From Dermatophilaceae bacterium (GTDB lineage: Bacteria > Actinomycetota > Actinomycetes > Actinomycetales > Dermatophilaceae): DNA of 64,000 nucleotides. Positions 1-64,000 of the stretch are shown here, in pieces. The DNA is taken from the NCBI GenBank assembly GCA_037045045.1, contig JBAOHL010000007.1, positions 241,950 to 305,949 of the forward strand, read 5' to 3'. Numbering within the stretch: position 1 is the stretch's first letter; the number at the start of each line of letters is the position of its first letter. The position numbers and the translations under genes are program-made. The notes under the pieces were generated by a model that was given only the letters and a program-made list of their open reading frames with translations, made no database searches and was not told the origin of the DNA.

Positions 1-119
1 CGTATCGACAGGTGCACGCGAAGACCCTCGCCGGTCTCAAGGGGTCCTACGACCAGGTCCCCCAGTTGGAGGGTCGCGAGTCTCGGCTCGATCGGCCCTT
101 CCTCTCCCCGCAGGGCTGA
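1..119 (+). CDS. 3' end of an unidentified upstream gene (partial, runs off the window start)
   Basis: The frame beginning at nt 3 is open from the window edge to TGA 117-119 (YRQVHAKTLAGLKGSYDQVPQLEGRESRLDRPFLSPQG*), with GC-rich third codon positions. The stop lies 2 nt before the ATG of the CHAT gene, suggesting co-transcription. No domain is recognisable in 38 aa. Confidence 0.35.
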   Translation, partial: YRQVHAKTLAGLKGSYDQVPQLEGRESRLDRPFLSPQG

Positions 120-121
120 CC

Positions 122-3100
122 ATGTCCGACCTCGTCGATTCGGTCGCCGAGTCGACGTGCCCTCTGGTCGAGGCACGACCACACGCCACCGTGGAGATCC
201 CGGTCGTCCCGCGGCACCTGCGGCCGGCCGCAAGGACCACGCTGGACGTCCCGGATGTGTCGGACGTGTCCCAGACCCCGGACGCCCCGGACGTCCCGGA
301 TGTGTCGGACGTGTCCCAGACCCCGGACGCCCCGGACGTCCCGGATCCGCGCCGTACTTCGGCCGCGGCCCCGACGGCGCCCGCGACGGGGGCTGACCGG
401 AGGGCAGACGACCCGTCGGGCACCACGGGGATCTCGGACGCGTCCGAACCCCACGAGTCGCCGGAGCGCCCGTGGACCGAAGTCCGGGTCGCGCACGGCG
501 ACCTGCGTTTCGCCCGCGACCACGTCCTCGTCGGTCACTACCCCGGTGCGAGCATCTCGGGCGGTGAGGCTGCGCTCGACCAACTGCTCGGCGGACGGCT
601 GAGCCGGGCCGCCCAACTCGGGATCTACCCCGGGCCGGCCGAAACGTGCCAGGTCTTCACCGACCCGGCCGACTGGGCCAGCCCTCCCGGGGCGATCGTG
701 GCCGGCCTCGGCCCCATGGGAGAGCTCTCCGCAGCCACCCTGGCCCGGGCATGCGCGCATGCCGCGCTCACGGCGGCCATGGCCCGCCTGAGCACGGCCG
801 ACCGGCGGCGCGACGAGGACGCGCCGCCGGAGGTCCTCCAGCTGCGTCTCGCGTCCGTGCTCGTCGGCACCGGGGGGGCCGGCGGCCTGCCGGTCCGCGA
901 CAGCGTCCAGGCCATCCTCACCGGCATCCAACGGGCCAACGACCGATTGCGCGACACCGCCGTGCCTGTCCACATCGCGCGGGTCCAGTTCCTCGAACTG
1001 TGGCAGGACCGCGCCCTACAGGCCCTCGACGCGGTGCACAAGAGCCTGGCGAGCAGCGCTCTGGAGTACGCGTTCCTCGCCGAGCGCTCGCTGCGCGAGT
1101 TGCCCGGGCGCCAGCGCCGGCTCGTCTTCGGCGACTCGCCGGGGTGGTGGCAACGGGTCCGGGTCCGCTGCGAGAGCGACGGTGGCCTCACCTTCGAGGC
1201 ATCGATCCGCCGGGCCGGGGCGCCGATCCGGACCGTGCCGACCCAGCGCGCCCTCGTCGATCGCCTCGTCGAGCAGCTGGTTGACTCGCCGACTCCGGAC
1301 CCCGCTGCCGCGCGTGCTCTGTTCGAACTGCTCTTCCCCAACGACCTCAAGGCCAAGGCGCCGGACACCGACAACGTCGTCCTCGTCGTCGACCCCGACG
1401 CGGCCCGCTACCCATGGGAGCTGCTCGACGACCACGGGACCGAAGCCGGCCGGGTGCCGCTGGGCGTCCGTCGCGGGCTGCTGCGCCAGCTCGAGGGGTC
1501 CGCCATGCGAAGTCACGTCCTCTCGGCCACCAATGCCAGGGCCCTCGTCGTCGGCGACTCCGACTCGGGCCTGGCTCCGCTGCCGGCGGCCCAAGCCGAG
1601 GCCCGATCGGTGGCCGAGGCCCTCACCGGCCATGGGTTCCGGACCGAGTGCCTCGTCACTGCGTCGGGCCAGTCGGTCGTCCAGGCGCTCTTCGACGGCG
1701 CGTACCGGGTCGTGCACCTGGCCGGTCACGGTGTCTACCGCTTCCCCGTCGGCGACGGGCCTTCGTCCGGCGTCCACGCCGTCGGCGGAAGCCCCGACGG
1801 TGCAGTCCCCACGGTCACCGGCATGGTGCTAGGCCGGGGCATGTACCTCACGGCCGCCGAGATCGGCCAGATGCGCCAGGTGCCCGAGCTTGTCTTCGTC
1901 AACTGTTGTCACCTGGGCACCGTCGCCGGGGAGGACCGAGGATCTCGCCCCGCGGCCAACTTCCACAAGCTCGCGGCGAGCTTCGCGACTGAGCTCATCG
2001 CCATCGGCGTCCGGGCGGTCGTCGCCTGCGGGTGGGCGGTCGACGACGAGGCCGCCGGCGCTTTCGCGGACGCCCTGTATGCCGCGTTGCTCGACGGATC
2101 CCCGTTCGGCGAGGCCGTCAAGACGGCCCGGCGCACGACGTGGGAAGCCTTCCCCGACGTCAATACCTGGGGCGCCTACCAGTGCTACGGCGACCCCGAC
2201 TACGTCCTCGTGCTCGATCCCGGGGCCACCGCGTCGTCGCGTACCCACGACCTGGCCTGCCTGCAGGCCGCCGAGGTCGAGATCGAGAACCTCAGCCACG
2301 CCGTCGAGGTCACCAGGGACACCCGCGTCGGGCTGCGCCGGCTCGAACAGATCCAGTCCGTGCTGGCCGACGCCGGGCTGGACGGGCCGGGACTGCACAT
2401 CCACCTCGCTCGCGCCTACCACCGCCTCGGCAGCTACGAGAAGGCGTCGGGTCACTTCCAGGCGGTCCTCGACGCCGGTGGTTCGGCGCTGACCGTCGCC
2501 GACTTCGAGCTGTGGATCGACCAGGGGGTGCGCATCCTGACCAGTGGGCTCGATCCCGCGGCGATGACCGACCAGGCGGTGCAGACGATCGACGAGTCGA
2601 TCGGGGCGCTGCGGCGCTTCCTCGCGAACCCGACGACCATGGTGGCGGCCACTCCCACTGCCCCTGGCGATTTGCCCGGGCCGGCGGAGCTGGGGGAGCG
2701 GATCGGGATCGACCGCCTGTGGCGCGTCGCGAGCGCGTACAAGCGCCTGGCGCTGCTCACCTGTCCGGCCCGAGGCACCGGTCGGGCGCCTGCGGACGCG
2801 GACTGGACCCGGTGCCGCCAGGCGCTCGCGGACATGGCGGACTGGTATGCCGCGGCCAGCGGTGCCGCCCACCGGCTCGACTCCCGTCAGTACGGTGCCC
2901 TGGCCAACTCGCTCGTGGCCGAGGCCGCCCTGCGCTGGCGACCCGGGCCGGGCCGGGCGGCCCTGCCGCTGGCCGCCGGGCGGGCGGCCATCGCCAACGC
3001 CCGCGAGGGAGCCTGTCGCGCGGCCGACCACCGACCGACCTTCAGCGGCATCGTCGCCTGCGCGGACCTGGCCGCTCTCGAGGTGCTCTGGGGCGTCCGG

Positions 3101-3337
3101 CCCAGCGCCGCGGCGGCCGCGCCGGTGCTCGGGCTCTACCGCAGGGCAGCCCGAGTGGGCAGCGACGAGCAACTGCTCGCGATCCGCGACCAGGTCGACT
3201 TCTTGTGCCTCATGGCGGGCCGCTCGTCCAAGGGGCGCCGTGCCTTCCTCACTGCGCTGCGAGACGGGCTGGGCACTCTGAACCCTCCGGCGGGGGCACC
3301 GGCAACGGAGCAACCCGGGTCGCCGGTGGGCCGATAG
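122..3337 (+). CDS. CHAT-domain (caspase-like peptidase) protein with a repetitive Pro/Asp-rich N-terminus and a helical TPR-like C-terminal region
   Basis: 1071-aa ORF. It has a CHAT-type His/Cys dyad context: YRVVHLAGHGVY (His codon about 1727-1729) and ELVFVNCCHLG (Cys codons about 1904-1909). The C-terminal roughly 380 aa is alpha-helical with TPR-like segments (HLARAYHRLGSYEKASGHFQAVLD). Confidence 0.8.
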   Translation: MSDLVDSVAESTCPLVEARPHATVEIPVVPRHLRPAARTTLDVPDVSDVSQTPDAPDVPDVSDVSQTPDAPDVPDPRRTSAAAPTAPATGADRRADDPSGTTGISDASEPHESPERPWTEVRVAHGDLRFARDHVLVGHYPGASISGGEAALDQLLGGRLSRAAQLGIYPGPAETCQVFTDPADWASPPGAIVAGLGPMGELSAATLARACAHAALTAAMARLSTADRRRDEDAPPEVLQLRLASVLVGTGGAGGLPVRDSVQAILTGIQRANDRLRDTAVPVHIARVQFLELWQDRALQALDAVHKSLASSALEYAFLAERSLRELPGRQRRLVFGDSPGWWQRVRVRCESDGGLTFEASIRRAGAPIRTVPTQRALVDRLVEQLVDSPTPDPAAARALFELLFPNDLKAKAPDTDNVVLVVDPDAARYPWELLDDHGTEAGRVPLGVRRGLLRQLEGSAMRSHVLSATNARALVVGDSDSGLAPLPAAQAEARSVAEALTGHGFRTECLVTASGQSVVQALFDGAYRVVHLAGHGVYRFPVGDGPSSGVHAVGGSPDGAVPTVTGMVLGRGMYLTAAEIGQMRQVPELVFVNCCHLGTVAGEDRGSRPAANFHKLAASFATELIAIGVRAVVACGWAVDDEAAGAFADALYAALLDGSPFGEAVKTARRTTWEAFPDVNTWGAYQCYGDPDYVLVLDPGATASSRTHDLACLQAAEVEIENLSHAVEVTRDTRVGLRRLEQIQSVLADAGLDGPGLHIHLARAYHRLGSYEKASGHFQAVLDAGGSALTVADFELWIDQGVRILTSGLDPAAMTDQAVQTIDESIGALRRFLANPTTMVAATPTAPGDLPGPAELGERIGIDRLWRVASAYKRLALLTCPARGTGRAPADADWTRCRQALADMADWYAAASGAAHRLDSRQYGALANSLVAEAALRWRPGPGRAALPLAAGRAAIANAREGACRAADHRPTFSGIVACADLAALEVLWGVRPSAAAAAPVLGLYRRAARVGSDEQLLAIRDQVDFLCLMAGRSSKGRRAFLTALRDGLGTLNPPAGAPATEQPGSPVGR
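245..346 (+). repeat. 45-bp in-frame tandem repeat, 2 full copies plus a 12-nt partial third copy
   Basis: gacgtcccggatgtgtcggacgtgtcccagaccccggacgccccg occurs at 245-289 and identically at 290-334, then gacgtcccggat at 335-346. It encodes DVPDVSDVSQTPDAP twice inside the CHAT protein N-terminus. Confidence 0.95.
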
Positions 3338-3652
3338 CCGTCGGGATCGGACGACAGCCGACGCCGATTTGGGCTCGGCCCGGGGGGTCTGGCACACTAA
3401 TGCGGTTGCTTGACGCGTGGCGCGGTGCCCGGGGTTTCCGGGTGTGCGCCGCCGCCCCTCGACGGACGAGCCGATAGGCCCGGCCCGAGGGAAGCGCAAG
3501 CCCCGGTCACGGCCGGGCCACCGACACCGGATACCTCGGGCACGCATGTGCCGGTCTCCGGGCCTGGGACGGGCGCGACACGCCCGACCTCGGGGGTCGG
3601 GGGTCGGCCCTCGTCCGGGAAGGCACGTGTTGGCGAGAGAGAGACGGGACCC

Positions 3653-3961
3653 ATGGCGGGACAGAAGATCCGCATCAGGCTGAAGTCGTACGACCACGAG
3701 GTCATCGACAGCTCGGCCCGCAAGATCGTCGACACGGTGACCCGCGCCGGGGCGACCGTGGTGGGCCCCGTGCCGCTGCCGACCGAGAAGAACGTCTTCG
3801 TCGTCATCCGGTCCCCGCACAAATACAAGGACAGCCGGGAGCACTTCGAGATGCGCACCCACAAGCGCCTCATCGACATCATCGACCCCACGCCCAAGGC
3901 CGTCGACTCGCTCATGCGTCTCGACCTGCCCGCGGACGTCAATATCGAGATCAAGCTCTGA
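3653..3961 (+). CDS. rpsJ: 30S ribosomal protein S10
   Basis: The conserved N-terminus [15 protein letters not shown] starts at ATG 3653 within track ORF 3410-3961. It is 102 aa and is the first gene of the S10 operon. Confidence 0.97.
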
Positions 3962-3971
3962 GGACACCGCG

Positions 3972-4625
3972 ATGAGCAACGCCACGACACGTGTCGTCAA
4001 GGGGGTGCTGGGCGAGAAGCTCGGCATGACCCAGGTCTGGGACGCCGACAACCGGCTCGTCCCGGTCACCGTCATCAAGGCCGGCCCCTGCGTCGTCACC
4101 CAGGTCCGCGGGGAGGCCGACGGGTACTCGGCGATCCAGTTGGCCTACGGCGAGATCGACCCCCGCAAGGTCAACAAGCCGACGAAGGGCCACTTCGAGA
4201 AGGCCGGGGTCACCCCGCGCCGTCACCTGCTGGAGCTGCGCACCGCCGATGCCGGCGAGTATGCCGTGGGCCAAGAGGTCACCGTCGAGGTCTTCGAGGC
4301 CGGCCAGTCGGTCGATGCCACCGGCACGAGCAAGGGCAAGGGTTTCGCCGGCGTGATGAAACGGCACGGCTTCTCCGGTGTCGGGGCCTCGCACGGCGCG
4401 CACCGCAACCACCGCAAGCCCGGGTCGATCGGCGCGTGCGCCACGCCGGGCCGGGTCTTCAAGGGCGTGCGGATGGCCGGCCGGATGGGCGGCGTGCGCC
4501 AGACCACCCAGAACCTCACCGTCCACGCCGTCGACGCCGACCGCGGCCTGCTGCTCATCAAGGGCGCTGTGCCGGGTCCGCGCGGCGGCATCGTCCTCGT
4601 CCGAACCTCGTCGAAGGGGGCGTGA
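3972..4625 (+). CDS. rplC: 50S ribosomal protein L3
   Basis: 217-aa ORF with L3 motifs ([14 protein letters not shown]) and the expected operon position after rpsJ. Confidence 0.97.
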
Positions 4626-4630
4626 GGGAC

Positions 4631-5278
4631 ATGACGAACAAGCTCTCCGTCGACCTGCCGGCCGACGTCTTCGATGTCCAGACCAACATCCCGCTCATCC
4701 ATCAGGTCGTCGGCGCGCAGCTGGCCGCGGCCCGGCAGGGCACCCACGCCACCAAGACCCGCGGCGACGTCCGCGGCGGTGGCCGTAAGCCATACCGGCA
4801 GAAGGGCACCGGCCGAGCTCGGCAGGGCTCGACACGTGCGCCGCAGTTCACCGGTGGCGGCGTCGTCCACGGCCCCCAGCCGCGCGACTACGCCCAGCGC
4901 ACCCCGAAGAAGATGAAGGCCGCAGCCTTGCGCGGCGCGCTGTCCGATCGGGCCCGGCACGGCCGGGTGCACGTCATCGAGGACCTCGTCGGCGGCACCG
5001 CGCCGTCGAGCGCGACGGCTGCCAAGGTCCTCGCCGCCCTCACCGACCGGACGAAGTTCCTCGTCGTGCTCGACCGCGCGGACCTCGTCGGCTTCAAGAG
5101 CGTCCGCAACCTCGGCGAGGCGCACGTGCTCGTCGCGGACCAGCTCAACACCTACGACGTCCTGTGTGCCGACGACATCGTCTTCACCAAGGCCGCCTTC
5201 GACGCGTTCGTCGGCGCGCGGTCGGCCGCTAGCGGCAGCGTCACCACCGCCACGGACGCCGGGGAGGACGAGAAGTGA
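4631..5278 (+). CDS. rplD: 50S ribosomal protein L4
   Basis: ATG 4631 ([16 protein letters not shown]) within ORF 4436-5278. L4 motif [19 protein letters not shown]. Confidence 0.95.
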
Positions 5279-5574
5279 GCATCCACCGCAAGGACCCGCG
5301 CGACATTCTCATCGCACCGGTCGTCTCCGAAAAGTCCTACGGTCTGCTCGACCAGGGCAAATACACGTTCGTCGTGGACCCCCGCTCGAACAAGACCGAG
5401 ATCAAGATCGCCGTCGAGCAGGTCTTCGGCGTCAAGGTCGACTCGGTCCACACCCTCAACCGCACCGGCAAGGCTCGTCGCACCCGGTTCGGTATGGGCA
5501 AGCGCAAGGACACCAAGCGCGCCATCGTTACCTTGCGCGAGGGCAGCATCGACATCTTCGGCAGCGTCTCCTGA
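5275..5574 (+). CDS. rplW: 50S ribosomal protein L23
   Basis: 99-aa ORF overlapping the rplD stop by 4 nt. L23-like sequence (PVVSEKSY...YTFVVD...NKTEIK). Confidence 0.96.
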
Positions 5575-5601
5575 CGCGGCAGCACCGGACGAGGACACAC
5601 C

Positions 5602-6438
5602 ATGGGCATCCGTAAGTACAAGCCGACCACCCCGGGCCGCCGCGGCTCGTCGGTGGCCGACTTCGCCGAGGTCACGCGCTCGACGCCGGAGAAGTCGCTG
5701 GTCCGGCCGCTGAGCAAGACCGGCGGGCGCAACAACTCCGGCAAGATCACCACCCGGCACATCGGCGGCGGGCACAAGCGCGCCTACCGGGTCATCGACT
5801 TCCGCCGCCACGACAAGGACGGCGTGCCGGCGACGGTGGCTCACATCGAGTACGACCCGAACCGCACCGCGCGGATCGCCCTGCTGCACTACGCCGACGG
5901 CGAGAAGCGCTACATCCTCGCGCCCCACCGGCTTCGCCAGGGCGACCTCGTCGAGAACGGCCCGTCGGCGGACATCAAGCCGGGCAACAGCCTGCCGCTG
6001 CGCAACATCCCCACCGGCACGGTCGTGCACGCCATCGAGCTCAAGCCCGGCGGCGGCGCGAAGATCGCCCGGTCGGCCGGGGCCCGGGTCCAGCTCGTCG
6101 CCAAGGACGGCCCGTACGCCCAGCTGCGGATGCCCTCCGGCGAGATCCGCAACGTCGACCTGCGCTGTCGCGCAACGGTCGGCGAGGTGGGCAACGCCGA
6201 GCAGAGCAACATCAACTGGGGCAAGGCCGGCCGGTCGCGATGGAAGGGCAAGCGCCCCACCGTGCGTGGCGTCGCGATGAACCCCATCGACCACCCCCAC
6301 GGCGGCGGCGAGGGCAAGACCTCCGGTGGCCGGCACCCGGTGTCGCCCTGGGGTCAGCAGGAGGGCCGCACCCGCCGGGCCCACAAGGAAAGCGACAAGC
6401 TCATCGTGCGTCGCCGTCGGACTGGCAAGAAGCGCTGA
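5602..6438 (+). CDS. rplB: 50S ribosomal protein L2
   Basis: 278 aa starting [15 protein letters not shown], with the HPHGGGEGK motif. Confidence 0.98.
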
Positions 6439-6456
6439 GCAAGGAGTCGTTGACAG

Positions 6457-6738
6457 ATGCCGCGTAGCCTCAAGAAGGGCCCCTTCATCGACGACCACCT
6501 CCAGAAAAAGGTGGACGTCCAAAACGAAGCGGGCACGAAGAACGTCATCAAGACCTGGTCGCGTCGGTCGGTGATCAGCCCCGACATGCTCGGGCACACC
6601 TTCGCCGTGCACGACGGGCGCAAGCACATCCCGGTGTTCGTCACCGAGTCGATGGTCGGGCACAAGCTCGGCGAGTTCGCCGCGACGCGCACGTTCAGGG
6701 GCCACATCAAGGACGACAAGAAGGGACGTCGGCGCTGA
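6457..6738 (+). CDS. rpsS: 30S ribosomal protein S19
   Basis: 93 aa starting [12 protein letters not shown], with [12 protein letters not shown]. Confidence 0.98.
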
Positions 6739-7139
6739 TGGCTCCCACCGACAACGACCCTGCCGTCGCGGCCAAGGCCGTCGCCCGTCACGTCAGGGTC
6801 ACTCCGATGAAGGCCCGCCGGATCGTCGACCTCATCCGTGGCAAGAACGCCACCGAGGCCGTGTCCGTGCTCCAGTTCGCCCCACAGGCCGCCTCCGACC
6901 CGGTCCGCAAGGTCTTGCAGAGCGCCATGGCCAACGCCCGGGTCAAGGCCGACCAGCTGTCCGAGGCCTTCGACGAGCGCGCGCTCGTGGTGTCCGCGGC
7001 ATACGTCGACGAGGGTCCGACGATGAAGCGCTTCCGGCCCCGCGCGCAGGGTCGGGCGGCGCGGATCACCAAGCGCACCAGCCACATCACCGTCGAGGTC
7101 AGCCAGCCGGCGCTCTCGGCCAGGAAGGGAGCCCGCTGA
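6738..7139 (+). CDS. rplV: 50S ribosomal protein L22
   Basis: 133-aa ORF whose start overlaps the rpsS stop by 1 nt. L22-like sequence ([21 protein letters not shown]). Confidence 0.96.
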
Positions 7140-7969
7140 TGGGGCAGAAGGTCAACCCACACGGCTTCCGGCTCGGCATCACGACCGAGCACAAGAGCCG
7201 CTGGTTCGCCGACTCCACCAAGGAGGGCCAGCGCTACCGCGATTACGTCAAGGAAGACGTCGACATCCGCAAGCTCATGGCCAAGGGCATGGAGCGCGCC
7301 GGCATCTCCCGCGTCGAGATCGAGCGCACCCGTGACCGGGTCCGCGTCGACATCCACACCGCCCGCCCGGGCATCGTCATCGGACGCCGCGGCGCCGAGG
7401 CCGACCGGATCCGCGGCGAGTTGGAGAAGCTCACCGGCAAGCAGGTCCAGCTCAACATCCTCGAGGTGAAGAATCCCGAGATCGACGCCCAGCTCGTCGC
7501 CCAAGGGATCGCCGAGCAGCTCTCGGCGCGCGTGTCGTTCCGTCGGGCCATGCGCAAGGGGATGCAGTCGGCCCTGCGGGCCGGCGCCAAGGGCATCCGG
7601 GTGCAGTGCTCCGGTCGTCTTGCCGGCGCCGAGATGAGCCGTTCGGAGTTCTACCGCGAGGGGCGGGTCCCGCTCCACACGCTGCGCGCCAACATCGACT
7701 TCGGCTTCTACGAGGCCCGCACGACGTTCGGGCGCATCGGCGTCAAGGTGTGGATCTACAAGGGCGACCTCACTGCCCGCGAGCTGGCCCAGCAGCAGGC
7801 CGCGGCGCCGCGGCCGCCGCGCGGCCCGCGCCGCGACGGTCCCGACCGGCCCACCCGCGCCCGCCGTGACCGCGAGGGTATGCCGCGCGCCGACGAGGGC
7901 GGCGCCGTCGCCGTCGCCGTCGACACGGCCGAAGCGCCCGCCGCCGCGACCGAGAACGAGCAGGTCTGA
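7139..7969 (+). CDS. rpsC: 30S ribosomal protein S3, with an Arg/Pro/Ala-rich C-terminal extension
   Basis: 276 aa starting [15 protein letters not shown], containing KH and S3-C domain sequence. Confidence 0.97.
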
Positions 7970-7970
7970 C

Positions 7971-8390
7971 ATGTTGATCCCCCGTCGAGTCAAACACCGC
8001 AAGCAGCACCACCCGGGCCGCTCGGGCGCTGCCAAGGGCGGCACGACCATCGCGTTCGGCGACTACGGCATCCAGGCCCTCGAGCCGGCATACCTCACCA
8101 ACCGCCAGATCGAGGCCGCGCGTATCGCGATGACCCGCTACATCAAGCGTGGCGGCAAGGTGTGGATCAACGTCTACCCCGACCGGCCGCTGACCAAGAA
8201 GCCCGCCGAGACCCGGATGGGCTCGGGGAAGGGCTCCCCGGAGTGGTGGATCGCCAACGTCAAGCCCGGCCGAGTGTTGTTCGAGCTGTCCGGGGTGCAT
8301 GAGCCGGTGGCCCGCGAGGCGATGCGTCTGGCGATGCACAAGCTCCCGATGAAGTGCCGGTTCGTGCGTCGTGAAGGCGGTGACATCTGA
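7971..8390 (+). CDS. rplP: 50S ribosomal protein L16
   Basis: ATG 7971 ([13 protein letters not shown]) within ORF 7866-8390; 139 aa. Confidence 0.96.
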
Positions 8391-8707
8391 TGGCTGTGGG
8401 TACCAAGGACCTGGCCTCCGATCAGCTTCGCGGCTTCGACGACGAGCGGCTGACCGAGGAGTTGCGCAAGGCCAAGGAAGAGCTGTTCAACCTGCGCTTC
8501 CAGTCGGCGACCGGTCAGCTGGACAACCACGGTCGGCTGCGCGCCGTCAAGCGCGACATCGCGCGGATCTACACCGAGATGCGCGAGCGCGAACTGGGCA
8601 TCTCGGCGCCGCCGCAGGCCGCGGCCCCGACCGACGCCCCGGCGGACCGCAAGGCTGCCAAGGCCGCACGCAAGGCCGCCAAGGCGGCGGAGAAGGCGAA
8701 GTCATGA
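8390..8707 (+). CDS. rpmC: 50S ribosomal protein L29 with a Lys/Ala-rich C-terminal tail
   Basis: 105 aa. The L29 core reads [36 protein letters not shown], and the tail reads [19 protein letters not shown]. Confidence 0.93.
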
Positions 8708-8991
8708 GCGAGATCGACAGCACCGCAGCGACGACCACCGAGCGTCGCCATCGCAAGACCCGACAGGGTTACGTCGTCAGCGACAAGATGGACAAGACCG
8801 TCGTCGTCGAGGTCGAGGACCGCGTCAAGCACCCCCTCTACGGCAAAGTCCTGCGGCGCAGCAGCAAGATCAACGCCCACGACGAGGCCAATGCCGCCGG
8901 CGTCGGCGACCGCGTCCTCATCATGGAGACCCGTCCCCTTTCGGCGACGAAGCACTGGCGGGTCGTGGAGATCCTGGAGAAGGCGAAGTGA
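8704..8991 (+). CDS. rpsQ: 30S ribosomal protein S17
   Basis: ATG 8704 (MSEIDS...[21 protein letters not shown]) within ORF 8371-8991, with an ATGA overlap on rpmC. Confidence 0.94.
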
Positions 8992-9356
8992 TCCAGCAGG
9001 AGTCACGGCTGCGGGTGGCCGACAACACCGGTGCCAAGGAACTGTTGTGCATCCGGGTCCTCGGCGGCTCGGGACGACGGTATGCCGGGATCGGCGACAC
9101 CATCGTCGCGGCGGTCAAGGACGCCATCCCCGGTGGCAACGTCAAGAAGGGCGACGTCGTCAAGGCGGTCGTCGTGCGCACCGTCAAGGAGCGCCGCCGC
9201 CCGGACGGCTCGTACATCAAGTTCGACGAGAACGCCGCGGTCATCCTCAAGAACGACGGCGACCCGCGCGGGACGCGCATCTTCGGCCCGGTGGGCCGCG
9301 AGCTTCGAGAGAAGAAGTTCATGAAGATCATCTCGCTGGCCCCGGAGGTGCTCTGA
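8988..9356 (+). CDS. rplN: 50S ribosomal protein L14
   Basis: 122 aa starting [18 protein letters not shown]. Confidence 0.98.
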
Positions 9357-9357
9357 C

Positions 9358-9723
9358 ATGGCGAAGCTTCGGATCAAGAAGGGCGACCTCGTCCAGGTGA
9401 TCTCCGGCCGTTCGCAGAAGAACGGCGGCGACCGGGGCAAGCAGGGGAAGGTCATCGCGGTCTACCCCGACACCCAGCGGGTCCTCGTCGAGGGGATCAA
9501 CCGGGTGACCAAGCACGTGAAGGCGGGCGCGACCGCCCGGGGGACCCGTACCGGGGGCCTCGTGCACACCGAGGCGCCGATCCACCTGAGCAACGTCGCC
9601 GTGGTCGACCCCGACAGCAAGGCGCCCACCCGCGTCCGGGTGCGGGTCGAGACCGTACAGCGCGACGGACGGCCCAAAGCCAGCCGCACCCGGGTGGCCG
9701 TCCGATCCGGTAAGGACCTGTGA
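9358..9723 (+). CDS. rplX: 50S ribosomal protein L24
   Basis: 121 aa with KOW motif sequence ([14 protein letters not shown]). Confidence 0.95.
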
Positions 9724-10304
9724 GGCAGATGTCTGAGACCACCACCACCGCACCGGCGGAGCGGCCGAGACTCAAGGCGCGCTACCACGACGAGATCAAG
9801 GACGCCCTCTACCGGCAGTTCGGTTACGACAACGTCATGCGCGTGCCCGGCGTCGTCAAGGTTGTCGTCAACATGGGCGTGGGCGACGCCGCCAAGGACA
9901 GCAAGCTCATCGAGGGAGCGGTCCGTGACCTCACCGCGATCACCGGCCAGAAGCCCGTGGTCACCAAGGCGCGCCGTTCGATCGCCCAGTTCAAGCTTCG
10001 CGAGGGCATGCCCATCGGTGCGCACGCGACACTGCGCGGCGACCGGATGTGGGAGTTCCTCGACCGGCTGGTGTCGGTCGCCCTCCCGCGGATCCGGGAC
10101 TTCCGGGGCCTGGCGCCCAAGCAGTTCGACGGCCGGGGCAACTACACCTTCGGGCTCACCGAGCAGTCGATGTTCCACGAGATCGACCAGGACCGCATCG
10201 ACCGCGTGCGGGGCATGGACATCACCGTCGTCACCACCGCGACCACCGACGACGAGGGACGCGCCCTGCTCAAGGCGCTGGGCTTCCCGTTCAAGGAGAA
10301 CTGA
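9720..10304 (+). CDS. rplE: 50S ribosomal protein L5
   Basis: The ORF has L5 sequence ([15 protein letters not shown]...[17 protein letters not shown]). The start is either GTG 9720, overlapping the rplX stop, or ATG 9729. Confidence 0.95.
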
Positions 10305-10305
10305 C

Positions 10306-10491
10306 ATGGCCAAGACCGCACTCGTCAACAAGGCCAACGCCACACCGAAGTTCAAGGTCCGGGCCTACACGCGATGCCAGCGCTGCGGCCGGCCGCATTC
10401 GGTCTACCGCAAGTTCGGGCTCTGCCGCATCTGCCTGCGGGAGATGGCCCACCGTGGCGAGCTGCCCGGTGTGACGAAGAGTTCCTGGTAA
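10306..10491 (+). CDS. rpsN: 30S ribosomal protein S14, type Z (zinc-ribbon form, 61 aa)
   Basis: ATG 10306 within ORF 9862-10491. The sequence reads [46 protein letters not shown], with a CxxC...CxxC pattern. Confidence 0.96.
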
Positions 10492-10600
10492 GACCCCCGG
10501 GGCCCAAGGCCCCACGACGACCACCGAATCGACACCGAAGGTCGGCTCCCGGCATACCGCCGGGGACCGAAACCGCGGTGAGGAAGGGCGGAGAAGCCCG

Positions 10601-10999
10601 ATGACCATGACGGACCCCATCGCGGACATGCTCACGCGTGTCCGCAACGCCAACTCGGCACACCACGACAGCGTGTCGATGCCGTTCTCGAAGCTCAAGT
10701 CGAGCATCTCCGAGATCCTCCAGCGCGAGGGCTACATCGCGGGCTGGACCGTCGCCGATGCCGAAGTCGGCAAGACGCTGACGATCACGCTGAAGTACGG
10801 CCCGAACCGCGAACGCTCGATCGCCGGCGTGCGCCGGGTGAGCAAGCCGGGTCTGCGCGTCTACGCCAAGTCGACCAACCTGCCCCGGGTGCTCGGCGGC
10901 CTCGGCGTGGCCATCATCTCCACCTCCACCGGCCTGCTCACCGACCGGCAGGCACACGAGAAGGGCGTCGGCGGGGAAGTCCTCGCCTACGTCTGGTAA
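10601..10999 (+). CDS. rpsH: 30S ribosomal protein S8
   Basis: 132 aa containing [15 protein letters not shown]. The start could be ATG 10601 or ATG 10607. Confidence 0.96.
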
Positions 11000-11010
11000 G
11001 GCAGCAGGAC

Positions 11011-11550
11011 ATGTCGCGCATCGGACGTATGCCGGTCCCCGTCCCCACGGGCGTGGACGTCACCATCGACGGCCGGGCCGTCTCCGTCAAGGGCCCCAAG
11101 GGCACGCTCGCGCTCACCGTGGCCGAGCCGATCGCCGTGGCTCGTGGCGAGAGCGGCGCCATCGAGGTGACCCGCCCCGACGACGAGCGCGCTTCGCGCT
11201 CGCTGCACGGGCTGACCCGCACCCTCATCAACAACATGGTCCTCGGGGTGACCGAGGGCTACGAGAAGAAGATGGAGATCGTCGGCACGGGGTACCGCGT
11301 CGTCGCCAAGGGGACCAGCCTCGAGCTGGCCCTGGGCTATAGCCACTCCATCACTGTCGAGGCGCCCCAGGGCATCTCCTTCGTCGTGGAGGCCCCGACC
11401 CGGTTCTCCGTCCAGGGCATCGACAAGCAGCAGGTGGGCGAGGTGGCCGCGAACATCCGCAAGCTGCGCAAGCCCGACCCGTACAAAGGCAAGGGCGTGC
11501 GCTACGCGGGCGAGCACATCCGCCGCAAGGTCGGAAAGGCCGGGAAGTAA
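11011..11550 (+). CDS. rplF: 50S ribosomal protein L6
   Basis: 179 aa starting [17 protein letters not shown]. Confidence 0.97.
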
Positions 11551-11553
11551 GCC

Positions 11554-11928
11554 ATGGCAAAGATCGTCAAGCGCGCCTCGAGCAAGGCCGCCGCTCGGAC
11601 CCGCCGCCAGGTACGCGGCCGCAAGAAGATCGCGGGTTCGCCCACTCGTCCTCGGCTGGTGGTCTCTCGCTCCACCCGCCACGTTTTCGTGCAGGTCGTC
11701 GACGACACGGTGGGACGCACCGTCGTGTCGGCATCGACGATGGAGGCCGACCTGCGGGCCTTCGCCGGCGACAAGACGGCCAAGGCCAAGCGCGTCGGCG
11801 AACTGCTCGCCCAGCGCGCCACGGCGGCCGGCATCGAGGCCGTCGTGTTCGACCGGGGCGGCAACAAGTACCACGGCCGCGTCGCGGCACTCGCCGACGG
11901 GGCCCGCGAAGGGGGTCTGTCCCTGTGA
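11554..11928 (+). CDS. rplR: 50S ribosomal protein L18
   Basis: 124 aa with the expected operon position and L18-like C-terminus ([17 protein letters not shown]). Confidence 0.95.
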
Positions 11929-11962
11929 ACGTCACCGCAGCGATCGAGATGAGGAACAGCTG

Positions 11963-12613
11963 ATGCCCGGACCACAGCGTCGAGGCACCGGGGTCGGTAC
12001 CGGCACCGATGCCGGGCCCGAGCGTCGGGGCGACCGCCGCGGCGGCCGCGACGGCCGCGACCGGCGCGACGCCCGCGAGGCGGAGAAGAGCCAGTACGTC
12101 GAGCGGGTCGTGACCATCAACCGGGTCGCCAAGGTCGTCAAGGGCGGCCGGCGGTTCAGCTTCACCGCCCTGGTCGTCGTCGGCGACGGCGACGGCACGG
12201 TCGGCGTGGGCTACGGCAAGGCCAAGGAGGTGCCCTCGGCGATCGCCAAGGGCGTCGAGGAGGCCAAGAAGGCCTTCTTCAAGGTTCCCCGGATCCAGGG
12301 CACCATCCCGCACCCGGTCCAGGGCGAGGCCGCCGCCGGTGTCGTCCTGCTGCGCCCGGCCTCCCCGGGTACCGGCGTCATCGCCGGTGGCCCGGTGCGC
12401 GCCGTCCTCGAGTGCGCCGGCATCCACGACGTGCTGTCCAAGTCGCTCGGCTCGGACAACGCCATCAACATCGTCCACGCGACCGTCGAGGCGCTGCGCT
12501 CCCTGGAGAAGCCCGAGTCGGTCGCCGCTCGCCGCGGTTTGCCCCTGGAAGACGTCGCCCCTGCGGCGATGCTGCGGGCCGCCGCCGCCAAGCCCGTCGG
12601 GGCAGGTGCCTGA
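11963..12613 (+). CDS. rpsE: 30S ribosomal protein S5 with an Arg/Gly-rich N-terminal extension
   Basis: 216 aa with S5 core sequence [19 protein letters not shown]. Confidence 0.96.
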
Positions 12614-12795
12614 TGGCCCAGTTGCGGGTGACCCAGATCAAGGGTTGCGTCGGTGCTCAGCGCGAGCACCGCGAGACCCTGCGCTCGCTCGGTCTCAAGC
12701 GGATCGGCGACGTCGTCGTCAAGGCGGACCGCCCCGAGTTCCGGGGCATGGTCCTGGCGGTGCGCCACCTGGTCACCGTCGAGGAGGTTGACTGA
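12613..12795 (+). CDS. rpmD: 50S ribosomal protein L30
   Basis: ATG 12613 ([28 protein letters not shown]) within ORF 12412-12795; 60 aa. It overlaps the rpsE stop by 1 nt. Confidence 0.95.
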
Positions 12796-12797
12796 GC

Positions 12798-13274
12798 ATG
12801 ACCGATCAGACTAGCGAGTCGGCCGAGACCGGTCCGACCCTCAAGGTCCATCACCTGCGCCCGGCGCCTGGGGCCAAGACGCCCCGCACCCGGGTCGGGC
12901 GCGGCCAGGGATCCAAGGGTAAGACCGCGGGTCGTGGCACCAAGGGCACCAAGGCCCGCTACCAGGTCCGCGCCGGGTTCGAGGGCGGCCAGATGCCGCT
13001 GCACATGCGCATGCCCAAGCTGCGCGGATTCACCAACCCGTTCCGCACCGTGTACCAGATCGTCAATCTCGACCGGCTCGGGGCGCTCTACCCCGATGGG
13101 GGCGAGGTCACCGTGGCCGACCTCGTCGCCAAGGGCGCCGTCCGCGACGGGATGCCGGTCAAGGTCCTCGGCAGCGGGGAGCTCACCGTCAACATCGCCG
13201 TGACCGTCCACCGCTTCTCCGGTGCCGCCAAGGACAAGATCGAAGCGGCCGGCGGGAGCGCCACCGTCCTGTAG
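12798..13274 (+). CDS. rplO: 50S ribosomal protein L15
   Basis: 158 aa with L15 motifs ([25 protein letters not shown]). Confidence 0.96.
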
Positions 13275-13381
13275 GACGCCTCGACATCGAGGCGACGGAC
13301 GGCCGCGTCCCATCACGGGGTGTTATCGTCCGAAGCGCTCGGTAGGACGACCCGTCGCCCACGGGCGGCACAGGAGGACCA

Positions 13382-14698
13382 GTGCTCACGGCCATCGCCC
13401 GTGCCTTCCGGACCCCGGATCTGCGCTTCAAGTTGCTCTTCACGCTGTTCGTCGTCACGGTGTTCCGCCTCGGTTCGGCCGTGCCGACCCCCGGGGTGAG
13501 CTACACCAAGGTCACCGAGTGCCTGCGCGGAGCGGACCCCGCGGCGGGATTCCTCGGCCTGGCCAACCTGTTCAGCGGCGGCGCATTGCTGCAGTTGTCG
13601 ATCTTCGCGCTGGGGATCATGCCGTATATCACGGCGAGCATCATCATCCAGTTGCTCACCGTCGTCATCCCGCGCTTCGAGGCCCTCAAGAAGGAGGGCC
13701 AGGCGGGGCAGACGAAGATGACGCAGTACACCCGCTACCTCACCATCGGCCTCGCGGTCCTGCAGTCCTCGACGCTCATCACCTTCGCCCGCAACCCCTC
13801 GCGTCTGTTCGGCCCGGAATGCACGGAGATCCTCGTCGACCAGTCCATGGGCACGATCGTCATCATGGTGCTCACCCTCACCGCGGGCACCGGGCTCATC
13901 ATGTGGCTCGCCGAGCTCATCACCGATCGCGGCATCGGCAACGGCATGTCGCTGCTCATCTTCACGTCGATCGCGGCCGGCTTCCCGGGGTCGCTGTGGG
14001 CGATCCAGCAGCAGGAAGGACGCTGGGACGTCTTCATCGGCGTCATCCTCGTCGGCTTCCTCGTGATGGCCCTGGTGATCTTCGTCGAGCAGTCCCAGCG
14101 GCGCGTTCCCGTGCAGTACGCCAAGCGTCAAGTAGGGCGTCGAATGTACGGCGGCTCCTCGACGTACATCCCGCTCAAGGTCAACATGGCCGGCGTCATC
14201 CCGGTGATCTTCGCGAGTTCGCTGCTGGCATTGCCGGCGCTCGTCGCCCAGTTCGCCGACCCCCAGGACGGCACCGCTCCACCGGCGTGGGCCCAGTGGA
14301 TCACCGCGAACCTCGTCCGCGGCGACCACCCCATCTACATGGCGGTCTACGTCGGGCTCATCCTCTTCTTCACGTTCTTCTACGTGTCGATCACCTTCAA
14401 CCCCGTCGAAGTCGCCGACAACATGAAGAGCTACGGCGGGTTCATCCCCGGCATTCGCGCCGGGCGGCCCACCGCGGAATACCTCTCCTACGTGCTCAAC
14501 CGGATCACCGTGCCCGGGGCGATCTACCTCGCCGCGATTTCGCTCATTCCGCTCATCGCACTCGTCCTCTTCAACGCCAACCAGAACTTCCCCTTCGGTG
14601 GTACCTCTATTCTCATCATCGTCGGCGTCGGCCTGGAGACGGTGAAGCAGATCCAGGCCCAGCTGCAGCAGCGGAACTACGAAGGGTTCCTCAAATGA
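13382..14698 (+). CDS. secY: preprotein translocase subunit SecY
   Basis: 438 aa from GTG 13382, multi-pass membrane protein. Contains [26 protein letters not shown]. Confidence 0.97.
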
Positions 14699-15267
14699 GA
14701 CTTATCCTCATGGGCCCTCCCGGTGCCGGAAAGGGCACCCAGGCCACGGGCATCGCCGAGCGTCTCGGCATCCCGGCGATCTCGACGGGCGACATCTTCC
14801 GCAGCAACATCAAGAACGAGACCGACTTGGGCCGTCAAGTCAAGGAGATCACCGCCAGCGGCGGCTACGTCCCGGACGAGCTCACCAACGCGATCGTGCG
14901 CGACCGCCTCGGCGAACCCGATGCGGCCGGGGGTTTCCTGCTCGACGGCTACCCCCGCACCGTCGGGCAGGTCGGCTACCTCGACGAGCTGCTCGCCGGT
15001 CAGGGCCACCGGATCGACGCCGTGCTCGAGCTCACCGCCGATGAGGACGCCCTCGTGGCCCGGCTGTTGCAGCGTGCCCAGGACCAAGGTCGGGCCGACG
15101 ACACCGAGGCGGTCATCCGTCGGCGGATGGAGGTCTACCGGTCCGAGACCGAGCCGCTGACCGCCATCTACGCCGAGCACGGCGTGCTGCACCAGGTCGA
15201 CGGGCTCGGCACCGTCGAGGCGGTCGGCCAGCGGCTCGCCGACGCGGTCGCCGCCGTCGCCGACTGA
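14695..15267 (+). CDS. adk: adenylate kinase
   Basis: ATG 14695 ([18 protein letters not shown]-loop) within the long track ORF 13222-15267. ATGA overlap with secY; 190 aa. Confidence 0.96.
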
Positions 15268-15268
15268 G

Positions 15269-16114
15269 GTGCTCGGCCGCCGCCACACGCCGGGACGCAC
15301 GGATGCCCAGTTGCTGCGCATGCGGGCTGCCGGTCTGCTCGTCGGACGCACCCTGGCCGCCCTCGTCGAAGCGAGCCGTCCTGGCGTGCGGACCGCCGAC
15401 CTGGACCGCCTGGCCGAGACCTTCATCCGTGACCACGGCGGGGTCCCGTCCTTCCCCGAGGTCCCCGGCTACCGGCATACCTTGTGCACGTCGGTCAACG
15501 ACCAGGTCGTCCACGGGATCCCCGGTCCCTACGTCCTGCGCGAGGGCGACCTGCTGTCCATCGACTGTGGAGCCATCGTCACGGGCTGGCACGGCGATGC
15601 CGCGCTGACCCTCGTCGTCGGTGGTCCGCAGGCGGCCCGCCCGGCCGACGCGCTCCTCAACACGGCGACCGAACACTCCCTCTGGGCGGGGATCGCAGCG
15701 CTCGCGGTGGGGGAGCGACTGTATGCCGTCGGGGAGGCGATCGAGGGAGCCATCACGGACAGTGCCGCACGCGACGGGCTCAGCTACGGGATCGTCGAGG
15801 ACTACGTCGGGCATGGCATCGGGACCGAGATGCACGAGGATCCACAGATCTACAACTACGGGGTCCGAGACAAGGGTCCCAAGGTCCGCGCGGGGTTCAC
15901 CGGAGCCCTGGAGCCCATGGTGACCCTCGGCAGCCCGAGCACTCGCGTGCTGGCCGACCAGTGGACCGTCGTCACGCAGGACGGGTCGCGAGCGGCCCAC
16001 TGGGAGCACACCGTGGCGGTGCGCGACGAGGGGCTGTGGGTGCTCACCGCCCCGGACGGCGGCCAGGACCGACTGCACAGCCTCGGGGCGGCCTACGCAC
16101 CCGTGACGGAGTGA
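15269..16114 (+). CDS. map: type I methionine aminopeptidase
   Basis: 281 aa from GTG 15269. Metal-ligand contexts are present: DLLSIDCGA, HGIGTEMHEDP, TLEPMV, WEHTVAV. Confidence 0.94.
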   Translation: MLGRRHTPGRTDAQLLRMRAAGLLVGRTLAALVEASRPGVRTADLDRLAETFIRDHGGVPSFPEVPGYRHTLCTSVNDQVVHGIPGPYVLREGDLLSIDCGAIVTGWHGDAALTLVVGGPQAARPADALLNTATEHSLWAGIAALAVGERLYAVGEAIEGAITDSAARDGLSYGIVEDYVGHGIGTEMHEDPQIYNYGVRDKGPKVRAGFTGALEPMVTLGSPSTRVLADQWTVVTQDGSRAAHWEHTVAVRDEGLWVLTAPDGGQDRLHSLGAAYAPVTE

Positions 16115-16117
16115 CGC

Positions 16118-16486
16118 ATGGGTACCGTCGAGGACTACCTCGCCACCGTCGAACCGAGTCGACGGGCCGCCCTGGCCCGGGTGGTCGACCGAGCCCGGGC
16201 CTTGATCCCCGAGGTCACCGAGGGCACGAGTTACGCGATGCCGGCGCTGATGTACCGCGACAAGCCCCTGCTTGCGGCGATATCGGCGAAGGACCACCTC
16301 GCGATCTACCCGTTCAGCGGCTCGGTGATCTCGGCAGTCGCCGCGGACCTGGCGGGCTTCGCCCTGTCGAAGGGGACGATCCGGTTCCAGGTCGACGCGC
16401 CCGTCCCGGACGACGTCCTTGCCCGGATCGTCCTGGCCCGCCGCGCCGAGATCGACGCCAAGGCGCCCCGGTCCCGGAAGGGCTGA
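16118..16486 (+). CDS. DUF1801 (YdhG-like) domain protein
   Basis: 122 aa. The pattern [19 protein letters not shown]...SYAMPALMY...[14 protein letters not shown] is typical of the DUF1801 family (recognition from memory). Confidence 0.6.
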
Positions 16487-16636
16487 GGGCAGAGCGCCGG
16501 GGAGGTCCGGCCCGCGGCACAGGCGATTTCGGGGTATGCCGGCCGGTGCCGTACGATATCCCGTTGGGTGTCGCGTGCTCGAGACGCCCGTTTCACACTG
16601 TCACGGGCACGCCAGCACCACGGATCGACGGAGGAT

Positions 16637-16858
16637 ATGGCCAAGAAGGACGGGGTCATCGAGATCGAGGGCACCATCGTCGAGGCGCTCCCGAACGCGA
16701 TGTTCCGGGTCGAGCTCACGAACGGGCACAAGGTGCTCGCCCACATCTCGGGCAAGATGCGTCAGCACTACATCCGCATCCTTCCCGAGGACCGGGTCGT
16801 CGTCGAACTCTCACCTTACGACTTGTCCCGAGGCCGGATCGTCTTCCGCTACCGCTAG
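16637..16858 (+). CDS. infA: translation initiation factor IF-1
   Basis: ATG 16637 preceded by GGAGGA. The sequence starts [27 protein letters not shown]; 73 aa. Confidence 0.97.
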
Positions 16859-16961
16859 TCCGACCGGACCGGCACACCCGCTGTACCCGAACCCACCGCA
16901 CTGGGGGTTGCTCCGGCCCGGCCGGCAGCTCCCGGCGCACGACCTGCGAAGACACGAGGCG

Positions 16962-17075
16962 ATGAAGGTCAAGCCGAGCGTCAAGAAGATCTGCGACAAG
17001 TGCAAGGTGATCCGCCGCAACGGGCGGGTCATGGTGATCTGCGAGAACCTGCGCCACAAGCAGCGCCAGGGCTGA
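16962..17075 (+). CDS. rpmJ: 50S ribosomal protein L36 (Cys-containing zinc form)
   Basis: ATG 16962 within ORF 16419-17075, encoding [37 protein letters not shown]. Confidence 0.96.
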
Positions 17076-17311
17076 CCGCGGCCTCACCGCCAGGCACGAC
17101 CCGCGGGTCCTCCACCGGACGCGCACCGCACAACTGCACATGGCAACACCCGGCCCCTGGTCCACGACCAGGACGTCACCCCCGGCACGGAGGCCGGGGA
17201 CCGGCGGGCTCTGGCAGCCCGCGCCGACCGACCGCCCACCCGGCGATCGAACGGCATATCGGAACGGTGTTGTCGACAGACCTCCGCGAACGATCAGGAG
17301 ATCCACCGCAT

Positions 17312-17692
17312 ATGGCACGTCTCATCGGCGTCGACCTGCCGCGCGACAAGCGCGTCGAGGTCGGCCTGACCTACATCTTCGGTGTGGGTCGCACGATCGC
17401 CCGGCAGGCGCTGGCCGCCACCGGCGTCAACCCCGACACCCGGGTCAAGGACCTCGGCGACACCGATCTGGTGGCGCTGCGGGACTACCTCGAGGGCAAC
17501 GTCAAGATGGAGGGCGACCTACGCCGCGAGATCGCGGCCGACATCCGTCGCAAGGTCGAGATCGGCTCCTACGAAGGGCTGCGGCACCGTCGCGGTCTGC
17601 CCGTGCGCGGCCAGCGCACGAAGACCAACGCGCGCACCCGTAAGGGTCCCAAGCGCACGGTCGCCGGGAAGAAGAAGGCCGGCAAGCACTAG
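17312..17692 (+). CDS. rpsM: 30S ribosomal protein S13
   Basis: ATG 17312 ([26 protein letters not shown]) within ORF 17000-17692; 126 aa. Confidence 0.97.
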
Positions 17693-17798
17693 CCCGCCAG
17701 GCCCTTCGCCGGGCGCGGGCGCCCGCCTGCGCTACTCGCGACGCGGGCTTCGACCCGCCACCGCAGCTGACACGACCGTCTCGTAGGAAGAAGCAGAT

Positions 17799-18206
17799 AT
17801 GCCTCCCAAGGGCCGCCAGGCCACCGGCGCCAAGAAGGTGCGCCGCAAGGAGAAGAAGAACGTCGCCCACGGGCACGCTCACATCAAGAGCACGTTCAAC
17901 AACACGATCATCTCGATCACCGATCCCACCGGCGCGGTGATCTCGTGGGCCTCGGCCGGCCAGGTCGGCTTCAAGGGCTCGCGCAAGTCCACCCCGTATG
18001 CCGCGCAGATGGCCGCCGAGGCCGCCGCCCGCCGGGCGATGGAGCACGGCATGCGCAAGGTCGACGTCTTCGTCAAGGGCCCCGGTTCGGGCCGCGAGAC
18101 GGCGATCCGTTCGCTCACCGCCGCCGGCCTGGAGGTCGGCGCGATCAGCGATGTCACGCCCTCGCCGCACAACGGCGTCCGTCCGCCCAAGCGCCGGCGC
18201 GTCTGA
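17799..18206 (+). CDS. rpsK: 30S ribosomal protein S11
   Basis: 135 aa containing [18 protein letters not shown]. Confidence 0.97.
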
Positions 18207-18231
18207 GCCGCAGAAGGAGATCGCGAAACTC

Positions 18232-18840
18232 ATGGCTCGGTACACCGGCCCCATCACCAAGAAGTCTCGTCGGCTCAAGGTCGACCTCGTCGGCGGCGAC
18301 CGCCACTTCGAGATGCGTCCCTTCCCCCCCGGACAGCACGGACGGCGGCGCATCTCCGAGAAGGAGTACCTCACCCAGCTGCAGGAGAAGCAGAAGGCCC
18401 GCTTCACCTACGGCGTCATGGAGAAGCAGTTCCGTCGCTACTACCAGGAGGCGGCCAACCGCCCCGGCAAGACCGGTGACAACCTCCTGCAGATCCTCGA
18501 GTCGCGCCTGGACAACGTCGTCTACCGCGCGGGCCTGGCCCGCACCCGCCGCCAGTCCCGTCAGCTGGTCACCCACGGCCACTTCGAGGTCAACGGCAAG
18601 CGCGTGGACGTGCCGAGCTACCGGGTCGAGCAGTACGACATCATCACGGTGCGCAAGCAGTCCGTCGAGACGTTCCCGTTCGAGCTGGCCCGCCAGACCT
18701 ACGGCGAGCGCCCGGTGCCGGCCTGGATGCAGGTCATTGAGGGGTCGTTGACCATCCTCATCCACCAGCTGCCGGTGCGCGCCCAGATCGACACCATCCT
18801 CACCGAACAGCTCATCGTCGAGCTCTACTCGAAGAACTGA
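18232..18840 (+). CDS. rpsD: 30S ribosomal protein S4
   Basis: ATG 18232 (MARYTGPITKKSRRL) within ORF 17998-18840; 202 aa. Confidence 0.96.
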   Translation: MARYTGPITKKSRRLKVDLVGGDRHFEMRPFPPGQHGRRRISEKEYLTQLQEKQKARFTYGVMEKQFRRYYQEAANRPGKTGDNLLQILESRLDNVVYRAGLARTRRQSRQLVTHGHFEVNGKRVDVPSYRVEQYDIITVRKQSVETFPFELARQTYGERPVPAWMQVIEGSLTILIHQLPVRAQIDTILTEQLIVELYSKN

Positions 18841-18965
18841 CCGGGATGCCGCCCGCCCGCCGCTGAGGCGAGCACGCGGCATACCGGCACTCACCGGCCA
18901 CGGACAGAGGTGCGCCGGGTCGTCACGAGGCGTCATATAGCGGGCGCCCGTGGGAAGGAAGAACA

Positions 18966-20012
18966 GTGCTCATCGCACAGCGTCCGTTGCTCAGCGAAGA
19001 GGTCGTCGCGGACCACCGCTCGCGCTTCGTCATCGAACCGCTCGAGCCCGGTTTTGGCTACACCCTCGGCAACTCTCTGCGCCGCACCCTGCTGTCCAGC
19101 ATCCCCGGCGCGGCCGTGACCTCGATCCGCATCGACGGGGTCCTGCACGAGTTCCAGACCATCCCGGGGTGCAAGGAGGACGTCACCGAGATGATCCTCA
19201 ACATCAAGGGGCTGGTCGTCTCCTCCGAGCACGACGAGCCGGTCGTCATGTACCTGCGCAAGCAGGGGCCCGGCATGGTCACCGCGGCCGACATCGCCCC
19301 GCCCGCCGGGGTCGAGGTGCACAACCCCGACCTGCACATCGCCACCCTCAACGCCAAGGGCCGTATGGAGATGGAGCTGACCGTCGAGCGCGGTCGCGGG
19401 TACGTCTCGGCCCAGCAGAACAAGTCCGGCGACCAGGAGATCGGGCGCATCCCCGTCGACTCGATCTACAGCCCGGTGCTTGCCGTGACGTACAAGGTCG
19501 AGGCGACTCGCGTCGAGCAGCGCACCGACTTCGACCGGCTCATCGTCGACGTCGAGACCAAGTCCGCGATGGCTCCCCGCGACGCGATGGCCTCGGCCGG
19601 CAAGACCCTGGTCGAGCTGTTCGGCCTGGCCCGCGAGCTCAACGTCGACGCCGAGGGCATCGACATGGGCCCGTCGCCGACCGACGCCGCCCTCGCCGCC
19701 GACCTCGCCCTGCCGATCGAGGACCTCGACCTCACGGTCCGCTCGTACAACTGCCTCAAGCGCGAGGGCATCCACACCGTCGGCGAGCTCGTCGGCCGCA
19801 GCGAGGCCGACCTGCTCGACATCCGCAACTTCGGCGCGAAGTCGATCGACGAGGTCAAGGCCAAGCTCGCCGGCATGGGCCTGGCCCTCAAGGACAGCCC
19901 GCCCGGCTTCGACCCGTCCTCGATCGTCGACTCGTACGGCGAGGACTTCGACACCTTCGACGACGACGGCGGCGACGACGGCCGGCTGCTCGCCGAGGAC
20001 GAGCAGCTCTAA
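18966..20012 (+). CDS. rpoA: DNA-directed RNA polymerase subunit alpha
   Basis: 348 aa from GTG 18966 with an upstream GGAAGGA. Contains [31 protein letters not shown] and the C-terminal domain sequence [22 protein letters not shown]. Confidence 0.97.
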
Positions 20013-20045
20013 GCACCCGCCGGACTTCGACCAAGGAGAACACCC

Positions 20046-20840
20046 ATGCCAACCCCTGCCAAGGGTCCCCGTCTCGGTGGCGGTCCGGCGCACGAGCGGC
20101 TGCTGCTCGCGGGCCTGGCCACGTCGCTGTTCGAGCACGACCGGATCACGACGACCCAGGCCAAGGCCAAGCGGCTGCGGCCCCTGGCCGAGCGCCTGGT
20201 CACCTTCGCCAAGCGTGGCGACCTGCACGCCCGCCGTCGGGTGCTCACGGTGGTGCGCGACAAGGGCGTCGTGCACCGCCTGTTCACCGAGATCGCGCCG
20301 GATATGGCCAAGCGCGAGGGCGGCTACACGCGGATTACCAAGATCGGCCCCCGCAAGGGCGACAACGCCCCGATGGCGGTCATCGAACTCGTCCGTGAGC
20401 CGTTGTCGGCGAAGAGGGCCACCGTCAAGGAGGCCGAAGCCGCGACGAAACGGGCCGCGAAGGACCGGGCCGCCAAGGACGAGGCGGCCAAGCCGCAGGA
20501 GGCCTCGCCGCAGGATGGCGAGCCGCAGGACGCTTTGGTCCTCGACGACGCGGCCACCGACGTGCCGGCCACCGGCGCCGCGTCGCTCACCGGCGAAATC
20601 GACGACGCGCCCGTGACCGACGCCGACGGCGGCTACGGGCCCGACTCGGCCGCGCCGCTGGCGGACGACTCGGCACCTGAGGGGTTCACGATCAAGGGCA
20701 ACGCCGACTCGATGATGTACCACGAGCCGGACGGCCGCTGGTATGACCAGACCGTCGCCGAGGTGTGGTTCCGCACCGCGGCGGCCGCCGAGGCGGCCGG
20801 GTTCACCAAGGCCGGCGCCCCGAGCACCGACGACGCCTAG
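20046..20840 (+). CDS. rplQ: 50S ribosomal protein L17 with a roughly 145-aa C-terminal extension ending in a small IKGN...YH.P motif domain
   Basis: 264 aa. The L17 core is [21 protein letters not shown]...[25 protein letters not shown]. The same frame continues without a stop into an acidic/Ala-rich linker and then [24 protein letters not shown]...[17 protein letters not shown]. Confidence 0.93.
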
Positions 20841-20983
20841 CGAGGCCGGCACGGCATACCGGCATTGCGCCGGCCCCGGACGGGCCCCACCGGCAACGGT
20901 GCGGGCCCGTCCGGCTGCCGTCTCAGATCGGCCGGTCCATGCCGCCCGATGGTATGCCGCGCGGCATACGTGAAGATGAGGGC

Positions 20984-21835
20984 GTGAACGCCTCGGCGAC
21001 CGTGCGGCTGCGCCTGGACCTCGGTTATGACGGCTACGACTTCTCCGGGTGGGCCGCCCAGCCGGGTCGGCGCACCGTCGAGGCGGTGCTCTCGGACGCG
21101 CTGACGACGATGCTGCGCGCGCCCGAACCGGTGCGTCTGGTCGTCGCCGGCCGGACCGACGCCGGCGTCCACGCCCGAGGCCAGGTCGCCCACGCCGATG
21201 TCGACGCCGCGGCCTTTGGGGCCCTCCCGGGGCGCTCGATGCGCAGCCCCGAGGCGGCCGCGGTGGCGAGGCTGCGGGGCCTGCTTCCCCCCGATGTCGT
21301 CGTCCGCACGGTATGCCGCGCCCCGGAGGGTTTCGACGCGCGGTTCTCCGCCCTGTCGCGGCGCTACGCCTATCGGATCGCCGACGCCGACTCCGACCGC
21401 GACCCGCTGCGCCGCCGCGACACTGTCTGGGTCGACGGGCGGCTCGACGCGGCGGCGATGAGCGAGGCGGCGCAGGCCTTGGTGGGGCTGCGGGACTTCG
21501 CCGCGTTCTGCCGGCGGCGAGACGGGGCCAGCACGGTGCGCACCCTGCTTGATTTTCGGTGGCGCCGACGCCACGACGGGGTGCTCGTGGCCCGGGTGGT
21601 CGCCGACGCGTTCTGCCATTCGATGGTTCGCGCCCTGGTCGGTGTCGTGGTCCCGGTCGGTTCCGGGCGCGAGGCGGTCCAATGGCCGGCGCAGGTGCTC
21701 GTGGCGGGCGAGCGCTCGAGTCGGGTCAAGGTCATGCCGGCCCGCGGGCTGTGCCTTCGTGAGGTGCGCTACCCCGGGGACGACGCTCTGGCGGAACGGG
21801 CGGCGCTGGCGCGGGCCCGGCGCGACGAGCCGTGA
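20984..21835 (+). CDS. truA: tRNA pseudouridine(38-40) synthase TruA
   Basis: TruA N-terminus VRLRLDLGYDGYDFSGWAAQPG and catalytic context AGRTDAGVHA. The start is taken as GTG 20984; in-frame ATGs at 20939 and 20954 are alternatives. Confidence 0.88.
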   Translation: MNASATVRLRLDLGYDGYDFSGWAAQPGRRTVEAVLSDALTTMLRAPEPVRLVVAGRTDAGVHARGQVAHADVDAAAFGALPGRSMRSPEAAAVARLRGLLPPDVVVRTVCRAPEGFDARFSALSRRYAYRIADADSDRDPLRRRDTVWVDGRLDAAAMSEAAQALVGLRDFAAFCRRRDGASTVRTLLDFRWRRRHDGVLVARVVADAFCHSMVRALVGVVVPVGSGREAVQWPAQVLVAGERSSRVKVMPARGLCLREVRYPGDDALAERAALARARRDEP

Positions 21836-21839
21836 GCGC

Positions 21840-22754
21840 TCAGGACCACGAGGCCCGGCGCAGGGCGAACCGGACCCGCTCGCCGGGGCGCACCTGGGCG
21901 AGGCGGTCGGTGTCGGCGTCGTCGAGCACCGCGATGACGGGGTAGCCCCCGGTGCTCGGGTGGTCGGCGAGGAAGACCAGGGGCTGCCCGGAGGGCGGCA
22001 CCTGTACCGATCCGCGGAGCACACCCTCGCTGGGCAGTTCCTCGGCGCGCGCCCGGGGCAGCCGCGGCCCGTGCAGACGGGTGCCCACCCGGTCGGTATC
22101 GCTGGTCACCGTCCAGATCGCCTCGCGCAGCAGCCGTACCGCCGCTGGGGCGAACCAGTCGTCCCGGGGCCCGAGGACGGCATGCAGGACGACCTGCCCG
22201 GCGGGTGCCGCGGTGGCCCGCTGGCTGGCGTGGCTGGAGGTCGCCGCGTGGCCCGGTCGGTCCGCGGCTTCCGGCTCGGACGGCGCGACGTCCAACCGCT
22301 GGCCCACCCACAGCGGCGCCGGCCCGAGCCCGCCGGTGCGGTCGCTGCTCGCCGATCCGTAGACCCGCTCGACGGCCAGGCCACCGCGGACCGCGAGGTA
22401 GGACCACAGGCCGCGCGAGGGCGGCCCGAGTCGCAGGCGCTGTCCCACAGCCAGCGCTACCGGAGTATCCATCGGGACCTCGGCTTCGCCGGGGCGGGCC
22501 GCGCCCGGACCGGTGAGGGGGACGACGGCGCCGGTCACCGCGACGACGCTGGGCCGCAGCGCCCGGACCACCAGCCCCCCGAGGAGCACCTCGACGGCCG
22601 CGCAGTCGGCCGGGTTGCCGACGAGGTGGTTGGCCCGGCGCAGGGCGGGGCGGTCCATCGCGCCGGACTCGCTGACCCCGACGTCGGCGTGGCCGGCCCG
22701 GCCGAGGTCCTGGATGGTGGCGAGGGGGCCGAGCCCCTCGACGAGCAGGGTCAT
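21840..22754 (-). CDS. pxpC: 5-oxoprolinase subunit C (biotin-independent carboxyltransferase family, KipA/allophanate hydrolase subunit 2-like)
   Basis: Start at ATG (complement) 22754, giving MTLLVEGLGPLATIQDLGRAGHADVGVSESGAMD, typical of PxpC. It overlaps the pxpB stop by 4 nt. Confidence 0.85.
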   Translation of the reverse strand: MTLLVEGLGPLATIQDLGRAGHADVGVSESGAMDRPALRRANHLVGNPADCAAVEVLLGGLVVRALRPSVVAVTGAVVPLTGPGAARPGEAEVPMDTPVALAVGQRLRLGPPSRGLWSYLAVRGGLAVERVYGSASSDRTGGLGPAPLWVGQRLDVAPSEPEAADRPGHAATSSHASQRATAAPAGQVVLHAVLGPRDDWFAPAAVRLLREAIWTVTSDTDRVGTRLHGPRLPRARAEELPSEGVLRGSVQVPPSGQPLVFLADHPSTGGYPVIAVLDDADTDRLAQVRPGERVRFALRRASWS

Positions 22755-23380
22755 CGCCGGATCTCGACGAATCGGACCCGGGCGCCGGGGGACAGCAGGG
22801 CCGGGGGGTCGCGGTGGGGGTCCCACACCGCCGCTCGGGTGGTGCCGATGAGTTGCCACCCGCCGGGGGACTCACGCGGGTAGACCCCGGAGTACGGGCC
22901 GGCCAGGCCGACCGACCCGGCCGGCACTCGGGTGCGCGGGCTGGCGCGGCGGGGGACGTCCAGGTCGGCGCCATCCCCGACGAGGTAGCCGAACCCGGGC
23001 AGGAATCCGGCGAAGTCGCACGTCCACTCCTGGCCGGTATGCCGGTCGACGACCGCTCGCTCGCTCACCCCGAGGTGCTCGGCGACGACGGCGAGATCGG
23101 GGCCGTCGTAGGCCACCTCGATGGTGACCGGGGGGCCCGGCGGGTCAGCCCCGGCCGCCCGCGGGGCGTCGCCGGCGAGCTCGCGCAGGTCGGCGGCCAA
23201 CCGGGGCAGGTCGCCCGGGTCGTGGACCCGCGCGAGCACGGTCCGAGCGGCCGGGACGTGTTCGAGCAGGTAGGGCAAGCGGGCCGCGCGCAGCCCGGCG
23301 ACGAACCGCCGTCGCTGGGGCCCGTCGGCGAGTTCGACGAGAATGGCCCGCTCGCCGCAGGGCAACAGGCGCAGGCTCAC
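22751..23380 (-). CDS. pxpB: 5-oxoprolinase subunit B (KipI/allophanate hydrolase subunit 1-like)
   Basis: GTG start at 23380 (VSLRLLPCGERAILVEL). It contains FLPGFGYL and the SPGGWQLIG motif of PxpB; 209 aa within the long track ORF 22751-24100. Confidence 0.85.
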   Translation of the reverse strand: MSLRLLPCGERAILVELADGPQRRRFVAGLRAARLPYLLEHVPAARTVLARVHDPGDLPRLAADLRELAGDAPRAAGADPPGPPVTIEVAYDGPDLAVVAEHLGVSERAVVDRHTGQEWTCDFAGFLPGFGYLVGDGADLDVPRRASPRTRVPAGSVGLAGPYSGVYPRESPGGWQLIGTTRAAVWDPHRDPPALLSPGARVRFVEIRR

Positions 23381-24153
23381 GGCCGGTATGCCGCCGGCGC
23401 GGCGATGCGCACCCCGGCAGCGGTCAGCCCCGCCCGCACCGCCGTCGCGAGGGAGACGGCGCCCGGGGTGTCCCCGTGAACGCAGATCGACCCCGCCGAC
23501 ACGGCGACATCGCCGCCGTCGACCGACGCGACGACGCCGTCGGTGACCAGCCGAACGACCCGGGCGACGACGGCGTCGGGGTCGGTGACGAGAGCGCCCG
23601 GGCGGTCGCGGGGCACCAGCGTGCCCTCGGGCGTGTAGCCGCGGTCGGCGAACGCCTCGGCGACCGTGGGCAGGCCCGCCGCCTCGGCCAACCCGAGCAG
23701 GGCCGACCCGGACAGCCCGAGCACGGCCACCTCGGGCCCGACGGAGCCGATCGCGCGGACCAGCGCCGCGGCCTGACCCTCGTGGGTCACCACCGCGGTG
23801 TAGAGCGCGCCGTGCGGCTTGACATACGCGACCCGGCCGCCGACCGACCTCGCGATCCCGTCGAGCGCCCCGATCTGGTAGCGCACCTCGGCGTCGAGGT
23901 CCTCGGCCGCCACGTCGAGGAAGCGACGCCCGAAACCGGCGAGGTCGCGATAGGACACGTGGGCGCCGATGGCGACACCCGCCTCGACAGCCAAGCGGCA
24001 GGTCCGCACGATGGTGGCGGGGTCGCCGGCGTGGAATCCACACGCAATGTTGGCCGAGGTGACGACTCGCAACAGGCCGGCGTCGTCGCCGAGGCGCCAC
24101 CGCCCGAAGGACTCGCCGACGTCGGCGTTGAGGTCGATGCTGCGCTCGGTCAC
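23377..24153 (-). CDS. pxpA: 5-oxoprolinase subunit A (LamB/YcsF family)
   Basis: IDLNADVGESFG and NIACGFHAGDP motifs are present. The start is taken as GTG 24153; ATG 24243 is the alternative. Confidence 0.85.
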   Translation of the reverse strand: MTERSIDLNADVGESFGRWRLGDDAGLLRVVTSANIACGFHAGDPATIVRTCRLAVEAGVAIGAHVSYRDLAGFGRRFLDVAAEDLDAEVRYQIGALDGIARSVGGRVAYVKPHGALYTAVVTHEGQAAALVRAIGSVGPEVAVLGLSGSALLGLAEAAGLPTVAEAFADRGYTPEGTLVPRDRPGALVTDPDAVVARVVRLVTDGVVASVDGGDVAVSAGSICVHGDTPGAVSLATAVRAGLTAAGVRIAAPAAYRP

Positions 24154-24241
24154 GTCCCTAGCCTGCCCGACCGGCGCGGACGCCGGAACGACGAGCCGGC
24201 GAGGACGCACCGGCGACGCGGCATACGGGAGACTGCACCGC

Positions 24242-26935
24242 ATGGGTCAGGTCCCGCTCGGGTACGGCATGGCGGTCTGGGTGAGCGACGGGCTGCTCGC
24301 GTGGCCGCCGTGGGCGGCGCCCCAGGGCGTGCCGGCCGGTGACGTGCATTGGCAGTTGCGGTGGGCGCCCGGGGGCGGCATCGACCCCGACGCGCCGGCG
24401 CCGGTGGACGCCGCGGCCGATCTCGCCGTCGACCCGGCCGGCTTGCCGTCGGAGGTCACCGCGGCGCACCCGCAGTTGCTCGGCTTCCTCGCGCTGCGCC
24501 TCGGCGAACCCGGCGTCGGCAGGGTCGGGCAGCTCCTTCGCGGCCAGGTCGCCGTCACGGCCACCGGCCCCGACGGGCGTTCGCTGGCCGCCTCGCACGT
24601 CCAGCTCGCGGCTGTGCTCGACGCCCGGTATGCCGCGTCCGCGGCGGCCGGTGGCTACGGGGCGACCGCGGCCGGCGGCCTCGTCACCTTCCGGCTCTGG
24701 GCGCCCACCGCCGCCACCGTCGCCCTGCTCCTTTGGCCACCCGGCACGGCCGACCTGCCCGCGGAGCGGGCCGTCCGGGTGCCGATGAACCGGGCCGAGG
24801 ACGGCTCCTGGTCGGTGACCACCGACGCGGCCGCATCCGGCGCCCGCTACCTCTACGAGGTCCAGGTCTACGCGCCGACGACTGGGCAGGTCGAGACGAA
24901 TCTCGTGACCGACCCCTTCTCGGTGGCGCTGACCCGAGACTCGACCCGCTCGGTCGTGCTCGACCTCGCCGACCCGGCATACCGGCCCGCGCTCTGGCTC
25001 GACACCCCGAGCCCGCCGCTTCCCCGCGGCGTCGACTCGACGATCTACGAGCTGCACGTGCGCGACTTCTCCATCTCCGACGAGACGGTGCCCGAGGCGC
25101 ACCGCGGTCGCTACCTCGCCTTCGCCGACGACACCGCCGGCACCCGACACCTGCGCGCCCTCGCCGAGGCCGGCCTCACCACGGTGCACCTGCTGCCGAC
25201 CTTCGACATCACGACGATCCCGGAGGACCCGGCCCAGCGCCTCGATCCCGGCGCCGACCTCGCGACCTATCCGCGGGACAGCGCCGAACAGCAACGGATC
25301 GTCGACGGGGTGCGCCGCCAGGACGGCTTCAACTGGGGCTACGACCCATGGCACTGGAGCGCACCCGAGGGCTCGTATGCCGTCGACGCCGACGGCGGTG
25401 CCCGGGTCGCCGAGTTCCGCACGATGGTCGGTGCCCTGCACGGGTTGGGGCTGCGGGTCGTCCTCGACCAGGTCTTCAACCACACCACCGCGTCCGGGCA
25501 GGACCCGCGCTCGGTCCTCGACCGGGTGGTCCCCGGCTACTACCACCGCCTCGACCCCACCGGCGCGGTGTACACGACGACGTGCTGCCAGAACGTCGCC
25601 ACCGAGCACGCCATGGCCGGGCTCGTCATGGTCGCCTCGGTCGTCTCCTGGGCTCGGAACTACCGGGTCGACGGCTTCCGGTTCGACATCATGGCCCACC
25701 ACAGCCGGGCCAACCTGCTCGCCGTGCGCGCCGCACTCGACGAGCTCACCCTCGAGCGCGACGGCGTCGACGGGCGGTCGATCTGTCTGTACGGCGAGGG
25801 CTGGAGCTTCGGCGAGGTCGCCGGCAACGCCCGGTTCGTCCAGGCGGCGCAGGGCCAACTCGGCGGCACGGGGATCGGCTCGTTCTCCGACCGCCTGCGC
25901 GACGCGGTCCGCGGCGGCGGACCGTTCGACGCCGACCCGCGGCGCCAGGGGTTCGGTTCGGGCTTGGCTGGAGATCCCAACGGCGCGCCGGTCAACGGCT
26001 CACCGACCGACCAGGCCGCGGCCCTGGCCTGGGCCACCGACCTCGTCCAGGTCGGCCTCGCCGGGAATCTGCGCGGTTTCGTCCTGCGCAGCCAGGCCAC
26101 CGGAGCGCTCGTTCGCGGCGACGCCGTGGACTACTACGGGTCGCCCGCGGCATACGCCGACGAACCCGACGAGGTCGTCACCTACGTCGACGCCCACGAC
26201 GGCGAGACGCTCTTCGACGCCCTCACCGCCAAGCTGCCGGTCGGCACGTCGATGGCCGACCGGGTGCGGATGAACACCCTGGCGCTGGCCGTCGTCACCC
26301 TCGCGCAGACCCCGGTGTTCTGGCACGCGGGGGCAGAGCTGTTGCGCAGCAAGAGTTTCGACCGCAACTCCTACGACAGCGGCGACTGGTTCAACCGGCT
26401 GGACTGGACCGGAGCGGACAACGGGTTCGGACACGGGCTGCCCCTGGCGAAGGACAACGCAGGCCGCTGGGACGTGCTGAGCCCGTTGTTGGCCGATCCC
26501 AGGCTCAAACCCTCGGCCGCCGACGTGCACACCGCCGCGGCCGCGGCCCGCGACCTGCTGCGACTGCGCTTCTCCACGCCACTGTTCCGGCTCGGCTCGG
26601 CGCACCTCGTCGGGTCGAAGGTGTCCTTCCCGATGTCCGGGACCGAGCTGGCCCACCCCGGTGTCGTCGTCATGGTCATCGACGACACGGCGGGGCCCGA
26701 CGTCGACCCCGAGTTGGACACCCTGCTCGTCGTCGTCAACGCGACGCCCTCCGTGGTCTCCCAGCGGGTGCCGGGGCTCGTCGGTGCGGACCTGCGGCTC
26801 TCGCCCGTGCAGGCGGGCGGCAGCGACGAGGTCGTGCGCTCGGTGTCGTGGCGTCGCGCCGACGGACTCCTCGACGTGCCTGCTCGCACGGTCGCCGTGC
26901 TCGTGCAGCACTCGACCCCGCCGGCACACGCCTGA
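24242..26935 (+). CDS. pulA: pullulanase-type alpha-1,6-glucosidase (GH13 debranching enzyme)
   Basis: ATG 24242 within ORF 23969-26935. It carries the FNWGYDPWHW signature (a YNWGYDP variant) and GH13 regions DQVFNHT, GFRFDIMAHH, YGEGWSF and YVDAHDGETLFD. No obvious signal peptide. Confidence 0.88.
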   Translation: MGQVPLGYGMAVWVSDGLLAWPPWAAPQGVPAGDVHWQLRWAPGGGIDPDAPAPVDAAADLAVDPAGLPSEVTAAHPQLLGFLALRLGEPGVGRVGQLLRGQVAVTATGPDGRSLAASHVQLAAVLDARYAASAAAGGYGATAAGGLVTFRLWAPTAATVALLLWPPGTADLPAERAVRVPMNRAEDGSWSVTTDAAASGARYLYEVQVYAPTTGQVETNLVTDPFSVALTRDSTRSVVLDLADPAYRPALWLDTPSPPLPRGVDSTIYELHVRDFSISDETVPEAHRGRYLAFADDTAGTRHLRALAEAGLTTVHLLPTFDITTIPEDPAQRLDPGADLATYPRDSAEQQRIVDGVRRQDGFNWGYDPWHWSAPEGSYAVDADGGARVAEFRTMVGALHGLGLRVVLDQVFNHTTASGQDPRSVLDRVVPGYYHRLDPTGAVYTTTCCQNVATEHAMAGLVMVASVVSWARNYRVDGFRFDIMAHHSRANLLAVRAALDELTLERDGVDGRSICLYGEGWSFGEVAGNARFVQAAQGQLGGTGIGSFSDRLRDAVRGGGPFDADPRRQGFGSGLAGDPNGAPVNGSPTDQAAALAWATDLVQVGLAGNLRGFVLRSQATGALVRGDAVDYYGSPAAYADEPDEVVTYVDAHDGETLFDALTAKLPVGTSMADRVRMNTLALAVVTLAQTPVFWHAGAELLRSKSFDRNSYDSGDWFNRLDWTGADNGFGHGLPLAKDNAGRWDVLSPLLADPRLKPSAADVHTAAAAARDLLRLRFSTPLFRLGSAHLVGSKVSFPMSGTELAHPGVVVMVIDDTAGPDVDPELDTLLVVVNATPSVVSQRVPGLVGADLRLSPVQAGGSDEVVRSVSWRRADGLLDVPARTVAVLVQHSTPPAHA

Positions 26936-27048
26936 TCGGCGGCACGACAAGGCGCGGATGAGGGAACCGAAAGTGCCCTGCGCGCGTCTAGGCTGAGGAC
27001 CCAGAACGGCCCGGCGTGGGCCGAGAATGACAGGGGAGGAACCCGCCC

Positions 27049-27702
27049 ATGACACACACCCGCACGATGTTGCTCGCCGCGACCGCGCTCGCGACGGCGA
27101 CCCTGGCGGCCGGGTGCGGCAAGACCGCCGACCAGCCCGCGAGTGCCCCGGCGACCGCGAGCGCGCCGACCCCGACGACGCCTCCGGCGGCCTCCCCGAC
27201 GACGCCGGCCGGGAGCACGGGTGGCGCGAGTGTCTCGGTCGGTGACATCACCCCGCCCGGGACGGTCCTGAGCGTCGGCGACACGGCGCGCATCGTCTGG
27301 GAGGAGAGCACGAACAACAAGATCACCGTCGGGGTGAAGGCGGTATCGATCGTCAAGGGCTCCCAGGCCGACCTCTCCGGCTTCAAGATCGACGACGCGG
27401 CGATGAAGCAAGCCACCCCGTGGTACGTGACGATGCAGTACACCAACCTCAGTGGCCCCGCGGTGAAGTACCCGTACCTCAACCTCAAACTCAAGGCCCA
27501 GGACGCCACCGGCGCGTCGGTGAACACGGTGAGCCTGATCGGCAAGTTCACCCCGTGTCAGGACGGCGACAAGGCCGCGTCGTGGGACGTGGGCACGGTC
27601 CAGGTCGAGTGCAAGGTGTTCATGGCCCCGCCCGGCTCCGACGTCGTCGCCGCCGCGTGGGTGGGCGACTTCAAGTCCAAGGCGGTGCTCTGGAAGTCCT
27701 GA
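27049..27702 (+). CDS. putative lipoprotein of unknown function
   Basis: 217 aa. Signal peptide plus lipobox MTHTRTMLLAATALATATLAAGC, followed by a Pro/Thr/Ala-rich linker. Confidence 0.7.
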   Translation: MTHTRTMLLAATALATATLAAGCGKTADQPASAPATASAPTPTTPPAASPTTPAGSTGGASVSVGDITPPGTVLSVGDTARIVWEESTNNKITVGVKAVSIVKGSQADLSGFKIDDAAMKQATPWYVTMQYTNLSGPAVKYPYLNLKLKAQDATGASVNTVSLIGKFTPCQDGDKAASWDVGTVQVECKVFMAPPGSDVVAAAWVGDFKSKAVLWKS

Positions 27703-27729
27703 TCCCGTCGGCCTACGGCCCGGCCCCGG

Positions 27730-28302
27730 TCACGGGGTCGGGCCGTTCGGCTGCGGGGGGCGGTCGAGATCGAGCGGGTAGCAGAACAGGTATGCCGCGA
27801 CCCGCCGGGCGCGGGGATTGCCCTGCCCCAGTCGTCGGTACCGGGCCAACAGGTCGGTGAGTTCGCGGCGCAGCTCGAGCAGCTGGTCTGCGGTGACGAG
27901 CACCCCCGCATCGTCGGCCCCGGCACCACCCTGCCAGTCCGGTGGCCAGTCGGCGGCGACGTCGAGCCAGCGCTCGTACTGCCGGCCGAAGTGGCGCACG
28001 TGGTCGCGAGCCAGCCAGCCGAGCACGGCCTGCATGTCGGGGCCGGAATCGGCCGCGCCGATCGGCCACGCGGATCCGGAGTCCACCGGGGCCCAGACGC
28101 GTCGCCGGCCCGTCCCGGAGCCGGTGTCGCTGACCAGGCCCGCGTCGTGCAGCCGGCGCACGTGATAGCTCGTCGCTCCGGTGTTCGTGCCGAGCGCGGC
28201 AGCGAGATCCGTCGCGGTCGCCGTGCCGCGCCGGCGCAGCTCCCCGAGGATGCGTCCGCGCATCGGGTGGGCGAGTGCGGTCAGCGGCTCGGCAGTGGGC
28301 AT
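27730..28302 (-). CDS. ArsR-family winged-helix transcriptional regulator with a C-terminal extension
   Basis: [49 protein letters not shown] is an ArsR/SmtB-type HTH. The start is ATG 28302, with 28323 as the alternative. Confidence 0.75.
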
Positions 28303-28528
28303 GGATGCAGAATACCTGTGCATAATCTGTATGCCACGGACGCAGGGGCGTCGTCGCTCCGGGCGTTGGTGCAGGTCAGCGGGCAGTTTGCGGCGCCTGG
28401 GGTGGATTTTGGGGGGCGCCGGCGGGCCCGTACACTGGTGAACTGTTGTGCCCGGCGCCCGCGTGGTCGCGTACCCGTGTCGGCCGCCGCACGGCATACC
28501 CGCCAGCGGTTCGAGAGACGGAAGACAC

Positions 28529-28972
28529 ATGCGCACGTACACTCCCAAGCCCGGCGAGGTCACTCGCTCGTGGCACGTCATCGACGCCACCGACGTCGTG
28601 CTCGGGCGCCTGGCCAGCCAGACCGCGGTCTTGCTTCGGGGCAAGCACAAGCCGACCTTCGCGCCGCACGTGGACACCGGGGACTTCGTCGTCGTCGTCA
28701 ACGCCGCGAAGGTCGCCCTCACGGGGGCCAAGGCGCAGCAGAAGCGGGCCTATCGCCACTCCGGCTACCCGGGCGGTCTGCGCTCGGTGACGTACGCCGA
28801 CCTGCTGGCCAAGGACCCTGCCAAGGCCGTCGAAAAGGCCGTCCGGGGCATGCTCCCCAAGAACTCCCTGGCCCGCCAGCAGCTGTCCAAGCTCAAGGTG
28901 TATGCCGGCGACACCCACCCGCACGCGGCGCAGAAGCCCGTTCCCTTCGAGATCACCCAGGTGGCCCAGTGA
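28529..28972 (+). CDS. rplM: 50S ribosomal protein L13
   Basis: ATG 28529 ([30 protein letters not shown]) within ORF 28448-28972; 147 aa. Confidence 0.96.
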
Positions 28973-29469
28973 CCATCCTCAGCGACGACGTCCTCGACAC
29001 CGACGAGCCGGCCGTCTCCGACTACACGAGCGAGTCCACGGCGCCGGTGGGTCAGGCCGAGGTCCGCAAGCCCAGCGCTTCGGCGCCCGGTGCGGCGACC
29101 GGTCGGCGCAAGCAGGCCATTGCCCGCGTTCGAATCGTCCCCGGCAGCGGCGAGTGGTCGATCAACGGCCGCAGCCTCGACTCGTACTTCCCCAACAAGG
29201 TCCACCAGCAGATCGTCAGCGAGCCGCTCAAGGTCCTCGACCTCGATGCTGCCTACGACGTGCTCGTGCGAGTGCACGGTGGCGGTCCCTCGGGTCAGGC
29301 CGGCGCGGTGCGCCTCGGTGTCGCCCGGGCTCTCAACGCCGTCGACGAGGACCTCAACCGCCCGGCCCTGAAGAAGGCCGGCTTCCTCACCCGGGACCCG
29401 CGCGTCCCCGAGCGCAAGAAGGCCGGCCTGAAGAAGGCCCGCAAGGCCCCGCAGTACAGCAAGCGGTAG
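28969..29469 (+). CDS. rpsI: 30S ribosomal protein S9 with an N-terminal extension
   Basis: GTG 28969 overlaps the rplM stop (GTGA). S9 core [18 protein letters not shown]-terminus [12 protein letters not shown]. Confidence 0.93.
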
Positions 29470-29549
29470 TCGCTCGCTGCCGCGCGGCGATGCGCCGCGC
29501 GGGCCGTGCCGTCCGTGCGACACGGCATACCTCGGGGAAGGAGGACCAC

Positions 29550-30896
29550 GTGGGACGCCTGTTCGGCACCGACGGGGTTCGGGGCAAGGCCAACAGCGAC
29601 ATCACCGCCGAGCTCGCGCTGGACCTGTCGGTCGCCGCGGCCCACGTGCTCGGCGAGCGTGGCACCTTCGCCGGGCACCGGCCGTTCGCGGTCGTCGGCA
29701 CCGACGGTCGAGCCTCCGGGGAGTTCCTCTCGGCCGCCGTCATCGCCGGGCTCGCCTCGGCCGGAGTGGACGTGCTCGACGCCGGGATGCTGCCGACGCC
29801 GGCCATCGCGTTCCTCACCGCCGACCTCGGCGCGGACCTCGGGGTGATGCTCTCGGCGTCGCACAACCCGATGCCCGACAACGGGATCAAGTTTCTCGCC
29901 CGGGGCGGGCACAAACTCGACGACGACATCGAGGACGCCATCGAGGCCCGGATGGACGAGCCGTGGGAGCGGCCCACCGGTGCTGCGGTCGGCCGGGTGC
30001 GCTCGCTTCAGGACGGCCCACGGCGTTACCTCGACCACCTGCTCAGCCTCGTGCCCCACCGGCTAGCCGGGCTGCACGTCGTCGTCGACGCGGCCCACGG
30101 GGCGGCCTCGGTCGTCTCGCCCCAAGCCTTCCGCGACGCGGGTGCACTTGTCACGGTCATCGGCGCCGAGCCCACCGGGCTGAACATCAACGACGGCTTC
30201 GGCTCCACCCATCTGGACCAGTTGCGCCGCGCCGTCCTCGAGCACGGTGCCGATCTCGGGATCGCCCATGACGGCGACGCCGACCGATGCCTCGCGGTCG
30301 ATGCCGCGGGCGAGTTCGTCGACGGCGACCAGATCATGTGCATCCTCGCCCTGGCCCTGCGGGACCGCGGCGAGCTGGCGAAGGACACCATCGTCGCCAC
30401 CGTGATGAGCAACCTCGGGATGTTCCAGGCGATGACCCGCGAAGGGGTCGTCGTGCGTCAGGCGGCGGTCGGGGACCGCTACGTGCTGGAGGACATGAAG
30501 GCCGGTGGCTACACCTTCGGGGGCGAGCAGTCCGGACACGTGATCTTCCTCGAGCACAACACCACCGGCGACGGAGTGTTGACCGGTCTGATGCTCGCCT
30601 CCCGGGTGGCCGAGACGGGACGGTCGCTGGCCGACCTCGCCTCGGTGATGCGCCGGCTGCCCCAGGTGCTCGTTAACGTCAAGGGAGTCGACAAAGACGC
30701 CGTGGACGGCTGCGTCCCCGTCCAGGAGGCGGTGGCCGCGGCCGGCGCCGAGCTCGACGGCACCGGAAGGGTGCTGTTGCGCAAGTCGGGGACCGAACCG
30801 CTGGTGCGGGTCATGGTCGAGGCGGCCGACCAGGACCAGGCCCAGGACGTCGCCGACCAGCTGGCCCGGATCGTCCGCGCCGAGCTGTCGCTGTGA
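29550..30896 (+). CDS. glmM: phosphoglucosamine mutase
   Basis: GTG 29550 after GGAAGGAGGA. It starts [15 protein letters not shown] and contains the active-site context [14 protein letters not shown]; 448 aa. Confidence 0.95.
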
Positions 30897-30958
30897 CCGC
30901 GATACCGGCTCTGAGGGCGGCTCACGAGCATGGGCCAGCCCGCTCGTAGGGTGATGCC

Positions 30959-31786
30959 GTGAGCGAGTTCGACGACGCAGTGGCCGTGCGAGTGGTGTCG
31001 ACGACGGGTGATCGGTCCCGCTTGGCCGCCGACCTCGACGGCGGGTGGCGCGTCGGCGGCGGCCTCAACGGCGGGTATCTGCTGGCCGTGTTGGGTCATG
31101 CGGTCCGTGCGGTGAGCCCACGGCATCCCGATCCGTTCGCCGTCAGCGCCCACTACCTGTCCGCCTCGACCGCCGGCGCCGCGCACATCGACACCCACGT
31201 CGTGCGCGCCGGCGGAACCCAGACCACGGTGCACGTGACGATGTCCCAGCCGGGGGCGGGAGGCCCGGCCGAACGGATCACCGCCCTGGCGACCTACGGC
31301 GACCTGGCAGCCCTGTCCGACGACGTGCGCACCGCGGCGACGAGTCCGCCGATCCCACCGCCGGACCAGTGCATCCCCACGTCGGCCGCTCCGCCGCAGG
31401 AGCGGCAAATCGCCCCGATCCTCGACCGGTTCGACATGCGGATCGACCCGGCGTGCGTGGGATGGCTCACCGGCGCCCCGAGCGGCGAGGGGATGATCCA
31501 GGGCTGGTTCCGCCTCCACGAGCGCGACCTCGACGTGCTGGCCCTGCTCTTCGTCGTCGACGCGCTGCCGCCGGTGACCTTCGACCTCGGCCTGCCCGGC
31601 TGGGCACCGACGGTGCAGCTCAGCGTGCACGTGCGGGCCCGGCCGGCGCCGGGGTGGGCGATCCTGCGGCACGCGACGCGCAACCTCGCCGGCGGTCTGT
31701 TCGAAGAGGATTGCGAGGTCTGGGATTCCTCCGGGCGCCTTGTCGCCCAGTCTCGCCAACTCGCCCGAGCGCCGCGAGACGGCTAG
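30959..31786 (+). CDS. acyl-CoA thioesterase-like (hotdog, TesB/4HBT_3-type) protein
   Basis: 275 aa. GGLNGGYLLAVLGHAV and the overall architecture are typical of the thioesterase-like superfamily. It is a paralogue of 41762-42712. Confidence 0.65.
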   Translation: MSEFDDAVAVRVVSTTGDRSRLAADLDGGWRVGGGLNGGYLLAVLGHAVRAVSPRHPDPFAVSAHYLSASTAGAAHIDTHVVRAGGTQTTVHVTMSQPGAGGPAERITALATYGDLAALSDDVRTAATSPPIPPPDQCIPTSAAPPQERQIAPILDRFDMRIDPACVGWLTGAPSGEGMIQGWFRLHERDLDVLALLFVVDALPPVTFDLGLPGWAPTVQLSVHVRARPAPGWAILRHATRNLAGGLFEEDCEVWDSSGRLVAQSRQLARAPRDG

Positions 31787-31788
31787 GT

Positions 31789-31820
31789 GCCGCTCGCGGC
31801 GGAGAGGGACGCCGCGGCGG
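31789..31820. terminator. GC-rich hairpin between convergent genes (possible bidirectional terminator)
   Basis: cgcggcg (31795-31801) pairs with cgccgcg (31810-31816) around an 8-nt loop, in the 41-bp gap between the thioesterase stop and the carbonic anhydrase stop. No U-tract follows. Confidence 0.3.
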
Positions 31821-31827
31821 CGCGCGG

Positions 31828-32465
31828 TCAGCCCAGGCGCAGGCCGAGCGCGGTGACGACCATGGCCCGGCCCTCGCGCAACCCGTAGGTCGCCCCGACG
31901 ATCCCGAGCCGCCCGGCCTGGACCCGGTCTCCGACGAGCGAGGAACGGTCGGCGAGTAGTCGCGCGGTATGCCGCACGTGCTCTGCTTCGACGTCGTCGG
32001 TGGTGCTCGCGCCGTGTTTGCGCGCGGACAGGACGCTTGGGGTTACCCGTTCGACGATGTCGCGCAGAAACCCGGTCGGCATGTCGCCGGTCGACACGGC
32101 GTCAAGGGTGGCCCGCACGGCGCCACAGGAGTCGTGCCCCAGCACGACGATGAGGGGGATGTCGAGCACGCCGACGCCGAACTCGATCGACCCGAGCACG
32201 CTGGAGTCGACAACGTGCCCAGCCGTCCGCACGACGAACAGGTCGCCGAGTCCCTGGTCGAAGATGATCTCGGCGGCGACCCGCGAGTCGGCGCATCCGA
32301 AGAACACCGCGCGCGGCGTCTGGCCGGCGGTGAGCGAGTTGCGCGCCTCGACATCCTGGTTGGGGTGCTTGCGGATGCCGTGGACGAATCGGTCGTTTCC
32401 CTCGGCGAGCTCCCCCCAGGCGCGGGCCGGGGTCTCGCCGCGCGGCGGCAGCCCGAGGCCGGGGC

Positions 32466-32469
<4 letters not shown>
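31828..32469 (-). CDS. beta-class carbonic anhydrase
   Basis: CADSRV and HDSCGA zinc-ligand motifs are present. GTG start at 32469 overlaps the fumarase stop (GTGA); 213 aa within track ORF 31828-33180. Confidence 0.88.
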
Positions 32470-34145
<1,676 letters not shown>

Positions 34146-34262
34146 TCCCTCGTTGCTCCTTCGCCCAGCATAGGAGTCGGCGACGGTGCGCCCGGAGTGA
34201 CCTGCCCCCGTGCGGGCGGACGAGGGAGACTCGGGTCCAGCGTGCCGACGGGGAACCGCGGC

Positions 34263-35219
34263 CTATCGCGCCTGGCTCGTGACGGTGTCGAGTTCGGTGC
34301 GGGTCGGCGCGAACGCCCCCGCCCTGGCGACGGTCGCCGCGGCGCTCGCGACGGCCCGGTCCACGGCGGGGCGCAACTCGTCGATCCCGGCGGTGGCGAG
34401 CCGGGCCCGCGCCGCCGGTCCGCCGAGGTAGTCGAGGTCGGCGAGCCCCGAGAGCAGCCCCGCCATGAACGAGTCGCCGGCGCCGACGGTGTCGGTCACG
34501 TCGACCCGCCGCGGCGGCACCGTGGTGACCTTCGATGCGCCACCGGAGCGGACGGCATACATGGCGCCTTCGGCGCCGCGGGTGATGACGACGAGGGCGG
34601 GGCCCAGGGCCTCCCACGCGCGGATGACGTCGGGGATGAACGCCCCGGGATAGAGCCACTGCAGGTCCTCGTCGCTGGCCTTGACGACGTCCGCGAGCGC
34701 GACGAGCGCCTCGATCCGCGGCCGGACCTCGTCGGCCGAAGGCATGAGGGTCGGGCGGACGTTGGGGTCGTAGGACACCGTCGCCGTAGGGCGCAGCGCC
34801 GCCAGGGTGGCCAGCACCTCGGTGGCGCCCGGCTCGATGGTTGCGGCGATGCTGCCGGTGTGCACGTGCCCGAAGGCCGTGAGGTCCCGGACTGGGGGAA
34901 CCGACCAGGTGAGCTCGAAGCGGTAGGTCGCCTGGCCGAAGCGGTCGAGGGTGGCCTGGGCGAGCGAGGTCCGGGCGGCGCCGTCGCTGCCCGGGGTGAT
35001 CCGCACCCCGGCGTGGGCGCAATGCGCGACGATACGCTGCCCGCGTTCGTCCGGCCCGAACCATGTCGCCAACTCGACCTGGTGCCCGAGGGCGCCGAGC
35101 CCGACGGCGACGTTGGCGGGGCTGCCTCCGACGTGTTCGAGGGTCTCGCCCTGGCCGGCGCTCACGGAGTCGATGAGAGCCTCGCCCACGACGAGGACGG
35201 CCTTCGCATGGGGGGGCAT
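34263..35219 (-). CDS. PfkB-family carbohydrate kinase (fructokinase-like)
   Basis: ATG at 35219 (MPPHAKAVLVVGEALID). GGSPANVAVGL and the DTVGAGDSF anion-hole motif are present; 318 aa. Confidence 0.85.
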   Translation of the reverse strand: MPPHAKAVLVVGEALIDSVSAGQGETLEHVGGSPANVAVGLGALGHQVELATWFGPDERGQRIVAHCAHAGVRITPGSDGAARTSLAQATLDRFGQATYRFELTWSVPPVRDLTAFGHVHTGSIAATIEPGATEVLATLAALRPTATVSYDPNVRPTLMPSADEVRPRIEALVALADVVKASDEDLQWLYPGAFIPDVIRAWEALGPALVVITRGAEGAMYAVRSGGASKVTTVPPRRVDVTDTVGAGDSFMAGLLSGLADLDYLGGPAARARLATAGIDELRPAVDRAVASAAATVARAGAFAPTRTELDTVTSQAR

Positions 35220-35332
35220 CGGACTCCTCGGGGGACAGGATTGCCCCAACTCTAGGGGTCGGCTCGACAGGGTCGCGATGGGCCTGCGGTCTCGGTTTGG
35301 CCGCAACGGCAACGGTCGGAGACCATGTGGGG

Positions 35333-35938
35333 GTGAGTTCCCCGCCCGTCGTGCCGCCCCCGTCTGGACCGCCGACATCGGCACCGGCGCCGCGCAGCCG
35401 CTATGCGATGGGCAGCGCCGCGAACATGGCCCGCTCGCTGCTGGTCATCCTCGGGCTCGTCGCTGTCCTGCTCATGATCGTCCCCCGCAGCGACGGGGTG
35501 AGCCAGCCGGCCGTCGACGCCGCGTCGGTGGTCTCGGTCGCCGTGAAGGACAGCGGTGTCGCGTTCGAGTTCCCGGCGGGGCTGCCGGCCGGGTGGAAGG
35601 CCACCAGTGCCCGGTATGCCGCGGCCACCGACTCGGTGCCGACCTGGCAGGCGGGATGGACGACCCCGAGCGGCCAGTTCGTCGGGCTGCGCCAGGCCAT
35701 GGGGGTGACGCCGCGGTGGCTCGACGTGGCCACGAACGCGGCGAGCAACGCGGCGGGCGCGGTGTCGACGCAAGACCTCGGAGGGCGCACCTGGCAACGG
35801 TTGCGCGACGATCGCGGGCAGGTGCACCTCGTGGCCACCGCGCCTTCGGGGCTGACGACGGTGGTCAGTGCTTCCAGCGAGCAGGCCGAGTTCGCGGTCC
35901 TCGTCGAGGCGTTGCGCCCCGCCCCGCCGGCATCCTGA
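35333..35938 (+). CDS. DUF4245-domain membrane-anchored protein
   Basis: It has an N-terminal TM segment (MARSLLVILGLVAVLLMIV) and resembles the conserved actinobacterial DUF4245 found next to fum/glpX. The start is uncertain: TTG 35297 in the track, GTG 35333 preferred, or ATG 35408. Confidence 0.65.
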   Translation: MSSPPVVPPPSGPPTSAPAPRSRYAMGSAANMARSLLVILGLVAVLLMIVPRSDGVSQPAVDAASVVSVAVKDSGVAFEFPAGLPAGWKATSARYAAATDSVPTWQAGWTTPSGQFVGLRQAMGVTPRWLDVATNAASNAAGAVSTQDLGGRTWQRLRDDRGQVHLVATAPSGLTTVVSASSEQAEFAVLVEALRPAPPAS

Positions 35939-35963
35939 CTGGGCCGGCCGAGCATTCCAGCGG

Positions 35964-36185
35964 TCAGTCGGCGGACGGCTGGTCCGAGGATGCCGCGCCG
36001 GCGTTCAGTTGCGCCTGGGCCCCGTCGAGCCAGGTCGTGCAGTGCGCGGCCAGGGCCTCGCCGCGGCGCCACAGGTCCATCCCCTCGGCGAGTGGGACTT
36101 GCCCGGCCTCGAGGCGCGCGACGATGGACACGAGCTCGTCGCGGGCCTGTTCGTAGCTGAGGTCGGCGACGTCGGGGTAGTCCAC
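35964..36185 (-). CDS. xseB: exodeoxyribonuclease VII small subunit
   Basis: 73 aa. LSYEQARDELVSIVARLEAGQVPLAEGMDLWRRGEALAAHC is typical XseB, and the gene lies downstream of xseA. Confidence 0.92.
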   Translation of the reverse strand: MDYPDVADLSYEQARDELVSIVARLEAGQVPLAEGMDLWRRGEALAAHCTTWLDGAQAQLNAGAASSDQPSAD

Positions 36186-36223
36186 GCCCCTCTCCTCTCG
36201 CGGGCCGTCGGGTCTGCTCGACC

Positions 36224-37447
36224 CTAACCCACGACCGTGACGCCGAAGTCGCCGTGCGCGACCCGGACCCGCAGCAGTTCGTCGGGGTCGACCTCGTCGC
36301 GGTCGAAGACGAGGGAGCCGTCGGCGTGCTGGACGACGGCGTATCCGCGCTCGAGGGTGGCCTGGGGGGACAGGGCCCGGCCCTGGACAAGCAGGTGTCC
36401 CACCCGGTCGGACTCGCGATCGACGCGCACGAGCAGCCGTTCGCGGGCCGCTCGGCGCAACGCCTGCAGCTGCATCCGGTGCGGGACGAGCATCGCGGCC
36501 GGTGCGGTGAGGACGGCGCGGCTGCGGGCGGCGACGAGCAGCCGGCGTTCGACGTCAAGGCGCCGGGCGAGGGCGCCCCGGGCCCGCTGGCCGAGCCCGG
36601 ACACGAGGGCCCGCTCGGCGGCGGCGTCGGGCACGACCCGCTTGCCGGCGTCGGTGGGGGTCGAGGCGCGCCAGTCGGCAACGAGGTCGAGCAGCGGGGT
36701 GTCCACCTCGTGGCCGATCGCGCTGACGACCGGGGTCCGTGCCGCGACGACGGCTCGCAGCAGGGTCTCGTTGGAGAAGGGCAGCAGCTCTTCGACCGAC
36801 CCCCCGCCGCGTGCGATGACGACGACGTCGACCGTGGGGTCGGCGTCGAGCTGCGCGAGCGCCGCGGTGACCTCGGCGACGGCGGAGGACCCCTGGACGG
36901 CGACCTCCCGGACGACGAACCGCACCGAGGGCCAGCGGCGGCGGGCGTTGTCGAGGACGTCGCGCGCTGCGGCGCTGCCCCGTCCGGTCACCAGGCCCAC
37001 CGACCGGGGGAGGAACGGCAGCGGACGCTTGCGCTCGGGCTCGAACAGGCCCTCGGCGGCAAGGCGGCGCTTGAGGGTCTCCAGCCGCAGCAGCAGGTCA
37101 CCGACCCCGAGCGGGCGGATCTGCCGGGCCTCCAGCTGCAGGGTGCCCCGGCGGGCCCAAAACGTCGGCTTGGCGTGGACGACGACCCGCGCGCCCTGCG
37201 GCAGCGGCCCGGGGAGCGCGTCGAGGGCGTAGCCGGAGATCGTCACCGACAGGGACATGTCCACGTCGGGGTCGCGCAGGGTGAGATAGGCCGTCGTGCC
37301 GCGCCGATGCAGTTGGACCACCTGGCCCTCGACCCACAGCGGCGACATCCGGTCGACGTAGTCGCCGATCTTCAGGCTCAGCACGCGCACCGGCCAGGGC
37401 GCCTCGGCCGAGGTGTCCGAGGCCTTCTCGGGCAGGCCTGTGCTCAC
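36224..37447 (-). CDS. xseA: exodeoxyribonuclease VII large subunit
   Basis: OB-fold N-terminus ([12 protein letters not shown]...WVEGQVVQL) and catalytic region ([19 protein letters not shown]). The start is taken as GTG 37447; the upstream part of the track ORF would overlap the ispH promoter region. Confidence 0.9.
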
Positions 37448-37526
37448 GGCGTGCACTGTATGCCGTGTGGCCGACGGGCGCGGTGGAGCTGGCACGCGGC
37501 ATACCGGGTCTGCCGGCGCACGTAGC

Positions 37527-38555
37527 ATGGAAGCCATGCCCGAGGACCCTGCCCAGACCGCCAAGACGGTGCTGCTCGCGGCGCCGCGAGGCTACTGCGC
37601 CGGGGTGGACCGAGCCGTCGTCACCGTCGAGAAGGCGTTAGACCACTACGGCCCACCGGTGTACGTCCGCAAGGAGATCGTCCACAACAAGCACGTCGTC
37701 GACACGCTGCGCAAGCGAGGCGCCGTGTTCGTCGAGCAGACCGACGAAGTGCCCGAGGGTGCCACCGTGGTGTTCTCGGCACACGGGGTCGCGCCGGTGG
37801 TCCACGAGGAGGCCCGGGCCCGCCGCCTCAAAACCATCGACGCGACCTGCCCGCTGGTGACGAAGGTCCACCGCGAGGCGGTGCGCTTCGCCCGCGAGGA
37901 CTACGACATCCTGCTCATCGGGCACGAGGGGCACGAGGAGGTCGTCGGCACCTCCGGCGAGGCGCCGAGCCACATCACCATCGTCGACGGGCCGCACGCC
38001 GTCGCCAGCCTGCAGGTGCGCGACCCCGACAAGGTCGTGTGGCTGTCCCAGACGACCTTGTCGGTCGACGAGACGATGGAGACCGTGCGGCGGCTGCGCG
38101 AGCGCTTCCCCGCGCTCGCCGACCCGCCGAGCGACGACATCTGCTACGCCACCCAGAACCGGCAGCTCGCGGTCAAACGGATGGCCGCCCAGACCGACCT
38201 GATGATCGTCGTCGGCTCGCGCAACTCCTCGAACTCGGTCCGCCTCGTCGAGGTGGCCTTGGAGCACGGAGCGGCCGCGGGTCACCTCGTCGACTACGCC
38301 GCCGAGATCGACCCGGCCTGGCTCGACGGCGTCCGGACCGTCGGCGTGACGTCCGGGGCCAGCGTGCCGGAGATCCTCGTCCGCGACGTGCTCGCCTTCC
38401 TTGCCGAGCGGGGTTTCACCGACGTGCGCCCGGTGGTCGCCGCCGAGGAGAGCCTGCTGTTCGCGCTGCCCAACGAGCTGCGCCGAGACCTCAAGACCGC
38501 GGGTGACCCCGCCGAGCAGCGTCCCGGCGATCCGGCGCTGGGGTCGCTGCACTAG
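37527..38555 (+). CDS. ispH: 4-hydroxy-3-methylbut-2-enyl diphosphate reductase
   Basis: Contains [27 protein letters not shown] and ICYATQNRQ. The start is ATG 37527 or 37536. Confidence 0.95.
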
Positions 38556-38583
38556 ACCTCGGTGACCTTCCGGTCGGCGCCGA

Positions 38584-39447
38584 TCAGCCCGCCGGGGCGT
38601 TCTGCAGCACGAGGTGCTCGCGGTCCGACCCGGGCTCGACGACCATGGCACGCAGTCGGTCCGGCGCGGCCCGGAACTCGGCGGTGGCCGGCAGAAGCAT
38701 GGGTTTGCGGAACCACACGGCCGAACGACCGACCGCGGGCACGGCACTGCCGAGTTCGCCGAGGGACTTCGAATAGGTGAACATGCCGTGGACGATGCAC
38801 GAGGCAAAACCCAAAGGCTTGGCGGTGAGCCGGTGCACGTGGATGGGGTTCCAGTCGCCGCCGACGGCGGCGAATCGCCGACCGGTGCTGTCCGGTAGGG
38901 CCCACACCGAGGTCGGGGGGCCGGCGCGCAGGTCCTCGACCGGCGGGGAGGGCGCCGTCGTGGCGGATTCGTCGCCCTTGCCGCGGGCCAGGTAGGTGCT
39001 CACCCCGCGCCACACCGGCTCGCCCGCCACGCTGACCTCGCTGAGCAGGTCGACTTCCCGACCGCGCCGGTGCGGTCGCAGGTCCTGGGCGCGCACCGTG
39101 ATGTCGAGCCGTTCGCCGACGCCGATGGGTCGGTGCACGTCGATGACGTTCTCGGTGTGGACCAGGCCGACGAGCTTGAACGGGAAGTCCGGCCGGGACA
39201 TCACCGCCATCTGCAGCGGAAACGCCAACAGGTGGGGGTAGGTCAGCGGCAGGTGATCCCGCAGGACGATCCCGCACACCCGAGCGAAGCGCGACACGTG
39301 CGCTCCGTCGACCGCTACGCCGGCGCGGGTCGCGGTGACGGCCGGCAGGGTGCGGCTGCGGTTGCGGCTGGGGATCACCGCCTTGGCGAAGATGACGCGC
39401 AGGTCGGGTGCGCGGTCGAAGGTCAGTACGCGCGCGGTGTCGGACAT
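38584..39447 (-). CDS. MaoC-like (double hotdog) dehydratase family protein
   Basis: 287 aa. The C-terminal half has the MaoC motif context GDWNPIHVHRLTAKPLGFASCIVHGM. Confidence 0.7.
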   Translation of the reverse strand: MSDTARVLTFDRAPDLRVIFAKAVIPSRNRSRTLPAVTATRAGVAVDGAHVSRFARVCGIVLRDHLPLTYPHLLAFPLQMAVMSRPDFPFKLVGLVHTENVIDVHRPIGVGERLDITVRAQDLRPHRRGREVDLLSEVSVAGEPVWRGVSTYLARGKGDESATTAPSPPVEDLRAGPPTSVWALPDSTGRRFAAVGGDWNPIHVHRLTAKPLGFASCIVHGMFTYSKSLGELGSAVPAVGRSAVWFRKPMLLPATAEFRAAPDRLRAMVVEPGSDREHLVLQNAPAG

Positions 39448-39535
39448 CGGGTCTCCTCGCTGCTCGGGCCTCGGGCGCGGTATGCCGCGCGGGCGCCGCT
39501 CCCGTCAGCCCACCGGGCAGCAGGACATCGAGGCG

Positions 39536-39561
39536 GCGCCTGCCCACATGCTGGCAGGCGC
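39536..39561. other. perfect 9-bp stem hairpin in the 255-bp MaoC-rmuC spacer
   Basis: gcgcctgcc (39536-39544) pairs with ggcaggcgc (39553-39561) around an 8-nt loop. Confidence 0.5.
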
Positions 39562-39659
39562 AGGCTCTCGCGGCATCCCGACCGATGTTGCGCGCGCCCA
39601 GCGGCCCCCTCGCCACTGCCAATGGCGCGATCAGCGACCGCCCTACGGCGTGGCGACGG

Positions 39660-39680
39660 CGGCGGCCTTTCGGGCCGCCG
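39660..39680 (-). terminator. putative rmuC terminator hairpin
   Basis: cggcggcc (39660-39667) pairs with ggccgccg (39673-39680) around a 5-nt loop, 23 nt downstream of the rmuC stop on the minus strand. No U-tract follows, which is common in Actinobacteria. Confidence 0.4.
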
Positions 39681-39702
39681 GTCAACGGGCTTCGACCGGC
39701 CC

Positions 39703-40899
39703 TCAGCCGGCCTCGCACCGCCGCCGCGGGGGTGGGGACTCCTCGAGCAGCGGCGACCGGGCCACATCCGCATCGAGGGCCTCGATGAGTTCGACCGCGG
39801 TGAGGGCTCTGGGGACCTCGTCGAGAGGTCGCGGGGTGGCGACCGGGTCCGGACCGAGCCCGAGCTCGTTCATCCGCCGCGCGGTGACGAGCACCCGCGC
39901 CTCCAACGAACCGACGAGCCCGTTGTATGCCGTCACCGAACGGAGCAGGGCGTTGCCGAGGCGCTCGGCGTGGCGGCCGAGTGCGCCGATGCGGGCGTAC
40001 AGCTCGCGCCCGACATCGAGCAGTTCCCGGGCCCCGTCGGCGAGCGCCTCCTGCTGCCAGGCGTAGGCGACGGTCCGCAGGACGGCCAGCAGCGTCGCCG
40101 GCGACGCCAGCACGACGCCGGCAGCCATGGCATCCTCGTGCAGGGCGGGGTCGGCCGCGAGGGCCGCCCCGAGGATCGCCTCACCAGGGACGAAACACAC
40201 GACCAGCGGCGGGCTGTCGGCGGTGGCCGTCCAGTACCCCTTGGCCGCCAGGCCCTGCACGTGAGCTCGCAGGGCCCGCGCGTGGGCGCCCAACTGCCCG
40301 GCCCGTTCGGCGCCGGTCAGCCCCTCGGCCTGGGCCGCGAGGAAGGCACTGAGCGGCACCTTGGCGTCGACGACGAGATGCCGGTCCCCCGGCAGGTGGA
40401 CGACGACATCGGGGCGCACGAGCTCGCCCCGGTCGTTGCGTCCGCTGACCTGGGTGTCGAAGTCGCACCGGGCGAGCAGGCCGGCGTGCTCCAGCACCCG
40501 ACGCAGCTGCACCTCGCCCCAGGCGCCGCGCACCGACGACGAGCGCAGCGAGCCGACGAGGTCGGCCGTCTGTTCGCGCAGGCCGGTCGTGCTCGCCTCC
40601 ACCCGCGACAGTTCGGCGGTCACCCGGGCGAACTGCTCGCCACGGTCGCGCTCGAGGGTGTGCACCTGTCGCTCGACCCGGGCGAGGCTCTCGCGCAGCG
40701 GGACGACGAGCCGGGCGGTCTCGGCGTCGCCCTGGGTCACCGCCTGCAGGTCCTCGACTCGCTCGCGCAAGCCGTCACGTTCGGCTCCGAGGGCGGCCAG
40801 GCGCGCGGCATACCAGCCCCGGACAGCGAGCCAGGCAAACAGGGCCCCGGCGCCGACGGCGAGGGTGAGGGAGGTCGGGAGGTCCATGGGTCCGAGCAT
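39703..40899 (-). CDS. rmuC: DNA recombination protein RmuC
   Basis: It has an N-terminal TM helix, a long coiled coil, and the RmuC nuclease-like C-terminus (PDVVVHLPGDRHLVVDAKVPL, VVCFVPGEA). The start is ATG 40899; 40887 and 40947 are alternatives. Confidence 0.9.
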   Translation of the reverse strand: MLGPMDLPTSLTLAVGAGALFAWLAVRGWYAARLAALGAERDGLRERVEDLQAVTQGDAETARLVVPLRESLARVERQVHTLERDRGEQFARVTAELSRVEASTTGLREQTADLVGSLRSSSVRGAWGEVQLRRVLEHAGLLARCDFDTQVSGRNDRGELVRPDVVVHLPGDRHLVVDAKVPLSAFLAAQAEGLTGAERAGQLGAHARALRAHVQGLAAKGYWTATADSPPLVVCFVPGEAILGAALAADPALHEDAMAAGVVLASPATLLAVLRTVAYAWQQEALADGARELLDVGRELYARIGALGRHAERLGNALLRSVTAYNGLVGSLEARVLVTARRMNELGLGPDPVATPRPLDEVPRALTAVELIEALDADVARSPLLEESPPPRRRCEAG

Positions 40900-40931
40900 C
40901 TCGGAGGCCACCGACACCGCCACGACCACGA

Positions 40932-40959
40932 CCAGGTATCTTGACATCAAGATACCTGG
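40932..40959. promoter_or_regulatory. 28-bp near-perfect palindrome (13-bp arms, 2-nt centre) in the rmuC/tam divergent region; candidate operator overlapping a TTGACA hexamer
   Basis: The sequence reads ccaggtatcttga-ca-tcaagatacctgg. It lies 17 nt upstream of the tam GTG (40976) and 33 nt upstream of the rmuC ATG (40899), and contains TTGACA at 40941-40946. Confidence 0.55.
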
Positions 40960-40975
40960 GTGATGACATGGGCGC

Positions 40976-41758
40976 GTGATCGACACCTGGGACCCGGGGC
41001 AGTACCTGACGTACGCCGACGAACGGGCCCGCCCGTTCGTGGACCTGCTCGCCCGCGTCGAACACGCCGATCCGCGCCTCGTCGTCGACCTCGGTGCCGG
41101 ACCCGGCAACCTCACCGTGTCGCTCGCCGCCCGATGGCCCGGCGCGCAGGTCGTCGGCGTCGATGATTCGCCCTCGATGGTCGCCGCGGCGCGGCGCGAC
41201 CACGGCGGGCCGGTGCGCTTCGAGCAGGCCGACCTGCGCGACTGGACGCCACCGGCGCCGGTCGACGTCCTCGTGTCGAACGCGACCCTGCACTGGGTGC
41301 CCGAGCATCTGCGCCTGCTGCCGACGTTGCTCGGCTCCCTCGCCCCGGGCGGGGTCCTCGCGGTCCAGGTGCCCGGCGACTTCGAGGCCCCACTGCACGT
41401 CATCCGCCGCGAGCTGGCCGCCACCGCCCCGTATGCCGCGCACCTCACCGACCTGCCGAACCCCCGGTCGCACAACCCGCAGGACTACCTGCACGCCCTC
41501 GCCCCCATCGCCGAGACCGTCGACGCCTGGGAGACGACCTACCTGCACGTGCTGTCCGGACCGGACCCGGTGTTCGAGTGGACCACGGGCACCGGCGCCC
41601 GCCCCACCCTGGCCGCGCTGCCGCCGGACCTTCGGGAAAGCTTCGCCGCGCAGTTCGCGCAACGCCTGCGCGCGGCATACCCGCCGGAGTCCTACGGCAC
41701 CGTCCTGCCGTTCCGCCGGGTGTTCGTCGTGGCCCGCAAGGCGCCTGCGAAGATGTGA
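40976..41758 (+). CDS. tam: trans-aconitate 2-methyltransferase
   Basis: 260 aa from GTG 40976. It starts IDTWDPGQYLTYADERARPFVDLL, has the SAM motif VVDLGAGPGNLT, and contains SNATLHWVPEH. Confidence 0.85.
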   Translation: MIDTWDPGQYLTYADERARPFVDLLARVEHADPRLVVDLGAGPGNLTVSLAARWPGAQVVGVDDSPSMVAAARRDHGGPVRFEQADLRDWTPPAPVDVLVSNATLHWVPEHLRLLPTLLGSLAPGGVLAVQVPGDFEAPLHVIRRELAATAPYAAHLTDLPNPRSHNPQDYLHALAPIAETVDAWETTYLHVLSGPDPVFEWTTGTGARPTLAALPPDLRESFAAQFAQRLRAAYPPESYGTVLPFRRVFVVARKAPAKM

Positions 41759-41761
41759 GGC

Positions 41762-42712
41762 ATGACGCCGTCCGAGTTCGACTCCGGCATCGCCGTGCAG
41801 TGCGACGGCGACGACACGATGTGGCACGGGGTGCTCGACGACGGGTGGGGGATCCACGGCGCGATCAACGGCGGCATCCTCATGGCGATGGGCGCCAACG
41901 CCCTGCGCCAGATGCTCACCGAGGCCCGCGGTCACCCCGATCCGCTGGCGTTCAGCGCGTACTTCCTCTCGGCGGCCAACGCCGGCGGCGTCACCCTGCT
42001 CACCGAGCAACTGCGCACCGGGCGGACGATGACCACGGCCCAGGTGTCGATCACCCAACGCGGCAAGGACGGGCGTCGCGAGGAGAAGATGCGGGCCATC
42101 GGGACGTTCGGCAACGTCAAGACGAGCGAGCTGCCGGTGTTGCGCGAGGAGCCCGCCCCGGCGATGCCGCCGCCGCAGGAGTGCATCGGGCGGGACAACG
42201 CCCCGGAGATCCTCCTGCATACCAACCTCATGTCCCGGATGGACCTGCGCTTCGAGCCGGCCTCGATCGGCTGGCTGCAGGGCAAACCCTCGCAGCAGGG
42301 CCGGATGATGGCCTGGCACAAGCTCGCCGACGGCCGAGAGCCCGACGTCCTGTCGTTGCTCTGGGCGCTGGACTCGCTGCCGCCGGTCGCCCACGACCTT
42401 GGCCTTGTCGGATGGACCCCGACCCTGGAGTTCACCGCGCACATCCGCGGCCACCCGGCGCCGGGGTGGCTCCAGTTCGTCCTCACCACCCAGAACGTCT
42501 CCGGCGGGCTCATGGAGGAGGACGCAAAGATCTGGGACAGCACCGGCCGGCTCGTCGCCCTCTCGCGGCAGCTGTGCGCGTGGCGTCAGGTGCCGCCCGA
42601 CACACACCACCCTGCGCCGGCCACCGCGTCGATCACCGCGACGGCGTCGGCCACCTCCCCGCCGGCGGCCGCGGAGCGGACCGACGCCGAGACCAGCGCC
42701 GCGCCCGCGTAG
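41762..42712 (+). CDS. acyl-CoA thioesterase-like (hotdog) protein with a Pro/Ala/Thr-rich tail
   Basis: 316 aa. GAINGGILMAMGANAL and overall similarity to 30959-31786 support the call. Confidence 0.65.
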   Translation: MTPSEFDSGIAVQCDGDDTMWHGVLDDGWGIHGAINGGILMAMGANALRQMLTEARGHPDPLAFSAYFLSAANAGGVTLLTEQLRTGRTMTTAQVSITQRGKDGRREEKMRAIGTFGNVKTSELPVLREEPAPAMPPPQECIGRDNAPEILLHTNLMSRMDLRFEPASIGWLQGKPSQQGRMMAWHKLADGREPDVLSLLWALDSLPPVAHDLGLVGWTPTLEFTAHIRGHPAPGWLQFVLTTQNVSGGLMEEDAKIWDSTGRLVALSRQLCAWRQVPPDTHHPAPATASITATASATSPPAAAERTDAETSAAPA

Positions 42713-42724
42713 ACTCCCCCGTCC

Positions 42725-43828
42725 GTGGCCCTCACCATCGGCATCGTCGGTCTGCCCAACGTCGGCAAGTCCACGCTCTTCAACGCCCTGACCAACAACG
42801 ACGTCCTCGCGGCGAACTACCCCTTCGCGACGATCGAGCCCAATGTCGGCGTCGTCCCCCTGCCCGACCCGCGGCTGTATCGGCTCGCGGAGATCTTCGA
42901 ATCCGAGCGCATCGTGGCGGCCACGGTGTCCTTCGTCGACATCGCCGGGATCGTTCGGGGCGCCTCCCGGGGGGAGGGGCTCGGCAACACCTTCCTCGCC
43001 CACATCCGCGAGGCCGACGCGATCTGCCAGGTCGTCCGGGTCTTCGCCGACGACGACGTCGCGCACGTCGAGGGCCGGGTGTCCCCGACCTCGGACGTGG
43101 AGACCATCGAGACCGAGTTGTGTCTGGCCGACCTGCAGACCCTCGAGCGGGCCGTCCCGAGGTTGGAGAAGGAGGCGCGTCTGGCCAAGGAGCGGCGCGC
43201 GGCATACGACAACGCCGTCGCGGCCCGTGCGTGCCTGGAGGCCGGGCAGACCCTGTATGCCGGGCACGCGGCGTACGGGGTCGACCTCGCCGCCGCCCGG
43301 GAGCTGTCGCTGTTGACGACCAAGCCCTTCGTCTACGTCTTCAACGTCGATGAGGACCAGCTCGCCGACGCCGACCTCGCCGCCCGGCTGGCGGCGTCGG
43401 TGGCGCCCGCCGACAGCGTCGTGCTCGACGCCAAGCTCGAGGCCGACCTCGCCGAACTCGACGAGGCCGAGGCGCGCGAACTGCTCGAATCGGTCGGGGT
43501 GGCCGAGCCCGGGCTGCACCAGTTGGCCCGTGTCGGGTTCCACACCCTCGGGCTGGCGACCTTCCTCACCGCCGGGCCCAAGGAGTCGCGCGCCTGGACG
43601 ATCCGCCAGGGGTGGACCGCGCCCCAGGCGGCGGGCGTCATCCACACCGACTTCCAACGGGGGTTCGTCAAGGCCGAGGTGGTGTCCTTCGACGCGTTGG
43701 ACGCCGCCGGGTCGATGGCCGCGGCGCGGGCCGCCGGCAAGGTCCGCATCGAAGGCAAGGACTACGTCATGGCCGACGGCGACGTCGTGGAGTTCCGCAG
43801 CGGGCTCGCGTCCGGCGGGCGCAACTGA
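42725..43828 (+). CDS. ychF: redox-regulated ATPase YchF
   Basis: 367 aa from GTG 42725. It starts ALTIGIVGLPNVGKSTLFNALT and has a TGS-like C-terminus with DGDVVEFR. Confidence 0.95.
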   Translation: MALTIGIVGLPNVGKSTLFNALTNNDVLAANYPFATIEPNVGVVPLPDPRLYRLAEIFESERIVAATVSFVDIAGIVRGASRGEGLGNTFLAHIREADAICQVVRVFADDDVAHVEGRVSPTSDVETIETELCLADLQTLERAVPRLEKEARLAKERRAAYDNAVAARACLEAGQTLYAGHAAYGVDLAAARELSLLTTKPFVYVFNVDEDQLADADLAARLAASVAPADSVVLDAKLEADLAELDEAEARELLESVGVAEPGLHQLARVGFHTLGLATFLTAGPKESRAWTIRQGWTAPQAAGVIHTDFQRGFVKAEVVSFDALDAAGSMAAARAAGKVRIEGKDYVMADGDVVEFRSGLASGGRN

Positions 43829-43928
43829 GCACGCCCACTCACCTCGGCCGGGAAACCCCGAACTTCGCCGGGGAGAGCTTGCTGCTCTGTCAAACTAGGT
43901 CGTCCATGTCCGAAGGAGCCCGCACCTC

Positions 43929-45422
43929 GTGTCGTCCTCGCCCGCGGAGCTAGTGCCGACTGGCCCGCAGATGTCTGCGGTCGAGCGGTGGGCGTTCGCG
44001 GCCGGCGACTGCTTCGGCGGTGGCGCGGCGGCGACCATCGCCGTGCTCTACCTCTTCTACCTCACCGACATCCTCGGCATGGCCCCGGGGATGGCCGGCA
44101 TGACGATCCTCGTCTCGAAGATCTGGGACGCCCTCAACCACCCGCTCATGGGGCTCATCACCGACCGTACCCGCACCAAGTGGGGGCGGCGCCGGCCGTG
44201 GATCCTCGGGGGAGCCGTGCTCATCCCGCCGGGGATGGCGGCGCTCTGGGCGCCGATCGGGGACTGGAACGACGGCGCCAAGCTCTGGTTCGTCATCATC
44301 GCCCACCTGGCCTGGACGACTATCGCGAGCATCGTCGCCGTCCCGTACGCCTCGCTCAGCGCCGAGGTGACGACCTATCCGGCCGAACGGAACCGGGTCA
44401 ACGTCATGCGCCTGGCATTCGCGACCCTCTCCGGAGCAGGCTCGACGCTGGTCATGTCGATCCTCGTCGCCGACTTCAAGGCCGGCTCGCTGACCATCAC
44501 CCAGCTCTACCTCAGTCTCATCTTCGGCTTCGGGTTGTTCTTCGCGGTGCCGTTGCTCGGGGTGGCGCTGCACACCCATGAGCGAGCGCCCATCCCCGGG
44601 CACCTCGAGAAGCTGTCCGTCAAGGCCGTCGTGGCGCCCCTGCGCCTGCGGTCCTTCCGGTATCTCACGGTGATGTATCTCTGCCCGGCCATCAGCATCG
44701 ACATCGTCACCGCGGTCATCCTCTACTACGCCCTGTATGCCGTTCCCGGCCTTCGGTCGGTGACCTTCCTCGCGGTGTTCGTCGCCGTGACCCTGACGAT
44801 GTTCCCCATCCTCATCCGCCTGGTGGGCCGGGTCAGCAAGAACGTCATCTACTATCGAGCCCTGCCGCTGAGCATCGCGGCCATGTGCGTCATCGCCCTG
44901 TACCCGCCGCACCTGCCGCACTGGCCGGTCTACGTCCTCGCCGGAGTGTTGGCAGTGGGCCTCGGGGCCGCCCAGATCACGGTGTGGGTGATGTTCCCCG
45001 ACGTCGTGGACGATGGCGAACTGCGGCTGGGGTCCCGAGACGCCGGTGCCTTCAGTGGGCTGCTCGTCCTCGTTCGCGCGCTGGCCTCGGCGCTGGCCAT
45101 CCAGATCCTCAGCCTGGTGCTGGAACTCACCGGATACCAACAGTCTCGCCATGGGCAGTTCGGCGCGGTGCAGCCGCCCTCGGCGATCTGGGGGATCCGG
45201 CTGTCGATGATGCTGTCCGTCGCGGTGTTCATGGGCATCGGCTACCTCGTGGCCCGGCGCTACCCGTTGACCAAGTCGGCCGTCGCCCAGTTGCACGACG
45301 ACCTCGAGCGCGCCCGTGAGGAGCGCGATGTCGTGGAAGCCGAGGGGACTCACCGCTCTGCCCATCACGACGCGGCAGGCGCCGGCACGCCGGGGCCGGA
45401 CACCGCGGCGGACGGAGCCTGA
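43929..45422 (+). CDS. MFS transporter, glycoside-pentoside-hexuronide (GPH) cation symporter family
   Basis: 497 aa from GTG 43929 after GAAGGAG. Contains the GPH signature region SKIWDALNHPLMGLITDRTRTKWGRRRPW and about 12 hydrophobic segments. Confidence 0.85.
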   Translation: MSSSPAELVPTGPQMSAVERWAFAAGDCFGGGAAATIAVLYLFYLTDILGMAPGMAGMTILVSKIWDALNHPLMGLITDRTRTKWGRRRPWILGGAVLIPPGMAALWAPIGDWNDGAKLWFVIIAHLAWTTIASIVAVPYASLSAEVTTYPAERNRVNVMRLAFATLSGAGSTLVMSILVADFKAGSLTITQLYLSLIFGFGLFFAVPLLGVALHTHERAPIPGHLEKLSVKAVVAPLRLRSFRYLTVMYLCPAISIDIVTAVILYYALYAVPGLRSVTFLAVFVAVTLTMFPILIRLVGRVSKNVIYYRALPLSIAAMCVIALYPPHLPHWPVYVLAGVLAVGLGAAQITVWVMFPDVVDDGELRLGSRDAGAFSGLLVLVRALASALAIQILSLVLELTGYQQSRHGQFGAVQPPSAIWGIRLSMMLSVAVFMGIGYLVARRYPLTKSAVAQLHDDLERAREERDVVEAEGTHRSAHHDAAGAGTPGPDTAADGA

Positions 45423-45540
45423 GCCTGCGCCGGCGTGGCGGGCCGGTAAAGCGCCGGGTGGGCCGCCACTCGGTCCTACTCTCCAAGAGTCAGGGCCGGG
45501 CCCGGCGTGGGCGCGGACCGCTTCGTCGGAAGGACCCCGA

Positions 45541-45723
45541 ATGGCTGGGAAGTTCGAGCTCTACAAGGACAAGGCCGGCAAGTTCCGGTTCCGCCTCAAG
45601 GCAAGCAACGGCCAGGTCATTGCCACGGGGGAGGCGTACGAGACGAAGAAGAGCGCACTCAACGGCATCGACTCGATCCGGCGCAACGCCCCCGACGCGT
45701 CGCTCGACGACCAGACGGCCTGA
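45541..45723 (+). CDS. YegP-family (DUF1508) small protein
   Basis: ATG 45541, encoding MAGKFELYKDKAGKFRFRLKASNGQVIATGEAYETKKSALNGIDSIRRNA; 60 aa with a single DUF1508 repeat. Confidence 0.8.
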   Translation: MAGKFELYKDKAGKFRFRLKASNGQVIATGEAYETKKSALNGIDSIRRNAPDASLDDQTA

Positions 45724-45746
45724 CGCCGGCCACGTCGACGGCCGCG

Positions 45747-45786
45747 CGATGAACCCGACCCGGACCCGGCCGGGTCGGGTTCATCG
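45747..45786 (+). terminator. perfect 17-bp stem, 6-nt loop hairpin downstream of the yegP-like gene
   Basis: cgatgaacccgacccgg (45747-45763) pairs with ccgggtcgggttcatcg (45770-45786). It begins 24 nt after the stop, and only a weak tctct follows. Confidence 0.65.
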
Positions 45787-45872
45787 TCTCTGGCTCCGAG
45801 CGGGCCTGTGGCCGGCGCTCGCCAGCCGGACGTGGCTGCCGCGGCCCGGAGCCCGCGGCATACCCTCGGGCA

Positions 45873-46877
45873 ATGGACCTCACCGGCCGGCATTTCGTCA
45901 AGGAGATCGACCTCTCGCCCGCCGAATGGATCGGTCTCGTCGACCTCACGGCCGAGCTCAAGGCGGCCCGTCGGGACGGACGCGAGGCACGTGTCCTCGT
46001 CGGCAAGACGATCGCGTTGATCTTCGAGAAGACCTCGACCCGCACCCGCTGTGCCTTCGAGGTCGCGGCATACCACCTCGGTGCCGAGCTGACGTATCTC
46101 GACCCCAGCGGCAGCCAACTCGGGCACAAGGAATCGGCGAAGGACACCGCCCGGGTGCTCGGGCGGCTGTACGACGGGATCGAGTTCCGGGGGTCGGATC
46201 ACCGCGAGGTCGAGACCCTGGCGGAGTATGCCGGGGTGCCGGTCTACAACGGCCTCACCGACATGTGGCACCCCACCCAGTCGCTGTGCGACGTCGTGAC
46301 GATGGGGGAGCATTGCGCGAAGCCCCTGAGCGAGGTCGCCTTCGCCTACGTCGGCGATGCCCGGTACAACATGGGCAACTCGCTGCTTGTCGCCGGGGCC
46401 ATGTCGGGGATGGATACCCGCATCGTCGCCCCCCAGTCGCTCTGGCCGACCGGCGAGGTGCTCGCCCACGCGCGGGAGTCGGCCCGTCGCACGGGTGCGC
46501 GGATCACCGTCACCGACGACCTCGACGCGGGGGTGGCCGGGGTGGACTTCGTGCACACCGATGTCTGGGTGTCGATGGGCGAACCCGAGGACGTCTGGGC
46601 CGAACGCATTGGCCAACTCACCCCGTACCAGGTGACCACCGAGGTCCTGGCCGCCAGCGGCAATCCGCAGGTCAAGTTCATGCACTGCTTGCCTTCGTTC
46701 CACAACCGTGAGACGGCGGTGGGGGAGCGGATCTTCCGGGAGTTCGGCCTGTCGGCCATGGAGGTCACCGACGAGGTCTTCGAATCCGCGGCGTCGATCG
46801 TCTTCGACCAAAGCGAGAACCGGATGCACACCATCAAGGCCGTGCTCGCGGCGACCCTCGCCGGCGCCTCGGTCTGA
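45873..46877 (+). CDS. argF: ornithine carbamoyltransferase (long ArgI/ArcB-like form)
   Basis: 334 aa with [13 protein letters not shown], the HKES context, DVWVSMGE and HCLPSFHN motifs. No other arg or arc genes are nearby. Confidence 0.88.
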
Positions 46878-46883
46878 CACGGT

Positions 46884-47040
46884 GGGCCCGTCGGGGCCGT
46901 CGGGGCCGTCGTGGCCGTCGTGGCCCGTCGTGCCAGTCGTGGCCCGTCGTGCCAGTCGTGGCTCGTCGTGCCAGCCGGGGCCGTCGTGGCAGTTCTGCCA
47001 CGTCCTGGCAGGTCCGACGCGTCCTGGCAGGTCCGACCTG
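46884..47040. repeat. compound intergenic minisatellite made of 9-10-nt units, a 19-nt unit x3, a 16-bp palindrome and a second 19-nt unit x2
   Basis: About 11 contiguous units of (g/t)ggcc(c)gtcg or tgccagtcg span roughly 46884-46986. These include tggcccgtcgtgccagtcg at 46921-46939 and 46940-46958, with a variant at 46959-46977. The palindrome gtggcagttctgccac is at 46986-47001, and cgtcctggcaggtccgac occurs at 47001-47018 and 47020-47037. Confidence 0.9.
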
Positions 47041-47094
47041 CCCCGATACGACGCAACTGCCACACCATTGCGAGTCGGGCCGGCGTCGGAGCAC

Positions 47095-47811
47095 CTACAG
47101 GGAGCGCCCGACCAGCGCTCCGATCCCGTAGGTCAGGGTCATCGCCAGCCAACCGCCGACGACGTTGCGAGCCACCGGACGGCGCCATCCGGACCCGCCG
47201 AGTCGAGCGCTGAGGACCCCGGTCAGCGCGAGGGCGCCGACGACGCCGGCCACCGTCGCCGGGAGCCGGATCGACTCCGGGACCAGCGTGATGACCAAGA
47301 GCGGCAAGACCGCTCCGAGCGCGAAGGACACGACCGAGGCGAGGGCCGCTTGCCATGGGCTGGTGAGGTTCTCCGGGTCGATCTGTAACTCGACCTCGGC
47401 GTGCGCGGCCAGCGCATCGTGTGCGGTGAGTTCGACGGCTACCCGGTGGGCGAGGTCGGGCGTCAGGCCCTTGCCCTGGTAGATCGCGGTGAGCTCGGCC
47501 AGCTCCGCTTCGGGCATCTCGGCCAGTTCGCGACGTTCCTTGTGCAACAGGGCGCGTTCGGTGTCGCGTTGGGTGCTCACCGACACGTACTCGCCGACGC
47601 CCATCGAGAAGGCGCCGGCGCTGAGCCCCGCGATGCCGGCGGTGAGGACGGCGGTGCGGTCGGTCGTCGCGCCGGCCACCCCGACGACGAGCCCGGCCAC
47701 CGAGACGATGCCGTCGTTGGCGCCGAGGACAGCGGCACGCAACGCGTTGAGTCTGCTGCCGTGCGAGCCGGTATGCCGTTCGCCGCGGTGTCTCGGATCC
47801 GCCACCCGCAC
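47095..47811 (-). CDS. VIT1/CCC1-family (vacuolar iron transporter-like) membrane protein
   Basis: LRAAVLGANDGIVSVAGLVVGVAGA and GEYVSVSTQRD motifs are present. GTG start at 47811 or 47805, within track ORF 47095-48219. Confidence 0.82.
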   Translation of the reverse strand: MRVADPRHRGERHTGSHGSRLNALRAAVLGANDGIVSVAGLVVGVAGATTDRTAVLTAGIAGLSAGAFSMGVGEYVSVSTQRDTERALLHKERRELAEMPEAELAELTAIYQGKGLTPDLAHRVAVELTAHDALAAHAEVELQIDPENLTSPWQAALASVVSFALGAVLPLLVITLVPESIRLPATVAGVVGALALTGVLSARLGGSGWRRPVARNVVGGWLAMTLTYGIGALVGRSL

Positions 47812-47875
47812 AGCGTGCCATGTCCCCGGGCTCGTCCCGGTCGGGGTCTCGCCGCTGTTCTGCCACCCTGGTGAC

Positions 47876-48316
47876 GTGGACGCACCGAATCGGCTGGTCG
47901 TCGGTGCCGCCCTCGTCGACCGGCTCGAGCGGCCGAGTCGGGTGCTGGCCGCCCGGCGCGTCTCCCCGCCGGAACACGCCGGTGGCTGGGAGTTGCCCGG
48001 CGGCAAGGTCGAGCCGGGGGAGTTGCCCCGCGAGGCCCTGGTCCGCGAGCTCGCCGAGGAACTCGGCGTGACCATCGTCGTCGGCGACCCCGTCCTCGGC
48101 CCGGGTCCAGACAGCTCCTGGCCGTTGGGCCGCGGTCTGCGGATGCTCGTCTGGCTCGCCGAGGTGCGCGACGGCATACCGGCTCCGGGGCCGGACCACG
48201 ACGCGGTGCGCTGGCTCACCGCCGAGGACCGGTATGCCGTGTCGTGGCTTCCCGGCGACCTCCCCGTCGTCGAGGCGGTGGCCAGTCGGCTGGTCGGGGA
48301 CGCCGCCGGACCCTGA
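47876..48316 (+). CDS. NUDIX hydrolase (MutT-like)
   Basis: GTG 47876. Nudix box [24 protein letters not shown]; 146 aa. Confidence 0.85.
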
Positions 48317-48329
48317 GAGACTGGGCGTC

Positions 48330-50240
<1,911 letters not shown>

Positions 50241-50484
50241 CCTCGGGTGGTACCCCGGCCGCGTGGGGGGTTCGCGGTGGTTGGCGGTGCGGTTGAGCCG
50301 CTCGGGACCGCAAGAAGTCCGGTCCCGGGCCGGCCTTGACGGACAACCCCGTGGCTCACGCGTCGGTAACGATTCGCCAACCATGCTCGTGCAGGCGGTT
50401 GGAGGCCCGGGGGGCCTGTGGCAAGGTATGCCAGGTGTGCAGGGCGCGACGACCTCGTCGACGCTCTGAGAAAGGGCGGGACGC

Positions 50485-51489
50485 GTGACACTGACGCCCA
50501 CGTCATCGCCGGTCGAGCCGGCGACAGTGGAAGCAGCGGCTCCGGTCAAGGGCATCGAAGGGCTCTCGCTCGGTCGGCTGGCGTTGCGCCGCCTGCGCAA
50601 GGACCGACTGACCATGGTTTCCGTCGTCATCGTCGCCGTGTTCCTCCTGCTGGCGCTGTCGGCGCCGATCCTCACCGCGACGAAGATCCTCGACCCGGAG
50701 AGCTTCCACAACGACCTCATTGACGTTCCCTCCGGCGGTCTGCCCATAGGGTCCTTCGGCGGGATGAGCTGGTCGCACCCGCTGGGCGTCGAGCCGGGGA
50801 CCGGTCGTGACGTCCTCTCGCGCCTCGTGCTCGGGGTGACCTTCTCGCTCATGGTCGCCCTGCTCGCGACGGTCGTCGCAGTCGTCCTCGGGACCGTGGC
50901 GGGCATCGTCTCGGGCTTCCTCGGCGGCTGGGTCGACTTCGTCATCAGCCGGATCGTCGACATGACGCTGTCTTTCCCGCAGACCCTCATGCTCATCGCG
51001 CTGTCGGGGATGTTCATCGACCAGTTGACCGAGCGGTTCAAGGTGCCCGCCGGCAACATGGCGAACGGGGTCTACATCATCCTCGTGCTCGGGTTGTTCG
51101 GGTGGCCGTCGTTCGCCCGACTGATCCGCGGGCAGGTGCTCTCGCAGCGGGAACGCGAGTACGTCGAGGCGGCTCGCAGCCTGGGCGCGCGCAACTCCCG
51201 GATCTACTTCAAGGAACTGCTGCCCAACCTCTGGGCGCCGGTCCTCGTCTACTTCACGCTCACCCTGCCGCTGTACATCTCGGCGGAGGCGGCCCTGTCC
51301 TTCCTCGGCGTCGGCATCAAACCGCCGACCCCGACGTTGGGCAACATCCTCACGAACTCGACGAACTACTCGATCGGCGACTTCACCTACTTCTTCTTCC
51401 CGGCCGCGATCATCGCCGGCCTGGTGCTGAGCTTCAACCTGCTGGGCGACGGTTTGCGCGACGCCCTCGACCCGAAGGCGAACCGATGA
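50485..51489 (+). CDS. peptide/nickel ABC transporter permease (OppC/DppC-like)
   Basis: 334 aa. It has an N-terminal OppC-type segment and the EAA-loop region YVEAARSLGARNSRIYFKELLPN. Confidence 0.88.
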   Translation: MTLTPTSSPVEPATVEAAAPVKGIEGLSLGRLALRRLRKDRLTMVSVVIVAVFLLLALSAPILTATKILDPESFHNDLIDVPSGGLPIGSFGGMSWSHPLGVEPGTGRDVLSRLVLGVTFSLMVALLATVVAVVLGTVAGIVSGFLGGWVDFVISRIVDMTLSFPQTLMLIALSGMFIDQLTERFKVPAGNMANGVYIILVLGLFGWPSFARLIRGQVLSQREREYVEAARSLGARNSRIYFKELLPNLWAPVLVYFTLTLPLYISAEAALSFLGVGIKPPTPTLGNILTNSTNYSIGDFTYFFFPAAIIAGLVLSFNLLGDGLRDALDPKANR

Positions 51490-51574
51490 CGGCTCGCTCG
51501 ACCGACTCCCTGCGGCGAACCGGCCGCCGGGCGTTGCCTCGCTGCGGCGATGCGACACACACGAAGGAGAGTGC

Positions 51575-53302
51575 ATGACCAAGAAGACGAAGGCGGTAGG
51601 CGCCGTCGCGGCAGCGACGATCGTCGCCCTGCCGCTGGCCGCCTGCTCGAGCGGGGGAAGCACCACGGGCTCGACCAGCTCCGCCGCGGCCGGGACCAAG
51701 GGTGGGACGCTGTACTACCTCACCAAGCGCCCCGCCGAGCACCTGGACCCCCAGCGGATGTACATCGGCCGGGACCTCTCGAACATGGGCCGCATGGTCT
51801 ATCGCAGCCTCGTGCAGTTCCCGGTCACCGAGGACGCCAAGCGGGCCTCGACGCCGGTCCCAGACCTGGCCACCGACACCGGCAAGTCCGAGAACGGCGG
51901 CAAGCAGTGGTCCTTCACCCTCAAGGACGGCGTGAAGTGGCAGGACGGTAAGGACATCACCTGCGAGGACCTCCGGTACGGCTTCTCGCGCTCGTTCGCC
52001 ACGGACGTCATCAAGGGTGGCCCGAACTACCAGCTCGGCTACCTCGACGTGCCGCAGAAGGACGGCGCGGCGACCTACAACGGCCCGTACAAGAAGGACG
52101 GTCAGGCCGACTTCGACAAGGCAGTCACGTGCAGCGGCAAGACCATCACCTACCGGTTCAACAAGCCGTGGCCGGACTTCGCCCTGGCCATCGCCGCGCT
52201 GCGGGTCTTCGACCCGTACCGCGCCGATCAGGACAAGGGTGACCAGTCCAACTACGCCGTCTTCGCCAACGGCCCGTACAAGCTCGACGGCGTCTGGACG
52301 AAGGGCACCGGCGGCACGTTCGTGCGCAACGACCAGTACGACGCGAAGACCGACGGCGTACGTCAGGCGCTGCCGGACAAGATCGTCTTCACCGAGGGTC
52401 TGACCAACGAGATCATCGCCCAGCGGCTCATCGCCGACAGCGGCAACGACCAGGCCGCGGTCACCGACCGGCAAGTTCCGCCGGCGTTCTTCGCCCAGGT
52501 CACCGGCCCGGTGGCGAGCCGGGTCGTCAACCCGGTGTCGCCGTTCGTCAACTACCTGTTGCCGAACTTCAACCGGATGACCAACCCGAAGGTCCGCCAG
52601 GCCCTCATGGTGTCCACTAACCGCTCGGCCTACATCGCTGCCTTGGGTGGCGAGAAGGTGGCCACGCCGGCCAAGTCGGTCATCAGCCCGGACCTCATCG
52701 GCTACGCCGCGAACCCGAACTTCACCGCGCCGGACAGTGGCGACGTCGAGGGCGCGAAGAAGCTGCTCGCCGAGGCCGGCGTCCCGATCCCGTACCCGAT
52801 CAAGGTGACGTACAACGGCGGCACCCCCACGTCCGACAACGCGTTCGCTGCGCTGAAGGACACCTGGGACAAGGCCGGCTTCCAGGTCACCCTGGACCCG
52901 CTGACCGACACGTACTACGACATCGTCCAGAACCCGGCCAACGACAAGTCGGACGTCGTCTGGGGTGGCTGGGGCGCCGACTGGCCGTCGATCTCGACGG
53001 TCATCCCCGCCCTGTTCGACTCGCGGGTGAACATCACCGCGGACTCCAACGGCCAGGACTACGGCAACTACAAGAGCGACGCGGTCAACAAGGCCATCGA
53101 CGAGGCGGCGACCAAGGGTGACCTGGCCGCACAGGCCGCGGCCTACGTGGCGATCGACGCGACGCTGGGCAAGGACGTCGCCTACATCCCGCTCGAGGTC
53201 ACGAAGTTCTACCTGCTGCGTGGCTCGAAGGTCACCGGCTACATCAACAACCCCGCCGTGAGCATGTACCCCGAACTGGGGGCCATCGGCATCAAGCAGT
53301 AA
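51575..53302 (+). CDS. ABC transporter substrate-binding lipoprotein, family 5 (peptide/nickel)
   Basis: 575 aa with signal peptide plus lipobox ALPLAAC. Length and sequence are those of an SBP_bac_5 protein. Confidence 0.88.
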   Translation: MTKKTKAVGAVAAATIVALPLAACSSGGSTTGSTSSAAAGTKGGTLYYLTKRPAEHLDPQRMYIGRDLSNMGRMVYRSLVQFPVTEDAKRASTPVPDLATDTGKSENGGKQWSFTLKDGVKWQDGKDITCEDLRYGFSRSFATDVIKGGPNYQLGYLDVPQKDGAATYNGPYKKDGQADFDKAVTCSGKTITYRFNKPWPDFALAIAALRVFDPYRADQDKGDQSNYAVFANGPYKLDGVWTKGTGGTFVRNDQYDAKTDGVRQALPDKIVFTEGLTNEIIAQRLIADSGNDQAAVTDRQVPPAFFAQVTGPVASRVVNPVSPFVNYLLPNFNRMTNPKVRQALMVSTNRSAYIAALGGEKVATPAKSVISPDLIGYAANPNFTAPDSGDVEGAKKLLAEAGVPIPYPIKVTYNGGTPTSDNAFAALKDTWDKAGFQVTLDPLTDTYYDIVQNPANDKSDVVWGGWGADWPSISTVIPALFDSRVNITADSNGQDYGNYKSDAVNKAIDEAATKGDLAAQAAAYVAIDATLGKDVAYIPLEVTKFYLLRGSKVTGYINNPAVSMYPELGAIGIKQ

Positions 53303-53410
53303 GCACGACCGTCCTGGGGCGGCGGGTCGACATGTGTCGGCCCGTCACCCCGGGATGGATGTCCGACCGTCCGCTGTCCGAAGGGAGCAGGCCACCCGGC
53401 CGAGGAGACC

Positions 53411-54421
53411 GTGATCCCCTACATCATTCGTCGTCTCTTCTCCGGCCTCGTCTTGCTCCTCGTCATGAGCTTCGTGACGTTCGCGTTGTTCTTCTCCGGG
53501 CCTGACCCCGTGAAGTACACCTGCGGCAAGAACTGCACGCCGCAGATCCTCGAGAACAACCGCAAGGGTCTGGGCTACGACAAGCCCTTTGCCGTCCAGT
53601 GGGTCGACTTCGCCAAGGGGATCGTCCTCGGGCGGGAGTTCCCCGACGATCCGGCCCTCAAGGCCGCGGCACCCAACCTCATCGCCCGCTGCGACGCCCC
53701 GTGCCTGGGCTACTCGCCGTTGTCCAGCGCGAACGTCAGCACGGTGCTGATGAAGAAGGCGCCGGTGTCCGCGTCCCTGGCACTCGGCGCCTTCATCATG
53801 TGGATGGTCGTCGGCGTGACCGCCGGGGTCATCGCGGCGCTGCGCAAGGGCACTTTGCTCGACCGGGGCCTCGTCGGCACGACGTTGATCTTTTATGCCT
53901 TCCCGACCTTCTTCAACGGGTTGTTCATCTACAACTACTTCGCCCTGAAATGGCAACTCGTCCCGGTACCGGCATACACGCCGCCCACGGAGAGCTTCGC
54001 GCTGTGGCTGCAGGGCCTGTTCCTGCCCTGTCTCACCCTCGCCTTGTTCTACATCGCCGGCTACGTCCGGCTCACTCGCGCGTTCGTCCTCGAGTCGTTG
54101 TCCGAGGACTACCTGCGCACCGCGAAGGCCAAGGGCCTGGCGCCGCGCAAGATCCTGCTCAAACACACGATGCGGGCTGCGCTGACGCCGTTGGCGACGA
54201 TTGCCGGGCTCGACCTGGGCGGCCTGCTCGGCGGCGCGATCATTACCGAGCAGGTCTTCAACTACGACGGCCTCGGCAAACTCGCCGTCCAGTCTGCGAC
54301 CACCTACGACCTCCCGATCACGGTGGGCATCGTCGTGCTCCTCGCCTCGTTCATCATCGTCGCGAACATCGTCGTCGACGTGCTGTACGCCTTCATCGAC
54401 CCGCGCGTGAAGTACGCCTGA
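53411..54421 (+). CDS. peptide/nickel ABC transporter permease (OppB/DppB-like)
   Basis: 336 aa from GTG 53411. It starts IPYIIRRLFSGLVLLLVMSFVTFALFF and has the EAA-loop DYLRTAKAKGLAPRKILLKH. Confidence 0.9.
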   Translation: MIPYIIRRLFSGLVLLLVMSFVTFALFFSGPDPVKYTCGKNCTPQILENNRKGLGYDKPFAVQWVDFAKGIVLGREFPDDPALKAAAPNLIARCDAPCLGYSPLSSANVSTVLMKKAPVSASLALGAFIMWMVVGVTAGVIAALRKGTLLDRGLVGTTLIFYAFPTFFNGLFIYNYFALKWQLVPVPAYTPPTESFALWLQGLFLPCLTLALFYIAGYVRLTRAFVLESLSEDYLRTAKAKGLAPRKILLKHTMRAALTPLATIAGLDLGGLLGGAIITEQVFNYDGLGKLAVQSATTYDLPITVGIVVLLASFIIVANIVVDVLYAFIDPRVKYA

Positions 54422-54431
54422 GGACGGCGAC

Positions 54432-55598
54432 GTGACCACCCAGACCATGCCAACCGCCGGGGCGCAGGCCGGCCCTGCCACCCCGGTGCTCTCGGTCCGC
54501 GATCTCGTCGTCCACTTCCCCACCGAGGACGGGCTCGTCAAGGCCGTCGACGGGATGAGCTTCGACCTGTATGCCGGCAAGACGCTCGGCATCGTCGGGG
54601 AGTCCGGGTCGGGCAAGTCCGTGACGAGCCAGGCCATCATGGGCCTGCACCGCGGCACCCGGGCCCGGGTGTCCGGGCAGATCCGTCTCGGCGAGGACCA
54701 GCTGCTCACCATTCCCGACGAGCGGCTGCGCACCCTGCGCGGTCGGGACGTCGCCATGGTGTTCCAGGACCCGCTCTCGGCGCTGCATCCGTACTACACC
54801 GTCGGCAACCAGATCACGGAGGCCTACCAGGTCCACCACGACGTGAGCCGTTCGGCGGCCCGCGCGCGGACCGTCGAGATGCTCGGGCTCGTCGGTATCC
54901 CCAACCCGGCCAAGCGGATCGACCAGTATCCCCACGAGTTCTCCGGCGGGATGCGCCAACGCGCGATGATCGCCATGGCGTTGATCAACGACCCGAAGCT
55001 GCTCATCGCCGACGAGCCGACGACCGCCCTGGACGTCACCGTCCAGGCCCAGATCCTCGACCTCATGAAGGACCTGCAGCAGCAGTTCGGGTCGGCGATC
55101 ATCCTCATCACCCACGACCTCGGGGTGGTCGCTCACATGGCCAACGACATCATGGTCATGTACGGCGGTAAGGCCGTCGAGAAGGGCACCGTCGACCAGG
55201 TGTTCTACCACCCCCAGCACCCCTACACGATGGGTCTGCTCAAGTCGATGCCCCGGCTCGATGAGGTCCGCCGGACCCAGCTCGACCCGATCCCCGGCAA
55301 CCCGCCCTCGCTCATCAACCTGCCCACCGGCTGTGCCTTTCACCCTCGATGCGCCTACCGCGCCGAGGTCCCTGACGGCCGCTGCGACCGCGAGGCGCCG
55401 CAACTGGAGGTGCTGGCCACCGGGCAGGAGGCCCGCTGCTTCCTCACCGAGGCCGATCGGATCCGGCTTCGGTTCGACCAGCAGACCCGTTCCGAGCCCT
55501 CGCCCGAGGAGCTCGCCGCCCGCACCGGTGAGGGCGACGAGAGCGGGCCGACCCGCCAGAACAGCGGGACGACCTCGCAGGAGGGTGAGCCACGATGA
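54432..55598 (+). CDS. ABC transporter ATP-binding protein (OppD/DppD-like)
   Basis: Walker A GESGSGKS, signature FSGGMRQR and Walker B LLIADEPTTALD, with a C-terminal oligopeptide-type extension. Confidence 0.92.
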   Translation: MTTQTMPTAGAQAGPATPVLSVRDLVVHFPTEDGLVKAVDGMSFDLYAGKTLGIVGESGSGKSVTSQAIMGLHRGTRARVSGQIRLGEDQLLTIPDERLRTLRGRDVAMVFQDPLSALHPYYTVGNQITEAYQVHHDVSRSAARARTVEMLGLVGIPNPAKRIDQYPHEFSGGMRQRAMIAMALINDPKLLIADEPTTALDVTVQAQILDLMKDLQQQFGSAIILITHDLGVVAHMANDIMVMYGGKAVEKGTVDQVFYHPQHPYTMGLLKSMPRLDEVRRTQLDPIPGNPPSLINLPTGCAFHPRCAYRAEVPDGRCDREAPQLEVLATGQEARCFLTEADRIRLRFDQQTRSEPSPEELAARTGEGDESGPTRQNSGTTSQEGEPR

Positions 55599-56647
55599 GT
55601 GCGGCACCGTTGGACGAGGCGACGGCCGTCCTCGCGGGGGCCGCCCAGGTCGAGGTCGGCGACACGGTGCTGCGGGTCACCGAATTGCGCAAGCACTTCC
55701 CGGTGAAGAAGCCAGGGATCATCCGTCGGCCCGACGACCCGGTCAAGGCCGTCGACGGCATCGACCTCGCCGTACGCCGCGGCGAGACGATCGGACTCGT
55801 GGGCGAGTCCGGGTGCGGCAAGTCGACGGCCGGACGGACCATGCTCAAACTGCTCGAACCCACGAGCGGCACGATCGAGTTCGCCGGCGAGGACATCACC
55901 CGCGCCACGGGCAAGCGGCTGCAGCGCCTGCGGCGTGAGATGCAGATGGTCTTCCAGGACCCGTACGGCTCGCTCAACCCCCGGCACAGCGTCGGCAAGA
56001 TCATCGCCGCGCCGTTCGAGATCCAGCGGGTCAAGCCGCCCGGTGGGGTGAAGAAGTCCGTCCAGGAACTCATGGAGCGGGTCGGGCTCAACCCCGAGCA
56101 CTACAACCGTTACCCTCACGAGTTTTCCGGCGGCCAGCGCCAGCGGATCGGGGTGGCCCGCGCCATCGCGCTCAAGCCCCAGGTCATCGTTTGCGACGAA
56201 CCGGTGTCGGCCCTCGACGTGTCGATCCAGGCGCAGGTGGTCAACCTGCTCGAGGAGATCCAGAACGCCGAGAAGATGGCGTACATCTTCGTCGCCCACG
56301 ACCTGTCCGTCGTGCGGCACATCTCCGACCGGGTCGTCGTCATGTACCTCGGCAAGGTCATGGAGGCCGCCGACCGCGACGAACTCTACGAGCGCCCCCA
56401 GCATCCCTACACCCACGCGCTGCTCTCGGCCGTGCCGATCCCCGACCCCCGGGTGTCCGAATCGCGCGACCGCATCCTGCTCAAGGGCGAGCTACCCAGC
56501 CCCCAGAACCCGCCGTCCGGCTGCGTGTTCCGCACCCGTTGCCCTAAGGCGCAGGAGCGGTGCGCCGCCGAGGTCCCGGTCGCCGTCGAGGTGTCACCCG
56601 GCCACCGGGTGGCCTGCCACTTCCCCGAACTGCGCGTGGTGGTCTGA
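55595..56647 (+). CDS. ABC transporter ATP-binding protein (OppF/DppF-like)
   Basis: Walker A GESGCGKST, signature FSGGQRQR and Walker B VIVCDEPVSALD. ATGA overlap with the preceding gene. Confidence 0.92.
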   Translation: MSAAPLDEATAVLAGAAQVEVGDTVLRVTELRKHFPVKKPGIIRRPDDPVKAVDGIDLAVRRGETIGLVGESGCGKSTAGRTMLKLLEPTSGTIEFAGEDITRATGKRLQRLRREMQMVFQDPYGSLNPRHSVGKIIAAPFEIQRVKPPGGVKKSVQELMERVGLNPEHYNRYPHEFSGGQRQRIGVARAIALKPQVIVCDEPVSALDVSIQAQVVNLLEEIQNAEKMAYIFVAHDLSVVRHISDRVVVMYLGKVMEAADRDELYERPQHPYTHALLSAVPIPDPRVSESRDRILLKGELPSPQNPPSGCVFRTRCPKAQERCAAEVPVAVEVSPGHRVACHFPELRVVV

Positions 56648-56668
56648 GCTCGGCGTACCCTGCCGCTC

Positions 56669-57550
56669 ATGGCTCGCCTGGTGTTCGTCCACGCGCACCC
56701 GGACGACGAAACGCTCGCGACGGGTGTGGCGATCGCCCACTACGCCGCGGGCGGCCACGACGTGCATGTCGTCACCGCGACCCTCGGCGAGCACGGCGAG
56801 ATCATCCCGCCCGAGCTGGCACACCTGGGCGCCGATCGCGACGACACCCTCGGCGAGTACCGGCGAGGGGAGCTCGCCGCGGCGCTGCGCGCCCTCGGCG
56901 CGACCGGGCACCATCTCGGCGGACCGGGCCGCTACCGCGACAGCGGCATGGCCGGTATGCCGTCGGCCAGCGACCCGCGCGCGTTCGCGTCCGCCGACGT
57001 CGCCGAGGCGGCGGGTTTGCTCGGCACCCTGCTGCGCGATGTCGGCGCCGACGTCGTCGTGTCCTACGACCGCGGCGGCGGTTACGGACACCCCGACCAC
57101 ATCCAGACCCGCCGGGTCCTCGAGGCGGCCCTCGCCGGGCTGCCGTCGCGGTCGGGCGTCGCGGCATACGAAGTCGTCGTCCCGCGCTCGTGGGCGGCGC
57201 AGGACCGCGAGTGGCTCGCCGGGCACGTCCCCGACGAGTCGGATCTGCACGTGCCGGCCCCCGACGAGCCGTATGCCGTGGGCGTCGTCGACGACGCCCT
57301 GGTGACCCATGTCGTCCTCGACGAGGCCGCCGGTCGGCGACAGGTGCGGGCGCTGCAGGCCCACCGCACCCAGGTGCGGGTGGTCGACGGGTACTACGCG
57401 CTGAGCAACGCGGTGGCCGCACGGCTGGCGACCCGGGAGGCATTCGTCCGCCTGGATCCCGCGACCGGTGAGCGGGTCCCGCCGGGCGAGGGCGGGTGGG
57501 CGAGCGACCTGCTGGCCCCACGGACCGACCGGCCAGGACCTCGGCCATGA
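56669..57550 (+). CDS. mshB: N-acetyl-1-D-myo-inosityl-2-amino-2-deoxy-alpha-D-glucopyranoside deacetylase (mycothiol biosynthesis, PIG-L family)
   Basis: 293 aa. FVHAHPDDETLATGVAIAHY...VHVVTATLGEHGEI closely resembles the MshB N-terminus. The paralogue Mca cannot be fully excluded by eye. Confidence 0.8.
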   Translation: MARLVFVHAHPDDETLATGVAIAHYAAGGHDVHVVTATLGEHGEIIPPELAHLGADRDDTLGEYRRGELAAALRALGATGHHLGGPGRYRDSGMAGMPSASDPRAFASADVAEAAGLLGTLLRDVGADVVVSYDRGGGYGHPDHIQTRRVLEAALAGLPSRSGVAAYEVVVPRSWAAQDREWLAGHVPDESDLHVPAPDEPYAVGVVDDALVTHVVLDEAAGRRQVRALQAHRTQVRVVDGYYALSNAVAARLATREAFVRLDPATGERVPPGEGGWASDLLAPRTDRPGPRP

Positions 57551-58041
57551 CCGTCGCCCCCGACGAGGAGGTCTTCCGGAGGGCCTTCGGGCGCTTCGCG
57601 ACCGGGGTCGCAGTGGTGACCTGCCGGCACGACGGGCTCGACCACGCGATGACGGCCAACGCGGTGGCCTCGGTGTCGCTCGACCCGCCGCTGGTCCTCG
57701 TCTGCGTCGAGGTCGAGACCCGATTCCACGAGGCCATCGTTGGCGTCGACGCGTGGGGGGTGTCCGTCTTGACGGCCTCGGCGCGACCCGCAGCTCGGTG
57801 GCTGGCCACCAAGGGTCGACCGCTGCAGGGCCAGCTCGACGTGGTCGCCCACCATCGGGGACCGCTGACCGGAGTCGCGTTGCTCGACGACTCCCTGGCC
57901 ACCCTGGAGTGCCGGACCGCCGCCATCCACCCGGCCGGCGACCACAGCATCGTCGTCGGGCAGGTGCTCGGCCTGACGCTCGCCGAGTCGGAGCAGCCGG
58001 CGTTGACCTTCTACCGCGGGGCCTTCGGTTCGTTGCGGTGA
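57547..58041 (+). CDS. flavin reductase family protein (HpaC/NADH:flavin oxidoreductase-like)
   Basis: ATG 57547 with an ATGA overlap on mshB. FRRAFGRFATGVAVVT...MTANAVASVSLDPPLVLVCV is typical of the flavin reductase domain; 164 aa. Confidence 0.85.
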   Translation: MTVAPDEEVFRRAFGRFATGVAVVTCRHDGLDHAMTANAVASVSLDPPLVLVCVEVETRFHEAIVGVDAWGVSVLTASARPAARWLATKGRPLQGQLDVVAHHRGPLTGVALLDDSLATLECRTAAIHPAGDHSIVVGQVLGLTLAESEQPALTFYRGAFGSLR

Positions 58042-58826
58042 CCCCGGGTGCGCAGGGCGACACTGCCGAGCTGCTCCCGAAGGTCGTGTTCGATGCCCTT
58101 CGCGCAGGCCGACAGCGCTGCGACGATGCCGGGGAGCCGGAGGTCGGTGAACCGCGAGGCCGGCAGGCCGACCGAGATCGCGGCCTCGGCGCGCCCGTCG
58201 TCGCCGCGGACGGGGTACCCGATGGCCGTGACGCCGGCTTCGGTCTCCTCGACGTTGAGGGCGAACCCGCGCTCGCGCAGCACCCGCAGATCGCCGCGCA
58301 AGGCCGCGAGGTCGACCGGGGGCGTGTCGGGCCCGGAGGTCCGCGGGTCGTAGACGGCGTCGAGCTCGGCGTCGGTGAGATCGGCGAGCAGCAGTCGGCC
58401 ACCGGTCGTCAGGTGGGCGGGGAAGACCATCCCCTCGCGGCTGCCCACCCGGAGCACCTGGCCCCCCTCGACGCTCGCGATGAAGCGGGTATGGGCACCG
58501 GATCGGATGAGCAGGTTGGCCGACTCGCGGACCCGTTCGGCGAGGGTCTCCAGGTGTGGCATGGCGACCTCGCGCAACCGGGCCGTGCGCGAGCGGGAGG
58601 TCGCGGCGAGGGAGAGCACCGGCCCGGCGTCGTAGCTTCGGTCGGGCCGCTGGACGGCGAAGTCGCGGTAGACCAGCATGGACAGCAGCCGGTGCGCCGT
58701 CGAGCGGGCGACCCCGAGGCGCTCGGACGCACCGGTGACCGTCAGCGGTCCCTCGACCTGGAGCATGACCGCCAAGGCGAGGGCGTGGTCGACGCTGGTG
58801 ATGCCGTAGTGCGGTTGATTCTTCAT
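58011..58826 (-). CDS. IclR-family transcriptional regulator
   Basis: 271 aa with HTH TVTGASERLGVARSTAHRLLSML and an IclR effector domain. It is divergent from the gentisate genes, and its 3' end overlaps the flavin reductase 3' end by 31 nt. Confidence 0.9.
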   Translation of the reverse strand: MKNQPHYGITSVDHALALAVMLQVEGPLTVTGASERLGVARSTAHRLLSMLVYRDFAVQRPDRSYDAGPVLSLAATSRSRTARLREVAMPHLETLAERVRESANLLIRSGAHTRFIASVEGGQVLRVGSREGMVFPAHLTTGGRLLLADLTDAELDAVYDPRTSGPDTPPVDLAALRGDLRVLRERGFALNVEETEAGVTAIGYPVRGDDGRAEAAISVGLPASRFTDLRLPGIVAALSACAKGIEHDLREQLGSVALRTRGHRNEPKAPR

Positions 58827-58953
58827 AACAGAATCCCCTGTTCTTTACCGCGAAACACCTCCATTCTGGACTTCGTCGGCGAGTTGTCAACCCCGTGGCC
58901 CGGGTCGGCGCTCGAGACGAACCCCGCCCCACCGTCGTCGAAGGAGTCAGCCC

Positions 58954-60099
58954 ATGAGCACACCGGTCGTCTCTCCGGTGCATCTGCGGGCCGTGTCGGC
59001 CCCGAACCAGCCCGAGCCCACCCCGGAGCTCGAGGAGCTCTACCGAGGGTTCGAGAAGGAACTGCTCGTCCCGCTGTGGACCGAAATCGGCGACCTCATG
59101 CCGCCTCATCCGCGCTCCAAGGCCCAGCCCCACCTGTGGGAATGGAGCACGCTGCTCGACCTGGCCGGCAAGGCCGGGCACATCGTGCCGGTCGGCCGCG
59201 GCGGCGAGCGGCGGGCCATCGCCCTGGCCAACCCCTCACTCGGCGGCAAGCCCTACGCCACGCCCACCCTGTGGGCGGCGATCCAGTACCTCATGCCCGG
59301 CGAGGACGCGCCGGAGCACCGACACACCCAGAACGCCTTCCGCTTCGTCGTCGAGGGCGAGGGGGTGTGGACCGTCGTCGAGAGCGACCCCGTGCCGATG
59401 AGCCGCGGCGACTTCCTCCCGCAGGCCGGCTGGAACTGGCACGCCCACCACAACGCGGCGACCGAACCGATGGCCTGGATCGACGGGCTGGACATCCCCT
59501 TCGCCTACGAGGTCGAGGGCCTGTTCTTCGACTACGGGCGCGACGAGATCACCGAGGCTGAGCACGCCACCCCCGAGCGCTCGCGCTCCGAGCGGCTGTG
59601 GGGCCATCCGGGCCTGCGGCCGGTCTCCCAGCTGGGCGCCTCGCAGGGCTCGCCGCTGCTGAACTACAAGTGGGTCGACACCGACCGCGCTCTCAGCGAC
59701 CAGCTCGCCCTCGAAGCCGAGGGGTATGCCGTGACCGTCGAGCCGGGCCACGCCGCGGTCCGGTACAGCAACCCGACGAATGGCCTGGACTGTCTGCCGA
59801 CGATCCGCACCGAGATGCACCGCATCGTCAAGGGCGTGCAGACGGCGACCCGCCGCGAGGTGGGCTCCTCGGTCTTCGCGGTGTTCAACGGGGCCGGGCG
59901 GGTCACCGTGGGCGACTTCGGCTGGAGCGTCAGTCGTGGCGACGTCTTCGTCGTCCCGTCGTGGATGCCGCTGACGATCACCTCGGAGGCATCCCCCTCC
60001 GACTCGGACTCCGGCGCCCTGGACCTCTTCCGGTTCAGCGACTCCCCGATCTTCGAGAAGCTCAACCTCGCCCGGATCTCTGTGGAGGGGACGGACTGA
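58954..60099 (+). CDS. gentisate 1,2-dioxygenase (bicupin)
   Basis: 381 aa containing PLWTEIGDLMPPHP and the His-rich cupin motif APEHRHTQNAFRFVVEGEG...AGWNWHAHHN. Confidence 0.9.
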   Translation: MSTPVVSPVHLRAVSAPNQPEPTPELEELYRGFEKELLVPLWTEIGDLMPPHPRSKAQPHLWEWSTLLDLAGKAGHIVPVGRGGERRAIALANPSLGGKPYATPTLWAAIQYLMPGEDAPEHRHTQNAFRFVVEGEGVWTVVESDPVPMSRGDFLPQAGWNWHAHHNAATEPMAWIDGLDIPFAYEVEGLFFDYGRDEITEAEHATPERSRSERLWGHPGLRPVSQLGASQGSPLLNYKWVDTDRALSDQLALEAEGYAVTVEPGHAAVRYSNPTNGLDCLPTIRTEMHRIVKGVQTATRREVGSSVFAVFNGAGRVTVGDFGWSVSRGDVFVVPSWMPLTITSEASPSDSDSGALDLFRFSDSPIFEKLNLARISVEGTD

Positions 60100-60944
60100 T
60101 GCGCCTGGCGACTGTGCGCACGGCCGACGGCTCGACGGCAGCCGGCCGTGTCGAGGGCGACGGATACGTCGAGCTCGGCGTGCCCGACCTCGTCGACCTG
60201 CTGGCCGATCCCAATTGGCGCGAGCGCGCGGCATCCGCGAGTGGCGCGGTCCGCCCGCTGGCCGACGTCACGTATGCCGCGGCCGTCCTGCGGCCGAGCA
60301 AGATCGTCTGCGTCGGGCTCAACTACCGCAGCCACATCCTCGAGATGGGTCGGGACCTCCCGCAGTACCCGACCCTCTTCTCCAAGTTCGCCGACACCCT
60401 CATCGGGGCCGGTGACGACATCTTGCGCCCGGTCGAGACCGAGGAGTTCGACTGGGAGTGCGAACTCGGCGTCGTCATCGGCGCGACCGTGCGTCGCGCC
60501 ACGGCGGAGCAGGCGCAGGCGGCGATCGCCGGCTTTACGGTCGTCAACGACATCACCTGCCGGGATTGGCAGTTCCGCACCCGGGAGTGGCTGCAGGGGA
60601 AGAACTGGCAGTCCTCGACACCGGTCGGGCCGGTCGTCGTCACCCCTGACGAGCTGCCCGGCGGGATCCGTCCGGCCCTGGACTTCCGCACCGTCGTCGA
60701 CGGCGTGACGATGCAGGACAACAACACCGGCGACCTCCTGTTCGACCCGGTCGCGCTCGTCGAGTACATCTCGACGATGGTCACCCTGCGCCCCGGCGAC
60801 CTCATCGCCACCGGGACGCCGGGCGGTGTCGGGCACGCCCGCAAGCCCCCGGTCTACCTCACTGCCGGTCAGCGCGTGGTCACCGAGATCGACGGCATCG
60901 GCCGGCTCGACAACCTCGTCGTCGCCGACGGGCCAGCCGCATGA
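60099..60944 (+). CDS. fumarylacetoacetate hydrolase-family enzyme (fumarylpyruvate hydrolase)
   Basis: ATG 60099 overlaps the preceding stop. FAH-domain motifs are present: VGLNYRSH, FDWECELGVVIG, GDLIATGTPGGVG. Confidence 0.88.
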   Translation: MRLATVRTADGSTAAGRVEGDGYVELGVPDLVDLLADPNWRERAASASGAVRPLADVTYAAAVLRPSKIVCVGLNYRSHILEMGRDLPQYPTLFSKFADTLIGAGDDILRPVETEEFDWECELGVVIGATVRRATAEQAQAAIAGFTVVNDITCRDWQFRTREWLQGKNWQSSTPVGPVVVTPDELPGGIRPALDFRTVVDGVTMQDNNTGDLLFDPVALVEYISTMVTLRPGDLIATGTPGGVGHARKPPVYLTAGQRVVTEIDGIGRLDNLVVADGPAA

Positions 60945-61666
60945 CGCAGCCGCCGCAGCGCACCCCCGAGGACGGGCGGCGGTGGATGGCCGAGGGCACG
61001 ACGATCTTCCTCACTGCCCTCGACCTGGCCGACGACGATAGGCTCGCCGGCCCGACCGCGCTGGCCGGCTGGACCGGCAAGCACATCGTCGCCCACGTCG
61101 GTGCCAACGCCGAGGCCGTGGGCAACCTCGTCCACTGGGCCCGGACCGGCGAGCCGACCCCGATGTACTCCTCGATGGACCAGCGCGCCGCAGACATCGA
61201 GAGCCGCTCGCACTGGGACATCCCGGCGCTGCGCGACCGGGCTCGATCCAGCGCCGCGGAGCTCGCCGCGCGCATGGCTGAGCTCACCGACGAGCAGTGG
61301 GCCACCGAGATCGTCACCGCCCAGGGCCGGCGGGTGCCGGCCACCGAGGTCCCCTGGATGCGCACCCGCGAGGTGATGATCCACGCGGTGGACCTTGGCA
61401 CCGTCGGGTTCGCCGACCTGCCTGCCGACTTCCTCGTCGCCCAAATCGGTGACGTCGTCGGCAAACGCTCCGGCGCGGCAGACGAACCGGGGCTGGTCGT
61501 CGCCCCGAGCGACTCGCCGCTGCGCTGGTCGGTCGAGGGCACCGGCGACCCGGTCACCGTCACCGGCTCGCTCGCCGACCTCACGGCATACCTCACCGGC
61601 CGCGCCGGCGGCCCCGTCACCACCCCCGCCGGAGACCCGGCACCCGCCCTGCCCCGCTGGCTGTAA
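60941..61666 (+). CDS. mycothiol-dependent maleylpyruvate isomerase (DinB_2/MDMPI family)
   Basis: 241 aa. Contains LAGWTGKHIVAHVGANAEAVGNLVHWARTGE and has the MDMPI N- plus C-domain architecture. ATGA overlap with the hydrolase gene. Confidence 0.85.
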   Translation: MTQPPQRTPEDGRRWMAEGTTIFLTALDLADDDRLAGPTALAGWTGKHIVAHVGANAEAVGNLVHWARTGEPTPMYSSMDQRAADIESRSHWDIPALRDRARSSAAELAARMAELTDEQWATEIVTAQGRRVPATEVPWMRTREVMIHAVDLGTVGFADLPADFLVAQIGDVVGKRSGAADEPGLVVAPSDSPLRWSVEGTGDPVTVTGSLADLTAYLTGRAGGPVTTPAGDPAPALPRWL

Positions 61667-61707
61667 CCCACCCCGGCGATAGCCCGAAAGAGAAACAAGG
61701 AGAAACG

Positions 61708-62949
61708 ATGAGCACACGTGACGTCGATGTCGTCGTCGTCGGAGGGGGGATCGGCGGGCTCGCTGCCGCCCAGGCGCTGGCCAAGAAGGGCCTGGCCGTG
61801 CGGGTCCTGGAGATGGCCCCGGAGTTCGGCGAGGTGGGCGCGGGCCTGCAGATCGGCCCGAACTGCACCCGCATCCTCAACCAGTGGGGCCTTCTCGACG
61901 AGGTCAAGTCGCTCGGCGTGATTCCCGAGAACATCATTATGCGCGACGCGATGGATGGGTCCGAGTTGACTCGTCTGGACCTCAGGGACGTCGAGAAGCG
62001 CTACGGGTTCCCCTACATGGTCATCCACCGCAGCGACCTGCACGCGACGTTCCTGCGGGCCTGCCAGCGCGAGGGCGTCGAGCTGATCAACAACGTGCGC
62101 GTCACGGCATACGAGAACGTCGGTGACGGCGCCCAGGCGATCAGCGACGGGCGCGTCGACGAAGCCGAGGTCGTCATCGCCGCGGACGGGATCAAGTCGG
62201 TGGCGCGCGGCTACCTCGTGCAGGACGAGCCGCAGAACTCCGCCTATGTCGCCTACCGAGGCGCGGTCCCCATCGACGAGGTCCGCGGCAACGACATCTC
62301 CGAGACCGACGTCGTGGTCTACGTCGGCCCGGCGCGTCACTTCGTCCAGTACCCGCTGCGCCAGGGCGAGATGTTCAACCAGGTCGCCGTGTTCCAGTCG
62401 CCCAAGGCCCTCGCCGGCGAGGAGGACTGGGGGACCCCCGACGAGATGGACGGCGCGTTCGTCGGCTCCTGCGCCCCGGTCATCACCGGTCTGCAGCACA
62501 TGTGGCGCGACAAGTGGTGGCGGATGTTCGACCGGCTGCCGATCCCCAACTGGATCAACGGGCGGGTCACGCTGCTCGGCGACTCCGCGCACGCTCCGCT
62601 GCAGTACCTCGCCCAGGGCGCCATCATGGCGATGGAGGACGCCTGGGTGCTCTCCGAGCACGTCGCCCTGCAAGGGGTCAAGGGGTCCGTTGCCCAGGGC
62701 AGCTCACCGGGCGTCGACTGGGACAAGGCGCTGGCGGCGCTCAACGCGGTACGTCCGATCCACACCAAGCGGGTGCTCACCACCGGTCGCGAGTGGGGCG
62801 AGTTCTGGCACCACGACGGGGCCAAGCGCGACTGGCGCAACGAGGTGTTGCGCGCGCGCGACGTCCACGACTACTCCTTCGTCGACTGGCTGTACGGGCC
62901 GACCGCCATGACGCCCGAGCAGATCCCGCCGATGTTCGAGAAGCTCTGA
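61708..62949 (+). CDS. FAD-dependent aromatic monooxygenase, 3-hydroxybenzoate 6-hydroxylase-like
   Basis: 413 aa with the FAD fingerprint VVVVGGGIGGLAAA and the DG and GD motifs (IAADGIKS, LLGDSAHAPLQYLAQGA). The gentisate-cluster context supports the substrate assignment. Confidence 0.85.
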   Translation: MSTRDVDVVVVGGGIGGLAAAQALAKKGLAVRVLEMAPEFGEVGAGLQIGPNCTRILNQWGLLDEVKSLGVIPENIIMRDAMDGSELTRLDLRDVEKRYGFPYMVIHRSDLHATFLRACQREGVELINNVRVTAYENVGDGAQAISDGRVDEAEVVIAADGIKSVARGYLVQDEPQNSAYVAYRGAVPIDEVRGNDISETDVVVYVGPARHFVQYPLRQGEMFNQVAVFQSPKALAGEEDWGTPDEMDGAFVGSCAPVITGLQHMWRDKWWRMFDRLPIPNWINGRVTLLGDSAHAPLQYLAQGAIMAMEDAWVLSEHVALQGVKGSVAQGSSPGVDWDKALAALNAVRPIHTKRVLTTGREWGEFWHHDGAKRDWRNEVLRARDVHDYSFVDWLYGPTAMTPEQIPPMFEKL

Positions 62950-63003
62950 CGCAGCGAGGCTTCGGACGGGTATGCCGGGTGACCGGAGCCCCGTCCGGCC
63001 GAG

Positions 63004-63041
63004 GGAGCGGCACGCCGCCGGGGGCGGGGGCGTGCCGCTCC
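63004..63041 (+). terminator. 13-bp perfect stem hairpin downstream of the monooxygenase gene
   Basis: ggagcggcacgcc (63004-63016) pairs with ggcgtgccgctcc (63029-63041) around a 12-nt G-rich loop, 55 nt after the stop at 62949. Confidence 0.6.
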
Positions 63042-63044
63042 TGC

Positions 63045-63158
63045 GTCTGCCGGGCGGCTCGGCCGTATCCGGTGTCGAGCCGCTCGGCCGTACCCGGTGT
63101 CTGCCGGGCGGCTCGGCCGTAACCGGTGTCGAGCCGCTCGGCCGTACCCGGTGTCTGG
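63045..63158. repeat. 54-bp tandem repeat (2 copies plus the start of a third), each built from two 25/29-nt sub-repeats
   Basis: gtctgccgggcggctcggccgtaNccggtgtcgagccgctcggccgtacccggt begins at 63045 and again at 63099, and gtctgg at 63153 starts a third copy. The core gctcggccgtaNccggtgtc recurs at about 63057, 63082, 63111 and 63136. Confidence 0.9.
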
Positions 63159-63292
63159 TCGCGGGGCCGTCGCGCCCGCTGGCCCTGCGCGCGCCGCCGC
63201 GGTCGGCCGCCCGGTCTGACCTACCGTGGTGGCGCCGCCCGTTGCCGACCCGAGGGCCGGGCCCGGCACGGCGACGGTGAGGAGGTCCGGGA

Positions 63293-64000
63293 GTGTCGCT
63301 TCGCGACGCGGGCGCGATCCTCACGCGGTTCGGCGTGGGCCTGGTGCTGCTCGGCGCGGCCTACTTCGCGTTGTCCTGGTGGGTCACCCGCGCTGTCCCG
63401 GCGACGGTGCGGATCGAGGGCGTCAACGTCGGCGGCACCAGCCCCGAGGAGGCCATCGCCCGGCTCGACAGGGAGCTCGGCCCCAAGGCGAAGGTTCCCG
63501 TGCACGTCGACCTCGGCAACTCCGGGCAGTCCATCGTCCTGGACCCGGCCAGCAGTGGGCTGTCGCTGGACCTGCCTGCGACGGTCGAGGGTCTGGCCGG
63601 CTTCAGCCTCGACCCTGCGGTCGTGTGGTCGCATCTGACCGGCGAGGTCCAGCGCCCGGTATCCGTCGTCATCGACCGCGAGCGGTTGACGGCTGCCGTC
63701 GCCCAGAAGGCCAAGACCGTCGAGGTCACCGTCAAGGAGGGGTCGGTGACCTTCCCGGGCGGGGTCCTCACCGTGACCAACTCCGTGACGGGGCTGGCCC
63801 TGGACGTCCCCGACGCGGTGAGTCAGATCTCGCGCACCTGGCCGCGACAGTCCACTCTTACGGCCGCGGCGGTCCTCACCCCACCGGTGCTGAGCCAGGG
63901 TGCCATCGATAGCGCGGTACGCGACTTCGCCACCCCGGCGATGTCCGGGCCGGTCACCGTTGTCGTGGGGACTCAGACCGTCGCGCTGAGCCCAGCCGAC
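63293..64000 (+). CDS. membrane-anchored VanW/YoaR-like protein (5' part; runs off the window end)
   Basis: This frame is not in the ORF track because it has no stop in the window. GTG 63293 follows GAGGAGG. The N-terminal TM segment is ILTRFGVGLVLLGAAYFALSWWV, followed by repeated modules as in VanW-family N-terminal regions. Translated by hand through 64000 without a stop. Confidence 0.6.
   Translation, partial: MSLRDAGAILTRFGVGLVLLGAAYFALSWWVTRAVPATVRIEGVNVGGTSPEEAIARLDRELGPKAKVPVHVDLGNSGQSIVLDPASSGLSLDLPATVEGLAGFSLDPAVVWSHLTGEVQRPVSVVIDRERLTAAVAQKAKTVEVTVKEGSVTFPGGVLTVTNSVTGLALDVPDAVSQISRTWPRQSTLTAAAVLTPPVLSQGAIDSAVRDFATPAMSGPVTVVVGTQTVALSPAD

Follow-up and report, generated by a model that had tools for sequence, protein, structure and literature searches.

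In the classic Gram-positive models, Bacillus subtilis and Streptococcus pneumoniae, DNA is taken up without sequence preference, and TraB/FtsK-type dsDNA translocases form a family that reads 8-bp words. We know of no naturally transformable member of the family to which the host of the DNA analysed here belongs. Micrococcus luteus, of the same order, is naturally transformable by means of ComEA/ComEC and tad pili (PMC12849477), and the meningococcal DNA uptake sequence (DUS) makes up about 1% of the DNA (Frye et al., PMC3630211). Full-text literature searches found no description of GTATGCCG or of uptake sequences in Actinomycetota, as a sequence-only reading of this DNA had supposed, and as far as these searches reach a DUS/USS-type tag pattern is apparently undescribed in this phylum.

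The stretch that we analysed (64 kb, the window) comes from an activated-sludge actinobacterium and holds 62 exact copies of the octamer GTATGCCG, CGGCATAC when on the minus strand (36 plus, 26 minus; 0.97 copies/kb, both strands). This abundance is confirmed as a real observation. The sequence-only reading had reached the same count and split by eye, with 59 of the 62 positions exact and three about 10 nt off (6997 rather than 7007, 24219 rather than 24229, 33626 rather than 33637). Its GC estimate of about 72% needs correction to 70.9%, and the one-off variants it had put at about 17262, 28329 and 50427 lie at 17252 (ATATGCCG), 28329 and 50426 (GTATGCCA). Such variants are at background level, i.e., the 8-bp core is sharply bounded. 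Information content in the flanks does not exceed 0.4 bit at any position, and their consensus is g-GTATGCCG-[C/T/G]-G, so that the proposed extension (C)(C)G-octamer-(C)G was only partly right. An adapter artefact or a repeat element was rejected, this being a bare 8-mer with unrelated flanks, and no longer repeat was found, in agreement with the earlier view that it is not a dispersed repeat.

Dinucleotide shuffles of the window gave a mean of 1.1 copies (maximum 4; n = 100 shuffles) against the 62 observed, and Markov models of order 1, 2 and 3 predict 1.1, 1.9 and 2.9. At orders 4–6 the expected count nears 62 only because most occurrences of its sub-words come from the octamer itself, which contains, e.g., 62 of the window's 102 GTAT/ATAC tetramers. 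When synonymous codons were shuffled within each gene, 4.2 ± 1.8 copies (maximum 11) were obtained in coding sequence, where 48 are observed. Codon shuffles and Markov models, the comparisons set beforehand for the count, leave the excess unexplained. A polar signal of the Chi or KOPS type had been argued against from the 36:26 split, and over the window and nine relatives' loci, all oriented with rpoA on the plus strand, the ratio is 81:80, with no strand polarity on the one replichore.

That coding copies occupy all three frames, as had been claimed, is literally true, but the distribution is lopsided: Tyr-Ala in the frame xxG-TAT-GCC-Gxx (23 copies) and Ala-Tyr in xCG-GCA-TAC (15 copies) account for 38 of the 48. 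The codon and peptide examples given earlier were all correct on checking. The sites below are exact GTATGCCG/CGGCATAC matches, with gene frame and peptide read out for each:

2077..2084, +, CHAT-domain protein gene, sense, CTG-TAT-GCC-GCG = LYAA
2845..2852, +, CHAT-domain protein gene, sense, TGG-TAT-GCC-GCG = WYAA
4259..4266, +, rplC, sense, GAG-TAT-GCC-GTG = EYAV
6997..7004, -, rplV, antisense, GCG-GCA-TAC-GTC = AAYV
7878..7885, +, rpsC, sense, GGT-ATG-CCG-CGC = GMPR
8086..8093, -, rplP, antisense, CCG-GCA-TAC-CTC = PAYL
9080..9087, +, rplN, sense, CGG-TAT-GCC-GGG = RYAG; CTACGCCG in outgroups (synonymous gain)
11027..11034, +, rplF, sense, CGT-ATG-CCG-GTC = RMPV; GACTTCCG/GACTCCCG in relatives
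15473..15480, -, map-like gene, antisense, CGG-CAT-ACC = RHT; copy shared by L006/L007, GTGTGCCG in others
15721..15728, +, map-like gene, sense, CTG-TAT-GCC-GTC = LYAV; identical aligned word in L006, L007, L012 and L013 (gapped blastn)
17996..18003, +, rpsK, sense, CCG-TAT-GCC-GCG = PYAA; GTTCGCCG (Phe-Ala) in most relatives
21311..21318, +, truA, sense, GTA-TGC-CGC = VCR; also present in L006/L007
23037..23044, +, carboxyltransferase C/D gene, antisense, CGG-CAT-ACC = RHT
23386..23393, +, LamB/YcsF gene, antisense, GCG-GCA-TAC-CGG = AAYR
24628..24635, +, pullulanase-type gene, sense, RYAA
24975..24982, -, pullulanase-type gene, antisense, PAYR
25375..25382, +, pullulanase-type gene, sense, SYAV
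26148..26155, -, pullulanase-type gene, antisense, AAYA
27790..27797, +, MarR/ArsR-type regulator gene, antisense, AAYL
28900..28907, +, rplM, sense, GTG-TAT-GCC-GGC = VYAG
29523..29530, -, glmM 5' end, RHT within the ORF call; may precede the true start
31967..31974, +, carbonic anhydrase gene, antisense, RHT
32829..32836, -, fumarate hydratase gene, sense, GMPS
33626..33633, -, fumarate hydratase gene, sense, LYAD
34083..34090, +, fumarate hydratase gene, antisense, TAYR
34553..34560, -, PfkB kinase gene, sense, MYAV
35614..35621, +, DUF4245 gene, sense, RYAA
39925..39932, +, rmuC, antisense, TAYN
40806..40813, -, rmuC, sense, WYAA
41431..41438, +, SAM-methyltransferase gene, sense, PYAA
41673..41680, -, SAM-methyltransferase gene, antisense, AAYP
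43200..43207, -, ychF, antisense, AAYD
43255..43262, +, ychF, sense, LYAG
44735..44742, +, MFS transporter gene, sense, LYAV
46066..46073, -, ornithine carbamoyltransferase gene, antisense, AAYH
46226..46233, +, ornithine carbamoyltransferase gene, sense, EYAG
48172..48179, -, NUDIX gene, antisense, GAC-GGC-ATA-CCG = DGIP (rare frame)
48232..48239, +, NUDIX gene, sense, RYAV
49817..49824, +, typA/bipA, sense, GYAA
53970..53977, -, ABC permease gene, antisense, PAYT
54569..54576, +, ABC ATPase gene, sense, LYAG
56955..56962, +, PIG-L deacetylase gene, sense, GMPS
57162..57169, -, PIG-L deacetylase gene, antisense, AAYE
57271..57278, +, PIG-L deacetylase gene, sense, PYAV
59724..59731, +, cupin dioxygenase gene, sense, GYAV
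60272..60279, +, FAA hydrolase gene, sense, TYAA
61584..61591, -, maleylpyruvate isomerase gene, antisense, TAYL
62105..62112, -, FAD monooxygenase gene, antisense, TAYE

The octamer nearly saturates the positions where protein coding tolerates it, being present at 23 of 29 xG-Tyr-Ala-Gx sites, 15 of 25 [S/P/T/A]-Ala-Tyr sites and four of six RHT sites. The YA dipeptide itself shows no excess (59 observed, 51.5 expected), so the force works on DNA, within limits set by the protein. Single-lineage gains occur; at the rpsK site the window and Ornithinimicrobium (L014) both have Tyr-Ala (TAT-GCC), against Phe-Ala in most relatives, so that this copy goes with a Phe/Tyr exchange. Gain is shown to be mostly synonymous and occasionally to stand beside a conservative amino-acid difference, as in RpsK.

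Non-coding DNA, 7.7% of the window, holds 14 of the 62 copies (23%, close to the fifth estimated earlier; 15 if the glmM start lies downstream of 29530), a density of 2.8/kb against 0.81/kb in coding sequence and hence a 3.5-fold intergenic excess. Together with the near-saturated synonymous sites and the recruitment of rare TAT, GCA and CAT codons, this enrichment bears out the earlier proposal of selection or bias on the DNA rather than the protein. The intergenic sites are:

10550..10557, -, exact match 44 nt 5' of rpsH
16534..16541, +, exact match 96 nt 5' of infA, also present in L006
18844..18884, both arms, rpsD-rpoA terminator-like hairpin (z = -4.0); left arm GGATGCCG (one-off), right arm CGGCATAC at 18877-18884, an exact minus-strand copy
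20852..20859, -, exact match 12 nt 3' of rplQ
20952..20969, both strands, rplQ/truA 18-nt perfect palindrome GTATGCCG-CG-CGGCATAC, copies 20952+ and 20962-; 7-bp stem when folded
24219..24226, -, exact match between divergent LamB/YcsF and pullulanase genes
28492..28499, -, exact match 30 nt 5' of rplM
37458..37504, both strands, inverted pair between divergent xseA/ispH, GTATGCCG 37458+ and CGGCATAC 37497-, spacer 31 nt
39480..39487, +, exact match between MaoC-dehydratase gene and rmuC
45856..45863, -, exact match 10 nt 5' of ornithine carbamoyltransferase gene
47771..47778, +, exact match between divergent VIT-family and NUDIX genes
62970..62977, +, exact match 21 nt 3' of FAD monooxygenase gene

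Intergenic copies often form inverted pairs in terminator-like hairpins, and close pairs (spacer ≤50 nt) are inverted in 32 cases and direct in 10. Just after rpsD, the base of the hairpin stem is GTATGCCG...CGGCATAC in L006, L008, L013, L015, L017 and L019 and GTATGCGG...CCGCATAC in L016, whereas motif-less relatives have unrelated hairpins at this position.

The enrichment is genome-wide and, when checked beyond the window, was present in relatives and metagenome contigs. The rplQ-truA palindrome recurs in L006 and 77 metagenome contigs; most of these 18-mer-seeded contigs hold 1-2 further copies per kb. A 469-kb pool of the window, relatives and motif-rich metagenome contigs contains 616 copies (1.31/kb), and in window and pool alike the octamer occupies about 0.8-1.0% of the sequence. 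Loci from Terrabacter, Humibacillus, Segeticoccus, Ornithinimicrobium and Intrasporangium are enriched in it, and it is absent from the sampled Phycicoccus, Janibacter, Arsenicicoccus and Streptomyces loci, a distribution that tracks rough phylogeny. Culturable carriers include Terrabacter aeriphilus JCM 17687, Humibacillus xanthopallidus KV-663, Segeticoccus rhizosphaerae YJ01 and Ornithinimicrobium sp. F0845. Two sister lineages have one-base dialects, GGATGCCG in L012 (22 times vs three for GGACGCCG) and GTATGCGG in L016 (seven vs none for GTACGCGG), and in L014 the octamer is lengthened to gcAGTATGCCGtg. Motif sites are retained much more often than neutrality predicts: at 95-99% identity 98% are kept where 82% would be expected, at 88-95% identity 93% against 40%, and at 80-88% identity 69% against 22%. 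Among 2.9 million IMG/VR contigs, of which the share infecting these hosts may be small or large, no motif-rich virus was found (no hits for the 18-mer, and only chance-level hits for the exhaustive paired pattern). Every testable part of the earlier interpretation was supported.

Tentatively, and at a little under an even chance, we suggest that GTATGCCG marks self-DNA for uptake or transfer in the manner of DUS/USS and has spread by molecular drive. It would be a lineage-specific recognition word of core Intrasporangiaceae/Dermatophilaceae, working like the DUS of Neisseriaceae and the USS of Pasteurellaceae. The machinery that imports or transfers DNA would include a sequence-specific protein binding dsDNA with the word in either orientation, so that fragments with the octamer would be preferentially taken up and recombined; the candidate machines are the combination of ComEA/ComEC and a Flp/tad pilus known from M. 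luteus, or a TraB/FtsK-type dsDNA translocase. Mutations creating the octamer would then be over-transmitted and those destroying it under-transmitted, possibly reinforced by selection, and dialects would presumably drift when the reader protein changes. HIP1-like repair or methylation may instead maintain the octamer, and protein binding may likewise explain it. Every sequence signature described above is also expected from any strong, sequence-specific and strand-symmetric drive or selection, e.g., a HIP1-like process. The likeness to DUS/USS, which the sequence-only reading had offered as a resemblance, is strengthened by features beyond its reach: the dialects in sister lineages, the inverted pairs forming terminator-like hairpins at an orthologous site, the above-neutral conservation and, as weak evidence, the lack of a motif-rich viral contig.

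Spacing is no evener than random (CV 0.91, p = 0.31), which, like a core shorter than USS/DUS, is a point against the uptake tag. The core has 8 bp where those sequences have 9-12 bp, and shares this length with HIP1 and the FtsK/SpoIIIE/TraB words. The unselective uptake of B. subtilis and S. pneumoniae and the lack of a family member known to be naturally transformable also speak against the tag; transformation in M. luteus lends it plausibility. Its density and occupancy in window and pool match DUS, its inverted pairs as terminator-like stems are an arrangement described for DUS (PMC3630211), and about one octamer per kb on both strands with one-letter dialects is the same pattern as that of the Neisseria and Haemophilus DNA-uptake tags.

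The exact octamer GTATGCCG occurs 62 times in the window (GC 70.9%), 36 times on the forward strand and 26 times on the reverse, i.e., as CGGCATAC. These are the totals that the sequence-only reading had counted by eye, and 59 of its 62 coordinates were exact, the other three being displaced by ~10 nt. Dinucleotide-preserving shuffles of the window gave an expectation of 1.1 copies (maximum 4) and Markov models of order 1 to 3 gave 1.1–2.9, with the excess of the octamer over expectation being ~50-fold. Models of order above three reach the observed count only because the octamer provides the bulk of its own sub-words: of the 102 GTAT/ATAC tetramers in the window, 62 belong to a copy of it. 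Variants with one mismatch but unchanged A/T content are found 0–2 times each in the window. The word is non-palindromic and differs from its reverse complement, palindromes arising only from pairs of copies. Its flanks carry ≤0.4 bit per position (consensus g-GTATGCCG-[C/T/G]-G), and the octamer is a bare 8-mer, not a piece of a longer repeat. Even or quasi-periodic spacing was unsupported, the CV of the gaps in this single 64-kb window being 0.91 vs 0.97 for random placement (p = 0.31), i.e., indistinguishable from random.

To place the octamer relative to genes we used a model of 74 genes called by codon usage, covering 92% of the window, which was checked with Pfam for the ribosomal cluster and the remaining genes. 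Forty-eight copies (77%) lie within genes and 14 in the 7.7% of the window that is non-coding, giving densities of 0.81/kb and 2.8/kb, respectively. Shuffling synonymous codons within genes yielded 4.2 ± 1.8 copies vs the 48 observed, so the excess proposed from the sequence holds against codon-preserving shuffles as well as against low-order Markov models. All six frame and strand combinations are used by the coding copies, with two dominant ones together accounting for 38 of the 48: xxG-TAT-GCC-Gxx (Tyr-Ala, 23 copies) and, from the other strand, xCG-GCA-TAC (Ala-Tyr, 15 copies). Where the peptide allows the octamer, its sites are close to saturation.

Occupancy of permissive peptide contexts by the octamer
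xG-Tyr-Ala-Gx: 23 of 29 sites
[Ser/Pro/Thr/Ala]-Ala-Tyr: 15 of 25 sites
Arg-His-Thr: 4 of 6 sites
xGT-Met-Pro: 4 of 11 sites

In doing so the octamer employs the rare codons TAT, GCA and CAT, and 23 of the 48 TAT codons in the window sit inside a copy. As a dipeptide, Tyr-Ala shows no enrichment (59 found where 51.5 are expected), and neither does Ala-Tyr. Saturation of permissive sites, rare codons and unenriched dipeptides together mean that the force acts on the DNA, up to the limits set by coding. At one site in rpsK even these limits may have been passed: most relatives have GTTCGCCG (Phe-Ala), and the window and, independently, Ornithinimicrobium (locus L014) have GTATGCCG (Tyr-Ala), a Phe to Tyr difference which suggests that the drive towards the octamer occasionally exceeds synonymous change.

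The gene model also holds three stretches that are noted here in their own right.

Gene content of the window noted in passing
122–3337: protein of 1071 aa with a CHAT domain (caspase-like protease), encoded immediately 5' of the rpsJ ribosomal operon, an unusual neighbour, with two octamers as in any resident gene
58011–58826: divergent IclR regulator beside the following cluster
58954–62949: gentisate-type aromatic degradation cluster (cupin dioxygenase, FAA-family hydrolase, mycothiol-dependent maleylpyruvate isomerase, FAD monooxygenase)

Trivial origins, i.e., Illumina adapter remnants, a bias in codons or codon pairs, or a small mobile repeat, had two points in their favour: the common Illumina adapter TCGTATGCCGTCTTCTGCTTG contains the octamer (adapter occurrences swamped the literature search), and Tyr-Ala and Ala-Tyr account for 38 of the 48 coding copies. 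They are refuted on each count, leaving them next to no probability. The adapter extension GTATGCCGTCTT has 0 copies in the window, and the octamers are in frame and conserved across independent assemblies, isolates and MAGs, the genomes of cultured strains included. Codon bias accounts for neither the gap to the synonymous shuffles nor the use of rare codons, and the most enriched fraction is the non-coding DNA. A mobile repeat fails on the unrelated flanks; with 48 of the 62 copies genic, a REP- or MITE-type dispersed repeat is excluded, in agreement with the sequence-only reading.

The enrichment also reaches beyond the window, contrary to the confinement that would have refuted the sequence-only reading. 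A wastewater contig 99.8% identical to window positions 416–14624 retains all nine octamer sites. The exact 18-mer GTATGCCGCGCGGCATAC, which holds two copies (window 20952), was run as a probe against a metagenome collection and matched 77 contigs, mostly from activated sludge; most of those at 67–74% GC carry 1–2 further octamers per kb. A 469-kb pool of the window, two relatives and 40 motif-rich metagenome loci contains 616 octamers (1.31/kb, ~1% of the DNA) vs 5–17 expected, in loci that partly overlap one another, so that these counts are not fully independent. The longest octamer-free stretch in the pool is 4.4 kb, leaving no candidate for an octamer-free island of foreign DNA. One single-base variant, GTATGTCG, is raised 4-fold in the pool (22 observed vs 5.6 Markov-expected). 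Its reading as a signature of m5C deamination was dropped because aligned partner and orthologous sites have no C6-to-T changes, and a repair signature by depletion of one-off neighbours was rejected, none being conspicuously depleted.

Octamers were then counted in loci spanning rpoA ± 10 kb in GTDB representative genomes. Nine relatives are enriched, with Poisson P against the Streptomyces background of 1e-4 to 5e-39.

Octamers per kb in rpoA loci of relatives
L006, Danish WWTP MAG: 1.28
L007, Danish WWTP MAG: 0.95
L017, Micrococcales MAG (3.9 kb locus): 0.77
L013, Dermatophilaceae MAG: 0.65
L014, Ornithinimicrobium sp. F0845: 0.57
L015, Humibacillus xanthopallidus: 0.52
L019, Segeticoccus rhizosphaerae: 0.46
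L009, Terrabacter aeriphilus: 0.38
L008, Intrasporangium MAG: 0.34
54 Streptomyces-type loci, background: 0.02

No copies were present in the rpoA loci of Phycicoccus flavus, Janibacter, Arsenicicoccus and the MAGs L010 and L022, nor in those of Kineococcus and Angustibacter, and Occultella has one. In a rough neighbour-joining tree built from a concatenation of nine proteins, the carriers fill the core Intrasporangiaceae/Dermatophilaceae clade. The nearest RpoA to that of the window (93%) is from Danish WWTP MAGs, and the window's RplC has matches only in wastewater and activated-sludge assemblies. Look-ups with the two genes at its edges (122–3337 and 61708–62949), intended to extend its own genome, gave no record. 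Two other word excesses surfaced in these loci. The top k-mer of L034, an uncultured actinobacterial MAG, was rejected as an octamer-like word, being an unrelated 22-bp tandem repeat, GGACACAAGCGACCCCTCGGCG, present 6–7 times at 17267–17400. Words containing CTCGAG, which are composed of preferred codons (CTC-GAG), are 3–5-fold above the pooled, mostly Streptomyces background in L010, L011, L012, L015, L017 and L049, with 44 copies of CCTCGAG in the 19.6 kb of L010; the difference may be due simply to avoidance of such words by Streptomyces and not to enrichment in these loci.

Related loci were aligned all-against-all and the octamer sites kept in each pair were compared with a neutral expectation.

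Octamer sites kept between aligned loci, by pair identity
95–99% identity: 98% kept, 82% expected under neutrality
88–95% identity: 93% kept, 40% expected under neutrality
80–88% identity: 69% kept, 22% expected under neutrality

In the 95–99% class, per-base divergence was 0.003 within the octamer vs 0.024 overall, and most octamer positions are synonymous. As high retention goes together with many lineage-specific sites, octamer sites are both maintained and newly created.

Two members of the core clade that lack GTATGCCG bear a one-base variant, or dialect, at similar density. L012 has 22 copies of GGATGCCG vs three of the normally preferred GGACGCCG, a ratio that is ~1 or lower in the other genomes compared, except for 4:2 in L006, and L016 has seven copies of GTATGCGG vs none of GTACGCGG. 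In Ornithinimicrobium the octamer is lengthened to gcAGTATGCCGtg. The rough tree supports congruence of the dialects with phylogeny. The window itself has a mildly raised GGATGCCG (14 copies vs 16 of GGACGCCG; the ratio is ~0.1–0.5 in four non-carrier loci), which may represent either a secondary dialect or what is left from a switch of dialect.

Copies also pair. Among close pairs (spacer ≤50 nt, seeded 18-mers excluded) 32 are inverted vs 10 direct. Directly 3' of the rpsD stop codon, the base of a stem-loop is GTATGCCG...CGGCATAC in L006, L008, L013, L015, L017 and L019, and L016 builds it from its own dialect, as GTATGCGG...CCGCATAC; non-carriers have an unrelated GC-rich hairpin in the same place. 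These stems are very stable (z-scores −7 to −9), and the window's own, GGATGCCG...CGGCATAC, has z = −4.0; here GGATGCCG (18844–18851) is the left arm of the terminator stem, facing the canonical CGGCATAC. A separate small hairpin, GGCGUC-AUAUAGCG-GNCGCC, lies 25–45 nt upstream of the rpoA start (window 18929–18950; ~9960–9985 in the fetched loci L006–L082). It is kept from Streptomyces to the window with compensatory changes in 6 of 9 predicted pairs, has no matching Rfam family, and suggests an undescribed rpoA leader element.

Strong conservation, genome-wide sites with no gap above 4.4 kb in 469 kb, intergenic enrichment, and dialects that could mirror co-evolution with a DNA-binding protein would all suit an abundant chromosomal protein (nucleoid-associated, condensin-loading or segregation) that binds the octamer, the word being maintained, under ordinary selection, because it serves the resident chromosome. 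We nevertheless consider this improbable, since occupancy of 60–80% of the synonymously accessible positions is hardly expected of a structural binding site, nor is a preference for a different residue in a ribosomal protein. Spacing is irregular, and the octamer is not strand-polar, whereas KOPS and SRS, the 8-mers known to organise chromosomes, have a strong strand polarity.

Orientation bears on a further possibility, namely a Chi-like word that regulates an end-processing helicase-nuclease (RecBCD or AdnAB) and labels self DNA to be repaired by recombination. Chi words typically diverge between taxa much as dialects do, and E. coli Chi occurs about once per 4.5 kb. The octamer, with 1/kb and a ~50-fold excess, is far above known Chi words, and it has no orientation bias on one replichore (36:26 in the window, 81:80 over ten loci aligned alike by rpoA on the ribosomal-protein replichore), whereas Chi is co-oriented with replication. 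The GC skew of the window tracks gene orientation, with no replichore switch. The absence of Chi- or KOPS-type polarity had already been remarked from the window and stands over the ten loci. Chi words are short (5–8 nt), over-represented and species-specific, and form one of the three classes of hyper-abundant oligomers, alongside uptake sequences and HIPs, in Elhai's review (PMC4390886); even so, a Chi-like role is very unlikely, and the density and the unpolarised orientation of the octamer exclude Chi and FtsK/SpoIIIE words as known.

A HIP1-like origin deserves more weight, but is still unlikely. The octamer would then be the target, or part of an extended target, of a methyltransferase, nicking or mismatch-processing activity, accumulating by sequence-biased repair or gene conversion, or by selection as a repair or strand-discrimination mark, with horizontal transfer playing no role. 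To our knowledge Actinobacteria have no MutS/MutL and use NucS/EndoMS instead, with a strand-discrimination signal that is not established, which leaves room for such a marked word. Its 8-bp length, density of ~1/kb, genic copies in several frames and above-neutral conservation are as described for cyanobacterial GCGATCGC in PMC5861425 and PMC4390886, and the HIP variants which replace HIP1 in single cyanobacteria resemble the dialects seen here (PMC4390886). However, HIPs and their extensions are all palindromic (PMC4390886) and the octamer is not. Repair of the very-short-patch type corrects one mismatch type at one position and cannot raise an 8-mer 50-fold from rare neighbours, and the neighbours show neither conspicuous depletion nor C-to-T decay at aligned partner sites. 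The quasi-periodic spacing of HIPs is not seen in the window. The sole methyltransferase in the window is of a generic SAM-dependent small-molecule or RNA type.

Phages growing in these cells would meet the same repair bias, so that the viral record tells against this origin, as weak evidence. The 18-mer GTATGCCGCGCGGCATAC had no match among 2.9 million IMG/VR viral contigs, and an exhaustive search with the paired pattern CGGCATACC-N0-30-GGTATGCCG gave 30 IMG/VR matches, about the estimated chance level. Four patterns in all found no motif-rich viral contig in this collection, whose coverage of the relevant hosts is uncertain; the absence fits scarcity of the octamer in viruses, again as weak evidence. 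No mobile element is present in the motif-rich loci of the pool. It is also possible that a mechanism so far unimagined, beyond the rivals named here, is at work.

The reading that we tentatively favour is that the octamer may mark self DNA for a machine of DNA uptake or transfer and owe its spread to molecular drive. An 8-bp length also suits translocases of the TraB/FtsK type, which serve conjugation in actinomycetes. Frye et al. (2013, PMC3630211) described the hallmarks of DUS as ~1% occupancy, strand symmetry, permissive intragenic positions and inverted pairs at terminators, together with exceptional conservation and dialects that differ by one base and match the phylogeny. Since all of these sequence-level hallmarks are found with the octamer, an uptake or transfer tag is preferred. 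Natural transformation with ComEA/ComEC and tad pili occurs in M. luteus, of the same order (PMC12849477); there are no competence genes within the 64-kb window. It is conceivable, though somewhat doubtful, that the Intrasporangiaceae/Dermatophilaceae, abundant wastewater organisms included, have DNA import or cell-to-cell transfer specific for an 8-bp tag, with dialects acting as barriers between sister lineages.

Full-text literature searching found no prior description of the octamer, or of uptake-type sequences in Actinomycetota. Should the octamer be such a tag, then, as far as that searching shows, no Gram-positive phylum would have had an uptake-signal system described before; sequence-specific DNA exchange would extend to Gram-positive bacteria, and a DNA receptor so far unknown would be implied. 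Frequent homologous exchange would then shape these genomes, codon choice in ribosomal protein genes included. Such a tag would also help to explain gene flow between organisms that are key to removing phosphorus from wastewater. Hyper-abundant genomic words are known from few clades only (DUS in Neisseriaceae, USS in Pasteurellaceae, HIP1 in cyanobacteria) and their origin, by drive or by selection, is a long-running debate to which the octamer adds an independent strong example from Actinomycetota, with its ~50-fold excess, 60–80% permissive-site occupancy and sister-lineage dialects. The cultured carriers (Terrabacter, Humibacillus, Segeticoccus, Ornithinimicrobium) make the mechanism directly testable. 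Whatever the mechanism, the octamer is a cheap taxonomic and binning marker that can flag foreign DNA in these genomes, and its presence on DNA may be needed for genetic tractability of these bacteria.

Among known systems, the octamer resembles DUS as a short non-palindromic word at ~1/kb and ~1% of the genome in both orientations, with genic copies at permissive positions, intergenic enrichment, frequent inverted pairs in terminator-like stem-loops, one-base dialects following phylogeny and exceptional conservation. The lack of a motif-rich virus among the IMG/VR contigs would, as weak evidence, agree with the scarcity of DUS in mobile DNA. The likeness is one of sequence features. In contrast to DUS, which are 10–12 bp, the octamer has 8 bp, and its hosts are a Gram-positive, high-GC actinobacterial family without known competence, where a ComP-type minor pilin is not expected; the ATGCCGTC stretch common to the octamer and ATGCCGTCTGAA is most simply a coincidence. 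The USS of Pasteurellaceae share ~1 copy/kb, strand symmetry and genic copies in few frames with tolerable peptides, and the molecular-drive model for USS accounts for build-up at tolerated positions. A USS, however, has a 9-bp core with AT-rich flanking helical-phase motifs, whereas the octamer's flanks are nearly information-free beyond g...[C/T/G]G.

HIP1 (GCGATCGC) and other HIPs are likewise octamers, present about once per gene both inside and outside coding sequence and more conserved than expected under neutrality; they are 15–300-fold over-represented with lineage-specific derivative words, and their function is still debated. They differ in being quasi-periodic palindromes within methyltransferase sites, whereas GTATGCCG is asymmetric, aperiodic here and without a known methyltransferase link. 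The words of FtsK, SpoIIIE and TraB (KOPS GGGNAGGG, SRS GAGAAGGG and the Streptomyces plasmid TRS/clt GACCCGGA) are, like the octamer, exactly 8 bp and non-palindromic, and they are read on double-stranded DNA, TraB-type conjugation being the typical actinomycete route of DNA transfer. KOPS and SRS, however, are strongly strand-polar (>80% skew towards dif) and few-fold enriched, whereas the octamer is unpolarised and ~50-fold enriched, and TRS copies cluster in the plasmid clt locus, whereas octamers are dispersed single copies. Chi is also short, species-specific and over-represented, but co-oriented with replication and far sparser. Lastly, some intergenic octamers form hairpins as REP/BIME elements do, but REPs are longer, have the sequence of the whole element in common and are excluded from genes, whereas the octamer is 77% genic with the 8-mer alone in common, a coding location and unrelated flanks that exclude REP-type repeats.
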